A stretch of DNA of 63,281 bases, filler included, from Rhabdomonas costata (GCA_019059605.1; 42 parts of 42 records of this genome joined end to end with filler, not necessarily neighbours in it), one strand, 5' to 3'; positions 1 through 63,281 are shown, counted from the first letter of the whole stretch. Made by a program: numbers and translations. The notes: generated from the sequence alone by a model not told the origin.

Positions 1-288
1 TGTTGGTTTGGCGTTGTGTTAAACACGACTTCAGTGCAACGCAGAACCAGCCGAAGAAAGCTCACAGCAAACACAGACGCCAAAGCAACAGCCAAAGCAA
101 AAACCAAATACAATGACTGCAACAGCTGTTGCGACTCCAGCGGTACCAGCAATCATTCCCCAAGTTCCCAGTATCTTGAAGGTTCCGGTTCCATCAAACC
201 AAAGTGGATGGTGTGTGGACGGATACAATGCACTCACCGCGATCATCAGACGGTGTCAGTATCATCCAATACATCTGTCTTTACTGGA

Positions 289-453
289 TGCGAATTTTGT
301 GCGAATCTTGGTATGCCAGAAAACTGATACATGTCACATACTACGGCCGCGTGCACAGTCAAAGGAAAGACGTGTGAGAACTGTTTTCAATTGTTTAACT
401 GCGTTCCCTTTGAGGTGATGATTAAGAAAATCTGGCATCCCGCAAACACGTGT
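289..453 (+). pseudogene. Tandem CCHC zinc-finger-like segment interrupted by an in-frame TGA (possible decayed retroelement gag)
   Basis: ORFs 16-327 and 331-657 are in the same frame, separated by TGA 325-327. Read-through gives CEFC-x12-H-x4-C followed by CENC-x17-H-x4-C. Confidence 0.3.
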
Positions 454-1416
454 GGAAAACACAGAGGGAACACCGGAACGTTCCGTTGCGTCAAAGCCGT
501 CGAGTTTGACCACTCCGCTACCGGCAGGCCCAGTGAGACAGATTACGATTCCACCGCAAACAACAACGTGAACCATCGCGAGAAGTTCAGTAATATCATG
601 GCTGAACAACAAAAAGCTGATTTGATGTGTTGTTTTTTGTGTGGCTTTTTTCTGTGAACTATGGCCTTCATTAGGCAGGGCTTGCTAGGACGCCAAGCCA
701 CATGCAACATGCAACAAAAATTTGGTGAAGTAGCTGAGGCGCTTGGGGAAGGATTGATTTTTACTTATCCAAGAACTCCCAGACGAGACAGGGAACGACA
801 GATCTGGAGTATACCGGAGGAACGTCTCTACACCAGAGGATTGGGAGAACCATTTGGATGTGACGTCAGCGGAATGGGAAGGAGCGAAGAAGGTTAAGGA
901 CCTTCTGAATATGTGCCTTCCCTTCGCTACGTTGTGGAGAACCTCCGCAACATGAATCCATACAGTGGAACACCTGACGATCACAAGCAACGTGTTCCTC
1001 GGGAAAGTGCAGAATAGCTTCAAAAAGGTGACGGGCAATGTTGGAGCTCGGTCCTTCCGAGCTGCTACTAACGTTACAACTGCTGCATTCCGAACAGGGG
1101 TATTGGAAGGACGGTGCATCGCTTAAAATGCATGTACGGAGACCACCCATGCCATGCCCATCTATGTAGTTGTTGGACTCGTCCATTTGCGCACCATGAC
1201 ATCATCATGGTGCAGCTGCTCCCAAGTCCGACAAGCTTCCCAACGATGGATGATTGGCGGCCAACGAGCGTTCCTTCTCTTCGGCTGCAGAGCAGAAGGA
1301 CGGCGAGGCTCAACGCTTTCCAAGCTGCGGTTCCTCAAGATCCGACAGCCTCCTACGTGCCTGCTGCGGAGTCAGCCTCGCCTGATCAACTGGCTACAGC
1401 CCATCCACACACAAAC

Positions 1417-1516
1417 NNNNNNNNNNNNNNNNNNNNNNNNNNNNNNNNNNNNNNNNNNNNTTAATTAATTAANNNNNNNNNNNNNNNNNNNNNNNNNNNN
1501 NNNNNNNNNNNNNNNN
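1417..1516. other. Artificial contig linker (44 N + TTAATTAATTAA + 44 N); first of 41 identical linkers
   Basis: The same 100-nt block recurs about every 1.5 kb (starts 1417, 2933, 4449 ... 60253, 61768). The 12-mer places stops in all six frames. Confidence 0.99.
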
Positions 1517-1638
1517 ATACAGAAGCACCCATATCAGTTCGAGAGGGAAGGGACTACCATCCACGAAGTTGTGTACAATATGCCAACTGAACAGCAACGC
1601 TACGAACCACGAACAACTTTCAAACAAGTGTCCAGCTA

Positions 1639-2708
1639 CTAAGGCAGCGCACGCTTTGCAAGGGCTGCAGCTAGGAAGTGTGTAAGAGGGTGAGTGGAGA
1701 AGTCACTGAGAAGCTCCAACCCGAGCAGCAATCCATCGAGGTGCAGCTGCTGGCCACACAGAGCGTGGCACTAGTATTCGCCGTGGTGCCTGCAGGGCAC
1801 ACTGCCTCTGCTAGCCACGTGGTACAGTTGGAGTTCACTGCGAAGCGCAAGCAGAGAAAGGTCGAACATAGCGAAATCTTGAAAAGGAAGCGAAAATATT
1901 ATCGTTGACCAAACTGCGCTCCGCAGAAGAATTGCGAATGGCTGGACGTTTTGGCTCAAGGGTAGCTTCAAACTGGCGGCATTCCTAACAAGGCTTTCTT
2001 ATTCTCAGAAGACGCGTAGGCGCTTCAAAGGACAAGGGACTCGTTTCTTCTCTCTGGATAGTTAACGGGGGTGGGTGGGGGGCGTTGTTGTTTAGTAAGG
2101 CATGCAGCGTGTACACCCTTTTTTCGCTTTGGTTTCTGCAGGGTCTTTTTTCGAACGCAACAATGATCCCTTTCTCTCGTTCCTCCTAGCTTGCTGTAAT
2201 GTCTTCTTCCGGAACATCGAGCGCCCTGGGCCTTCTAATCGTTTTTACCAGCCACTCTTCCCCGCGACAACTCATTCACATCCTCTCTGTAAAATACTGG
2301 AAAGGTACCGTGCTCCCTGCGCCCCGCTGCAGTGTACTTATTAGTTAGAGTAGCAATTAAGCTCGAAAGCAGAGCGCCTCTATGTCGGCTTTCCGGGGCG
2401 GAGGTGGTGGTGTCACCTGTGATAGTCCAACGAGCCGTGAACCCGCTGCTGACCACTGAGCCGTCCGTGGTAAACACCACAAGCAGAGTGCCGCTGGTAG
2501 AGCTCACCACCATCCCCGCAGGGTACGTTCCCGTGAGGAACGAAAGAACTGCGCCGGGGTCCGGGGTGGCGGTGGAGTACACCCTGGCCCAGTCATAGCT
2601 ATACTCCGAGGAGAAGGCACCGAAGGTCAGAGTGATGGTGGTGCCGGGCGTGCTGGTGATCTGCCACTGGCAGTTCATGCCGTTGTCGTAATAGTTGTGG
2701 CCGGTAAC
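1639..2708 (-). CDS. CUB-domain extracellular protein, 3' part (3 exons)
   Basis: Exon 2708-2417 reads VTGHNYYDNGMNCQWQI..ITLTF..E.SYD..RVY..G..LLVVFTTDGSV...GFTARW (CUB). Exon 1837-1721 is a 6-Cys module. A probable last exon runs 1670-1639 to TAG. GT-AG boundaries, phase-1 joins in frame. Confidence 0.85.
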
Positions 2709-3067
2709 CTGAGCGCACCCCAGCGGAAGGCCTTTTCGCTGTTCCCGACTGCCTGACAGGTTGCAATTATAATACCGATATCAGGAGCGTATGACCACGC
2801 AAATGTGCTGTTCCATCAACTAAGAAAAGAGCTTCGTCACAGCGAGAATACAGCACGCTGGAACCGGGGCACCACATGGTCCTGGGGTCACAACATTGGC
2901 ACTTGATCCCAGCACTTCGCTGACAAACAACANNNNNNNNNNNNNNNNNNNNNNNNNNNNNNNNNNNNNNNNNNNNTTAATTAATTAANNNNNNNNNNNN
3001 NNNNNNNNNNNNNNNNNNNNNNNNNNNNNNNNTTTCGGATATTTGTGAGTTCTGTGAGATCTTGGGT

Positions 3068-3234
3068 GGTTCTGAATTCTGACATCCGCGGCATTTTTGC
3101 GCAGAGGGTCACTCTGAACCCTCGTAATCTCACCTTTGTCGTGAAATTACGAGGGTTCTGAATTCTGACATCCGCGGCATTTTTGCGCAGAGGGTCACTC
3201 TGAACCCTCGTAATCTCACCTTTGTCGTGAAATT
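3068..3234. repeat. Direct tandem repeat, 86-bp period, ~2 copies, with internal hairpin
   Basis: GGTTCTGAATTCTGACATCCGCGG...GTCGTGAAATT starts at 3068 and again at 3154. GAACCCTCGTAAT is complementary to the downstream ATTACGAGGGTTC. Confidence 0.9.
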
Positions 3235-3581
3235 TCACTTGGGAGTCAATTGGTGCTTAGCTAGCACGCCACCATTCTCTCCCTCTCTGCATTTGTGCGT
3301 TTCAACATACCGATGAGAGAAGCGGATGCAATTTGGCCTGCACACCATTTTACTGGGTACACATGCTACGTAGTTCGAGTCATGTTTCGCGACGAGAGTA
3401 AAGAGGGATACTCCTGACCGCAGCTTGATCCCGCATCGCCGGGCGTCAGCACATACCTGCATCGTGGTCCGCGGTGGCGTTGCTCCGTGCGTTGGGACTT
3501 TGATTTATTTCTTCTCTATAATATGTGGGTTTCTTAATATTTTTTTTTTTGCAAAAATGGCGAGCGGAGCCCTTGTTTGCG

Positions 3582-3682
3582 TGTCGCTTATCCCCTCTCT
3601 CAGTACCCCATCTTAGCGTAAAAATGCCACCGGATGCCCTTCCTACGCTAAGATGGGGTACTGAGAGAGGGGATAAGCGACA
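3582..3682. repeat. Perfect 39-bp inverted repeat with 23-nt loop
   Basis: 3582-3620 TGTCGCTTATCCCCTCTCTCAGTACCCCATCTTAGCGTA is the exact reverse complement of 3644-3682. Confidence 0.95.
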
Positions 3683-3717
3683 GAGTGAGAGTGAGACAGC
3701 CGGGCGCACGGACGTAC

Positions 3718-3869
3718 GGTGTCCTCTCCGACCATGATCTCGTCGATGAGGTCGCACTCCCCCAACCGCACCCTCTCTGGGTTGTCAAACGTGCTGGCCA
3801 CCTCGGCGCCCAGCACCAGGGCCAGCCTCTCAATCCCGTCAAAGTCGGCATGCTCAATAGCCATGATGT
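3718..3869 (-). CDS. CCT2: Chaperonin CCT/TCP-1 beta subunit, internal exon
   Basis: [50 protein letters not shown] matches the CCT-beta signature. CAG acceptor, GTACGT donor. Confidence 0.93.
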
Positions 3870-5335
3870 CTGACACCCACCCACCGCAAGCAGGACATGA
3901 AAAGAAAGGTATATTGTGTCTCTTTGCAAACCTTCTATCGTCATGGACACCTCAATTTGGATAATCAGAAGCAAAAAATGCTGTAACTCCCAAAATAACA
4001 GGACCCTGTAGAATTTACAGACGAACTCTCAACTTTCGGTGCAAACGCAATATGAAAAAGACGAAGAACCAAAAAGAAAGATCAAATTTGCAAACATTTC
4101 CACCCCAAAAATTCCTATTGAGGGAAAAAATTGACCCAAAATTGGCACAGCTTGCGCACATTCCTAATAAACGTGTCAACAGCGGTATGCATTTATTATG
4201 CACACGAAAGGGGCTTGCCAATTATACCCCACCATATGAAATTGTTTAGGTTCGGTTGGGTATAGCGATCATAAAGCAACTTGACTGGTTGATCGGGTTT
4301 CCGGAAGATTAAGAAGACAACTTTGATTATTAGCTATCACTCCCGCACCCGTAAGTATGAAGTATGCAACGGCTTCCTCAGCAGCCTGCCGAGGTGCAGT
4401 GAAACAGTGAAACAGGGGAGTAGCGCAGAAGTCCGCAGCCACCCCACCNNNNNNNNNNNNNNNNNNNNNNNNNNNNNNNNNNNNNNNNNNNNTTAATTAA
4501 TTAANNNNNNNNNNNNNNNNNNNNNNNNNNNNNNNNNNNNNNNNNNNNTGTGGTTGGGTTGGGTGTGAAACCCCCCTTCCCGGGCGGGGTGGCCCCACTA
4601 CACATCCTCTGCGATGCAGGGGACCGTATTGTGGGGTACCCGGTTCTAGTGGGACCCGTTAAAGTCCAAAATACCTATTGTCTGAGCGTTAAGGACCTGT
4701 GATCTAGGGTCACGGAGCCCTCCGAGGCACAAAACATCCGGGAACCATCCGCTTCTATCCTTAGAACCATGCTCCACCCTCTAACTCCCAGCAAAAGCTT
4801 GCATTCGAATCCCAGGGAACACATTACCCCGTGTGAATCGTGAATTATCTGCTTGAATGGCAAGGAGGAGCATTTGCCCTCTAATCCCTTCCATATCACC
4901 ATTGACAGATCATTCGCTTTAAAAACAGGTGAACCCGGAACCACTGGCCTGCTCTCCGACACACACTGCTCTTGTCTTTCCAAGAACAAAACTAGGGGAA
5001 CAACAACAGACGGACTTGTCATGTGCACAACCTGCGTGAAGACAAAGCAGGCTAAGAAGATATAAGAAGATATAAACGAAAACCAAATCTTCATCCGGCG
5101 AGGGCATCGGCCTCAGTTGACGTATACAGCCACACAACGCTCCTCTTATTCCGATGGAACGCTCCCCCCTCTCATGTATCCTCAACATCCTGACGGCACT
5201 CATATCGAAACAAGGGGAAAGACTCAGAAAGAGACGGAGAGAGAAACTATTGTTCTCCATCTCTCGTCGCTCCACGGTGCGGTGCGGCTTGTGTGGTTTC
5301 GTGGTGGCTTTGGGGTGCCGGGACGTGCACCTCAG

Positions 5336-5480
5336 GTTTGGCGGGAGATCCGCCACGACGTTCCCCTGCTGACGCAATTCCTGGCTCGTCTCTCCCCGCC
5401 GGGCTTGAAGGCGCTGTTCAAGAACAACCTCAGCCACACCATTATCGCGGACTTTCTCCGCTGCCTCGCCCACGGCCTGG
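5336..5480 (+). CDS. RPAP3 C-terminal-like domain exon
   Basis: VWREIRHDVPLLTQFLARLSPPGLKALFKNNLSHTIIADFLRCL resembles the RPAP3_C pattern (W..L.....L..YL..I.P..L..LF...L). CTCAG acceptor; donor uncertain. Confidence 0.6.
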
Positions 5481-6291
5481 GTCTTGGAAGCAGCCCTAGC
5501 CCGCCCCCAAACCAGGCCGCTGCCCCAAACTCTCCGCCCTCCCTTCACCGGCTTTCCCCATTCCCTCTTTTTCCTCCGATCATTTGGAGGGAGGGGAGAG
5601 GTACTGCTTGCTCCCCTTGATAGGGTGAGCCATTGTGCATGTGTAAAAAAAAACAGTGTTCCCAAAATGTTACCTTTTAGACTCCCTGGGAGAGATACAC
5701 AAAAGACTCATTTTTTATCACATGTGCTTCTTGTCCTCCTAATTTCAGCTTGCCTTTTCCCCCAACCATCTTCCCCAGCTTAATTGATCAAATACCCAGG
5801 ACTGGAGCCCGACGGCAGCAATTATATGGCCCTTGTCATATCTAAACACGAGAAGCTAAAATTACAGGTAATAACACCAACTCATCGGGACATCAGCATA
5901 TCTCCTCAAAATGAATACGTCGCTTCTCTCCTAACTCCTCCCACAACTTCCTTTTCGGGCGGGGNNNNNNNNNNNNNNNNNNNNNNNNNNNNNNNNNNNN
6001 NNNNNNNNTTAATTAATTAANNNNNNNNNNNNNNNNNNNNNNNNNNNNNNNNNNNNNNNNNNNNGTTGGGGGTGGTAACATACCGGTTGTGTAAAATGCA
6101 CCATAAACGGGGGAGGGGGTCCCCAAAATGCACCTGGGATTAATGCCGACGCTTGACGTCAATGTGGCTATAGCTCTCTGGGGAACGATTACCGTGGTTC
6201 GCTCGTTTGTTCGTGTTGTTTGGAGAATTTTCACTGACGGAGGCATGCCGTGTTTCTACTACTGACCTCTTTCCCCTTTCCATTTGGGCAG

Positions 6292-7470
6292 CCGCGCTGT
6301 ACTCCCCGGCGTGGTACCTGGCCGTGGACCACACCACCGCGGCCGTAGTGCTTGCGTTCCGCGGCACGGGCTGCTTCGAGGACGTCCTCACGGATATGGT
6401 CTGCGAAGCTGCGCCATGCCACATCCCCTGCCTGGCCACCACTACCACCACTGAGCCCCAACCCACGATGGGCAGTGCGTCGGCAACCGCTGCGAGGGAT
6501 GATGCCAAGCAGTGGGAGGAGGCCGCGAGCCAGGGCCGGGGGTTTGCTCACCGTGGGTTCCTGGTATCCGCGGAGAGGTTTGCCGTGAAGCTGCGGCCCG
6601 CCGTGGAGGCAGCGCTGCAGGCCAACCCGGGCTACCGCTTGGTGGTCACGGGGTACTCCCTGGGTATGTACCCAGGCCTCCTCTTCGCACACGGCTGCAT
6701 TGCGTTGCGCAACACATACTTACTAAATCACTGGCTCCTTCCCTATGGGCAGAGGGGAGCAACCCATGACAACGAGCGACGAGCGTTTGCGTTACACCAG
6801 CCGACTCCAGACACATACGCAGCTCACAGCTTACGAAAACGGAAGACAGGGGCCTACCGGAAGACACCTGAGCCAGGGTGGGGTGTACGTATTAGTAAAA
6901 GTTTGTGTGATCGTAAGAAATAGATTTGGCCGCATTTTTAGCAGTGAATGGGAGGGGGAGGGGATAATTTTTCCGGTCGGTCGACCCGCTTACACACTTG
7001 AAAGAAAAAATGTGAAAAAAAAAATTCCTGAAAGTTTTTTTTAAAAAAAATCGTGCGGTACAAGAGCTAGATTCTCTGCATTTTTTTGAGCCCCCCCCCC
7101 TATAAGAAAAACTTGCGCAAAAACTTTTGGAGTTAATTTTGTGAAGAAGAAGGCGCCGACCCTGCATCAGCTCCCTTCCTTATGCGCTCATCACACTCAT
7201 ACTCACACATCCACAGGTCCGTCGGTCGTGTGCTTGGTGGTGGTGCTTGTCAGGGTGCTTGTGCCCAGATTTAGTGTATGCCTCTGTTTGGAAGGTGCTG
7301 GGGTTGCTGCGATGTTGGCGCTGCTGTGGGCGCCGGTGTTTCCCGGGCTGCGTGGGCTGGCCTTTGCTCAGCCCTGCGTGCTGTCCCAGCCCCTGGCCGC
7401 CCGCGCCGCTCCCTTCGTCACGGCCGTGGTGCACGGTGACGATGTGGTGCCGCGGTTCGGGCTGGGCGCC
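6292..7470 (+). CDS. Class 3 lipase (DAG-lipase-like), partial, 2 exons
   Basis: Exon 6292-6663: YLAVDH...VVLAFRGT...DVLTD...AHRGF...YRLVVTGYSLG. GT-AG intron 6664-7294. Exon from 7295: AGVAAMLALL...VTAVVHGDDVVPRF. Confidence 0.92.
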
Positions 7471-8048
7471 ACACAAACCNNNNNNNNNNNNNNNNNNNNN
7501 NNNNNNNNNNNNNNNNNNNNNNNTTAATTAATTAANNNNNNNNNNNNNNNNNNNNNNNNNNNNNNNNNNNNNNNNNNNNGTGTTTTTGTAAGTCCGGATT
7601 TTTTTTTGCAGATCGTCGCTTCCTAATTTTTTGCGGTTGCGATTCTAATAGTGGAGTGGAATGTGGCGTAATGTTTAGGGGTAGGAATGGACCGGGGGAG
7701 GCCTAGGCATGCGCCGTGGTTGCATATGCCCTGAATTGAGAGGCACTCTGAAGAGAGAAATTCTGTACTCGTGTCGCCCTTGCTCCTACCCTCGTCCTGC
7801 ACTTGGAGGTAACTATTTGGCATTCTTTGTGCACTGCATTCTTCTGGATCTGCATAAGAGAACACGTACGGGATGCTGCGGTTGGCCTTGCGGTCTTCAG
7901 CAACATTCTGCGTTGTGCAATGAGGTATTCATGCTGGGCAGATCTGGGAAAGCTGTAGACGCTACTGTATTGCGTCAAACAATTCCCTCAGCCTCTTCAT
8001 TTCCTGCAACTGCAGGTTCACTTTCTTTTGAGTCCTCACGTTGGCAAT

Positions 8049-8985
8049 ATGGCCCTGGTTTCCGGGGATACATTGGTTCACATCTTTACGTTCGTGGGGC
8101 GAGGGCAGCAGCTGACTCTTCGGCTTGTAAGTCGGAATTTTCGAGCTGCGGTCGACCACTTCCTTGCACCCAAATGGAGGGTTGTGCTCCGCCAGGGCTT
8201 CCAAGGCCCACTGGGAGCGGAATGTGTGCGCACAAGCCTTCTGTTGGCTGCCTGCGCTGCGGAAATTTCGGTCAGAGGACAAGACCTTGTGAAGATTTTG
8301 CTCACAAGCGCTCGAATGTCACTGAAGTGTCCACACCGCTTCTCTTTCGCAACCTAACACCCTTGGACGTCGCTGGAAATATCATGAGGGAAGCGGAAAT
8401 GCAAGCGCTTGCGACGTCATCGCTATTCCCTAAGCTGGCGTGTTTGAATCTGTGCTTCACTCATCTTGAGCCTGCAGGAATGCTTGCATTTGCTGCTTCC
8501 TCGTTCTTTCCCAATCTGACTTCATTGGATGTCAGCTGTAATTTGGTCGGCGCCGCGGGGATGCGGGCGCTCGCAGCTTCCTCTTTTTTCCCCAATCTCA
8601 CCGCGTTGAACGCCCGCCTTAACCAAATCGGGGCTGCCGGAATGCAAGCGCTCGCAGCTTCTACTTTCTTTCCCAAAATGATTTCTCTGAATCTTGGTAA
8701 CAACCAGGGTGGACCAACAGGAATACGCGCACTTGCAGCGTCACCCTTCTTCCCGAGCCTTGCGTCACTGGTTGTGTGTGGAAACCGGATCGGAGGTGAA
8801 GGAATGCAGGCTTTGGCGGCTTCTTCTTTCTTCCCCAAACTCATGTCGCTGGATGTGTGCAGCAACCAGATCCCATCCGTAGGAATGCAAGCGCTGGCCG
8901 CTTCCCCCTTCTTCACCAACCTGACGTCATTGAATATAAGCGTCAACCGAATCAGAGCGGTGGGACTGTCACCGTTTGCGTCGTC
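8049..8985 (+). CDS. F-box-like N-terminus plus 26-aa leucine-rich repeats (frame change near 8270-8340), 3'-truncated
   Basis: ATG 8049 gives MALVSGDTLVHIFTFV..LTLRLVSRNFRAAV (F-box-like). About eight repeats of ALAASxFFPNLTxLxxxxNxIGxxGM follow in another frame from ~8330. Confidence 0.8.
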
Positions 8986-9326
8986 AACAACCCACNNNNN
9001 NNNNNNNNNNNNNNNNNNNNNNNNNNNNNNNNNNNNNNNTTAATTAATTAANNNNNNNNNNNNNNNNNNNNNNNNNNNNNNNNNNNNNNNNNNNNTTTGT
9101 GTGGGGACAGTCGAGGGGAGTATATCATCCAGTTTTGGTATGAGGATTTGAGCCACCCAAATGAGTTCTCCCCTGCTCTTGATATTCAGTTGTGTGTGCG
9201 GGCTTAGCCTGTCACATCGCGCGAACGGAGTTCACTTACTGAGTCCCTTCCGTTCCTTCGCGGATGCGTTTCTTGCCGGATGGCTCGCCCGATGTGCCCC
9301 AAGGTGAATTTTATCCTCTCCGCTAG

Positions 9327-10341
9327 GTGGACCCTTTTAACGCCGATGCCAGCGCATCCAGTCGAGCTGTCGTCTCTCTGAAGCAGATGATCGAGGCCCT
9401 TCTGGCGGATGTGTTGCCTCAGCTAAAGAGCTCCCTGGAGGATCAGCTCGACGCCGACGACCTGGAGCAACTCCGGCGCTTGGAGAACCAGAGCCGGGAG
9501 TTTGGGCGACGGCTGGCTCGACTTACTTTTGTGCGTGGTGGGAAGGATGTTATCCTCCTTTCCCGTTTGAACGCGATGAAGAAGACGGCTATGGACCTGA
9601 AGGTTAGGGCCGCAACGGAACCAGACCTCGCCACAGCTGTGCTGGTGGCAGGCAGCTCGCTGCTGAAATTGCAGGTGTTCACCCCCCCCCAAAAAAGACA
9701 ACCAGCAATTGAATGCGCGTACATCACCTTGGATCCTGAAGTCTGTGTGTGAAGTGTGCGCTGTTATATTTTTTCTGCACTTTTTTGCATCTCATTGTTG
9801 GTCTGGCCAATTTGCAATTTTTGAGAATTAGCACTGTTTCAGTAAGGCTCCCTAGGGGCAGTCTAGCCACCATGTTTTTGCATCACTAAACGAACAGCTC
9901 AAAGCAAAAAAAAATACGGCAACCGCGCGGCGCTGTGCTCGTCAATTTTCAGCAGAGGGTGATCAGGGTTGCATTAAACTGAGTTTGATCTGCGTCGCAT
10001 TGAGCTTTGAACTCTGAACTTTGACCCAGTTTTCACGGATTTGTTTGAGTTTTGGACCCTGTTGTTTCGGTCGCCGCATTGAACTTGAATTGAACTGTGA
10101 TCTGGTCACAGAGCTGCTGATATTAAAAGAATTTAACCTCTTAGCACCTCTCTCCAATCAATTGGAACCGAGTGCAGGGTGGTGCCGTTAACATTTATTG
10201 GAGGGCGGGGGAGGGGGGGGTAAATGTGCACCCTTGCTTGTTCCTCAGGAGGGCACAATGCGCACGGCGTTCCACCTGTACGACCTGGCCCAGCCCGAGG
10301 GCAGGCAGCACTACGTGTGTAAGATCTCCAAGGATCCCAAG
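9327..10341 (+). CDS. Alpha-kinase (eEF2K/MHCK family) fragment
   Basis: Exon 10249-10341 EGTMRTAFHLYDLAQPEGRQHYVCKISKDPK shows the EGxMRxAF and YVxK alpha-kinase motifs. An upstream helical exon starts at 9327 and ends at 9602 or 9674; its linkage to the kinase exon is inferred. Confidence 0.7.
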
Positions 10342-10752
10342 GTACGCCCTCTCCTCCCCCTCTGCCCCCAACGCACTCCATCTGCTGCTCCTGTAAGTTG
10401 TTCAACTACATTTGCCGTCTGCCAGCCGTGTGCTTGCAGGGGGGGGCTCCGATGTGCACCTTCTAAGCGCAGTTCGCCCACCAGCTTCGTGCAAGTCTGT
10501 CACCAAAAAACNNNNNNNNNNNNNNNNNNNNNNNNNNNNNNNNNNNNNNNNNNNNTTAATTAATTAANNNNNNNNNNNNNNNNNNNNNNNNNNNNNNNNN
10601 NNNNNNNNNNNGTGCGAGCCGGGGAACTGGAGAAAAAGAAGGAGAGGAAGCTGGAAGGAAATCCGGAAAGAGAGGTGTGGGAGTGGGGTGCTGCCTTACA
10701 TTCCCTCTCGACCCCGCGCCCAAACATGGGCACATATGCAGGGTGCCCATAC

Positions 10753-11676
10753 CACGTCAGCCTTCGCCTGCCTCAGACTATCCACGGTGACCTGGATCTC
10801 GCCGTAGGATTGCTTCGCAGCTGCCAGCTCCGACTGGAGGGAGGACCGCTGCTTGGCGAGTTCCTGCCGATATACATATGCACACAGAGTGGCTGTAGTA
10901 AGCAATGTTGAGTTCAAATTTATACGGACACCAGCAACTCCCGGGGTTTCCGCGTTTGCCTACTTTTGCATCCACCCACTGTGGCGTTTGCCAAACCCCC
11001 TGTGCGTACGTGTGACAAAGCGACAAAGCTTTTCTTCCCTTCTTATGGGGAGAAAAGTACCTCCACGGCTTGGGTTAGGGCCTGGTGCTGGGAGCTCTGG
11101 GCCTCCAGGTTGGCCTCGGAGATTTCCGCCACAGCCTGGCGGGCATTATGCAGCTGCTCCGCCTGCACAGCCGCAGAAAAGGGGGAGCATATATGTCATG
11201 CGTGTGCGACTTTGTATCCACTGACTGGTTAAAAACCCGTAGACATGTTGATGCACTGCAGTCGGTTCATTTGTTCATTTCTCATCAATACTTCGGAATG
11301 ACTTGAAGCAAGTCACAGGTTTAAATCTGGCGATGAGATGAGACGAGAGAAGACGAGAGAAGACGAGATAAGGCAAGAGAAGAAGAGACGAGACAAGAAA
11401 AAACGACAGGGGAGGGAAGCAGAGGGAAGCAGAGGATAGGATAACGCGCTTGCATAAAACTAGTGAGGAAATCTTCCTCAGCAGCCTAAGCCTGAGCGAA
11501 CGCAGTTTTATGCGATGAGAGGGAAAAGGAGGTCGGAAATATCAAAGGGGTACCAGAGCTTGTGCGTCCAGCTGGAGATACTGCTTGTCAGATTCTAGCT
11601 GCATGATCCGCTTGTCCAGTGCAGTGCGCTCGGTCAGCAGCTCTGTAAGCTGCAGAGCATGCTCCGACTTCAGCTT
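10753..11676 (-). CDS. Coiled-coil protein, three internal phase-0 exons
   Basis: Exons 11676-11554, 11162-11061 and 10863-10753 all have CAG/GT boundaries and join in frame. The product is E/Q/L/A-rich and heptad-like. Confidence 0.8.
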
Positions 11677-12285
11677 CTGAAAGGACATATCCCCCAAGCA
11701 ACCACAAAAGAATTTTCCTAGGGGCGGATGAACACGCTGTCTCATCGCTGTCTTTGGAACCTGACTACAACCTGACTACAGAACTGTAACGAGCTCTCCG
11801 TGTATTGTTGTTGAACATGGTTTGCAAGCACAGATACTTTGACGATCATTGGGGGACAATCAGAAAAGCCTATCACCCAACCTCAAGTATTGAAAGCCTC
11901 AAATAATGTAAGCCCAGGCCAGCAAAATGGGCTTTCCTGATACTGATTACCAAAATCTCTCTCAGGCCACAAAAGACCAATGCCAGACGCCACATGGCCG
12001 CCCCAACGGCTGTGTAAAAAAACAACANNNNNNNNNNNNNNNNNNNNNNNNNNNNNNNNNNNNNNNNNNNNTTAATTAATTAANNNNNNNNNNNNNNNNN
12101 NNNNNNNNNNNNNNNNNNNNNNNNNNNGGTGGTTGGGGGGGAAAGGCGGAGCGGATGCCGTGACCCCAATTGGTAATTTCACCTCCTGTCGCCAAACCGC
12201 CCCGCCAAGGGCAAAGGCGAGCGAATATTATTCCGGATAGAAGCGCACTTTTTTTCACAGCTTTTTCCTGCTCTGGTGTGGGAAA

Positions 12286-13104
12286 ATGCTGGCTGGTGGT
12301 CTCGTTATTTTTGTGCTGGCGTTCATTTGGCCCAGCACATCCCAAGGATTCAGCTGCACTATCGACGGCGTGTTCCCCGATTCCGTGAACTGCGCCGTAT
12401 ATCACACTTGCTTCAACAAAGTCGACTACCCCAGCACGTGTGCATCACCACTGCTTTTCAATCCCTCCAAGCACTACTGCGATTGGCCTGCTAACGTCGT
12501 TTGTGGGACCACACCCATTTGCGTGCCAAACTGCGCGGGAAAGCTCTGTGGCGACGACGGTATCATGGTGTTAATTGTTCTTCTCTAGGCCAGCAACTTT
12601 CCAAAAAAAAATTTGACTTGACAACGCCCTGTGTTCTCAGCGTGCGGCGGGACTTGTGGGACCTGCCCAGCAGGCCAGTCTTGCACTCCGCAGGGCCTCT
12701 GCTCACCGGCCTTCTGTACTCCTTCGTGCAGTGGGAAGACCTGCGGTGATAATGGTTTTTGTACATGCCTCAAGTTTCGCGTTTTTGTAACACGACACCT
12801 TCGCACCTCTCTCTGTCTCTGCTTCTCGGCTTCTCTGTCTCTTGGAACCTTCGACGATGAACAATTGCTTTTGCAACCGTGACCTTCCTACCGTTGAAAA
12901 TAGTTGCGCGTCAGTCTTTCATGCCGCGCAGTCATATCCTGCCGCTCGTTTTGGCTTTTCTTTTTTATTTTTTTTGTTTTCTGCTTTTTTACTTTTTCAG
13001 GGTGCGGGGGTTCATGTGGGAGCTGCCCTAGTGGGAATACTTGCAGCCTTGGGGCTTGCGTACCCAGTTCGCCGAGTTCCGCTTTTACTTGCACCGGCAA
13101 AACG
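12286..13104 (+). CDS. Secreted chitin-binding (CBM14/peritrophin-A) protein with Cys-rich CGxDxCGGxCGxC repeats, 5' part
   Basis: Signal peptide MLAGGLVIFVLAFIW, then C..DG.FPD..NC..Y..C......TC...LLFNP....CDWP.NV.C. Exons 12286-12559, 12641-12754 and 13001-13104 join in frame. Confidence 0.88.
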
Positions 13105-13646
13105 GTAACAAACACTCCTGTCCCAAAGTCAAAAAAGGAAATGTAAGATGGAGAGCTGTTTCTGTGTGTTTGTTTGTATGGGAGGGTGTTAACTTTTCGT
13201 TATGGGTCGCTTGAGTTGCGGGTTGAAATGGAGACCCTCGCCTTGTGCATTGCTAACGAAAATATTATTAGCCCTTCACCTCAATTCAAGTCAGGCAGCG
13301 ACCAGACAGCACCATGCTGTCCGGTGTTTGCTTGTGTGATCTGCTGTTTATGTAGATGTCCGTGTTACTATTCACTTACGACGCACTTACTCAGCACGTA
13401 CTACAAGTACTTTCACACGGAAAGTGTTTATGATACAGTGAAGGGGAAGTTTACAAACAACGGAATGCGAGGGAATTACACGTGTGAGGACAAAGAACTC
13501 CCATCCAATGAAGCCCACCCTACGTTGCGTCCCCTTTTCTGCANNNNNNNNNNNNNNNNNNNNNNNNNNNNNNNNNNNNNNNNNNNNTTAATTAATTAAN
13601 NNNNNNNNNNNNNNNNNNNNNNNNNNNNNNNNNNNNNNNNNNNCCA

Positions 13647-14277
13647 GCTGCCCGACGCCGTGGTCTTCGATGCCCTGGAGGCGATCCGCAGCCGGTCCAC
13701 AATGGGTGGCGCCGAGGAGGAAGACGTGGCCTACGAGGAGTTCGTGGAGGTGTTCAAGATGCTGACTGCGCGCCAGGAAGCCCTGCTTTGCGCGGGCCAG
13801 GAGAATCCCGAAAAGGCGCTTGCGACGTTTTTTATCCGTTTTTGGGTTATAGTTTGGAAAACGTGTGGCGGACTTCCAAATAGCGCTCGGCGAACAGTAG
13901 CATCCGGTTGCCATCAAGACTTCTCGGTGCTCCGATTACCGTGGCTTCAGGAAGCTCGGAATGAACTGATTGATCCGCAGTTTGGGGTATGCCTGCCATA
14001 CCCTGCGATAGTGGTGCAAGGTAACCCTACCGCTGTCCCGTACTGGAATCCTTTTTCCTACGTTTTGCGAAAGCACCCCTCACCTCTGGCTTTGTTTTTG
14101 TTCCCTGTGAGCCCTTCCGAGGTTCCCTCCTCAGGGGGAACGGTTGGTTGCTGTGTGGCCTGTGCCCCACAGGTGGGCAGTGGGCGCCGGTGCTGCAGCT
14201 GGGTGGGGTCTGCTTTCCGTGCAGTCCGAGAGGCTGCCGGCCGTCTGCGGCGGGAGCGGCGCCACGGCGCCAACGAG
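13647..14277 (+). CDS. Unknown protein with EF-hand-like segment, two putative exons
   Basis: GC3-rich coding 13647 to ~13767 (EEEDVAYEEFVEVFKML) and exon 14173-14277 (CACAG acceptor, GTATGA donor). The first donor is ambiguous. Confidence 0.5.
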
Positions 14278-15489
14278 GTATGACGAACACTTGAGCGACG
14301 GCTTGATGTGTTTGCTTGGCCCGTCCCTTGTTGCCAGCCCAGTTAAACCCATCCCCTTCATCCCCTCCTTCTCAGGTGAGAGTGAGGTTAGAATTGCGTT
14401 CCCAGTTCCAGGGGGGTCCCTCCCTCCTCTGAGCTGTGCTGATTTGGCAGTGGCCGCGAAACATCCCAACACTCCTCTCCTTTCCTATCTCAGCTACTTC
14501 CTTCTATGCGCTTTACCCTGGCCAAGAGCACAAGAGTGGTCGGTAGTTACCGTGGCTTTACTTGACTCTCTTACGCGCATTGTCCCGTGTCGCACGAGCT
14601 TCTGTGAACCCTGAAAACCCACATTACTCTGCTTGGGGGATACTACGTATCTAACCGTCTTTGCGGCTTACTGCTGCTTCCCGTTTCCGCGTTTTCGAGG
14701 ATGGACCTGCCGCGGTATGCCACTTAAGCTGTTATATACGTTCATGTCCAAGCTCTATCTCGACTGGGACTGCATTGGGAAAAAAAGAGTGTGAAGTGTG
14801 CCAGGTAACTCAGATTGCGGAATGCCACCGCCACCGCCACCGCCTTCACCACCACCACACACATCCCGCTGTCCCTCCTTCAGTCATAGAATTTCCATTT
14901 CGGACCTTCGCCCTGCTACTCTCCGCGGTGCGAGGGCCCAAGTAGGGATGCTGTCATCGCTCTCTCTCTCTCTCTCTCTTTCCCAAAAGCGCGGATGCGA
15001 CCTTTCCCAACAGCCCAGCCCACTCACCTCCCCCCAACCAACCCACACACACCCAACACNNNNNNNNNNNNNNNNNNNNNNNNNNNNNNNNNNNNNNNNN
15101 NNNTTAATTAATTAANNNNNNNNNNNNNNNNNNNNNNNNNNNNNNNNNNNNNNNNNNNNGGTCATTATAACCCGTGGTGACTATCGTTGGAACCCGTTGG
15201 ACATCATTGGCAGCCAAAGTTAAAAACATATTACCAGTGCGTCCCAATAAACGCAGCAGCATTCAAAACAATCTCTTGACAACTCGTAAAGAGACAAGAA
15301 GAGATGAAAGTTAGCCAGGCACTGGCGCGGTCTCCGTAACGAATCATTCAAAACGAATGAGTGAGTGCGCTTGGTTCCACGCAGCCCGAATCCAAGAGCC
15401 TGGATTACCGTCGTCGGAGGAGGGGAAGATGTTAGACAAGCGGGGGAAAGGACTCACATGGTAATTCCACATCAAAGGAGAGTGTTAAC

Positions 15490-16291
15490 CTGTGAGGACG
15501 CAGCTGTGGTAGGCTCCGCAGGCCACGGCGAGGATGGGCAGCCCATGCAGGGCCTGCACCGGGGTGGGTTCGAGCAGGTTCTTGGGCTCGGGGTGCCCCA
15601 GTTGACCATCCTGCCCGTTCCCAAAGCTGTACACCTCATTGTCTGAACAGCCCCCCATTCACACAAGCAATCTTGCAAAGTTGAAACTGCAAAACACCCG
15701 CATGCAAGTCTGCTAGCCGTGGGAGCGTCCCTCGTTGTCAAGCGGAAAAAGCAACAACAACAGCAGCATCCCAGCATCCACATCGCGGCATTCATCTCAG
15801 AGAGCTGTTGAGGAAGTTGCCGTACACACTGTCTAATACACTGTCTGCTCTGGTTCTGGCTATGGGGCAGGCGCTCCAGTTGAAGCTTGAACAGAAAAAC
15901 AATGGTATGGTACACCTTTCACCATTGCACCTAACACGACGTCACAACGGAAGAGCGGCATATACAATATACTACTACGAGACTAAGAAGGCATCCGTTC
16001 GAAGAGTGAAGCGTGGTCGGCCGCATATGCCAACATCCCTTCTTAAGCCACCTCAGGAACCTGCACACAGGACTCCCACTCCCATTCACAGGAACACTCC
16101 CAACCCATTCACACACACAGGCACTCACGCCACATACTCGGTCCAGACGAGGGAGTGAAAGGCCCCCGCCGCGGCGTGCGCAACAGAGCGCCCGCACAGC
16201 AGGGGCACCGCCGTGGGCATCTCGCGGGGCCGAAGATCCCCCAGCCCCAGCTGCCCGTCACTGTTCCCGCCAAAGCTGTACAGCTCATCGT
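15490..16291 (-). CDS. RCC1-repeat protein, two repeat-sized exons
   Basis: 16291 to ~16138: DDELYSFGGNSDGQLGLGD..P..V..L....AAGAFHSLVWT. 15642-15490: NEVYSFGNGQDGQLGH..P.PV..L...AVACGAYHSCVLT. Confidence 0.9.
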
Positions 16292-16987
16292 CTGCGCGTG
16301 AGCACGGGAGCAGGACACACGCACATCGCCATTGCGCAGGGTGAACACATTGGAGTTGCAAGGCGGCTGCCTCGATCCGATTCAGCGATCCTTCTGTGGT
16401 TGCCAAAGAAGATGCGAAGGCAAGGCCGGTGCTTTTCTTTTAGATATTATTTTTTCTGCATATTTCTCCAACAAACAAATTAGAAGTTCAATAATGCTGA
16501 GGAGAAACTCCCAAAACTAGTTGGAATCACACCACAAGATGTCAACAAACACACCACATCCACAAAAAACCNNNNNNNNNNNNNNNNNNNNNNNNNNNNN
16601 NNNNNNNNNNNNNNNTTAATTAATTAANNNNNNNNNNNNNNNNNNNNNNNNNNNNNNNNNNNNNNNNNNNNGGGGTGTGGGTAGGTGAGCAAACAGAAGT
16701 TCGCTCCTGCTGTGAATAGAGTTGGCTGCGTGCAGCTCAGCCTGCCGATTTTCAACGTCAAAGTTTTTCAACGTCAACGATTTTCAACGATTTTCAGTGT
16801 CAAAACCCCTGTTGACCCAATACGAAAACCCAGCTCACCCCTTTCGTATGTCATTGATATACAAGCGAAACCCGAGGTAGGGAAAATTGTTCATGACCTC
16901 AGGTTCACTTCACTTCATTGCGCCACCCAAGAAGTGCACTCGGACTTCCTTCAGCCTTTCTCTCGATTTGCTTCGCACAGAGGGCAC

Positions 16988-18087
16988 CAGCTGAGAAGAA
17001 GAAGCCCCACTGTGTTGAGCACGGGCTCCCAGAAGTCCCCCAGCTGAGCAACAAAGGTTCCGGTGACCCAAATGCCGCTTTCCGCGGTCATTACATCTGC
17101 ACAAAGAGGAAAATAAAATGGATAAAGGATATTGCGGACAGATAATTATGGCATCAACGTCCACAACGAGGCCATTCCAGTCGATACTATTGGGTCTGTT
17201 AGTGAACTCGAGGAATAACCCACCCCCACCCCACTGACCACTCGTAATAAAATCATGACAAGAAACCAGGCGAGAGCAGAAAAAAAAAGGAAATGCTTAG
17301 AAGGCAGGCAAACGAAAACGGGATGGAAAGATGCTGCATAAGAGCAACAGGGACCTCCTCCCCCCCATCCACGTGTGTGCATCGTGGCTGCGCATACAGA
17401 GCGCAAGCACTAACACACACACACAAAAAAAAAGCAAACCCGAGAAGCCCTCCATTGCGCCTGGGCGGATCAAGCAGTGGTGAAGGTTCTCGTCGCAAGC
17501 GTGGTACACCGCGCTGGAGGCGGCAGAGAGGAGGTACACCAAGCTGTGACCGTACATCTGAGGTGAAGGCACACACAGAGGCGACGATGAAGAAAGAAGT
17601 GTCGTTGCTTTGGTGAACTGATGCATTGGTGTAGGGCACGCGTGAGAAACGTGCACTCGTTGTGTGAGTCAGAGGGGTATTGAGCTTTACGTACTTAAGA
17701 CAAAGTACATTTAATTCACATGCAAACAAAGAATCCGCTGCCCACTGCTTGTGGTGAGTTCTTCGGCCGACGCGGTGTCTGTAGTCTGCTTTTGTTGGAA
17801 GTCTGCTGAGACGGGCTACAGGCTAAAATCCAAATCGATGCCCTTCTGACCATATTCCCTTCACCAACAAACCCTGTTCGATTAACTTTTTCCGGATTCT
17901 GGGCGCACAACAACAGCATACTATGTTCGCACTCGTATTCTCCAGGCCTGCAGAAGTACATGGCCGTCCTCAACAGCAGCAAAAACTGTGCACGGGAGGT
18001 GCGGCGGAGTGGGTCGAAAAAGGGTCACACCGCCCTGCGCCAGCTGAAAGCAATCGCGGGCACGAAGGCCAAGTTGGATAGCACCAA
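16988..18087 (-). CDS. TMEM8/PGAP6 (myomaker superfamily) membrane protein, three exons
   Basis: Exon 18087-18031 LSNLAFVPAIAFSWRRA; exon 17557-17450 MYGHSLVY...SAVYHACDE..C; exon 17043-16988 LGDFW. The SN.AF / YHACD / DF motifs are in family order. Confidence 0.85.
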
Positions 18088-18189
18088 NNNNNNNNNNNNN
18101 NNNNNNNNNNNNNNNNNNNNNNNNNNNNNNNTTAATTAATTAANNNNNNNNNNNNNNNNNNNNNNNNNNNNNNNNNNNNNNNNNNNNGT

Positions 18190-18775
18190 TGGTGGGGAAT
18201 GTGAGCGGAACAGGTTTCGGGCATAGGCAAGTCCAGAAATCCAGAATGGGGAATCCTCAAGAGAGGGAGGTGGGGACAACGAAGAAACGGTGGAGGGTGG
18301 GGTTCCAAAGCTGTGTTGGCGACCGGCCTGGGCTGCCCAGCGCTGCGGGGGGGCCGTAGGCCGGAGTAGGCCCCCCGGGGGAGAGTTTTGATAGTATTGT
18401 TGGCCTGGGAAGGGGTCCCGGTTGTGTCGGACAGGGTGTCCACGACCGGTCCTGGGGGAACAGCATCAGGAGGGTTCTCCAAGATGATCGCACGCAGGGC
18501 GGCGCAAGCAGATTGAGCGAGCTGTTGCTGGTCGTCAGTTAGCGTGAAGGTTCCGAAGGCTTTCAGCAAACGCACAAAGGGCTGAAGGTGGTCGGGTACG
18601 TGATGATCCCCCGCCGGAGAGCATCGGGAGTCAGGGTTTCAGGGAGGGCCGGGGCACCCAAAGAAAAGGAGGCGAACTGCGCCTGTAGGTGTTGGAGTTG
18701 CCCAGCAAGTGAAGCCACTTGCTGGGATTATTGGGTTAACTGGATCATGAGAGTTTGGACCAGCAGGGTCCATGT
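18190..18775 (-). pseudogene. Frameshifted proline-rich ORF, possibly a decayed mobile-element ORF
   Basis: Consecutive ORF pieces in different frames (MDPAGPNS.. / ETLTPDALRRG.. / VRLLKAFGTF..) with no obvious introns. No family recognised. Confidence 0.2.
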
Positions 18776-19711
18776 GTTGGTGGGAATGTGGGAGAGGGAA
18801 GCGAGAGGGCAAAAAGGTGGCCACAAAAATATAAATGATTGCTGGAATTTGTGTGGAGTGAGATAGTGTGAAATGGGTTTGTGTTTTGACTGGGGTTGCG
18901 CAGTTGGGGTCGGAAACAGCCGTTATACCTCACAGATGATGGTCGGCTCAGGCAGAGACCTCAGTGAATACGCTGTTTTCGTATGTGGTTGGAGATGGTG
19001 GTTTGTGAAGAAGGAAGCCTGCATTATTGAATCCGTCTTTTGGAAGCCCGCAAGGGCTTCATGTATCACTCGGTCCGCATCCTTTGAAGGCATCATCGAC
19101 ACCAACACGAGCATCAACACTTCGGGTTTGATGAACACAAAAGAGGCCCCCTAATGTACACCAAGTCCAAAGAATCGTAGCAGTGGTAAAACCAAAATAA
19201 CAAAAGCAAAGCAAAGAGCCCCTCTGAGCTAGGACCGGTGACCAAGGGTCTGGAAACAGAAAGACAACACACTTCGTCGGTGGCAAGCCGAAAGGGACAT
19301 CAGCCAACTCTGAGAAAGCACGCCTGGGCTGAAACGTGACTCACGCACACTTCACATAAAACGCTTGACATTAGCACTTCTCTCCCATTACCTTGCCCTG
19401 GGACCGAATGATCAACAATGCAGAAACCCGGACAACCTGAGAACGGCCAGAAGGGCACCCGATAAGACGCGAAAACAACCACTGCAGGCTTTAAAGGAAG
19501 TTCACGGGCAATGCACAGATCCGCATAGCGTTCCTTTGGTGAACCTAGAACGAAACGTGGCACTGCCACGAAGAGGTGTAGTATTCGCGCTCCTGAGGCA
19601 CATNNNNNNNNNNNNNNNNNNNNNNNNNNNNNNNNNNNNNNNNNNNNTTAATTAATTAANNNNNNNNNNNNNNNNNNNNNNNNNNNNNNNNNNNNNNNNN
19701 NNNAGGTTTGG

Positions 19712-21080
19712 GTAGTCGCAGCCGTAGTTCCCCACCAGAACAGAAGCGGTGTTGATTCCCGTCCGGAACCTGCAGCGAAAGAGGACTCTATTTTTGCAAA
19801 GGACGCTGAGAAGACGACACCAATAAGCTAACACAGGGCCTGCGTCGCAGACGTCGCCGGGGAATCCGTCGCCGTGCAGTTCATCGGGGCAGAGGTCTCG
19901 TCACAAAGGTCAGGGGACAGCCTTTCGGGATACCTCAAACCAGAGAGATCCAAATACCGTTACGTTCCACCAACACACCTGACTTCTGGCAGGCCTGCCA
20001 ACATCCATTTGGTGCTCAGCTTCATCATGGAGGCCTGCATCCCAAGAGCCGCCCGGCACGCCGCGCCCTGGTGACCTTGCAGCCGAGTGGGCACGTTCCA
20101 CAGCGCCATGATGCAATCCCCGATAAACTGGACCCCCACCAACCCACCAGACACACAAAAAAAAACTCCAAACTCACAGAGGGATAAAACCTAAACTGGA
20201 AAATTAAAACGTCGGCCTGGCTTCAGACTTGGTCAACCGAGATCTCTCATACGTTGCCGTTAAGTGCCGTGGGTGGTGAGGGAGCAATTCCAGGGAACAA
20301 CCCGAAGCCCAGTTGCAGCCGAGATTTCCGAGAGATTTCATCAAAAGATACTGTCAGTCGAACCCAAATTGTATTGGCCCTTTATCCATGTAGAACAGTC
20401 ATGCAGATGCCCGGGAAAACGGGTAGAGGCTTCAACCGTGGGGTGAGGGTGTATGAATCGGCTACGCAGCGCCCACTCTACATAGAAAATCCCCGGGCCT
20501 GCTTAGGCGTTGCCCGCTAGAAAAGAATGCGGAGTCATAATTATAAAATCCATTGAAATTCGTATCTGAATGAAGAACTTATTGAAGATCCGAAGAATGC
20601 TTCTTTTACCTTGTCCAGAATCCCGCTTGTGGCGACAATCTCCTCGCACATCGCCTCGAAGAAGTCCGCCATCAGCCCCACCAGATCCTCAGATGGAACG
20701 GTCTCGCATAGAGAAGTAAAGCCTGGAAAGAAAAACCAGTGATCTCAAATCCGACAAAATTCTGACCCTAGCTCACATGTATTCTTGTGTCAGTCGACAT
20801 CAGTAAAAATCAGGGAACCCTGCCAAAACGATGCATCATCGAGGAGAGAGGAAAAACGGAATCCCATCATTGACGCAAGCCAACAAAAAAGGCGAATCCG
20901 ATGAAAATAATGCAATCATAGAGAAGACAAGACAAAAAGGATCCCTCGCCCATACCAACAATGTCGGTAAACATCAGGGTCACCGTCCTCCAAGTCATCA
21001 AATTCTTCTGGCTCATTGCCCCACTCAGCATCATCTTCACCACATCCCGAGGCACGAACTTCGCAAAAGCTTCCAACCCT
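19712..21080 (-). CDS. Class III adenylate cyclase catalytic domain, four exons
   Basis: Exons 21080-20956 (VTLMFTDIVG), 20722-20610 (FTSL..ILDK), 20127-19979 (FIGDCIMALWN) and 19769 to ~19712 (RTGINT..VLVGNYG). All GT-AG and in frame; substrate-specifying Lys present. Confidence 0.95.
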
Positions 21081-22170
21081 CTGATCGAGACAACAAAACA
21101 ACACCAACCNNNNNNNNNNNNNNNNNNNNNNNNNNNNNNNNNNNNNNNNNNNNTTAATTAATTAANNNNNNNNNNNNNNNNNNNNNNNNNNNNNNNNNNN
21201 NNNNNNNNNGGTGGGGGGTGAAGAAACCCCACCCCACCAGCATAGAGCAGGCGCCTAAAGTCACAGACGCCCTCAGTTCTGGAGGGAACGGGGTTTCTTC
21301 ACCCACTTCACCCACTTCACTTCCCTGATAAGCGGGTCTGGGAGAAAAGCTGGGGGTTAAAGTCCTAACCAAGAGCATAATGGCACTCAACAAAGAGCAC
21401 ACAGCAATCAACCAGCTGCTCATAGAACTCATAGAGCTCAAAGTACTCATAGAAGCACAGTACAGTGTTACGCACTGGCTCTTGCATTGAATTTCGCGGC
21501 ATTAATAATAGTCTTCTGGAATATAACATAACATTGACAACATTTGAGGTATGAAGCGAAACGTGGGGATTGGAGCAAATTTGCAAGCAGCGACTGTGAC
21601 TGGAAAGAGATCACTGAAGCCAAGCCCCTTTAACCCACCACCAGGAAATGAATTCTCCCAGCAACTTTGACCCCCTCCTCCCTCTTTCCCCGAAAGCGAA
21701 GCAGGAATTCCGAGAGTCCGACATGTACATGAACTACAAAGGTCTGACGCCGGAAAATTGTGCTCACCATTCCGGCCATCAAATCAACCCTGAATCCGGC
21801 GCAAAACCCACAACGAAACACCGTACATCAGAAAAGACGCGGTATACGCACATACCTATGGGTATATACACACACGACGAGAGGTTGCTGAAGCTGTTGA
21901 TTACCACCCCTTATGTCAGCACAAATCTGCAGAAAGTTTCCCACTGGCTACAGGAGCACGCCAAGATGCTGGGCAGCGGCAAAACAAAAAAGAAGACGAC
22001 AGAGCGCAACCATGTGGACCGACGATCACACTTGAAAAAGCACTCGAGAAACCATGTTAGCTCAGAGGCTAGGCGGAGTGAATCCGTGAACCATGTTCGG
22101 AAGTTCAGATGGGGGGCAAGCTCATTTTGCCTCACTCGCCCATTTACGCTGTTTGCTCAAACGCGGTCAC

Positions 22171-22620
22171 CTCCTCTGTGATGGGCTGCTCCTTCGAAGC
22201 TGGCTTCGCATCGAAATCATCATATAGGGCGGCGGACTCGTAGACGTCCGCAGCCACCGCCTCGCGGTTGTCCAGGCCCCCAGCCATCCCCTGCAGCAGC
22301 ACCGCCCGCTCTGCGTTGGAGCTGACGAAGTACCGCTCTGCAATGCCGTTGCGCTCCTGCTCCGCATTCACAGCAGCCACCCATTGGGCGAAGGTCAGGA
22401 CCTCCACATTGCGGGCCGTGGCGGTGTCATGGGCGGTCTGAGCCCACCGAGGAGAGCCTGTTGCCTCTAAGAAGGGACGGGTGCAGCACTCCAGGGCGGC
22501 AGCAAGGAGGGAGATTTTCGCCTGCTTTCGGTGGGTCTTCATCCGCTCGTACATCACCTTAGACTCCTCCTCCATGGCATCCTGGGCGTCCAGTGCAGCT
22601 TGTTCCCCGGCGTGCCCAAA
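22171..22620 (-). CDS. Hypothetical protein exon
   Basis: About 150 open GC3-rich codons ending at a GAG|GTGACC donor. No family recognised. Confidence 0.6.
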
Positions 22621-23385
22621 CCACCNNNNNNNNNNNNNNNNNNNNNNNNNNNNNNNNNNNNNNNNNNNNTTAATTAATTAANNNNNNNNNNNNNNNNNNN
22701 NNNNNNNNNNNNNNNNNNNNNNNNNGTGGGGTGTTGTGAAGTAGAGACTGGCAAAGTTGCGCGTTGGGAAGCGAGGGAAGGGAGAGAGGAGGGGGTTTGC
22801 GATGACTGGGTTTGCCCCGCCCAACGATCCAGCGGGACGCAGCACAGAGGTGCCAGCAAATTTCGGTGTTATTCGCCTTTTCTGGATCTGGGTTCGTGTA
22901 AACAAGCCCCCAGTAGTAACCATGTTATTACGATGGCCTTGGCGTCGAGCATCCCGCGGCGTTACAGCCAACGAAAATGCTAGCCAAACCACAACGTATT
23001 GGCTGTCGAAAAGTGTTCAACTTGTTTGTCGGGCTGCTGTAGCCAGTACTTGGCGCAACAACAACGTCTTGGTAAGGAAAAGCACTAGCGCAGAAAAATC
23101 CACAAGAAGCGAGAAGGCAGCACTTGACCAGCCGCACTTTCAATACCAAAAGACATTACACACATTTATTTTCGAAAAAAAAACTCCAGTCCTGCTCTTA
23201 AACACAGCTCCAAACAAAATCACGTCATCCAAGAAGGACACAGGCACAAGTTCCTGTGGATTAGCAGGTACTATCTCGTGCGTGTTTTGCACAGCAGTAG
23301 AATGTAAAGCCCATGCTTGCCCGCCGCTTCAAACGGCCACGAGGAGGAAGAAAGGAGAATAGGGGGGACGGCCCCCTCACTCCAC

Positions 23386-23598
23386 TCAGTAATTGCTGAA
23401 CCGAGCGCTCAAGTATCCGAGCCCTCCCCGCCGGCTGGGCCGGACCGGCGGTGGACGTGTGGCGGGGGAAGGGGTGCCCTGAAACGCCGCCTGGGGCCTC
23501 CCACGCCGCTCCTGCACGGTCGACGCCCGGGTGACTTCCCGGCGCCGGTGGGTCTCCATTTCCATCCTCACGCGGTTATTCTCTTGCCGCTCGTCGAC
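23386..23598 (-). CDS. Putative terminal exon, unknown protein
   Basis: TTGACAG acceptor followed by a GC-rich open frame VDERQENNRVRMEME... ending at TGA. Confidence 0.4.
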   Translation of the reverse strand, partial: VDERQENNRVRMEMETHRRREVTRASTVQERRGRPQAAFQGTPSPATRPPPVRPSRRGGLGYLSARFSNY

Positions 23599-24085
23599 CT
23601 GTCAAGAGGCAACCCAGAAGCACGTTTTTTGTGAAAGTATCAACAGATCATAGAATTTGGCAGTAGTTGTGGTGTGTGCAATCGCAACAGAATAATCGAA
23701 CGCACCGACACAAGTAATTACCGCCGAAATGAAACGATTATCACACTATCCACCGCTTGCCTCAAGAACTATACTATACTGCTACTTGCACCAGTTGATT
23801 GCAAGTTTGAAGTAGAGCATTCGTGGGCAGTCGAAATCGCATTTGCGATGCCCCCAAGAAACAGAAACATACCATAGGGCCCCTTCGGGGACCAAACCCC
23901 CTTGGTGGCGTCGCGAACGTGGCGCTGTTGTCACGAGGTGCTCTGAAAACAGCACAACAAGGAGCGGAAGATAGGATGGCCAAAAACAAAAAACTGAAAA
24001 TTTCGGCGCACGTGCATTATGGGGACCCCCATAAATGCAACCTGCTTCGTTTTCCCCTACTGTTCCAATTCTACACAATCGGACA

Positions 24086-24133
24086 GGTGGAAACCCTGGT
24101 GGAAACCCTGGTGGAAAAGCTTGGTGGAAACCC
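24086..24133. repeat. Short tandem repeat GGTGGAAACCCT, ~4 copies
   Basis: Visible 12-13 nt units near the contig end. Confidence 0.8.
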
Positions 24134-25148
24134 ACCCAACCNNNNNNNNNNNNNNNNNNNNNNNNNNNNNNNNNNNNNNNNNNNNTTAATTAATTAANNN
24201 NNNNNNNNNNNNNNNNNNNNNNNNNNNNNNNNNNNNNNNNNTGTTGTGGGTGGACGTTGTCGCTCTTTCCTCAGCCGATGCTGATACTGACCGGCAGAGC
24301 AGCTCTACTTCTGGCGATGCAGGTTTCCATTCACTGCCCGATGAAAAGTGGGGGAGTGGGGTGGAATGGAGAGAGGAATATTTGGGTTCTCATACTCCCT
24401 CTACCTTTCGGCTGCCTTCTTCATCGTTGAATAGACCCCTTCACTCTGCTTGTTTCCGGTCGCTTCTTCTTTTCCCAAAGAGAATTTTAAGTGTTATTGG
24501 CTGTTTTTTTTCGTGTTCCTCCTTGAACGTCATCCTTTTATGATGCAGGCGCAATGGTTGTTTTTTTGTGGGTGTTGGGAATGACAGAGCTTCACCGCCT
24601 GGCCGTTGCTGTTCACCAGTTTGAGGCCGACAGGTTTCGAGCTCCCGCTCCCGCTCCCCATCCATTCGCACTCACACGTATGCCGCTCAAGAACGTCACA
24701 GGTTGTTTCCTGCTTCACGAGTTTGATCGAGTAATAGTCTCACCCACACGATTTGTATTTTCAATTGGTTTAATGGTTTAGCAGTGTCTTCCAGTGATGA
24801 ATGTCTTCCGAAGTATTCTTTCTCATTCCTGTCACTTTTCATCGCCGCTTGTGCTGCTGTTTTGCTGTTTTGGGCTGTTTTTATGATGCCTTCACTGTAT
24901 CCCCTGTTCCGCCACCTTGTCGCTGCTGCTCTGCTTGCAGGTCTTTTCCCAAAGAGGCGCATCGTGACCTGTGCGACGCAGTTGTCCTCTTGCGAAGCGG
25001 TGCAGTGTTCTGTTCTGAAAGGGGAGTGGGCGGGGAACCGAAACGGTTTCTGTGTGAGCTCTTTATTTCGTGCCTCCACTTCTGGAATGGAATCACATGC
25101 ATGCTGAGGATGCGAGTGATTGAGTCAAAAACACTAGGGTCTATGGAA

Positions 25149-25234
25149 ATACTCATTCTTCTATATTGTAGTATATAGAAGTAGTATATTCTTATACTAT
25201 ACAGAATATACTACTTCTATATACTCATTCTTCT
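25149..25234. repeat. AT-rich 23-bp perfect hairpin bracketed by a 14-bp direct repeat
   Basis: Arms 25170-25192 and 25203-25225. ATACTCATTCTTCT occurs at 25149 and 25221. Confidence 0.9.
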
Positions 25235-25757
25235 CAGCTATTTCATGGTGTATCGTCCGGCCTGTGTCTGTTGATACCTTCAATTCTGCACTTTTCCTCG
25301 GTCGAACCTCTAGACGATTCTATGTGGGATGGGGCGGGCAGGCGCGTTTTCCTCTGTTGGAGCTACGCGAGTGGCTGAGGAGGTCACCCACACGTCTCTG
25401 CGAGATGACCTTTTCCTTGCTAGCCCAAGGTGCACCTTCAACGCTATCCTTGAGACGACGCCCGCTCAATTGGTACTTATGTTCTCTGTGGGTTGGGTCT
25501 TTCATCCTTTGTTGGATTTGCATGACCCAACACAAGGAGAAGACTTCTTTGTCGGTCGCAGATGAAATGGGGCAAGGACATCCTTCCAAAGTCATCAGCT
25601 TGTTGCAGTTGAACATGCGCCCGAAGCACACAGTAAATGGCCTCTCCCCCAACCCCCNNNNNNNNNNNNNNNNNNNNNNNNNNNNNNNNNNNNNNNNNNN
25701 NTTAATTAATTAANNNNNNNNNNNNNNNNNNNNNNNNNNNNNNNNNNNNNNNNNNNN

Positions 25758-26531
25758 GCCATTCTCAGAAGCGCTGTGAAGAGGAGAAGAGCCATCCTTC
25801 GCGACCATGTTTACATCTGCGTGGCTGTGCAACAGCAGCTCGGCAAGCTCACGATGACCTTCTTGAGTCGCAATATAAAGTGGAGAAACGCCATCCTTCA
25901 TGGCTTGGTTGACATCGGCCTGGTTGCTCAGCAGCGCCTCCGCAAGATCACAGCGGCCCGTGAAGGAAGCAATCAAAAGCGGAGAGCCGCCATCTTTTGC
26001 AACCTGGCTGATGTCTGCCCGATGATGCAGCAGGAGCTCAGCAACTTCGCGGTGGCCGTATTGAGAGGCAATGTATATAGGAGACACGCCATCGCTCTGG
26101 GGCTGGTTGACGTCCGCCTGTTGCAGCAACAACAGCTGAGCAAGCGCATAATGTCCGTTTTGGCAGGAAACAAAAAGAGGGGTGATGCCATTTTCATTGC
26201 ACTGGTTGACGTCCGCCTGGCCTCGAAGCAGAAGCTCCGCAACCTCAAGCTGCCCGTTCTCCGATGCCACCCAAAGAGCGGAGCAGCCATTTGAGGTGAA
26301 AGGGATAGAGACCCGAACTGTATGCGCCTTCGCCAGCATTTCCCGCAACATCTCCCGCGAGGGAAGCGCCTCAAAGGTCCCTTCAAGCACGACGTGGCGG
26401 AGGTGAGCCAGGGCGTACCACTGCCGGCACACCCCACACACAGACCGGTGACTGCGGGCAAAGCTGAGGATGGTTTTCAGGCAGTCCACGGGGAATCCGG
26501 AGCCGAGGCGGGAACCGCCTAGAGATAGCAT
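25758..26531 (-). CDS. F-box-like plus ankyrin-repeat protein, intronless over the visible part, 3'-truncated
   Basis: ATG 26531. FPVDCLKTILSF....VCGVCRQW is F-box-like. Five full 33-aa G.SPL..A...G...A.LLL...ADVN repeats follow, plus the start of a sixth. Confidence 0.9.
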
Positions 26532-26747
26532 TGCTCGGACTGGGAACTGATGATTCGGATCGGATTGCTTGGTGAAGATAGTTGAGGGACTGCTGAGTTG
26601 CTTTCGGCTGTGGGACCAGACAGGCGACAGAAGTAGAAGAGAGAGCAAAAGCTAAAGCGAGGCAGGGGGACTGCAAGTGAAATATGCAAAGATCTAATTG
26701 GTAATGTGGACAAATGCTAAATCCTCAGCTGTGAAGTGGTGGAGCTG

Positions 26748-26816
26748 GGTAAATATTAGCAGTGGATGGCAAATGGTAAATATTAGCAGTGGATGGTAAA
26801 TATTAGCAGTGGATGG
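26748..26816. repeat. Three copies of GGTAAATATTAGCAGTGGAT
   Basis: Copies at 26748, 26775 and 26795, upstream of the F-box-ankyrin gene. Confidence 0.9.
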
Positions 26817-27591
26817 CCTGATCCTCTCAGAAACAACACGAACTACAGTAATCTTCAAAAGTTAGCGGCCCAAGTTCCCCAAGAATGGCAAAGTGTTCGG
26901 AAAAGGACAGGGCCGACCATATCACCCAGAGATCTTGCAAAACACTTTTAGAAGGTCGCATATTAGAAACCGTCTCAACAGCTCCCAGGGGACGGCCCAT
27001 TCCTGCCTATGTTCCACGGCAAATCCAACCTTTGCGAAGCCAAGTCATTGCAGTACAATCTGCAACACTCTGTATGCGTCTGATTGAGTGAGTGTGCTGC
27101 TCAAGAGGGGACATCCACGGCCATCGGCAGCTGCAACCCAGCCGCCTCGGGCGGAATCCCGTGCCCGCTCACNNNNNNNNNNNNNNNNNNNNNNNNNNNN
27201 NNNNNNNNNNNNNNNNTTAATTAATTAANNNNNNNNNNNNNNNNNNNNNNNNNNNNNNNNNNNNNNNNNNNNTTGCTTCCGTCACAGCCAACCTGCTAGG
27301 GGCTTTCACCTTGACGAAAACACCTCAAAAACACCTCAAAAACTTTGCGAAAACTTGCACAACAGGTCTAAACAGGGACCGGCTCAGAGAGGGCTAAGCC
27401 GAAGCAAGCCTGGGGTGATATATACACAGCAGGCCTCCCGAAATCCCGTGTGGCCGGTACTTGGGGTCCGGGATTTCATGACCATTGCACAGCAGTTGCA
27501 CTCCCGGCAGCTGTTCACGTAAATGTGCCCACGCTGTTTATGACAAAAAATAATAGCACAATTGCAAACCACACAGAGATGTCGTGCATAC

Positions 27592-28302
27592 TTCGGAGTT
27601 TCCGCTGAGGTTGACCTCCTGCACCCACATGTTCCCGGCCAAAGCCCGGCACAGCAGCCTCACCGTGTTAACCGTGCAGTGGTTGGAGCGGTCCGCGCTC
27701 AGGTCCACAAGCTTAGACGATAAGGTTGACATATCACAGTAAAGGAGAGAAGAAAGAGATTGAAAAAACACTGGGAGTGTCTGCCATTCGATGAGAGCCA
27801 ACCTATGGTTGACCCAAACCAAATAAGCATCATGGTCATTCTATATTCGGGTTGACTGCATTGACCGCCAACAATGTCTGCTCAAGTTCGTGCTCAGGTC
27901 CCAATTCCTCGCAATTCTTCGCAAAAAAATGCAGTGAAATTTTCGGCGAATGGAAGTCAAGGAGGAGAGTGTGTAAAGAACGTAAAAAATCTGCACGAAA
28001 AGTCCACACCGTATAGCCAGGATCGTTCTCGGCCAAGTGAGGGGCCAACATTTTGAACGTCATTGGCTCTGCACACGAGCAGGTGAGCACCAAGAACCTC
28101 AGAACACCTCAAACTGGAACCCAATGGTGCCGCTAAGGCACAAAAAAAATCTTGTCGTGGGGGTGAGGAAACCTTTGTTCAAAGCCACAGCAGCATTCAG
28201 CTGAGCTTCCACCTCCGGGGTAAGCCTGTTTTGCTTCAGCTCCAGGCGCTGGATAGTATGGTTCACCTTCAGTGCGTTCAAAAAATAAGCTGCACCTTCG
28301 TC
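27592..28302 (-). CDS. Ribonuclease-inhibitor/tropomodulin-type LRR protein, three exons
   Basis: Exons 28302-28173 (GAAYFLNALKVNHTIQRLELKQN), 28068-28010 (LAENDPGYT) and 27711-27592 (LCRALAGNMWVQEVNLSGN) join in frame with GT-AG boundaries. Confidence 0.85.
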
Positions 28303-28923
28303 CTGAGAAAGATAAAAAACCACCACATTTTGACGTTTCCCGCAAATACGTGCTGCTGTCTTGTTCTCTTTCTTGTCAACGTTTTCTTCGGACCTTTTTT
28401 CCAACACTCGACACAGCAGCACTTTTCTGCCACGGCCCCGTGCCCCGTGTGGTCGTGCAATAACAAAATGTCTGTGTGGCTACATTCTCTTGCCCATGCG
28501 GGAAACGGAAGTTTCCGAAGGAAACAAGAAATTGCCCCAATTGATGTTCTCTGATGATGAAGCATGCCTTCCGTTTGTGCTTTGCTTCACAAATTTCGCA
28601 AAACGGATCGACATTGTGGTAATGACTGGCCCTAAATCTAGAATTCCGAAATGCTCAGAAAACAGCGGAAAGCAGCAAAAAAACAAANNNNNNNNNNNNN
28701 NNNNNNNNNNNNNNNNNNNNNNNNNNNNNNNTTAATTAATTAANNNNNNNNNNNNNNNNNNNNNNNNNNNNNNNNNNNNNNNNNNNNTTGTGGTGTTATT
28801 TAGTATGTAACCTTTTCTACTGTATTACAACCTTTTGTTTTGTGCTTTTTTCGGGGGGGTGGCTCCCTGTTTCCCGTGCTGTTACACCATTTTGATTTTA
28901 ACACCGTTGACCCGCACAATTAG

Positions 28924-30004
28924 GTGCGGGTGACGGACTACCGCAAGGGAGTCGCCCATCGGCTACGCGTCACGCAGCAGTCCCGAGCGGCGCTGATCGT
29001 GAACTGCCTGTTCTTCAACGACCCCGCGCAGACCTTGAGGGACTGGAGGAAGAGGCCGATCTTGTACGACCACCCGGCCTTCAAGCTCTTCCCTAGGTCG
29101 CATTGGCCTGCTTTAGAGTGGTTTGTATGCAGTACAACCTTCGTTGGGGCCCATTTTAATACTAACACTAACCCTGGGTGTCATTATTTCGCGGTGTGTC
29201 GGCATTTCTGAACACCCGCGCCCTGAGATCATTGGACACGAAGGAAGGACGAAGGACCCACGCCTTGAGTGATTTGTTCTGTTCAGGTGGAATCCGGGCC
29301 AGGTGCTTAGCCTGCCCCAAATCAAGTCCCGAACATTCGAGGCAGCAATGTGCGGTGCTCTAATGTTGGTCTACAACGACGGGATGAATGTGATTGAGAT
29401 GTTCTACGAGCCAGGTGGGGGTTGCGCTCAGTGTGACAGCTGCGTTTTAGCGATAGGCCAGCCCTGCTCTTCAAAAATGAAGTGAGCCAGAAAGGAATCA
29501 TCGCCAAGCTTGGCCTCCTCCCGTATTGGGTTTTGAATGTTTGCAACGTTTTTATGGCATTGAGGGGGAAAGCAAAATCTTTTTAAGTGATTGGACTCCA
29601 CGATCCCCACTCATTGCACCGCCACTGCTTTCCATTGGCAGCGGTGCGGAATTGCTGCATGCATTGATCCCAGCTTTCTTCATTTTCGTGAAGCTTTTTC
29701 TTAATCGCTTTTGGCATGTCTCTTGAAAAGCTTTTGGCATGTCTCTTGAAACGCTGTGCATTGTACGTAGCTGGTAGTACTGGGGTGTGTTTGTCATCAT
29801 TTTGCAGAGAAGGAATTCGTGTACTGGCACAACACCTCCGACCTTCTGCTGCGGATGCGGGACGTCCTTGCCCGGCCTCAATTTTACCAGCCCATCGCCT
29901 GGCGAGCCTACAACAAGACTCGCGCCTTATACACCACGGAGAACTGGGTACGGCTGCTGATGCAGCCCTTTGTCGAGGCCAGCCGCCGCCATCGCTCCGC
30001 CTGA
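28924..30004 (+). CDS. CgeB-like (Glyco_trans_1_2-type) glycosyltransferase, last three exons
   Basis: Exons 28924-29096, 29287-29414 and 29808-30004 give KSRTFEAAMCGALMLV....IEMFYEP.KEFVYW....DL.......L....IA..AY.....YT. Confidence 0.8.
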
Positions 30005-30302
30005 GAAAAGATTGCTGGTTGTCTTTGGAGCATTCCACTACCGCAAGCACCTTCAGCGACCTAAATGACCGCAGCCCATGGCAAATGCACCACCGGTTCA
30101 GGTTCCAAGCCATGCATTCCGGTTCAGGGGAAGAGTTGCAACAAGTGCGGAGGCGGCTCCGCGGTCTAACTGCGGGCGTCACGCCCAGAGGCCATGTTGC
30201 CTNNNNNNNNNNNNNNNNNNNNNNNNNNNNNNNNNNNNNNNNNNNNTTAATTAATTAANNNNNNNNNNNNNNNNNNNNNNNNNNNNNNNNNNNNNNNNNN
30301 NN

Positions 30303-31460
30303 CCACACACACACGCGGTTCCTTGTCTTGAAGGTGCGTCTCCATCAACGTTATCTCCCTCCCTGTTTCTTCTCTTTTTGCAATTCGGTGGGCCCTCCAC
30401 ATGCTGCCTACGCAATAATAACTCCTTCTCAGTAAACTGCAATATTCTGGGAACCCGAGCAAAGTCACCGAAATCCATCAGATGTCCGCCGCTACAACAA
30501 CGTCAAACAAACCGTTTCATAATTCCATAACCTCAATGCAGTTCTTCGCCCCACCCCCAAGGACGAGACCCAATGCAACCGAAAAGGGTAACTGGACTGC
30601 TCCTAAGCTCTCACATTCGAAGCATTAGCCCCCTTTTCTATAAATCACACACGTTTTTTTTTTTCCAAAACCATATCCCCGAGGACCACAACTTTCTGAA
30701 ACCTGCCTGAAACCTACCTTTCAAGGATTTTTTTAACTGGGGAGGGGGGAGGCAAAGCTGAGCATTCGCCAATGGAACCCTGGGCGAGTCACCTCACTAC
30801 ATACTGGCAAAGGATGGAGGAGGCGATTCGAAAATCCCGGTGGAGGAAGGCCTTCACCGCGCTGGAGTACAGCTCCGCCGCTCTGGCCTCCGAGGGGTCC
30901 ACCTCAGAAGTGAAGCCCAGAACTTCATACACCTCCACGCCCTGGGTCTTGCCCTTCACCGCGACGCGGCCCAGGAGCCGGCACACAAAGGTGGCATCCA
31001 CGTCATCACTGTGATAGACCTGTCGCGCGTGAGACGTCCAAGAAGCATATAACCATCACAGTGCTATGTAGCACATTTCACAGTGCTCAACCAACTCCCG
31101 GCATGACGTCCATCCGAACTTCATCTGAACAACCGATCAGAAGATCGCGCTTTCTTTGGCGCCATTTAATCGCGAAAAAACAGTAGAAATTCGTACATGG
31201 TACATGAATCGGCATGCAACAAAAAAAGCACACTGCGAACTTCGAAAGATGGCACCGCCCTCTTACCTGAGCGGAGATCATCACGGAAGTTCCGTACTTC
31301 TTGTTGAGCCCCTCCAGACGGGAGGCCAAGTTGACGGGGTCTCCTGGGTGCGTAGGCAGCATGTGGAGGGCCCACCGAATTGCAAAAAGAGAAGAAACAG
31401 GGAGGGAGATAACGTTGATGGAGACGCACCTTCAGGACAAGGAACCGCGTGTGTGTGTGG
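30303..31460. repeat. 112-bp inverted repeat at both contig ends (1 mismatch)
   Basis: 30303-30414 is the reverse complement of 31349-31460. Confidence 0.95.
30793..31343 (-). CDS. Class III adenylate/guanylate cyclase, C-terminal catalytic exons
   Basis: Exon 31343-31267 GDPVNLASRLEGLNKKYGTSVMIS; exon 31019-30793 CRLLGRVAVKGKTQGVEVYEV. Confidence 0.93.
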
Positions 31461-31789
31461 GGTNNNNNNNNNNNNNNNNNNNNNNNNNNNNNNNNNNNNN
31501 NNNNNNNTTAATTAATTAANNNNNNNNNNNNNNNNNNNNNNNNNNNNNNNNNNNNNNNNNNNNCGTCCCAACGGTGCACGGAAGGCGACATAGCGACATG
31601 GTTTTTTCTCATGGCATTAAAATTTATGGAGTGTTTCAGGAATTTTTCAGCCTTTTTGGGAGATTAAACCACGTTATGAGTGTGACATTATCTCTCCTTT
31701 GAGGTTCCGTGGCCTGTTCTTGCGTAATTATCGTTTCAGCAGTTACTCCCACGCATAGCGCGACCCGCGCATATATTGCTTCTTCTCAG

Positions 31790-32968
31790 CGAGTGCTGTT
31801 CCAGCAGCACCGGCTGGTGCGCCAGCTCCTGGTGCAGTTCCAGGGCGTGGAGCTGGGGTGTCATGCGGACCACTTCGTGCTGCTGTTCCCGACCCACATC
31901 GACGGCGCGGGTTTCGCAGTCGCCTTTCTGGAACACGCCGTGCGAAGCAAGTGGGGAGAGGCCGCCGCGGAGGAGGAGGAGGAGGGCATGGAGTCACCTT
32001 TTGGATCGGCCCAGCAAGCCCTGAATACTGGGTTGGTGCTCCCTGCGTTTTTGCTGCATAACGGACCATGTATCGCCATGGACGCGTTGGTTTCACCCAC
32101 CCAGCAGAATGGTCAATGTTCGTCGCTTGCCAAGGTTTCCACCTGCGAAGGAACTCCAAGCTATAAAACCCAGTTGAAATGCCTCATTTTACCTTTCGCT
32201 GCGCTTCAACCCTGTTTTTTTTTCGAGCATCAATACTGTCTTAACATGGCTCTTGGGGTCAACAGAGCATTTCCAAAGGTTCTTGTGAACCCTACTTTAT
32301 ACGCAACTATTCCACGTGGGTGATTACATTTGGGGAGGAATACCTTTTTTCCCACACAAAAACCTGTCTGCAGTCAACAAAAAGTGGTAGTGTTTTGTCA
32401 CAAAACCCAAGCATCCAAACGTGGGCGAAATCCTGGTGTTCACAGCGATGCCTGAAATGGTACTCCGAGTTTGCATCCGTAGTAGTGCTGTTTTCTTTCA
32501 AGGGAATGGTTTTGCGTTTCCTTTTTCTCACCATTTCATCCTTTGTGCCGAATTGAAACATCATATGCGCCTTGGCTTTGTCCACAGGCACGTTTCCATG
32601 GCCTCAATCCCTGTAAGCGAAGGGAAAGAGTCTGCAGCTGGGGATGAGCCCCCATCTGACGACATGCTGTGGAACGGGCCCATGTTTCGGGTCACTGCAG
32701 TGAGCGCCGAATCTGACGATGACTTGCAGGTGCGCGGTGGACCCTTTCACTGCCTGCGCTGCCCTCTTTGACATTTTGATGTCGACGCAGCTGACTCTTG
32801 TGGTGCCATTCCCAGCTTAACTAACGTCAATTGTCACTTTTCGTGGTTCTTGGTTCTTGTACATTGCAGGTTCAGATGGATGCGGACCAGACTGTGGTTC
32901 TGGGGTGCTGCGGGCCTGCTCTGGCCCGTGCACTGCGGCTGCACCACCTGTGTGCCGGCGGAGAGGCT
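31790..32968 (+). CDS. Degenerate (probably catalytically inactive) class III cyclase domain, three exons
   Basis: Exons 31790-31992 (HRLVRQLL..FQGVELGCHADHFVLLF), 32588-32729 (LWNGPMFRV) and from 32870 (GPALARALRL...AGGE) follow cyclase motif order and join in frame. Confidence 0.7.
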
Positions 32969-33402
32969 AACACACAACNNNNNNNNNNNNNNNNNNNNNN
33001 NNNNNNNNNNNNNNNNNNNNNNTTAATTAATTAANNNNNNNNNNNNNNNNNNNNNNNNNNNNNNNNNNNNNNNNNNNNGGTTTGTGGTTGGAGTTTCGAC
33101 ACCCGGCGGAGGGGTTGGGTCATTAGCAAGACACCAACTCCACCTGCCTTGGGCGCTCTTTGTCCGGTTCTTTGCAACTATGGGGTTGATGTCGGCTTTT
33201 CGCGGGGACCTTCACATCTGAACTCGGAGGAATGGTTGAGTTCTACGGGCTCTGCGATGGAATGTACGAGGTGTGAGATGACAGGGTGATGGGTGAACAG
33301 GGGCCGTAGTTTAGGAGGGGGAATAATGAGAGGATGACAGAGTGTCAGTGACGTGAAAGCGGTGAACTGTGAGTTGAGTAACTGAATGATCTGATATCTT
33401 CC

Positions 33403-33453
33403 TGAGAGAGAGAGAGTGTGTGTGTGTGTGTGTGTGAGTGAGTGAGTGAGTGA
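33403..33453. repeat. Compound microsatellite (GA)n(GT)n(GAGT)n
   Basis: Seen directly. Confidence 0.9.
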
Positions 33454-34222
33454 GGACTACAGCGGTCGACAAACCACTACCCTTTTATCACGATGGTTGA
33501 AATATAAAAAGAAGACCACGGAGGTCGGGCTCAACACCTTTGCCCCAGAGACATCCGGCTTCACGGCCGAGCCTGGGGGCTGGTTGACCTGCACAACCCC
33601 AGCTGCAGGAGATCCTTTGGCAGCCAGGTCGCCCGCCGCTTGGACGCCCTCGGACATAACGGGGACCACGCCCCCGCCGACTCGACTTCGTGACCTCAAC
33701 ACCCCGCGCCCCGTCCCGAAACAAAGTTTGCAGAACTGGTGGAAAAAAGCTATGAAACGTGGCGTGGTGGAAAAAGATTTGCGCCGTTAGGCACTTGCAC
33801 ATCACCAAAAGTGTCCCCTTCCCCTCTCCTTGCAGGATATTGATAAACGACAATGACAGAGAAAAGAAATTAACATTCAATACGTTGTAGTTGTTGTGTT
33901 AAACCTTCCGCTACGTGAGGAAAAAAGCGGCAGCGAAAGGGAAAAGAAAGAGCCACCCAGGGAGCCCCATAAATGGCAGAGGAGGAAGTTCAGGAACCCC
34001 CAACCCCGAGGACCAGCCACGGAGCATTCAGGGAGGCCTGCTTTTTGTTCAAAAGACCCCATGCCTGCTTTTGACTCAGCCCTTTTTCATTCATTCTCGA
34101 GATATCCGCAACGTTTGGAAAAGAAGAAGAGTATTTCAGCAATGATGGGGAAGGCAGCCACTCTTTCCATCCCAGTTTGCTCCTTCCATGTGCACACACT
34201 TTGGACTGGGCTGTCCCCCCAG

Positions 34223-34385
34223 CCCACTTCGCGAGGGGGAGATCTCGTGCATCGGGGAGGACGAGGCCAAAGAGAGGTGCGGCGACGCAACCGCGGGCAG
34301 CCCTCCAGGAACAATGCTGGCCGAAATATTCCCAGGTGGGCAGCCGGAGCACGCTTCCTATGAAATGAGGGAGAGCTGGAGGAAG
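34223..34385 (+). CDS. Putative internal exon, unknown protein
   Basis: CCCCCAG acceptor, open frame PLREGEISCIGEDE...ESWRK, and a strong AAG|GTAAGT donor. Confidence 0.5.
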
Positions 34386-34640
34386 GTAAGTGTGCAAACC
34401 GCAACAACCGTGCAGTTTCCGAGCAGAGGTAGGCTGCAACTTGCTCCCTGTGGATTTACGTGACTCAACCCTGCTCTCGGGAAACCCCCCACCCNNNNNN
34501 NNNNNNNNNNNNNNNNNNNNNNNNNNNNNNNNNNNNNNTTAATTAATTAANNNNNNNNNNNNNNNNNNNNNNNNNNNNNNNNNNNNNNNNNNNNGTTTGG
34601 TGCACGCTGTGATGTTCAAGGTGCTCTTGGTGCCTCTCAG

Positions 34641-35882
34641 ATCGAGCACACCACCTTCCGCCGCAGCGTCAGCAGCGGGATCCTCACCCAGAGAGGCACC
34701 AAGAGCACCTTGAACATCACAGCGTGCACCTTCCAGGAGAACAAGGCACCCCCTCCTTTAGTACCCAACCTCCCGTATGTTCGTTGCCTTAATTGCATAC
34801 CCGCAGAACGCATGCATTCTCAAACACAAAACTACACACTCCCAAGCTGAAAACGAACCCTTCTTCTCTCACCCTTTGCAGGTTGTGCCCCTGTCAAAGT
34901 TCTTTATCCTTTTTCTTCACTGTGGAAAGTAAAAACTCTGAGCGCTTCTCCCATCTCTGATGAACCGAGTTGGACAACTGAAATCTCTCCTTTCACCCCA
35001 TCCTCCTCTCTCGAAACGCCAATCACTCCAGTCACGCATATGAGATTGGTTGGCTCAGCTCAGAGTTTACCCCTTCCATCCTCACTTTCACGCCCTCCGC
35101 TCAGGTCAACGACGAGCCCTGGGGCAGTGTGACGTACTCCAAGAGGGCGAAGTCCACCACAGGGGACGAGTTCGACTTCGACAGCGGCATTGCGTACGCC
35201 GTGTTCGAGGGCGGCGGCGCCAGCAAGCCCGGGAAGGAGGGAAAGCAGGCCAGCCCCAGCCACCGCGCCATGTTTGTGGTGCGGCCCTTTCGAAAGGAAA
35301 AGAGGCCTGGAGGTGGGGGCATTGAGTGAGGCAGTAAGGGACCGAACCAGCGCTGCTGGGTTCGAAGTCGGATTTTTAATCCAGAGCTGGGAGGGGGGGT
35401 TTCTGCGCAAACGTTGCGTTGTTTCATCTTTAGATCCCTGTGGGCGTTTTTCTCTCCTCAGTTGTAATGGCGCATTTGGAGCCCAATGGGGCATTCAATT
35501 CCCATCGCCTCCCCCCCTTCCCGTACACGCACGCGCAGACGGTGGAAAAAAGCAGTTACGTGACAAAGGCCCGGGACCCGAGGGGCAGAAATGAGGATAC
35601 CCCATGTGGAACGAACGGTGGTGAGCCGGTACCCCACCTCTCATGAGCTCCACCCAGAGAGAGTCAACAGCGCGTGAGCCCGTCAGTCCACAGCGCGCTC
35701 TGGTCCCAATACACACCCACACCCATCCGCACAGATGCACGCACGCAAACTCTCAGGTGAATGGGCCCAGCCTTCAGATCGAGCACACCACCTTCCGCCG
35801 CAGCGTCAGCAGCGGGATCCTCACCCAGAGAGGCACCAAGAGCACCTTGAACATCACGGCGTGCACCTTCCAGGAGAACAAG
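34641..35882 (+). CDS. Probable parallel beta-helix repeat protein, three exons including a duplicated exon
   Basis: Exons 34641-34745, 35105-35278 and 35757-35882, all phase 0. IEHTTFRRSVSSGILTQRGTKSTLNITACTFQENK occurs twice; I..xTF..N is a beta-helix-type pattern. Confidence 0.7.
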
Positions 35883-37627
35883 GCACCCCCTCATTTCTCC
35901 TTCCTCCACCCCCATCACACACCATACACCATGCACGGCCCACTTTCTCTCTGGACGTTTTAAAAGAAGCCACCAAGCAGCAGTTGTAAGCCGGCCAACT
36001 CGCCTTTCCNNNNNNNNNNNNNNNNNNNNNNNNNNNNNNNNNNNNNNNNNNNNTTAATTAATTAANNNNNNNNNNNNNNNNNNNNNNNNNNNNNNNNNNN
36101 NNNNNNNNNGTGTGGGTGTGTTTGGTTGGGGGGGGTGAATGAGCAGGGAGTGTATGCGGATCCGCGCTTAGGGTAGTTGTTGGAACTGCGCCAGGGAGGA
36201 GGAAAGGAAAAGGGGCTTTTGGAAACCTGGGTTTTGGTTATCCCTGTTAATGACATCGAGATAATATGGTTGCCCTCAGCAGTGCTTGTTGGTGGTGAAA
36301 CTCCTTGTGCAGAAGTAAGTCCCATCTCTGCACGGGTTGTAATTTTCCCTCCCACAAGCAGCTTCGCCTCCTGCTGGTCCGTGGCCCAACTCTACGCTCT
36401 TCAGATCCCTCCTAACACTACTCCATTCAAGCCATAGTTCCCCTGTGCATGATCTCAGCTCACCCATATGGGCCATAACCGCCACGCAGGCGTACTATTG
36501 AACCCCTAACCCTTTCCACCCCAGCCAATGTCGGAGCCTCCCCATAGTCAGTCAAAAGGAACCAGGCGCCCGTTTTTCAGATTTTAGAAAATTTCCGCTT
36601 GCCCCGTTGATGCTGCAATTGTGTACTTGGGTGTGATTTCTTCTCTTGTGTGGTAAGGCAGATTTCGCATCTTCATGCTGCAAAGTAATTTCCTCTATTT
36701 ACAAATGCTCCTTGAGTTTGATTGTTCGTGCGAGCAGCGATAATTTCAAGGGAAATTTTCAAGGTCGCTTAGTCGCTCTTTGGAACCCTTTGGAGTTCTG
36801 TTTCTTCTTTCTTCGATCTCTCCCTTTCACCGCTCTGCCTCAGAAGGAAAGGAACCCACAGGGCTGCCCATCTCAGGCTCGGTCGCCCCATAAGCCGCCG
36901 GGTATTCTCTCCAGATGCCTGCACATATGCAGCCACCTGTTTATCAAATTCAGCAACTGGAAGGCTCTCCAACAAGCGTGTGAGGGTTTTTTCGGTATAC
37001 AACTACCCTGTAGAATATAGTCTCAGTTCCCTCTTTTGCCCCCCTCCCAAACGTCCCTTTTTCCACTTCAAAAACTTATCAGCCGATTTGCAAATGGAAT
37101 TTCGCTTCCCTCCCCTTCTATCGTTCCTTTCCCAATGCACAGTGGACGTGGGGCTAGACACTGGAATTGGAGCATGCCCCCATGCGTGTTATGTATTATG
37201 CGGACTGTTGCATGTTATGGATTTGTACGGAGGTGGTTTCACTGGAGGGGGTGATGTTGGACCCCACCCCAGCGGGGGTGGGCAATGGGTCGGCGGTCGT
37301 CAGCAAGTTAAGGGCTGGCCATGCTCCCACCGCATCCTCTGTGGGTGACTTGCGTGTTTTGGTCTCAGAGCCCGACTTATCCCAGAGCCAGAGCAGGAAC
37401 CGACTCCCACTGTAGCATTGAGCCTTTCGTTATGGTTTTTGAACTATAGTGCGGGATACAGGCTGTATAATTGAGGGGATTTCGCTTTCTCAGAAGGCTT
37501 GCACACCACCCCAGGACAACAGTAAGCNNNNNNNNNNNNNNNNNNNNNNNNNNNNNNNNNNNNNNNNNNNNTTAATTAATTAANNNNNNNNNNNNNNNNN
37601 NNNNNNNNNNNNNNNNNNNNNNNNNNN

Positions 37628-37909
37628 CCCCCGTACCACAGCGAGAGGGAAAACGCCCCGAAGATAAGGAACTGCGAGAACCCAAAGGCCAGGCCTCCGG
37701 TGATCCTGGAGGGCAAAGGGCGGAACGAAGAATGGACAGGGAAGGGGAAACGCAACTCCGGAAGCCGCGAGCTGTGCAATCTAAAGCAATCTGAAGATTC
37801 TAAGGGATGAAAAACCTCAAATACTGAAGGTCATGCCGGACGAAAGAGCGCACAAAAAAGCTATTACAAGCCGACCGGCTACTTCCACAAGTTGGGTGTG
37901 TTTCTCCCA

Positions 37910-37949
<40 letters not shown>

Positions 37950-38857
37950 ACGCGTTTGTGGTCAAATGGGTGCACCAATGGTGAATCTATCCACAGTTCT
38001 ACTCTCTGCCAAAGACACTGAAGATACACCTGCCACGAGGAATTCTTAATGAATCAGCCCGACCATTGTGTGTGAGCACTGCACGGGAGTTCTGAAATGT
38101 CTACACATTAAGGTAGGAGGAAACCCTCAACCGAGCTCATCAGCCACTCTTTGAATTAGGCGAATCATCAGAATGGTTCCAGGCGATCCCTCAGTAAGGT
38201 ACTTCGTTTGAGAGCCAGCCCTCCACACAAGATTTTTTGCTCGCTGACCGCCCGCTGCATTGTACGTCCATGTGCGGGAGCACGCTTCCCCCGAAACACG
38301 TTCCCCGTGCTTATTTACGACACCACCGCACCACATATACTCATGCAACACATAGAGACCCTTTCTTAACCGCGGTTTTTGCCGTCCGCTTCAGGATGGC
38401 ATGGTACTCCGTCACCTTGACCGAGGCCAAGTTGAAGGCCAACACGGTGCGAATGGCAGACACGGTCTCCGTGGCCACATTACCCGCCTTGGCGTACTCC
38501 GTGCCATCGCTGGCACTCAGCCCAATTATGAACTTCATCTCAGCTAGCCCTGCAAGAGCAAATTGCTTGTTCACAACACCGAGGAGAGACGCCGAATACT
38601 GGCGAAACAAAGTCTCAACAAAATCAGAAAAATGGAAGAGACGTTTTCCAGGCAACAAAGACTACGTTTGCACACACGTACCCATGCCTGAAGAAAGGAC
38701 GCCCCAACTCACTACAATCTCCAGAAGACACCTCCGAAAGTCACTGCAGGCACCGCAGAGAGGGTGACCAGCGCGAGCTTCCACTGAGTGATGAACGCAA
38801 TGATCAGCCCCGCGAAGAGGCACACCGCCGCCTGGAATTGAGTGGCCAGCTGGGGTC
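37628..38857 (-). CDS. ABCB (MDR/P-glycoprotein) transporter, transmembrane-domain exons
   Basis: Exons 38857-38732 (GLIIAF...WKLALVTL), 38549-38360 (YAKAG.VA.E.VSAIRTV.AF) and 37705-37628 (G.AFGFSQF..F....L.LWYG) join in frame with GT-AG boundaries. Confidence 0.95.
37912..37948. repeat. (CA)n microsatellite in ABCB intron
   Basis: Seen directly. Confidence 0.95.
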
Positions 38858-39659
38858 CTGCGAGCAAACCGCCCAAAATATTCACACAACCACCTGAAAA
38901 GCCCCAACCTATCTCCATAAGAAAAAGGTAGCGACATGGAACACACACACATACGACGCCTTCTCGCTGGGAAAAAAGACAAGAGCATCAAGGAATTCAA
39001 GAGTTCTTCAGACGCAGTACTTTCGGTTTCAAACCACTACAGGGGNNNNNNNNNNNNNNNNNNNNNNNNNNNNNNNNNNNNNNNNNNNNTTAATTAATTA
39101 ANNNNNNNNNNNNNNNNNNNNNNNNNNNNNNNNNNNNNNNNNNNNTTTTGGTGTTGTTGGTTTTCACCTTTTGTTGTTACCGAGGTGCCATAAAAGAACC
39201 GCAGCAGAGCCGCAGGCCAGAGCCGATCGGAAACCTGGAGGGCCCGGCAGAGTATAAAGAGAGGTTGTAGAGTTTGCAGAGTGTGTGCTTGGTGGAACGC
39301 GGCCGAGTTAAACATGACATGCTGCGTGTGTAGTTGTGTTCCCATTCCACACCCTTTTCTTTGTTGGAAGATCCGGTCAAGGCATAAGTGGCGAGACCCG
39401 CCCAGCTGAACCCCTACAACAACCCATAATGACTGAGCCCTACGGCCTGAAAATTCGTTGCAGAAGGAAGCGAGCTCATGGTGGTGAATGTTCCACATGG
39501 TGCGGCGTCTCTTCCATAGTTGATTGCATATGTTGCTATTTTCACAGTGGAGGTGGAGAATGTCACTCCGACTAAGCAGGACCAGCGAACCATAGCTGGG
39601 GCTCAGGATAATAAGTGGAAAATCAAAAGAAAGTTGCGAGATTCTCCTCGGAAGGAAGT

Positions 39660-40545
39660 TGAGAAGTTAATTAAGGAGGTGGACAACAGCATTTGTGGCC
39701 ACATTTGTGCGGTGTTATCAACACCTACAGAGATCGAGAAGTTAAATCAAGAATCTGCGCATATCTTTCCAGAGTCGGTTCCAGGAGGATTACCACATTA
39801 AATGAGGACGGACCACAGAATTGATCTGAATCCAGAAAGTAATGTACCAGCCCAGTGGCTGTACCAAATGTCCCATGTGGAAGATGGGGAATTGCGGAAG
39901 CAACTGAAAAGTTCCAGAGTTTAATGGTAAGTCCAGGCTGTGGATTACAGACAGCTAAATGGCATCACATATGCTTACTCTTTACCCCAAATTCACGAGA
40001 TGATTGATAATAAAGTGTTTTTCCAAAATAGATTTGCACGTGTGATTCCATAAGATCCGCATATATCCAGAGCATGTGAAGAGAACGGCATTCAAGACAA
40101 AGTACGGTTCATTCCAATTCAGATTCAAGCCGTTTGTGTTGTGCAATGCCACGGCAACATTTCACAGAGACATGGACTTCGTTATTGAGGATCTGCGAGA
40201 GATACTAAAGGTGCGTACGTGGACTCTCGTCCATACGGAAACGTTGTAAGCCCATGTGGAAGCGTTGAGTGTTTTGTACCAGAGGTTGAATAAATGGAAG
40301 CTTTTTGCAGATCCATAGGAGTTTATGTTTGCACAGCCAGAAGTCACGTATTGTGGATTTATTGTGTGCATAAATTGAAATAAGCCACAACCGATGAAAC
40401 TTGTGGCCGTGTATACGTGTAAATGGCCGCAGTTGCGGAACCCTACAGAGATGAAGATGTTTCTCGAGTCATGTTGGTTTTACCGGATATTTATGGAAGA
40501 TTACGCCATAGTCGCAGCACGCTGACGGATCTAGTGAATAAAAAG
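39660..40545 (+). mobile_element. Decayed Ty3/Gypsy LTR-retrotransposon pol (reverse transcriptase region)
   Basis: Motifs in order across frameshifts and stops: IFPE..P.GLP, HRIDL, DYRQLN, LP.I.EMID, SKIDL, TAFKTKYG, PF.LCNA.ATF, YVD, F...EV.Y.G.IV. Confidence 0.9.
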
Positions 40546-41710
40546 AAAAACCAACAACCNNNNNNNNNNNNNNNNNNNNNNNNNNNNNNNNNNNNNNNNN
40601 NNNTTAATTAATTAANNNNNNNNNNNNNNNNNNNNNNNNNNNNNNNNNNNNNNNNNNNNTTTTTGTTGGTCCGTCGGGGAGGAGTACGCACGCGTCTCCC
40701 CTCGATGTTGTAGCTTAGCATCTTCTCTCTTCTCTCTTCTCGATAGAGCGCTTGCCAGCTCTGCGTGTGGTATTCTTTGCTTTGAATTTGCTCTTTTCTT
40801 CGCTCGTGGTTCCATCGGGCACTGGCAGGGTTCCCTGATCTCTCTCTTTCTTCTGGAATTGCGACGTATGGGGGACCTTGTGAGCTCTTGAGTTTTCAAC
40901 ATTACGTGTGAATTGTAGTTACCGTGGTGGTGCCAAGCTTTTGGTCTTCGGAAGTAGTGGGAGGCGGTATTCTCTGCTTGGCACGATAACCCAAAGGCAT
41001 AGCAGATGGGCTGAGCATATTCAATGGCGTTAGAGACAGCTATGCTGGCGATACCGCATCACATTCCCTACATATCCTGCCGGTGTATGGGGGAGTCCGA
41101 TGCCCGATTTACGCTTTTTTATGTTCTTCTTCTTACGCTACAAACCACATTCTAAACTCGGCTTTGGCGACTTAGTCCATCAGAGAGCTTGATTAGTGTA
41201 GTAATGGGTCGGTGGTTGGAAGTGTAGGGTGGCGTGGCTGCGCGTTACTCTTCACACTGAACCGGACACGTGCACGTGGAAGCCCTTCAAGTCCATTAAC
41301 GGGCTCTGCGCTAATTTCGGCTTGGGCGTTTTCCATTTTCTACGATATAATATTCTCGGAGAGAAAAAAACAGCCCTCCACCCCAATCCAGCAGCCCCAC
41401 CTTTGTACTCTTCCAACACCTCTGTTTTTGTGGTTTCCTCTCCCTTTACACTGCTTTTTGGTCGCTTGTGTTGGCTGGTGTTCTCGCGTGGGTCTCAGTT
41501 CGGCTCGGTGTTCTCTCTCGTGCGGTTGGCGTGCTTGCGTGTCCGGGTTCAAATATGTAACATTGTCATTCGTGGATCTGCGCACACGTTCGCTGGTTCT
41601 AGAAATTGCCAAGAGCAGTACCCATAAGCCCGGTGACAGGAAAGTTTCGGTATTGCTCAGCACCTTTTCTGAGAAGGGAGGAAAAGCATGTGCTCCCCCA
41701 TTCTGGGCGA

Positions 41711-41811
41711 GAGATCCTCCGTCGCTGTCGATGCGGGGGCGGTGGAGTCGGCGTTCCGGGAGATGGCACCCCAGGGGGAGCTGCCCGTGGAGTTGTTGCT
41801 AGATCTTCTCC
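41711..41811 (+). CDS. Putative short exon (EF-hand-like)
   Basis: VESAFREMAPQGELPVELLLDLLR ends at a CG|GTAAGG donor. Acceptor uncertain. Confidence 0.35.
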
Positions 41812-42258
41812 GGTAAGGCTTCAGACTTCTCGTGCCCACTGTCTGGTTACTCTTCTGAGTCTAACCCAAACGCTGATACGGTAGACCAAGAATGCCAAAA
41901 AGAGCCATTCATGTGCGTATATTTCTCACACTTTAAGCAATGTGTGTAGAGGCGACCCTCAGGTTTGAACACGTGATTTGCAAGTGTCCATGCGAAAGAG
42001 TTGCAGGACATCCTCAGAGCATTCCGGTTGTAGCCTGCATTGCCCGTTCCCAACAACCACCAACCACACCCAACACNNNNNNNNNNNNNNNNNNNNNNNN
42101 NNNNNNNNNNNNNNNNNNNNTTAATTAATTAANNNNNNNNNNNNNNNNNNNNNNNNNNNNNNNNNNNNNNNNNNNNTTTTGGGCTGCGGTACCGGGATGG
42201 GTTCACCAAGCACCCCGAAAGCAAAGATTCTAACCTTCATATCGCAGCTTACTCATCG

Positions 42259-42260
<2 letters not shown>

Positions 42261-42298
<38 letters not shown>

Positions 42299-42332
42299 TC
42301 ACTCACTCACTCACTCACTCGCTCGCTCGCTC
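42261..42332. repeat. Compound microsatellite (AC)n(ACTC)n(GCTC)n
   Basis: Seen directly. Confidence 0.95.
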
Positions 42333-43735
42333 ACCCTCACTCTCGCTCACACCCACGCGTGAGCACGTGTGCTGCGAAAGATACCGCGGAGGAAAAAGGG
42401 CGGGGAGGCGAAGGGGACTAGCGTGAGGTGGTGCAGAGGGAAAAAAGAGAGATTGGAGATGGGCCCAGTACCTCTTACTTTCGGGAAAGGAATGAGTGCA
42501 TCACTATTCCCGGGTCAGATTTCAAGCAGACAACCACCGCCAAATCCCTAATTTGCTACCTCTGGGCTTCAAAAGTCCTGAACCCAAAGTTGAGCATATC
42601 AATCCAGAGACACACATCCACACAGACGCACACAACACACACCAAACAGAAAAAAAGCCTCCTAAGACATCGCGCACTACAATGGGGAAACTCCCCACTC
42701 CCAATCCGAGAAACGCTTATCCCTGCCGCAAGCACACATAAACCTCACCAATTCTCAATGGCTGACGACGAAACACAACCCGAAACATCAGATGCAGGTT
42801 CCAACCGTGACGCCCGTGACGCCACCACAACTCACCAGCAGCTCACCAAGACAAGCATCCCCTCCCCCAAAAAAAAAGAGCACGACGAAAAGCAGTGATC
42901 ACTCCCAACACGACAACTGGGACATGTTCACGTGTTCGTGAGTGTGTGCGCGGATGTGTTCGTGGGGTTGGGACGTAGAAAAATAGAAATTACGAAAACC
43001 TCACAAGTCCAGTGTTCAAAATCCGGCGCACACAACAGCACAACAGCACACAACAATAGAAAAGAGATCAGTGGGCCAAAGTCGAACCCAGCAATGAGAA
43101 CAAAATGTGAAGCATCGCGACGAGGAAGCAGCGAGATAGGCATTCGTGTTCTGGAGTTCTGGAGGGCTGCAAGCAATAGAGGTACTCAAACAAGCAACCC
43201 ACAAACCGAAGAATAAAGAGGAAGCAAGAACAATGAAATCTCTCGTGTGCCGCGACCTGGCTGGCGACGGAACGAACCGCCAACCGGCCTTGTCTGCGCA
43301 TACTGAGGAGGAAGAGGACTGTGCCACAGTGCCCGACAATCTCTTGTTGTCTTGTGCTCACGGATGACCCCCCACCGGTCCCATCCGCAGGCCACCGCCT
43401 ATGCACCTTGGCCCTTCAGAAATGTCGTCAGCAGCACCAAGACACGAAGTCCTGACAGCCAGGATGATGTCCCCTTGTATGATTCTACCCTCACGTGTTC
43501 ACGCATACACAATAATTGCAGGGGTGCGGCATCGGTACAAGTGGAGCCTGTGCGGTGCGCGGAAGCCCCCCCCAACCCCACACACACCCAACACNNNNNN
43601 NNNNNNNNNNNNNNNNNNNNNNNNNNNNNNNNNNNNNNTTAATTAATTAANNNNNNNNNNNNNNNNNNNNNNNNNNNNNNNNNNNNNNNNNNNNGTGGGG
43701 GGGGTGAACGGCATACTTCCTAAATTTTCTTCCAG

Positions 43736-44894
43736 TGCCCGAAGGATTTGTTCCTGAGGACAGGGTGGACGCATACCTCCTCCACCGTCCCCTGAACGTT
43801 TTGCCTCTGTCATTTTATTCAGAGTGTTGTCATCCGTCCCGTCCCCAGATTTCTGCTTTCTTTCCATTAGACGAGTGTGCTCCCAACCCGACGTTCCCCA
43901 CGGTTCCCGGCCAGGTGACGACGTGCGTGAACGGGTATTGTGACCAGCTCTATGGGAAGTGCGTCTGCACTGACGGCTGGACGGGAAAGTTTTGTCAGGT
44001 GTCTTTGAATGTGTGTGCCTTCCTAAATCCAGTAAGCTGAGCGGACGGTTGAGTCGGTTGAGGCGGCAAACACACACACATACACACACATGAGCCTCTG
44101 CCACCGTGCTGCACTGCACTGCTAAAAGCTGGTCTTGAAACGACGTTTTTGCTTGGGCTAATGACTAGTTTACGCTACTGCAGAAATCAAAAGTACCCAT
44201 TTCAAACCCATCCCTCACCACTTCGGACCTTCGAACTCCTCTTAAGCCAAACCTCAAACCGAGAGGAAACAAATCAAGCATTAATGCCAGAACAATACAA
44301 CAACATGTGTAACAGGTTGGTCACCAGAACACCTGTGCAGCATTTCCAGGTCCGTCCGAAGTCCGAAACCACGTAGGATGACTGCCCGCTCGAGTTTCCC
44401 AAAAGCGATCCTCCAAAGTGAAAACTTCCCATCACTGGCAGTTACAAGCCCCAGAATCGGGCATCGAACATCCGAAGCATGGAGGCAATTTTGTGGGAGT
44501 TCGGTGGAAAGGAGTCAAAGTAAGTTACATCCCAAAACCCAGAATTACGTAAGTCACGGCAAGGCGACTTTTTTTCTACTTTGCCCGGTGTTGGGGTGGT
44601 TTTCCCCAGTCAGGTCTTTCTTGCGCACGTTAACTTTTCCCATACAGGCCCATTGGATGCATACTGGATGTTGATGTTGTACTCAACTGACAAAGACAGC
44701 CAGTGGCACAAAGGGCAACGTTGTTCCCAACTCATTTTCAACTCACCCCCTTTTTTTTTCGTTTCAGATCCCACCTGGGGCAACAGCGCAGGGCACCTCT
44801 GGGTTCCAGAAGTATCTTCTAACCTTCAGCAACGGGGTGAAGACCCAACTCACGGTGACCTACTACGGCGGGGGCTACGGCGGAGGCTCCTGTG
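43736..44894 (+). CDS. EGF-like domain followed by start of an expansin/DPBB-like domain
   Basis: Exon 43871-43998 CVNGYCDQLYGKCVCTDGWTGKFC (EGF). Exon 44768-44894 ends TYYGGGYGGGSCG. A small upstream exon starts at 43736. Confidence 0.7.
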
Positions 44895-45691
44895 GTGTGT
44901 GGCGCGAGCTATGTTGATGATGGCTTTCAAACAAGCAACCCCTTCGCTGAATTCCTTGCTCTCGGAAAAGCTCTCTCGGGGTCACTCGGTGGTGATGTCC
45001 CTCACTTTTCGTTTGCTGGCGCCTGTCTTCCAGGTAGTTTGTTGGAGGGGTGAGCGGGTGAATGGGTGTTGATGGGAAAGGTTTTGGAGACTTTTGCCCC
45101 CCCCCACCCCANNNNNNNNNNNNNNNNNNNNNNNNNNNNNNNNNNNNNNNNNNNNTTAATTAATTAANNNNNNNNNNNNNNNNNNNNNNNNNNNNNNNNN
45201 NNNNNNNNNNNTGTGGTTTGTGCTCAACAAACATACATGCCAAGAAAAACGCAAACCACCTTTTTTTTCTCTCCTTTCAGTTTTTTTTTCTCCTTTCAGC
45301 GGTGCTGCGCTGTGCTGTTTACTGTTTGCCCACTTCGAACGCAGAACGAGTATGATTTTCTGGAGCCTGCCTCTGAAGCAAAAAGTGTTTGTTGCTGATT
45401 TTTCCCTCCCAAGGTCCTTTGCACTCAAAATATCACGTTATTAAAATACAAAAAATACAAGCCTGCCACTTGCCTATGAGACTCTTGTTCTCTGCGTCCA
45501 CAGTTGGTCGGTGTTACTCCATGTTTTGTCAAGACAAGGCGTCCCGATTACATTTACGTGCGGCGCTAAGAACAAAAAAAATAGCAGAACCGTTTACAAC
45601 GTTTACAAGCGGGGAGCTGCAACGACCCGAAATAAGCTGGTGAGTTCAAAGAGAAAACTGAATCAGCTCCTGCTGAAAAAATCACACACAC

Positions 45692-46198
45692 CATTCTTGA
45701 TGAGAAGATACTGCTTTTCTTTGGGAAGGTGCGGCACGCGCTTGCTTGTGTCGGCACTCATCCTGCACAAAAGTGCCCATAATAAAGTGCCTCCAATGAA
45801 TTCCAAGTCAGTTGCAATAAGCACATAGAGACGCGAATACGGTTTGTCCGATGAGATGCCGTTCTCATTCTCTATCAATTGAATCAGGGGTTCCTCTATG
45901 TCCACTGCAAATGCGATTAAGTGTCGAAGAAATCGATTTAAGCTGATTAAAGCTGGAATGAATGGAATAAAAGCAAACGCACCTTGTCAAGAAGGGTGAA
46001 AAAACGCGGTGGAGGGGGGTGGAGGGGAGGCGCATTCCAAGTCCAGGCAGGCGTCATCTGCACAAGAACATCTCCAGCGGCCACGAACTCCTCGGGGGTC
46101 AGGACACCCTTCTCTGCAAACTCGCTCTTCTTCTGAACCGGAGTGAAATACTCAGCGACGTCCTTGTACCTCTGAAACAGGCGGTTTTTAAGGCTCAT
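45692..46198 (-). CDS. ATG3: Autophagy E2-like enzyme Atg3, first two exons
   Basis: Exon 46198-46038 [35 protein letters not shown]...P.W.W; exon 45762-45692 [23 protein letters not shown]. Confidence 0.95.
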
Positions 46199-47457
46199 CG
46201 TCGAAAACAAGGTTGGAAAAGGGTTGTTTCAAAAGAAGCACGATCTGACAACCAAAGGGAATCCTTTGAAACGGCTGCCCGGGAAAAAATTATTAAAGCG
46301 GGAGATAAAGGCGCGCCATGTGTATACCCTATCGCTTGGCAGTTTGCGGAACACCGGCCATGTCGCGATGAAAGCACCCACATTACGGGGGTTTGGGATA
46401 GGAGTCATAAATCAAATGTCAAAGTATTTGAAGGTGCTCGACTTCACCCAATACTGCCCACATACCACAGAATTGTTATGATGACAAAATCAAGAATCAT
46501 GATGACCACCGGGTTTTCCTATCTTCCAAAACAAACACAGCCGCATCCTCCACCCATTTCCCCAATATTAACCGCCTACAGAGAAAAGAACGCAGCTTTC
46601 CAACACAGCATTGCTGAGTGTCTCAGNNNNNNNNNNNNNNNNNNNNNNNNNNNNNNNNNNNNNNNNNNNNTTAATTAATTAANNNNNNNNNNNNNNNNNN
46701 NNNNNNNNNNNNNNNNNNNNNNNNNNGTGTGTGTGCACTGTTGCGTGTGCTGTGTGCCCAGCCCTCCCTTTGGTGCTGTGGGCTGGCCTCCCACCCCTGT
46801 GATCGCAGAGGGGAGGGCCTTGCTGCTGCTGCTGCTGTGCAGACGTGCCCTTCGCCCCATTGTGTTGACCCGCCCCCCTGCGCTGTGCACGTGCTGGTGG
46901 ACTTGTTGGGATCTGCTTTCTCCTATTTTGCGGGCAAGCAGGCAGGCACGCGATCTTACACTCTCGTTACACTGAGGTCAGATCATTTCGCAGCGCGGCA
47001 GCCTTGCCCACGAGTGCCATGGCTGTAGTGACCTTTTTATGGCGATTCTTCCAGGAAGACAGCTGCGAGAGATCAAAAATTGCGCAGGACAGTGCACCCA
47101 ACTCTTGTTGGAAAACACCCTAATAGCATTGAAGTACACCCTGCCAGTAGGCGGAGCCATGCACCCGCCACAGCCCTGCTACTGAACGAAAACAACCTAA
47201 CCAGTAAGTAGCACCACCTGCTTACACCCTAGCTCCTGGTGTGCAAGACGCACAGAGCCGTGGTCAGTCACACACAGCTTGTGGCGAACAGCCCCTTCCT
47301 GGCCCATCCCTGTAGGGGCGGCTTTATCGGCGTATTGCTGTGTATCGTGTTGCTTTGCCCGCTGTTGTCTTTTGCCTTTCCCCATCTCTTGCCTGCTTGC
47401 TCCGTGCCGGCGGCATTATTTATTGCATTCTCTGTCTCATCATTGAGAAGAAAAGAG

Positions 47458-47560
47458 ATGGCCGCAGATCGCATCGCTGCGCTAGTGCAGGGGCTGAAGC
47501 TCACGGATGACTCCGGGGAGGCCCTGCGGGTGGAGGCCCACGCTGAGCTCCCTCCAGAGC
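47458..47560 (+). CDS. Putative first coding exon, unknown protein
   Basis: ATG after a pyrimidine-rich tract, then GC3-rich MAADRIAALVQGLKLTDDSGEALRVEAH. 3' boundary not identified. Confidence 0.4.
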
Positions 47561-48241
47561 GACGCGCGATTTATTCGGTTCTATTGCCGTCACTTCTCTG
47601 TGTTTCTTTACTTGTGTTAAGGTTATCCGCCCCGTTGCTCAAGTTTGCTGTGGAGCTTTCCTATCTCTTCTGTTCAGAGTTCCGTGTCGTTTATCTGCCG
47701 GGGTTCATGAGTGAAACACAACACAGGGTTTGGCCATGGGTGTGTTCGCTGTTATCCTTAAGTTAAGTTCCCACCAGTCTTTGAAAAGTGTCTGGGAGAA
47801 GCGCAGATTACAGTTGATGCCCTTTGTCATTCAATAGTCTGTGCCTACCCGCGCGCACATACGACGTCCTACGTCAACTTTGCATAGGGACACGCGCTGA
47901 GGTAAAAACACTTGCACTTGCACTTGCACGTGCACGTGCAGGTGCTGGTATCTATGCGTTCTGACTCTCTCTCTCTAACTGGTTTTGCTTTTCTTTTTTC
48001 ACTCAAACGTCTGAACACCTGTCGCAGAGTGTGGACCGTTCCCTGAATCTTTCCAGTCTAATGAGTTTATTGAGTCAGTCAAGTCAGTGAGTCTACTTGG
48101 GTGGGTGGGAAGATTGCGGGAGATGGGAGACCAACCCCATNNNNNNNNNNNNNNNNNNNNNNNNNNNNNNNNNNNNNNNNNNNNTTAATTAATTAANNNN
48201 NNNNNNNNNNNNNNNNNNNNNNNNNNNNNNNNNNNNNNNNC

Positions 48242-49640
48242 ATCACTGCGCTGGGGATCGCTGTGCTGGTGCTGTCCTCTCGGCACATGCTGAACTCGCT
48301 GGAGGAGTCGTGGGAGAAGGGCAAGCAGGCCGTGGAGCAGCAGCGGCAGAGCTTTCATCGGCTTGTGATGGCGATGTACCCGAAATTCGCGTCGGACGGG
48401 CTGCTTCTGGCGGAGCAGGCGCAGATCGTTGTGGAAGTCGAGCAGGTGTGCCCCTGACTGTTTTCTGTCGGTCATGATGCACTAACGTTTCAAATGCTAA
48501 GACTTTGACTCTGTTGTGAAGTTCTTTCCCTTCGAATTCTTAATTATTGATTCGGTTATATCTCGTGTTGTGGGTGCTCAAATCGTTGGAGTGGAGGGTT
48601 CAGTGATACCACTGGCAGAAATGTACAACAGGGCAGTATCGTCCGGTTAGAACTGAGAGAAAGCGACCTTTTTGGAACGAGCAAACAAATTGAGGAAAAA
48701 TGAAAACTTAACTGAAATGAATCGCACTCTAACCCCATTCGACGTCTTCTGTTGTTGTAGGGTACACGTGCATCGTAACTCCATGCGAGGTCTTCTGTCA
48801 CGTGTTCTAATATTTGAAAAAAAACACTTTCACCGGAGTCCGTAAATGCACCGTAAATGGGGGGGTTCCCCATAATGCATCGGCGCCAATAGCCTTCTCA
48901 GGCGCTTCACGAAACTTGGAGCCCCAGCTGCCTCCTTTAACCGCTGCGTCGCTGGCCTTAGCCCTTAAGAGAACTCATTTACCCAAATCCCAGCCGCATA
49001 CTACTCCTGATACAGCAGTTAACAAAACACACAAATTAAAGGATCCTGAAAGGGCAAATATTTATGTATTTTTTCCATGAAGTGTTATGCACACAGACAA
49101 TTGGTATATATACTGGAGTTTTGTGGTGTGTGGTTGTAGAATGAGTGTAGTCGAACCTGCTCCTACCCAAGGAGCAGACGTCTTATCTCCGCCTGTTCAG
49201 CCACTCCATCGCTCAGATAACTAAGTGACCTCCTCGAAAGAAAACCTGGGGGCGAGCAGGGCCTGCACTCCAGTGCTCTCCGATCGCGCAATGCTCAACT
49301 TCGGCCTTCCCACCGCACCGCTGGCGTCGCATTCCCTTACAGCGCGCACGCATCGAGGGCACCCCTCCTTCATTGTGAATGTTGGCCTTCCGGTGACGTT
49401 TCCGTGGGGTTATGTTGCAGCGATGGGGTCCTATTTCCTTCTGTGACCTTGTTATTCGTTATCCAACGCCATTCACCACCACGTCCGATGGGGGTTTGTG
49501 TGAGTGGCTTTTTCACCACAGGCCACGGTGCTCTTCTCGGACATCTGCAGCTTCACGGCACAGACCAACACCATCACCGCCAGCGCGCTGCTGGAGTGGC
49601 TGGGGTACACGTTTGGGGTGATGGACCACGTTGCTCGGTA
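48242..49640 (+). CDS. Membrane-anchored class III nucleotide cyclase fragment
   Basis: Exon 48242-48445 has a TM end, a helical linker and MYPKF. Exon from 49522 reads ATVLFSDICSFT.....LLEWL..TFGVMD. Confidence 0.88.
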
Positions 49641-50136
49641 TAGCTCAAACCCCCCNNNNNNNNNNNNNNNNNNNNNNNNNNNNNNNNNNNNNNNNNNNNT
49701 TAATTAATTAANNNNNNNNNNNNNNNNNNNNNNNNNNNNNNNNNNNNNNNNNNNNTGTGGTTGGTCGGGAAGAGGTGGACGTTTTTTTTTGTTATGGTGG
49801 TTCTGGCGCGTCGTGAGCGCTTGCAGCGGCTGCGTTCAGCAACAAACAGTCAATTCACGAGAAGGAACGTGAGAAAGACCTGTGGTGGAATACAAATGAA
49901 TAGATTTCAGTGGAAGCTCACGGAAGTGGACTTCCCTCACAAACGGGGTGCCAATTGTGATAAAGTCTTAAAATCTTTATAGGAAATGTTTGGTAGAGAG
50001 ATGTCGTTTCACTTCCGAAATGAGTTATTGATGTTTTGACCTGCACTTTCCTTGAACGTTTTTTTGTGGCTGATTTCTCTGCTTTACTTGTGTGTTTGCC
50101 TGGTCGTGCTTCCTTTGATTCCTGCGGTGTGTTCAG

Positions 50137-50349
50137 CTGCCGGTGAAGTGCACTTTCACCTCATACAAGGCCTTCGTAATGCAGGACGTCTACCGCTGCC
50201 TCAGCTGTAGCGTGGACGGCTTTGAGCGAGGAATTTGCGAGGACTGTGCTCGTTGCTGCCACAGGGGGCACCGCGGGGTCGAGCTGGTGACCAGAACGCT
50301 TTTCAGCTGCGACTGTGGAGCGTATGGACATCGGATGGGGCCACCATAG
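50137..50349 (+). CDS. UBR-type zinc finger exon
   Basis: CTF......Q.VYRC.SC......IC..C...CH.GH.......F.CDCG. TTCAG acceptor; ends at the stop 50349 or a donor near 50322. Confidence 0.85.
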   Translation: MPVKCTFTSYKAFVMQDVYRCLSCSVDGFERGICEDCARCCHRGHRGVELVTRTLFSCDCGAYGHRMGPP

Positions 50350-50987
50350 CGCTCCGGAGGCTTAGGTGCATCTTCGCGATTTTTTTCTCGGGCTCTTGTT
50401 GCCATCCATGGAGGATTGCAGCATGCCAACCCAGAAGCCATGTCTTGTGTGGCTCTGTGGTCGGGCAGCAGCTGTCTTTGCACATCGCTGCTGTGTATTT
50501 TTTATTGAGTGCATGGATTTGTGCAGCCCAACCCTAGTGTGAATGTTGTTGTGTTATCTGCTTTTCTTTTGCATCCAGTCTTCAGGAACTACTGCGTTGA
50601 ATCTTGCTCGCTTCGGGCTCGGGGTTCTTGCCGCCAAAGGTGCCACCAACCAGGCAGCATATTAGACCACTCGTGATGCAACTACGAAACTTTTTCGAAA
50701 TAAAAATTGTTGGACTTCCGATTGGATTTGTGCAATTTCTCCCTTTGTTCCCGAGATGGATGGGAGGTCTCTGAGAGTTCAGATGGCAAGAATGTCTTGG
50801 GCCTTGTTTTTCTGTGAGAACGCGCCTGCGCCTGTTCGGCAGGTCAGCCACGGGATGTACAGCAGTATCTGATACCCTCTGCCTTGATACCTCACTTTTA
50901 AGGGGGTACACTGTTGTCCTTGTTCTTGACAATGACGGTTGCCGAAGCCTTTGCGGTGGCCCTTGGGCGCGAGCTGAGCGAGGCGGA

Positions 50988-51169
50988 GGTGGAGCTGCTG
51001 CTTCGTTTGACACCATAGGGCATGGCGAAAGTCAACACAGACACAGCCAAAGGTGTGATGACCCGTCAGGAGATTTCTCATTCAGGTCTACAGTGGCGAC
51101 TACATTTAGCGATGACGTGTGTTGACTTTCGCCATGCCCTATGGTGTCAAACGAAGCAGCAGCTCCACC
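50988..51169. repeat. Perfect 52-bp inverted repeat ending at the contig terminus
   Basis: 50988-51039 is the reverse complement of 51118-51169. Confidence 0.93.
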
Positions 51170-51272
51170 CNNNNNNNNNNNNNNNNNNNNNNNNNNNNNN
51201 NNNNNNNNNNNNNNTTAATTAATTAANNNNNNNNNNNNNNNNNNNNNNNNNNNNNNNNNNNNNNNNNNNNTT

Positions 51273-51485
51273 TTGGATGAAGAGCTAAGTTCTTCTATGA
51301 GCGGTGGAGCTGCGGAATGGGTTAGGCCCTCTCAGCTCTCCGAAGTGACAGAAAACTACCTGGAGCGTGGTGCTTCTGTCAAGAATGGTAATCTCTCTAT
51401 CGGAGTCACGGTGGTCGAATCCTTCGAGCAGAGATACTGCGCTGAGTGTGGCACCCAGACCAATGATGGAAGCCTCATCCCTCAA
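51273..51485 (+). CDS. Exon resembling the C-terminal end of a MATH/TRAF domain
   Basis: G..EWV..SQL.....NYL.......NL.IGVTV pattern; CAA|GTATGA donor. Confidence 0.45.
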
Positions 51486-52582
51486 GTATGAGTTCCCAGC
51501 TTTCTGAGAAGGCGTCACATAAAAGTTCATAAAGGGTTTTATCTATCATACATGTTCGGGATACTTTTATTAACAGGCCTAGTCTTGAGATTCGCCCCGT
51601 GAGGCAGGGCAAACCGGGCCATTCCAGCCACCGGGCAATTGCCCGGCAATTTGGGGCAAGCAGGGCCAAGTAGGGGGCAATCGGGGGTCTAAGGCGGCAC
51701 CTTGCCACACCTTGGTGGGACCAACAAGATAGTCTGCAGACCGCAGGCGCAGGAGGCGTGGGTGTCGTGTCCACAAGTGTAGGAGGGCGGCGGAGTTGTG
51801 GCGAGAAGTTGCTGGGTGGAAAGTCTCGAAGAGTGGGTTTTGACTGCGGTTTGTGTCAACAACTGCTCCCCCAACACCCGAGCTTTCGTGACCTTGAAAT
51901 GAAATATGATATTTTGACTTTTTTTTTTGAAGAAAGGCGAACGAGGGTGCCAAAAATGTTAGTCACCAAGTGCCATACAATGCTAGACGGAGTGACACTC
52001 TTTCTGAATTCTGACTCGTGATGTTTTCTGTTGCTTTTTGGGCTAGGGCCAAATTAGTACTGTGAGATCCCAAAGGCCGACACGACAGCATCACTTGAAC
52101 ATCACTTGATTTTTGGGTGGGCCTGCTGTGCTTCTTCTCTCCAAGGAAAAGAGGCCGAAGAAGCTCCTCGCCCAAGTTTGCATGTTGCAGGTGTCTTGAT
52201 TTTGGCTTTCTCCTTCACCTTTTCGTTCGCGCATTTTTTCATGGTTAGATTTCCCACGCATCTTCCCGGCTCTTGGATTCCGCAGCGTGCGGAAGAGATC
52301 TCAGATGGATTGATTGGATAATGAAAGCACAAAGACTGATAATACCGGCCCCCCATCTCTCAGCTGCTGATTTCTCTATACTTTTTTTGTTTTCTCCAGA
52401 CTGTCTTTGTGTGTGTGATTGCCCAGCAGAAACTAGAGCGAGACACCACCCCGATGAATGACGGCCGACGCCTGAAGTGCGCGGAGGAGAGGAATGGCAA
52501 ACAGAGCGGAGAGAGCCATAGAGGAGGAGACCAGAGCCAGAGAGGGATGGGAATGGCTGGAATGGACCGAGGAGCGAGAAAC

Positions 52583-52660
52583 GGAAAGAGTGGAGAAAGC
52601 GACAGTGGGAAACCGTGGAGATCGCTACGGTTTCCCACTGTCACTTTCTCCACTCTTTCC
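52583..52660. repeat. 34-bp near-perfect inverted repeat, 10-nt loop
   Basis: GGAAAGAGTGGAGAAAGCGACAGTGGGAAACCGT (52583-52616) pairs with 52627-52660 with one mismatch. Confidence 0.92.
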
Positions 52661-53185
52661 TTTTTGTTTGGCACAACACACACACNNNNNNNNNNNNNNN
52701 NNNNNNNNNNNNNNNNNNNNNNNNNNNNNTTAATTAATTAANNNNNNNNNNNNNNNNNNNNNNNNNNNNNNNNNNNNNNNNNNNNGGTCTGAATTTTTAT
52801 GCAATCTGGAATCCTTTCGTGCATCCCTCGTTTCAGAGCAGACGGCATAGTTGGGCCTCAAGGCTTTGGAGTGCAACTGGCGTGGAACGCGGTTTTTTGT
52901 GCTTTCTCCCTGCACCACTGAGTGTGATGGTCAATGAGGAGAGAGTACGGTGCGGGAAACTCCCGCTCTTTGGGTTCGAGAAGCATACCCAGTCCATGCC
53001 GGGAGGACGCGCCGTGAGTACAACAACAGTGAGCACATTTTTGGGGCTGCAAGGATGGCGAAGAATCAACAACAAAAAATCACAAAAAGGCCCCAGTTCA
53101 CAAGCTCGTGCCCATTCACTCTTGGTGTTAATCAAAACACTGCGCCGCCACTGCCACCACCACCACCAGTACCACCCAAACTGAC

Positions 53186-53242
53186 CTGTGGCTTATTGGA
53201 CTGGAAGAAGCTGGAGATAGCGCTCTGCTTCTTCGCAGGCAT
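53186..53242 (-). CDS. First exon with N-terminal PCNA-interacting PIP box (DNA replication/repair protein)
   Basis: MPAKKQSAISSFFQSNKPQ fits QxxIxxFF; CAG|GTCAGT donor. Confidence 0.6.
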
Positions 53243-56200
53243 TGCGCGAGCGATCCTCAAAACCAAAATAAAATGCAACGAGCTGCGAACGGTGAACCTA
53301 TCCTCTAACACACACACATGAACAGCACCATCACAATGTCCTTGGCCCATTTTTGACAGCAGGTTCTGATGACGGGAATTAGTGATCGTCCACCCTACAG
53401 TCAGTGCGATCTGCTGAAAAAGTAAAACCGAATTCGGATCAAGGGACACAGAGAGATTGTGAATATCAGGAACCACCCAAATGCTGAGCTGAATTTCAAT
53501 CGGTCTGTAAAGCAATATCCTCACAACCGGGCACGGAAGGTCTCACTTGGCACTTGCACCACATTTCATCAGACACAATGTGCACCCCTGTGATCTCGTC
53601 ATTGTCACAAGGCAGAGTCCGCTTCGGCTAGCTCTGCAATCGCGCGCTTCGCAGGCTTAAGACGCAAAAATCTGAGAAGGGCAAGCAAGGACACGAAAGC
53701 ATCAGCATCGTGAGTCGCAGAAAGCATCAGCATCGTGCGTCACTTTCAGGCAATGCTCGAAAGAAGGTTTATTTTTTTGGGGGAGGAGGTACAGACAGTG
53801 CGCCAAAGCTCGGTGCTTTCGAGAAGAAAAGCTACGACAGAAAGGGCTTGCATATTTTGGTTGCTGAAAATGGAATCTAGTGACCACACTCGGTGACATA
53901 CACGTTTCTTTCCACGAGGTTGTTCTGCATGACTACAGGATGCAGCATTCAGCTCAGTGATGCTGAATCCAAGTAAGCAACTCATGGGTGTTACCGCTGC
54001 GCTAAAAAAGAAAGAGACAGCATCATTCTGAATGGCACTCAAACATTGGCAATTGGCAGGTGAGTAACGTCGATTTGGTTAAATAAAAATCCATTGGTGT
54101 TTGGAAAAAGTTTGCCATACAACTTGTTGCAGCAGGATGCTAATGGCACATGCTGCAGTGCGAAAATAAAATAAACTAACCAGGTCATCCTGCATCTCCG
54201 NNNNNNNNNNNNNNNNNNNNNNNNNNNNNNNNNNNNNNNNNNNNTTAATTAATTAANNNNNNNNNNNNNNNNNNNNNNNNNNNNNNNNNNNNNNNNNNNN
54301 GGGAGTGGGGGGCCTTGTTGTTCATCGGTTCGACAGGTGAAAGGGAAAAGTGTGAGTGTTGAGCACCAGCGTCGCGGAGCGATTGGACTTCCAGTTCAAA
54401 CTAACTCCACAACGCCACAAAGCACAAACCAGCAAAGGCAGGCCGTAACTGCGGCCGACCGCTGGTGGTAACAATCCGTGCACTACCGGCAACATACCAC
54501 GCGGAGCAACCATAACTTCAGTCGGTGAAAGGTTTCATGATCTAAAGCGTCTCGAAACCTAACGGGAATTACGTATGTGCATGTATTATCTGTAACACTG
54601 GGCAGACGAAACAACGTGTGTACAAGAGACTAGGCGCCTTGCCTCCTGCCCACTCCAAGCACCGATAGCCGAAGACGTGCGGTCAACCCTAATGGCCAGG
54701 GATAACAACCAAAACGGTTAAGAAAAACACGTAAAGGGTGGGAATGCGCGAGAAGTGTGTCTCCAGATGACTAAATGGCACAGGTTGGTAAACGTTACAA
54801 ACGCGGTTGACAAGGACAGGACACTCACGACCCAAAAAAAAAGTAAATCCGTCAATCTACCGGAACCTTAGTATCCATACATCCCACGAGAGGGGGGTGT
54901 TTGAGTTGCTGCAACGCAACAAGCGAGTAAAAACGAGTAATGCAAAAGAAAAGGAGACAGCGGAAGTGGTACGGTACAGCGAACAAAAGGGGAGGAGCAC
55001 AGGAGGACCAAGCATGGCCAATAGCAGCTGTACATACAGTATAAAGGGGCTGGGCAGGCCTCATGGAAAAAGGGTTGCAGCGACGGGTGATCTTCTTATC
55101 TCTCGCGTGCACACAGGGCCAATATCAACAAGGCCAACCCAGCGAGCGCAGTGCCCCCCGCATTCTTCCCAGTCATCCAAAAAGTCTACGACGAGAGGGG
55201 CACCGCGGCAGTGTTTCTTGAAGGGCAGAGACATCCAGGTAAAGGTCTTCGTGCCGGACCAAAGAAAGAGGAATCCTAAAGAATCCTCGGTGCGGTCGTT
55301 CTCTGACTCGTTCACACCGACAGACCCATACTCAATCTCTCAGGAGCCTTGGCTCCACCCAAAACAGCAAGTCGCGCACACAGACAACCGGGGGCTTTTG
55401 TTCCCTCAGGGGCCCCATAGGAAAGTTCCGGCAAATGCACAAGAAACAGGAATACTTCCGGAGATACAGGCTCTGCCCCGCCGAAGAAGATGAAAGTACA
55501 GCACACCGGCAACGCACCTGCAGCCCACCAATAAAATATGTTGACCAAAGCAGCACCCCAGGTTGAAGCACCCAAGGGCCTTCAGGGGACCGGATTAGAT
55601 TAATGGAGGGGGACATCATACGCTATAACGGTGACGGACAAAACCCAAACCAGGCGGGCCCGGCTCCCCAGACACACTTCAGTTTGACCTCTTCACTTCT
55701 ATTGCCAACCCAACNNNNNNNNNNNNNNNNNNNNNNNNNNNNNNNNNNNNNNNNNNNNTTAATTAATTAANNNNNNNNNNNNNNNNNNNNNNNNNNNNNN
55801 NNNNNNNNNNNNNNGGGGGGGGGGGGGACGGGAAGCTTGTCAGCGGTGACGGTGTTTCCAGTGGTAACATAAACCTGCCTCTTTTTTTTCTTTTGCTAAA
55901 TTAACTTGAAACCGGTCAGGCAAACATGCCAGCACTCGAAATGCCTCTAGTTTTTTGTCTATGGGGGTAAGAGTACATCGCAGAACACGACAGCTAGCAA
56001 AGGACTCGCCAAGGGATGGGACATGGATATGGCCGGACGAGTCGGACAGCATTCTTACAGGGGCAAACGCCAGTAGCACGGTGGCCGGAGCAGCCCACCG
56101 CGCGGTCGGAGCGGGCGGTTGGGGCGGGGGCGCGACCTGGAGGTCTTAAACCATTTTTAATATGCTCCCACAAAAATTGTTACCATCGGTAACGGTATCC

Positions 56201-56595
56201 CCCACCTCGCCCCAAGCTCCAGAGCAACCTTCGCGTGCAGAACCCGGTACCGGCGGATAGAGGTGGGGGAAAACCTCGCAGGGTATCTGGCACATTGCAC
56301 CCCCCGCGTTGTTGAGTGCAGCTCGGTGGAGTCGCTGCACTTCCTATCCGATCCATGTGATTGACGGTGATCTTTTATTGTTTGCCCTGCAGGTTCCTGT
56401 GCAAGTAATCCAAAATATCCCATGTACGTATGCGCAGTGAGAGCCGCGGAGGAACTTCTCTATCAGCTCCACTCCCAAAAGCCATTCGCATCGAAAGGTC
56501 GTGTGTTGGGGTTAGCACCTATGGCATTGTCGGGTCGGGGCCGCTTCTGGTGCCTCTTCTTGTCATTGGAGCGCCACGGTCTCTGTGTCTCGCAG

Positions 56596-56839
56596 GCGGA
56601 GAAGCTTCGAGAGAGGCCCGTGGTGCATTCGAACCCTGCCTTCTCTCGAGTCCTTGGCCTAATGCTCAATGAGAGCTCGCCTTCCGGGGGAGCACCCCTT
56701 CAGGTCCCGCGGGTGGACGTGCCCCCCTCCGCTGGAGCGCTGTCTGCTGGGGTTCCTCACCCTCGGGTGGTGTTGCCGCAGCTTAAGTCGCGCACCGTGG
56801 AGGCTGCGGCTTGCGGCGCAGTTATGCTTGTGTACAATG
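56596..56839 (+). CDS. CgeB-like glycosyltransferase paralogue exon
   Basis: LRERPVVHSNPAF...LPQLKSRTVEAAACGAVMLVYN matches the 28924-30004 gene (RKRPILYDHPAF...LPQIKSRTFEAAMCGALMLVYN). Confidence 0.8.
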
Positions 56840-58479
56840 GTGTGCAGATTTGCGTGGTGTCTGCCAGAATCGTCTACTGACATTCTCGCTCTGGCTGCAC
56901 TGATACCTACCCGTCTCATTGATGATTAGGACCTTGCGGAACTTTTACACAGAGGGACACATGCTCTATCATTATTTTTGCTCGCTCCCTGCGTGCATTT
57001 GTCAGCGTGACATCCTTTCCTGCTACACGTCGGTTTCACTTGGCCTGTTGGTTTTCATTTGTTTGTTTCATTGAAATTCTAATTTATCGTAACAGGAGCA
57101 ATGGCGACGTGGCTTCTTTGTGGTACTGAGGCAAGAAATGGCCGGACCGTAAATTATGAATTTGTGGCGCTTTTCCAGAAGCCCGGTATCGCAGAATATC
57201 CTCCGTGTGCCTCGCTGCCCCCAACCCNNNNNNNNNNNNNNNNNNNNNNNNNNNNNNNNNNNNNNNNNNNNTTAATTAATTAANNNNNNNNNNNNNNNNN
57301 NNNNNNNNNNNNNNNNNNNNNNNNNNNGGGGGTGACCAATGCGGTGTTCAGAATGGGTGTGAGCTGCGCTCGTGCGCCTTTTCGTTAGAGAGGGGATGCC
57401 AAGGAAAGGAGTGCCCGTACTTTCCGTATGCGTCTTTGTGTTTGCTCTGAATTCAAACCCGGCCTTGGCGACAGCCAGTCGAAGCGAAGCGACATGCTTC
57501 GTCGCCCCGGAGGGAGCATGCATGTCGCAGGAACCTGTAAGGTCCGAAAAGCCGACGTGCTTCAGTGGAACTGAATAAAGAACGAGTCAGCTGGAACGAG
57601 GCTGCAGAACTTCGAGAAAGAGATGCGGACAGGGAGCGTGGAAAAAAAGCATGCAGGTATAGTTGTTAAGGGCGGTGTCCAAAGAGGTTTAACGAGGTTT
57701 GAACCACAGTGGGCGCGATGATAAAGATGCAGGCGGGGGAGCCGATGCCGGTGAGGGCAGACCGTTGGGAGCGAGACCATTGAGAAAGGATACAAGAGCC
57801 CACGACGACAGAAATGCGTGCGTCGATGTACTGCTCAAGGTACGTTGGGAGTGATTGGGGTGCCCTCCGTGCAAAGGCGGCCATCATTGTGTGGGTGCGC
57901 GTAAGCTCGGTGACTGGGCAGAGATTCTGAGGTGTGTCGTGGGCAACCTTGTAGGGTTTGTGGGCTTACTGGAGAGATATTGTCCTTCACTTTAAAACTG
58001 AGAACTGTCCATTGAATGAGAGCATTTCGGACTTAATAGGGAAAAGCAACGACTTTGGATGACCTGGTTCCAGTGCACTCGCCCAGTCTGACAGTGTGCT
58101 GTCCCTTGATGTCTGTATGGTGGAAGGAACGGCGCAAAAGGGAAACTTAGGAGCATTACAACTGGCCGAGGGTGAAAGATCGGAAACCTTGATCTCAAGT
58201 TCCGGCCGCGCTCAGCGTTTTGAGGGGGAGGGGACTGGTGTATGAGTGCAAAAGACCCCTTTTTACGTTGCCCACTTCGTTGCAATGACGCGGATGTTTT
58301 TTTCGTTGATTTCTTGTCTCTCTTTCTAAACTCTCGTTTTTAATCCAAAGCGAGCCATACCCGATACAATCCAGCCCTGGTGCTGTTGCGGCCTTCATCC
58401 TTCAGTTCTTGCTCTCGTTCTCTTCAGCGTGATCTTAACGTGGCAGTTTTTCGGTTATTGAGGAGGGGGGGTACAACAG

Positions 58480-58590
58480 CAAATTTACTTCCTTCTTGCC
58501 GAACATTCACCTGCCCTTCTGGGGCTGCCCCGAAGAGCGTCAGTCTGATGTGCTCCACCCACATCTGCAAGGCGGAGGAGTGCTGTCTGC
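58480..58590 (+). CDS. Six-cysteine module exon (phase 1-1)
   Basis: CRTFTCPSGAAPKSVSLMCSTHICKAEECC. ACAG acceptor, GTATGC donor, 111 nt. Confidence 0.65.
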
Positions 58591-58841
58591 GTATGCTGTC
58601 TGTCTTGCGTGGGATTTGGGCGAGACCAGGAAGGGGCCTTGCGGTGCCGTTTTTTACCCCTTTTGCAAGGGTCTTTCTCGCAAAGAGACATAGATTGGAC
58701 CTTATGTCGTCGCTGCTGCAGAGTCACATGTGAAATTTTTCNNNNNNNNNNNNNNNNNNNNNNNNNNNNNNNNNNNNNNNNNNNNTTAATTAATTAANNN
58801 NNNNNNNNNNNNNNNNNNNNNNNNNNNNNNNNNNNNNNNNN

Positions 58842-60238
58842 CAGAGCCGATCGCGGAGATCCGCTGCATGCATGTCCCGCGGTCGGGGTGGACGTACCGC
58901 TCCGAAAACACTTGGGCGCACACCGAGGCGAAGCTGACCATCCGGAAGCAGTGCGTGCCTGGCTCCGCTCCACTTCCAGGAAGGCCAGCGATGGCAAAGT
59001 AGGCATCGCCGATGGTCTTCACCTGGGAGTAAACGTGGACGCCCAAGGTAAAGAGTTCGGTACGGATGGTCATCTTGATGGATCACCGAATGGTTCAATG
59101 GCTAGTGACACCCTGAGTGCCGTTGCTTTCACAGGACCTCCTGATCTCAGATTCACAAGTCGACTCTGAAAACCCAACTCCATGCAAATAAGGCATGGTC
59201 GGGGACACGATAAAAATTCTTCTCATAAAGAAACATAGTTTGCAGGAGGTTTCCTTCAACAGATATAGACAAATAGACAGACAGACAAAGAAATACTTCA
59301 CAGACGTTTCCGTTTCCGTCTCCGTTTTTGTACGTGGGGCCCATACCTGCACTTGCCGCCCAGCTCTCAACTCATGTGCTATGACGACGTGCGATGAGGT
59401 CATCATTGATGCGTTCCTTGCGTGAAAGTCGAGTTCAGGCTTTCAGCAAAGTCGGTTGCCCTTTGCGGGTGGTTGCGAATGCTCCGAAGAAGAAGTTGCG
59501 GGTGCGAGTCAGTGGATGCAGAACAGGCTCGTTTGCAGTGTGGGGGCCGCTCCAGGTGACACCCTTTTTTCCTAGCGTTCTCCATATTTCGCTTGTGAGT
59601 CAAAGAGGACTCATGTTGGTACTTCGCAAAGTGAGTAGTCATACCACACGGGTATTTTGCAATCAGCACGACATCTAAACATGGGGGTGGGAGGATAGCT
59701 GGCAATGCGCTTGAGGAGCAGTTTTTGGCTGTTCTTGGGCGGAACCCTTCTGCCGACCAAATTTCTTGGCGGTAGCGGAAAAAAAGAGTGGGGTCCTTTT
59801 GCCTTCAAAGAGGAGGAAGAATCGGACAAACTCATTTTTAGGACTGAGCAAGAAGTAATCTAAAAATGAAGAAGTAATGAAGAAGCTAAGACATCATAGA
59901 GGAAAAAGGGCAAGGCGAGGAAAATTCTTTTTTGCAGTTTCTTTTTGCAATTTTTTTTTGCAAGATCCGGGGATTCACTTTTTGCGATTTTACCCAATCC
60001 ATTTTTTTGCAAATATAAAAACAAAGGCGGGCAAAACAAAGGCCGACAGTAGAACTCCCCACCCGTCCTCAGGGATCAAGGGGCCACAGGAAACAGGAGA
60101 CACCTTGTAGACGTGGTAGTACTCAGCCACCCCGTCCATCACTCCAAAGGTGTATGCCAGCCACTCCAACAGCGCATCAGGAGAGACCATGTTCGAGGTC
60201 ACGGTAAAGTTGTGAATATCCGAGAACAGGATTGCGAT
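58842..60238 (-). CDS. Class III nucleotide cyclase fragment, two exons
   Basis: Exon 60238-60104 ILFSDIHNFT.....LLEWL..TFGVMD....YHVYK; exon from 59022 VKTIGDAYFAIAGLP. Confidence 0.93.
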
Positions 60239-61204
60239 CTAAACACAAAAACNNNNNNNNNNNNNNNNNNNNNNNNNNNNNNNNNNNNNNNNNNNNTTAA
60301 TTAATTAANNNNNNNNNNNNNNNNNNNNNNNNNNNNNNNNNNNNNNNNNNNNGTGGTGGGTGTGTTTGGGGGTGGTGGGGGGGGGTATAATGGATGGTCG
60401 CGCCATCGTAGCATCGTTGTCTTTCTGGAACGTTAAATTGTGCAAAAAGCAGAGGGAAGGGGACTTGTCGAATATTTCAACCACAGGAAGCGAAGGCATT
60501 CCATTTCAAGGAACCTTGGATAACGTTTTCCTCGTGTGGGCGCGTCCAGAGCGAACTTAACGAATCGAGGTGGGTCCGCTCAGACAGAGTTGAGCGACTG
60601 GTTCCCCATAGTTGCCGCGTTGCCCCGTACTCCGCGTCGCATCCCTTCACGTTCGAAGGAAGACGCTCCTCTTCTCCTGAAAGACCTCCACCTCTGCCAC
60701 CAACTCGTTCGAGTGCTCGCTCAGTAACCACTCACCCTCGCATACGACGATTCGGCCCTTCCCCCCTTTCGTCACTAGTGGAGTGGTCTAATGACGCGGC
60801 AGAGCTCATCTTTCGATAATTGCACAATGATGTTCATCTGAGTGAAATCGCAGGAGTGGAAGAAGCTTTATAGACTATTTGGATGGATCGCGGTCGGCCA
60901 CGCCAAGTGACGATTAGAATCCTGTCCTTGAGAAACCTCAGGATGCTGCGACGTTAGCGCACCTTTCTTGCGTGTGCTGACCAGAGATTCGGCTTTTTGC
61001 CCCTGGTTGTGCTGCTGCTGCACGGTTAGAATCCTGTCCGGGAGAAACCTTTGGTTGCTTTCTTTAAGTGACCGTGGAGACTTGCTGCTTTTGGTTTCCC
61101 CGATCACACGCACTCCCACTATTTCAACCTTCGCAGAAAAGGTTGCTTCAGCACTTTCCCACTCTCTTTCCACCTTATCCCTTCGAAAAAGCCTTCGTCC
61201 CAAC

Positions 61205-61699
61205 ATGCAGATCCCGTACTCGCTCTCGTATCTTCTCTGGAAAACGAAGCTCTTCGACACCGGATGCCCCCCAATCACGCCAATCATTGAGGGTCAGCTC
61301 TACCTCGGCGACCGCGAGGGCGCGGCTGACCTGGACCTCCTGAGGAGCTTCGGGGTCACCCATGTGGTCAACGCCGCGCTGGAGCAGCCCAGCTTTCACT
61401 TCGATGAGCTGGTGTACTACAACTGCAACCTCCTGGACATCTCCTTTGAGAGAATCAAATTCGAGGGCCCGTTGGCGTTCATTCAGGAAGCGCTGGACCA
61501 GGGCGGGGTGGTGTTCGTGCACTGCATGCAGGGCAAGAGTCGCTCCGCCAGCCTGGTCATCGCGTACGTGATGAGAGCTTATGGGATGAGCCTGGACGAC
61601 GCCTTGGCGAAGGTGCAGGAGCTACGGTCCTGCGTGCAGCCCAACTCCGGTTTCATGAAGCAACTGCGGAAATTTGAGGCTCGTTCCAAACACGACCAG
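61205..61699 (+). CDS. Dual-specificity protein phosphatase
   Basis: LYLG...A.D...L...GVTHVVNA, catalytic VHCMQGKSRS, AYVM and R.CVQPNSGF..QL motifs; CAG|GT donor. Confidence 0.95.
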
Positions 61700-62188
61700 G
61701 TGAATCCCCTCCAGTGCGTTAAAATTTGTTGCATATCCTTTGGTATAGGTAGTTCGCCCCCACCACCNNNNNNNNNNNNNNNNNNNNNNNNNNNNNNNNN
61801 NNNNNNNNNNNTTAATTAATTAANNNNNNNNNNNNNNNNNNNNNNNNNNNNNNNNNNNNNNNNNNNNCGAGCGCGCCTGTGTGTGTGTGTGCGCGCGCGC
61901 GTGCGTGCGCTTGAGGTGGAGGTAGCCGGGAGAGGAGGGGGTGGAATTTGGTTGTGGAAGCGTCGTTTGATTCTGGTGCTCGTCCTAGAGGGTTTGCTTG
62001 AACTATAGGAAAGTCTGTTCAGTGTGCTGCACACGTCGAACCCTGTGTTTTTCTCATTCTGCGTTTAATAGCGTTCATGAGAGTCTGCCTTAAACAATGA
62101 CTTTCCTCCTATGGAATCCTGAACCGATTTTTTGTGTGTGCCAAAGTTGCCTGTGTTGCCTGTTGCTCTCAGTTTCGTGCCCTCAGAA

Positions 62189-62378
62189 ATGTCATCTGCT
62201 GGAGTCACACACCTCTGTGTGAGGGACCCTGAGGTAGTTCTTTTATGCGACCCCCGGGGGCGGCTTAGCTACCAGCGCCTTCCCGGGCTGGAGGCCCTGC
62301 CACTGCACGTCACCGGGCTGTCCGCGCTGGGCTCCTCGCCGTCCTTCTCGAGTGGCGCCTCGCCTGCAGGCGGGGACC
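62189..62378 (+). CDS. Putative exon, unknown protein
   Basis: CCCTCAG acceptor, then a GC-rich open frame MSSAGVTHLCVRDPEVVLLCDPRGRL. No family recognised. Confidence 0.35.
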
Positions 62379-63281
62379 GTGGGTTCAGCAACGTAGGGTC
62401 TTGGGTCTTTGGGTGATGGAAGTGGCAGAGCCCAAACGTTCACGCATACGTTTCGCAGGGAAAAGGCGGGAGAAAACACAAAGAGCCTGAGCAAAGAGGA
62501 AACATAGTGCCCCCGTGAATCAAACTGCAAGTAATTATGGTTCCTGTGGGAGGAGGCGCAAATTGTAACAGATTTGTAAGTCTCAGGACGCCAACACTTT
62601 GCGGTATCGCATGGTCCTGAGAATTCAATGGCGATTGTGGCTATCCTGTAAAACATAATGGGGCTGACGGCTGTAAGCAGATGGCCAGCAGGCTTAATAT
62701 TAGCAGTCTATTTAGCCAATTAATTGCTCATTCGCGACATTAATACATGCTCCCCAATCCTCGCTCGTTGAGGATTGGACTTCTCTACTTCACCGAAAAG
62801 TCCCGAGCGGGTTCTGTCTCTCCTCTGACGACCTTGGGGCAATCCCCTTCCCCGTGGAATCCCTACAGCTCTCCTCCACCGGGAGCTTGGCTCTGGTCTG
62901 GGGCCCGTCCACTGTAGCAGTTTTGCGCCTGCCTCCCATCGCCTTGGTGCAAGGGGGTCGCAACACATGCCCCGCTCGGCGGCTGCTTGCCCGGTGGCTG
63001 CCCCACGACCCCCACGGCCGGCTGGTTCAGGCGCGGTGGCACCCTCTCTCTGAGAATCACGTTGCCATGCTGGCCGCAGATGGGAGGTTTGCTGTGGTAT
63101 CACTGGGGGAGCCAGACGAGCCGGAGCAGGAGTTCGCCATGAGTGATGGTGGATTTGTCGAGGAGTCATCGGAATCCTCTGAGGTATGGAAAAAACATGC
63201 CTCCTTTGCATGTGTGGCCAAAAGGCAAAGAAGAGGTCATAAGCAGTCGAAAACCGATTCCGTGTTGCACAGCCGTTTTTT

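Follow-up and report, generated by a model that had tools for sequence, protein, structure and literature searches.

GA-AG and GC-AG introns among the GT-AG introns of gene fragments from the euglenid Rhabdomonas costata

Does a euglenid spliceosome accept any base at the second position of an intron? The question is raised by a stretch of 63,281 nucleotides assigned to Rhabdomonas costata (hereafter the window), in which hand-splicing had suggested GT, GC, GA and GG donors, all used with AG acceptors. Euglenids are, to our knowledge, the sole lineage in which conventional and non-spliceosomal nuclear introns occur side by side, and conversion between the two kinds is an open question in the group. 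An intron of the GA-AG type that kept a conventional acceptor and lacked a terminal stem would make a useful test case: it could tell whether a different base at +2 is accepted by the euglenid spliceosome or whether such introns are already on the other pathway. Non-canonical intron borders in R. costata are already published (PMC8219788); the result presented here is one well-supported GA-AG example and one ordinary GC-AG intron.

Source contigs, transcript-derived proteins and the GT-AG baseline

The window consists of 42 contigs of about 1.4 kb apiece, with artificial spacers between them. Two entries of the EukProt set EP00906 (Rhabdomonas costata), P0001 (RCo046362, 328 amino acids) and P0014 (RCo047198, 100 amino acids), give 100% matches to exons of the window. 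According to the published survey, the R. costata protein set was derived solely by prediction from the transcriptome, the genome being without gene prediction, and P0001 and P0014 are therefore counted here as transcript evidence (PMC8219788). We infer that EP00906 is the transcriptome-derived set described in that survey. A dinoflagellate source was considered and rejected, as the species label of the two proteins is that of a euglenid.

The contigs look amplified and artefact-bearing. Their ends are G/T-rich at the 5′ side and C/A-rich at the 3′ side, resembling degenerate amplification primers; one contig carries a terminal inverted repeat of 112 nt, and contig 30 has a likely frameshift within a TG run. 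The published R. costata genomic DNA was whole-genome amplified (PMC8219788). An Rfam scan of the whole window returned no family and no U1 gene, and a homologue search with the EGF-like exon of contig 30 gave no match. When Pfam was applied to ten more reading frames from contigs 13-25, the only name obtained was an ankyrin/F-box protein.

The features discussed below are collected in Table 1. GT accounts for 17 of the 19 donors that could be placed, with one GC and one GA, and GT-AG borders occur in 11 of the 13 complete introns; this baseline took any fitting GT-AG solution and would miss a non-GT donor wherever GT could also serve. Among 15 GT donors, +3 is G in six and A in five, +4 is T in ten and +5 is G in 11. 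Acceptors had been described as ordinary pyrimidine-rich CAG sites, and this holds: the intron ends in CAG in 12 of 13 complete cases, the GA and GC introns included. The pyrimidine share at -18..-4 is 0.53 and 0.60 in the two non-GT introns, compared with 0.53-0.80 in the GT-AG introns, and a G follows the acceptor AG in both non-GT introns and in 6 of the 11 GT-AG introns.

An intron in an ABC-transporter gene served as a control. A candidate GA donor at 38719 was rejected there in favour of a better-fitting GT donor that lies 12 nt upstream; the GT solution also gives the usual spacing of ABCB proteins. The gene is a practical warning that hand-splicing by maximal frame extension produces false non-GT donors.

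Table 1. Coordinates of exons, introns and splice sites in the window
Feature	Position	Strand	Borders and length	Remarks
Contig 10 exon 1	13702..13815	+		Gene with no assigned function; P0014 residues 1-38; includes the GC donor originally predicted at 13768
Contig 10 intron 1	13816..14172	+	GC-AG, 357 nt	5′ GCGCTT; 3′ C-rich tract then CAG; P0014 joins K38 and V39
Contig 10 exon 2	14173..14277	+		GT donor next, at 14278; tblastn segment of P0014
RCC1-like intron, approximate limits	15643..16138	-		Flanked by repeat exons A (16291..about 16139) and B (15642..15490)
TMEM8-like (DUF3522) proposed intron 2	17097..17439	-	GT-AG, 343 nt	In-frame solution
TMEM8-like (DUF3522) intron 1	17558..18030	-	GT-AG, 473 nt	Pfam profile continuous from 27 to 28 across junction
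Adenylate/guanylate-cyclase-like gene intron	20723..20955	-	GT-AG	One of the 11 baseline introns; motif continuity
ABC-transporter intron (control)	38550..38731	-	GT-AG, 182 nt	Pfam ABC_membrane matches on both exons
Contig 31	45212-46626			ATG3 on minus strand
ATG3 intron 2 GT donor	45690..45691	-	GT	P0001 leaves contig after residue 77; next exon off contig
ATG3 exon 2	45692..45762	-		P0001 residues 55-77
ATG3 intron 1	45763..46037	-	GA-AG, 275 nt	5′ GAATGC; 3′ CAG; P0001 joins residues 54 and 55
ATG3 exon 1	46038..46198	-		Start codon 46198; ends 2 bases into W54 codon; P0001 residues 1-54, tblastn 100% identity

Donors other than GT

The GA donor lies in ATG3. P0001 carries PF03987 (Autophagy_act_C) and aligns with proteins named ATG3; Pfam gave no match on the single exons alone. 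The protein is 100% identical to exons 1 and 2 and fuses them with zero residues between, and because it joins both exons directly, intron 1 is placed at 46037..45763. The tblastn segment over P0001 residues 55-80 has 92% identity, with every mismatch lying after residue 77, downstream of where intron 2 begins with its GT donor; residues 55-77 are thus identical to exon 2. A micro-exon or a non-AG acceptor after exon 2 was considered and rejected, the next exon lying just off the contig. The exon 1 frame continued into intron 1 meets a stop codon, and in an alignment the junction spacing of the joined protein is that of five of six ATG3 homologues, the sixth having one additional residue. A metagenome scan with P0001 found one locus (L001), whose 43% identity is confined to the C-terminal part and does not extend to the N-terminal intron.

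The two borders of intron 1 each carry GGA, a direct repeat of 3 nt. It allows three alternative registers (GG..CA, AA..GG and AT..GA), none of which is GT-AG, and the borders are hence non-canonical as well as variable. At +3..+5 the GA donor reads A, T and G, respectively the second-commonest, commonest and commonest bases among the 15 GT donors. P0001 contains the same exon join as the original prediction, at a junction without any possible GT, and on this comparison of sequences the ATG3 GA donor is confirmed as real.

The GC donor lies on contig 10. Exon 1 is matched by P0014 at 100% identity over query residues 20-56. The tblastn segment for exon 2 (P0014 residues 38-73) has 88.9% identity; its first aligned codon is intronic, and three of the mismatches fall in the last ten residues of the exon, so that an allele or a paralogue may be the source of P0014. 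The donor reads G, C and T at +3..+5, fitting the pattern of the GT donors at +3 only and poorly at +4 and +5. Two or three GC donors had been proposed; one stands, at 13816, which is 48 nt downstream of the predicted site at 13768 that P0014 reads through, and the other one or two could not be located. GC-AG is a normal variant in euglenids; E. gracilis is reported to have 659 GC-AG introns beside 11,527 GT-AG introns (PMC11170887).

The GA exception could in principle be a product of the material. The A at +2 of the ATG3 intron might be an amplification or assembly error, or belong to an unexpressed allele or paralogue, the expressed gene having GT; the primer-like contig ends, the inverted repeat, the probable frameshift of contig 30, the whole-genome amplification of the published DNA (PMC8219788) and the departure of P0014 from its contig near one exon end all favour this. 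An error exactly at donor +2, with 77 flanking codons identical to the protein, is nevertheless improbable for any one site, and the GC intron is a second, independent exception. We consider an artefact or silent copy very unlikely.

The positions of the two junctions, their dinucleotides and the joining of both exon pairs in transcript-derived proteins are direct observations, and the non-GT donors are real, in a group where non-canonical introns are already well known. A different matter is whether they belong to a 5′ site relaxed genome-wide, at which any +2 base would serve and GT, GC, GA and GG donors would form one GN-AG class apart from stem-forming introns. Stemless introns that combine a GA or GC donor with a conventional acceptor are in keeping with such a class, as are the 1164 predicted R. 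costata introns that are not GT(GC)/AG in the published survey (PMC8219788).

The RCC1-like gene of contig 11 also bears on the relaxed site. Pfam RCC1 matches were obtained on both repeat exons A and B, and the junction between them had been thought to lack an in-frame GT-AG solution. That was incorrect: enumeration gives four (donor/acceptor 16148/15635, 16137/15627, 16133/15635 and 16128/15627), though all of them bypass the strongest acceptor (15643), cut repeat residues and so lose part of the repeat. With the acceptor at 15643 the in-frame donors are all non-GT, and one of them is a GA at 16126 followed by G, T and G at +3..+5.

Against a genome-wide rule, no GG donor was reproduced. The one that had been claimed lay in the TMEM8-like gene of contig 12, where both placeable junctions have in-frame GT-AG solutions. 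Pfam PF12036 aligns to the exons at profile positions 10-27 (E 0.053) and 28-89 (E 0.00063), both with scores below the curated cut-off. Exon 3 had no Pfam detection and was assigned by motifs of the family, and a homologue search with exon 2 gave no match, hence no transcript-derived protein for the claimed GG donor. GT makes up nearly all placed donors, the ABC-transporter gene shows how frame extension creates false GA calls, and in six R. costata housekeeping genes of the published survey all 29 complete introns are GT/AG (PMC8219788). The proposal of any base at +2 is consequently upheld for A and for C, in one intron each, and not for G; the GA and GC donors are too few here for a genome-wide GN-AG rule, which we regard as improbable.

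Terminal pairing and the route of removal

Nonconventional euglenid introns are defined by pairing of +4, +5 and +6 with -8, -7 and -6, mostly CAG with CTG (PMC4770533). In the GA and GC introns, pairing between the two ends does not exceed the chance level. Folding of the termini gives -3.7 kcal/mol for the GA intron and -2.7 kcal/mol for the GC intron, compared with -1.0 to -2.9 kcal/mol for four GT-AG controls, and -3.7 kcal/mol is reached by 23% of 3000 random G.../...AG pairs. The E. gracilis consensus motifs CCAGG at +3..+7 and CCTG at -9..-6 occur in neither non-GT intron, in line with the original observation that no CAG/CTG terminal pairing is seen. For the contig 10 intron, +4..+6 do not pair with -8..-6 in any register. 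For the ATG3 intron these positions are likewise unpaired in the GA-AG register; the AT..GA register offers a helix of 5 bp between +2..+6 and -8..-4, including C-G, G-U and C-G at +4..+6/-8..-6, with a strength reached by 23% of random pairs. The 5′ ends GAATGC and GCGCTT are also unlike the extended 5′ box of U12-type introns.

It may be asked whether the ATG3 intron is itself a nonconventional or intermediate euglenid intron, removed without a spliceosome, its GA-AG look being an accident of register, one of four. The host is a euglenid, the 5′-end purine is retained, the 3-nt repeat blurs the borders in the manner of the E. gracilis 'ss-variant' class (PMC11170887), and the AT..GA helix spans the defining positions (PMC4770533). 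That helix is, however, at chance level, its paired bases are not CAG/CTG, both consensus motifs are absent, and the 3′ end is like those of the GT-AG introns in the window. Non-spliceosomal removal is accordingly doubtful.

The reading we prefer, with a probability of about 60%, is that the window contains mostly GT-AG nuclear genes of R. costata, or of a near-identical organism, with two exceptions at +2 and an ordinary U2-type spliceosome as the likely agent. The gene fragments carry mainly conventional introns, and the two true exceptions are a routine GC-AG variant, common in euglenids, and the GA-AG intron of ATG3. Apart from +2 both look conventional, with a pyrimidine-rich tract, CAG and a terminal stem at chance level, and the spliceosome would probably recognise a weakened 5′ site. 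U2-type removal appears likeliest from the conventional 3′ ends, the chance-level stem and the A, T and G at +3..+5 of the GA donor; that the spliceosome is the cutter and the contig the expressed copy is what we infer.

Several observations weigh against this preferred reading. There is a single GA case, and the comparison is with protein rather than mRNA, which leaves room for an expressed GT-bearing allele or paralogue. The mismatches of P0014 in exon 2 show that there are near-identical copies, or else errors. The artefacts of the amplified-looking contigs, the AT..GA helix and the poor fit of the GC donor at +4 and +5 count in the same direction.

A broader proposal is that Rhabdomonas, perhaps all euglenids, may have otherwise conventional introns in which +2 can be A or C, or perhaps any base. 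Introns of this sort would stand between GT-AG and stem-forming introns, and would have been masked because whatever lacks GT(GC)/AG borders is classed in surveys as 'nonconventional'. We offer this tentatively, as an unlikely but not negligible prospect.

Comparison with known intron systems

The nearest comparison is with conventional euglenid introns (PMC11170887, PMC8219788). The E. gracilis consensus 5′ site is reported as GTGTG (PMC11170887), and the GT donors of the window, which most often have G or A at +3 and tend towards T at +4 and towards G at +5, come near to it; a pyrimidine-rich tract before AG and a minority of GC-AG introns are also shared, as described in the two accounts (PMC11170887, PMC8219788). 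By the euglenid definition of a conventional intron (GT or GC ... AG), the contig 10 intron has a conventional donor, whereas ATG3 intron 1, with A at +2, falls outside (PMC11170887, PMC8219788). The GC donor differs in lacking the +5 G that is prominent among the GC-AG introns reported for E. gracilis (PMC11170887).

With the nonconventional and intermediate introns of euglenids, as characterised so far, the ATG3 intron shares its lineage, a non-canonical border and a short direct repeat; it differs in having no CAG/CTG pairing in the GA-AG register, no CCAGG/CCTG, a conventional acceptor and chance-level folding (PMC4770533, PMC11170887, PMC12501133). In the survey of the same species, 105 contigs with predicted non-GT(GC)/AG introns were read-supported, and seven introns were curated as putative nonconventional; its main text holds no dinucleotide table and mentions neither GA-AG nor ATG3, and its supplementary tables S2-S6 may list the ATG3 GA-AG intron (PMC8219788).

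Outside euglenids, GA-AG introns described in Oikopleura dioica and Eurytemora affinis are similar in having a GA donor followed by A, an AG acceptor and a spliceosomal appearance (PMC7072748). Those organisms are animals, in which thousands of cases are RNA-supported and AG is conserved before GA, whereas here there is one case, with TG upstream (PMC7072748). The dinoflagellate Symbiodinium resembles the window in using GC and GA beside GT and in often having G after the acceptor AG; its reported GC donors are nearly as frequent as GT, whereas in the present euglenid GT predominates at 17/19 (PMC4083563).

GA-AG and GC-AG introns set by transcript-derived proteins

In the heterotrophic euglenid Rhabdomonas costata, the window holds one GA-AG and one GC-AG intron, and both are solid (see table for coordinates). 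Exon 1 of ATG3, used as query, recovered P0001 (EukProt RCo046362; 328 amino acids, 100% identity), and the first exon of contig 10 (contigs being numbered by their order in the window) recovered P0014 (EukProt RCo047198; 100 amino acids, 100% identity over the matched part); a cluster look-up placed both under EukProt EP00906, Rhabdomonas costata. The genome draft of this species comes without gene prediction and its proteins are described as transcriptome-predicted (PMC8219788), and the two proteins are therefore treated as transcript-level evidence; we infer that the EP00906 set is this transcriptome set.

The GA donor that had been proposed for ATG3 is borne out by P0001, which joins both exons across a GA-AG intron. 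Two mismatch-free blocks on the minus strand of contig 31 carry the match: 46198..46037 for residues 1-54 and 45761..45693 for residues 55-77. The codon of W54 is split, with two bases ending exon 1 at 46038 and the third opening exon 2, and the position of this split sets the intron borders. There is no GT near the end of exon 1, and a GT donor further downstream has the wrong phase for the acceptor used. Reading into the intron in the frame of exon 1 meets a stop codon, so its removal is required. Because both junctions carry a 3-nt direct repeat, the borders could also be placed in three further registers (GG..CA, AA..GG and AT..GA); of the four placements, GA..AG alone has AG at the acceptor. 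When the joined protein was aligned with six ATG3 homologues, its spacing at the exon junction matched five of them, the sixth having one extra residue there.

On contig 10, the predicted donor type (GC) stood but its place did not: P0014 continues through 13768, the site originally proposed, and joins K38 (codon end 13815) to V39 (codon start 14173). Contig and protein are identical over 66 residues, 38 in exon 1 followed by 28 at the start of exon 2. At the end of exon 2 (14248-14277) P0014 is mismatched at 3/10 residues and afterwards wholly divergent, so that it may derive from an allele or near-identical paralogue, from a chimeric transcript, or from errors in one of the two sequences.

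Donor baseline and further candidate junctions

Baseline donors were placed on other contigs using Pfam coordinates and family motifs. With GT-AG taken wherever it fitted, which makes the count blind to any non-GT donor for which a GT alternative exists, and with the GA and GC exceptions looked at owing to the original prediction, the 19 donors placed in 13 contigs comprise 17 GT, one GC and one GA, and the 13 complete introns comprise 11 GT-AG, one GC-AG and one GA-AG. Four donors are supported by the two transcript-derived proteins, three by Pfam profile continuity, and the rest by our own reading of motifs or frame ends. Among 15 GT donors, G (6/15) or A (5/15) is found at +3, T at +4 (10/15) and G at +5 (11/15); the corresponding bases are A, T, G in the ATG3 GA donor and G, C, T in the contig 10 GC donor. 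Acceptors are CAG in 12/13 introns, both exceptions included, in agreement with the ordinary acceptors described originally.

In the ABC transporter gene, maximal frame extension gave a GA donor, which was rejected in favour of a GT donor lying 12 nt upstream, whose use leaves the spacing expected of ABCB proteins. Maximal frame extension can thus call for a false GA donor.

A GG donor had been proposed for the TMEM8-like gene, yet neither of the two junctions placed requires one, as both have GT-AG solutions. Exon 1 covers positions 10-27 of the Pfam DUF3522 profile and the next exon runs from position 28, which makes junction 1 GT-AG. The exon downstream of junction 2 presumably belongs to the gene, judging by family features; Pfam gave no detectable match on it, and exon 2 as query found no transcript-derived protein.

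Contrary to the original statement that the RCC1 gene lacks an in-frame GT-AG solution, splice-site enumeration gives four for the intron before exon B, each with a weaker acceptor inside the repeat and the loss of conserved repeat residues. Exon B (contig 11, minus strand) opens in phase 1 just past a strong acceptor, of which 15643 is the last intron base, and its own donor is a GT (15489), also in phase 1. With the strong acceptor, in-frame donors are GG, AG, AT, TG, CG or GA, the GA candidate lying at 16126 and having G at +3, T at +4 and G at +5. A single-base error in the contig would likewise yield a perfect GT donor at the place expected from exon B.

Overall, the original observation is partly confirmed, for the GA and GC donors but not for GG, RCC1 or the GC position, and its interpretation is partly supported. 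A spliceosome taking any base at +2, the second intron base, finds no support in the window, where one GA and one GC among 19 donors depart from GT.

Contig quality and gene content

The window comprises 42 separate contigs of 1161-1418 bp (63,281 bases in total) rather than one genome stretch, ordered approximately by falling size and mostly of about 1.4 kb, with the 1161-bp contig as single exception. Each spacer (e.g. 1417-1516) has 44 N on either side of a 12-nt linker that puts stops in all frames. The first 20 nt of contigs average 70% G+T (at least 0.8 in 17/42) and the last 20 nt 68% C+A (at least 0.8 in 9/42), against 49% mid-contig. These ends look like remains of degenerate whole-genome-amplification primers, and base-level errors and chimeras must therefore be allowed for. 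The DNA of the draft (51.6% G+C) is reported to have been whole-genome amplified (PMC8219788). The genes on the contigs are eukaryotic and intron-bearing, and those assigned are given in the table.

The ends of contig 21 (30303-30414 and 31349-31460) form a 112-nt inverted repeat, 99% complementary, probably a chimera from amplification or assembly and not biology. On the plus strand of contig 30 (~44885-44900), a coding-looking frame shifts by one base within a short TG run and continues in another frame, probably through assembly slippage, or else as a real frameshift. An EGF-like exon also lies on this contig (Pfam EGF_2, E 4e-5); searching with it brought up no longer homologue. On contig 3, a 48-nt near-perfect hairpin (3582-3682; 92% complementary, 5-nt loop) lies in the intron that follows the chaperonin exon, and a unit of ~85 nt is seemingly present in two tandem copies (~3060-3250). 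The ankyrin exon of contig 18 has a weak F-box-like match before the repeats. Cyclase domain pieces on four contigs suggest a large cyclase gene family, a feature of other euglenozoans; the one cyclase-like exon tried had no Pfam match.

Introns, donors and genes placed in the window
Feature	Contig	Position	Strand	Remarks
ATG3 intron	31	46037..45763 (275 nt)	minus	starts GA, ends CAG; set by P0001 junction
Donor after ATG3 exon 2	31	45691	minus	GT; following exon off contig
Contig 10 intron	10	13816..14172 (357 nt)		GC-AG; C-rich tract ahead of CAG; set by P0014 junction
TMEM8-like junction 1 intron	12	18030..17558	minus	GT-AG
TMEM8-like junction 2 intron (proposed)	12	17439..17097	minus	in-frame GT-AG solution
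ATG3	31		minus	
RCC1-repeat gene	11		minus	Pfam RCC1 on two exons
DUF3522 (TMEM8-like) gene	12		minus	Pfam DUF3522
ABC transporter		38719		GA look-alike
Glycosyltransferase				within window
Chaperonin subunit	3			exon adjoining hairpin-bearing intron
Ankyrin/F-box protein	18	25758-26651	minus	long single exon; several ankyrin repeats (Ank_2, E 1e-44)
Lipase				own sequence reading
Leucine-rich-repeat protein				own sequence reading
Class III adenylate/guanylate cyclase domain pieces	14, 21, 33, 40	e.g. 20956-21050, 30900-31340, 49522-49655, 58842-59022		own sequence reading

Intron class and known systems

Apart from +2, both non-GT introns look conventional. In nonconventional introns of Euglena, positions +4..+6 are reported to pair with -8..-6, mostly as CAG/CTG (PMC4770533), and CCAGG and CCTG motifs accompany foldable termini (PMC11170887). 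Both motifs are absent from the ATG3 GA-AG and contig 10 GC-AG introns. When ten bases from each end were folded across a seven-U linker, following the description in PMC11170887, folding energies were -3.7 kcal/mol for the GA intron, -2.7 for the GC intron and -1.0 to -2.9 for four GT-AG controls; -3.7 kcal/mol is attained by 23% of 3000 random end pairs. A 5-bp helix in the ATG3 intron does span the positions that define nonconventional introns under the AT..GA register, which is not beyond chance given four registers to choose from.

At +3 to +5 the GT donors of the window resemble the 5′ consensus reported for E. gracilis, GTGTG (PMC11170887). The contig 10 intron is of a common euglenid type, with 659 GC-AG vs 11,527 GT-AG introns given for E. 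gracilis (PMC11170887). Non-canonical introns are already known in the euglenid lineage hosting both exceptions: for R. costata, 1164 introns that are not GT(GC)/AG have been predicted, with RNA-read support for 105 contigs and curation of 7, and six housekeeping genes have GT/AG in 29/29 complete introns (PMC8219788). GA-AG as such finds no mention in the portions of the euglenid literature covered here; the supplementary tables of PMC8219788 may list it. Beyond euglenids, GA-AG introns are reported as frequent in Oikopleura and Eurytemora (PMC7072748), as are GC and GA donors in Symbiodinium (PMC4083563), and the ATG3 intron shares its GA donor with all three.
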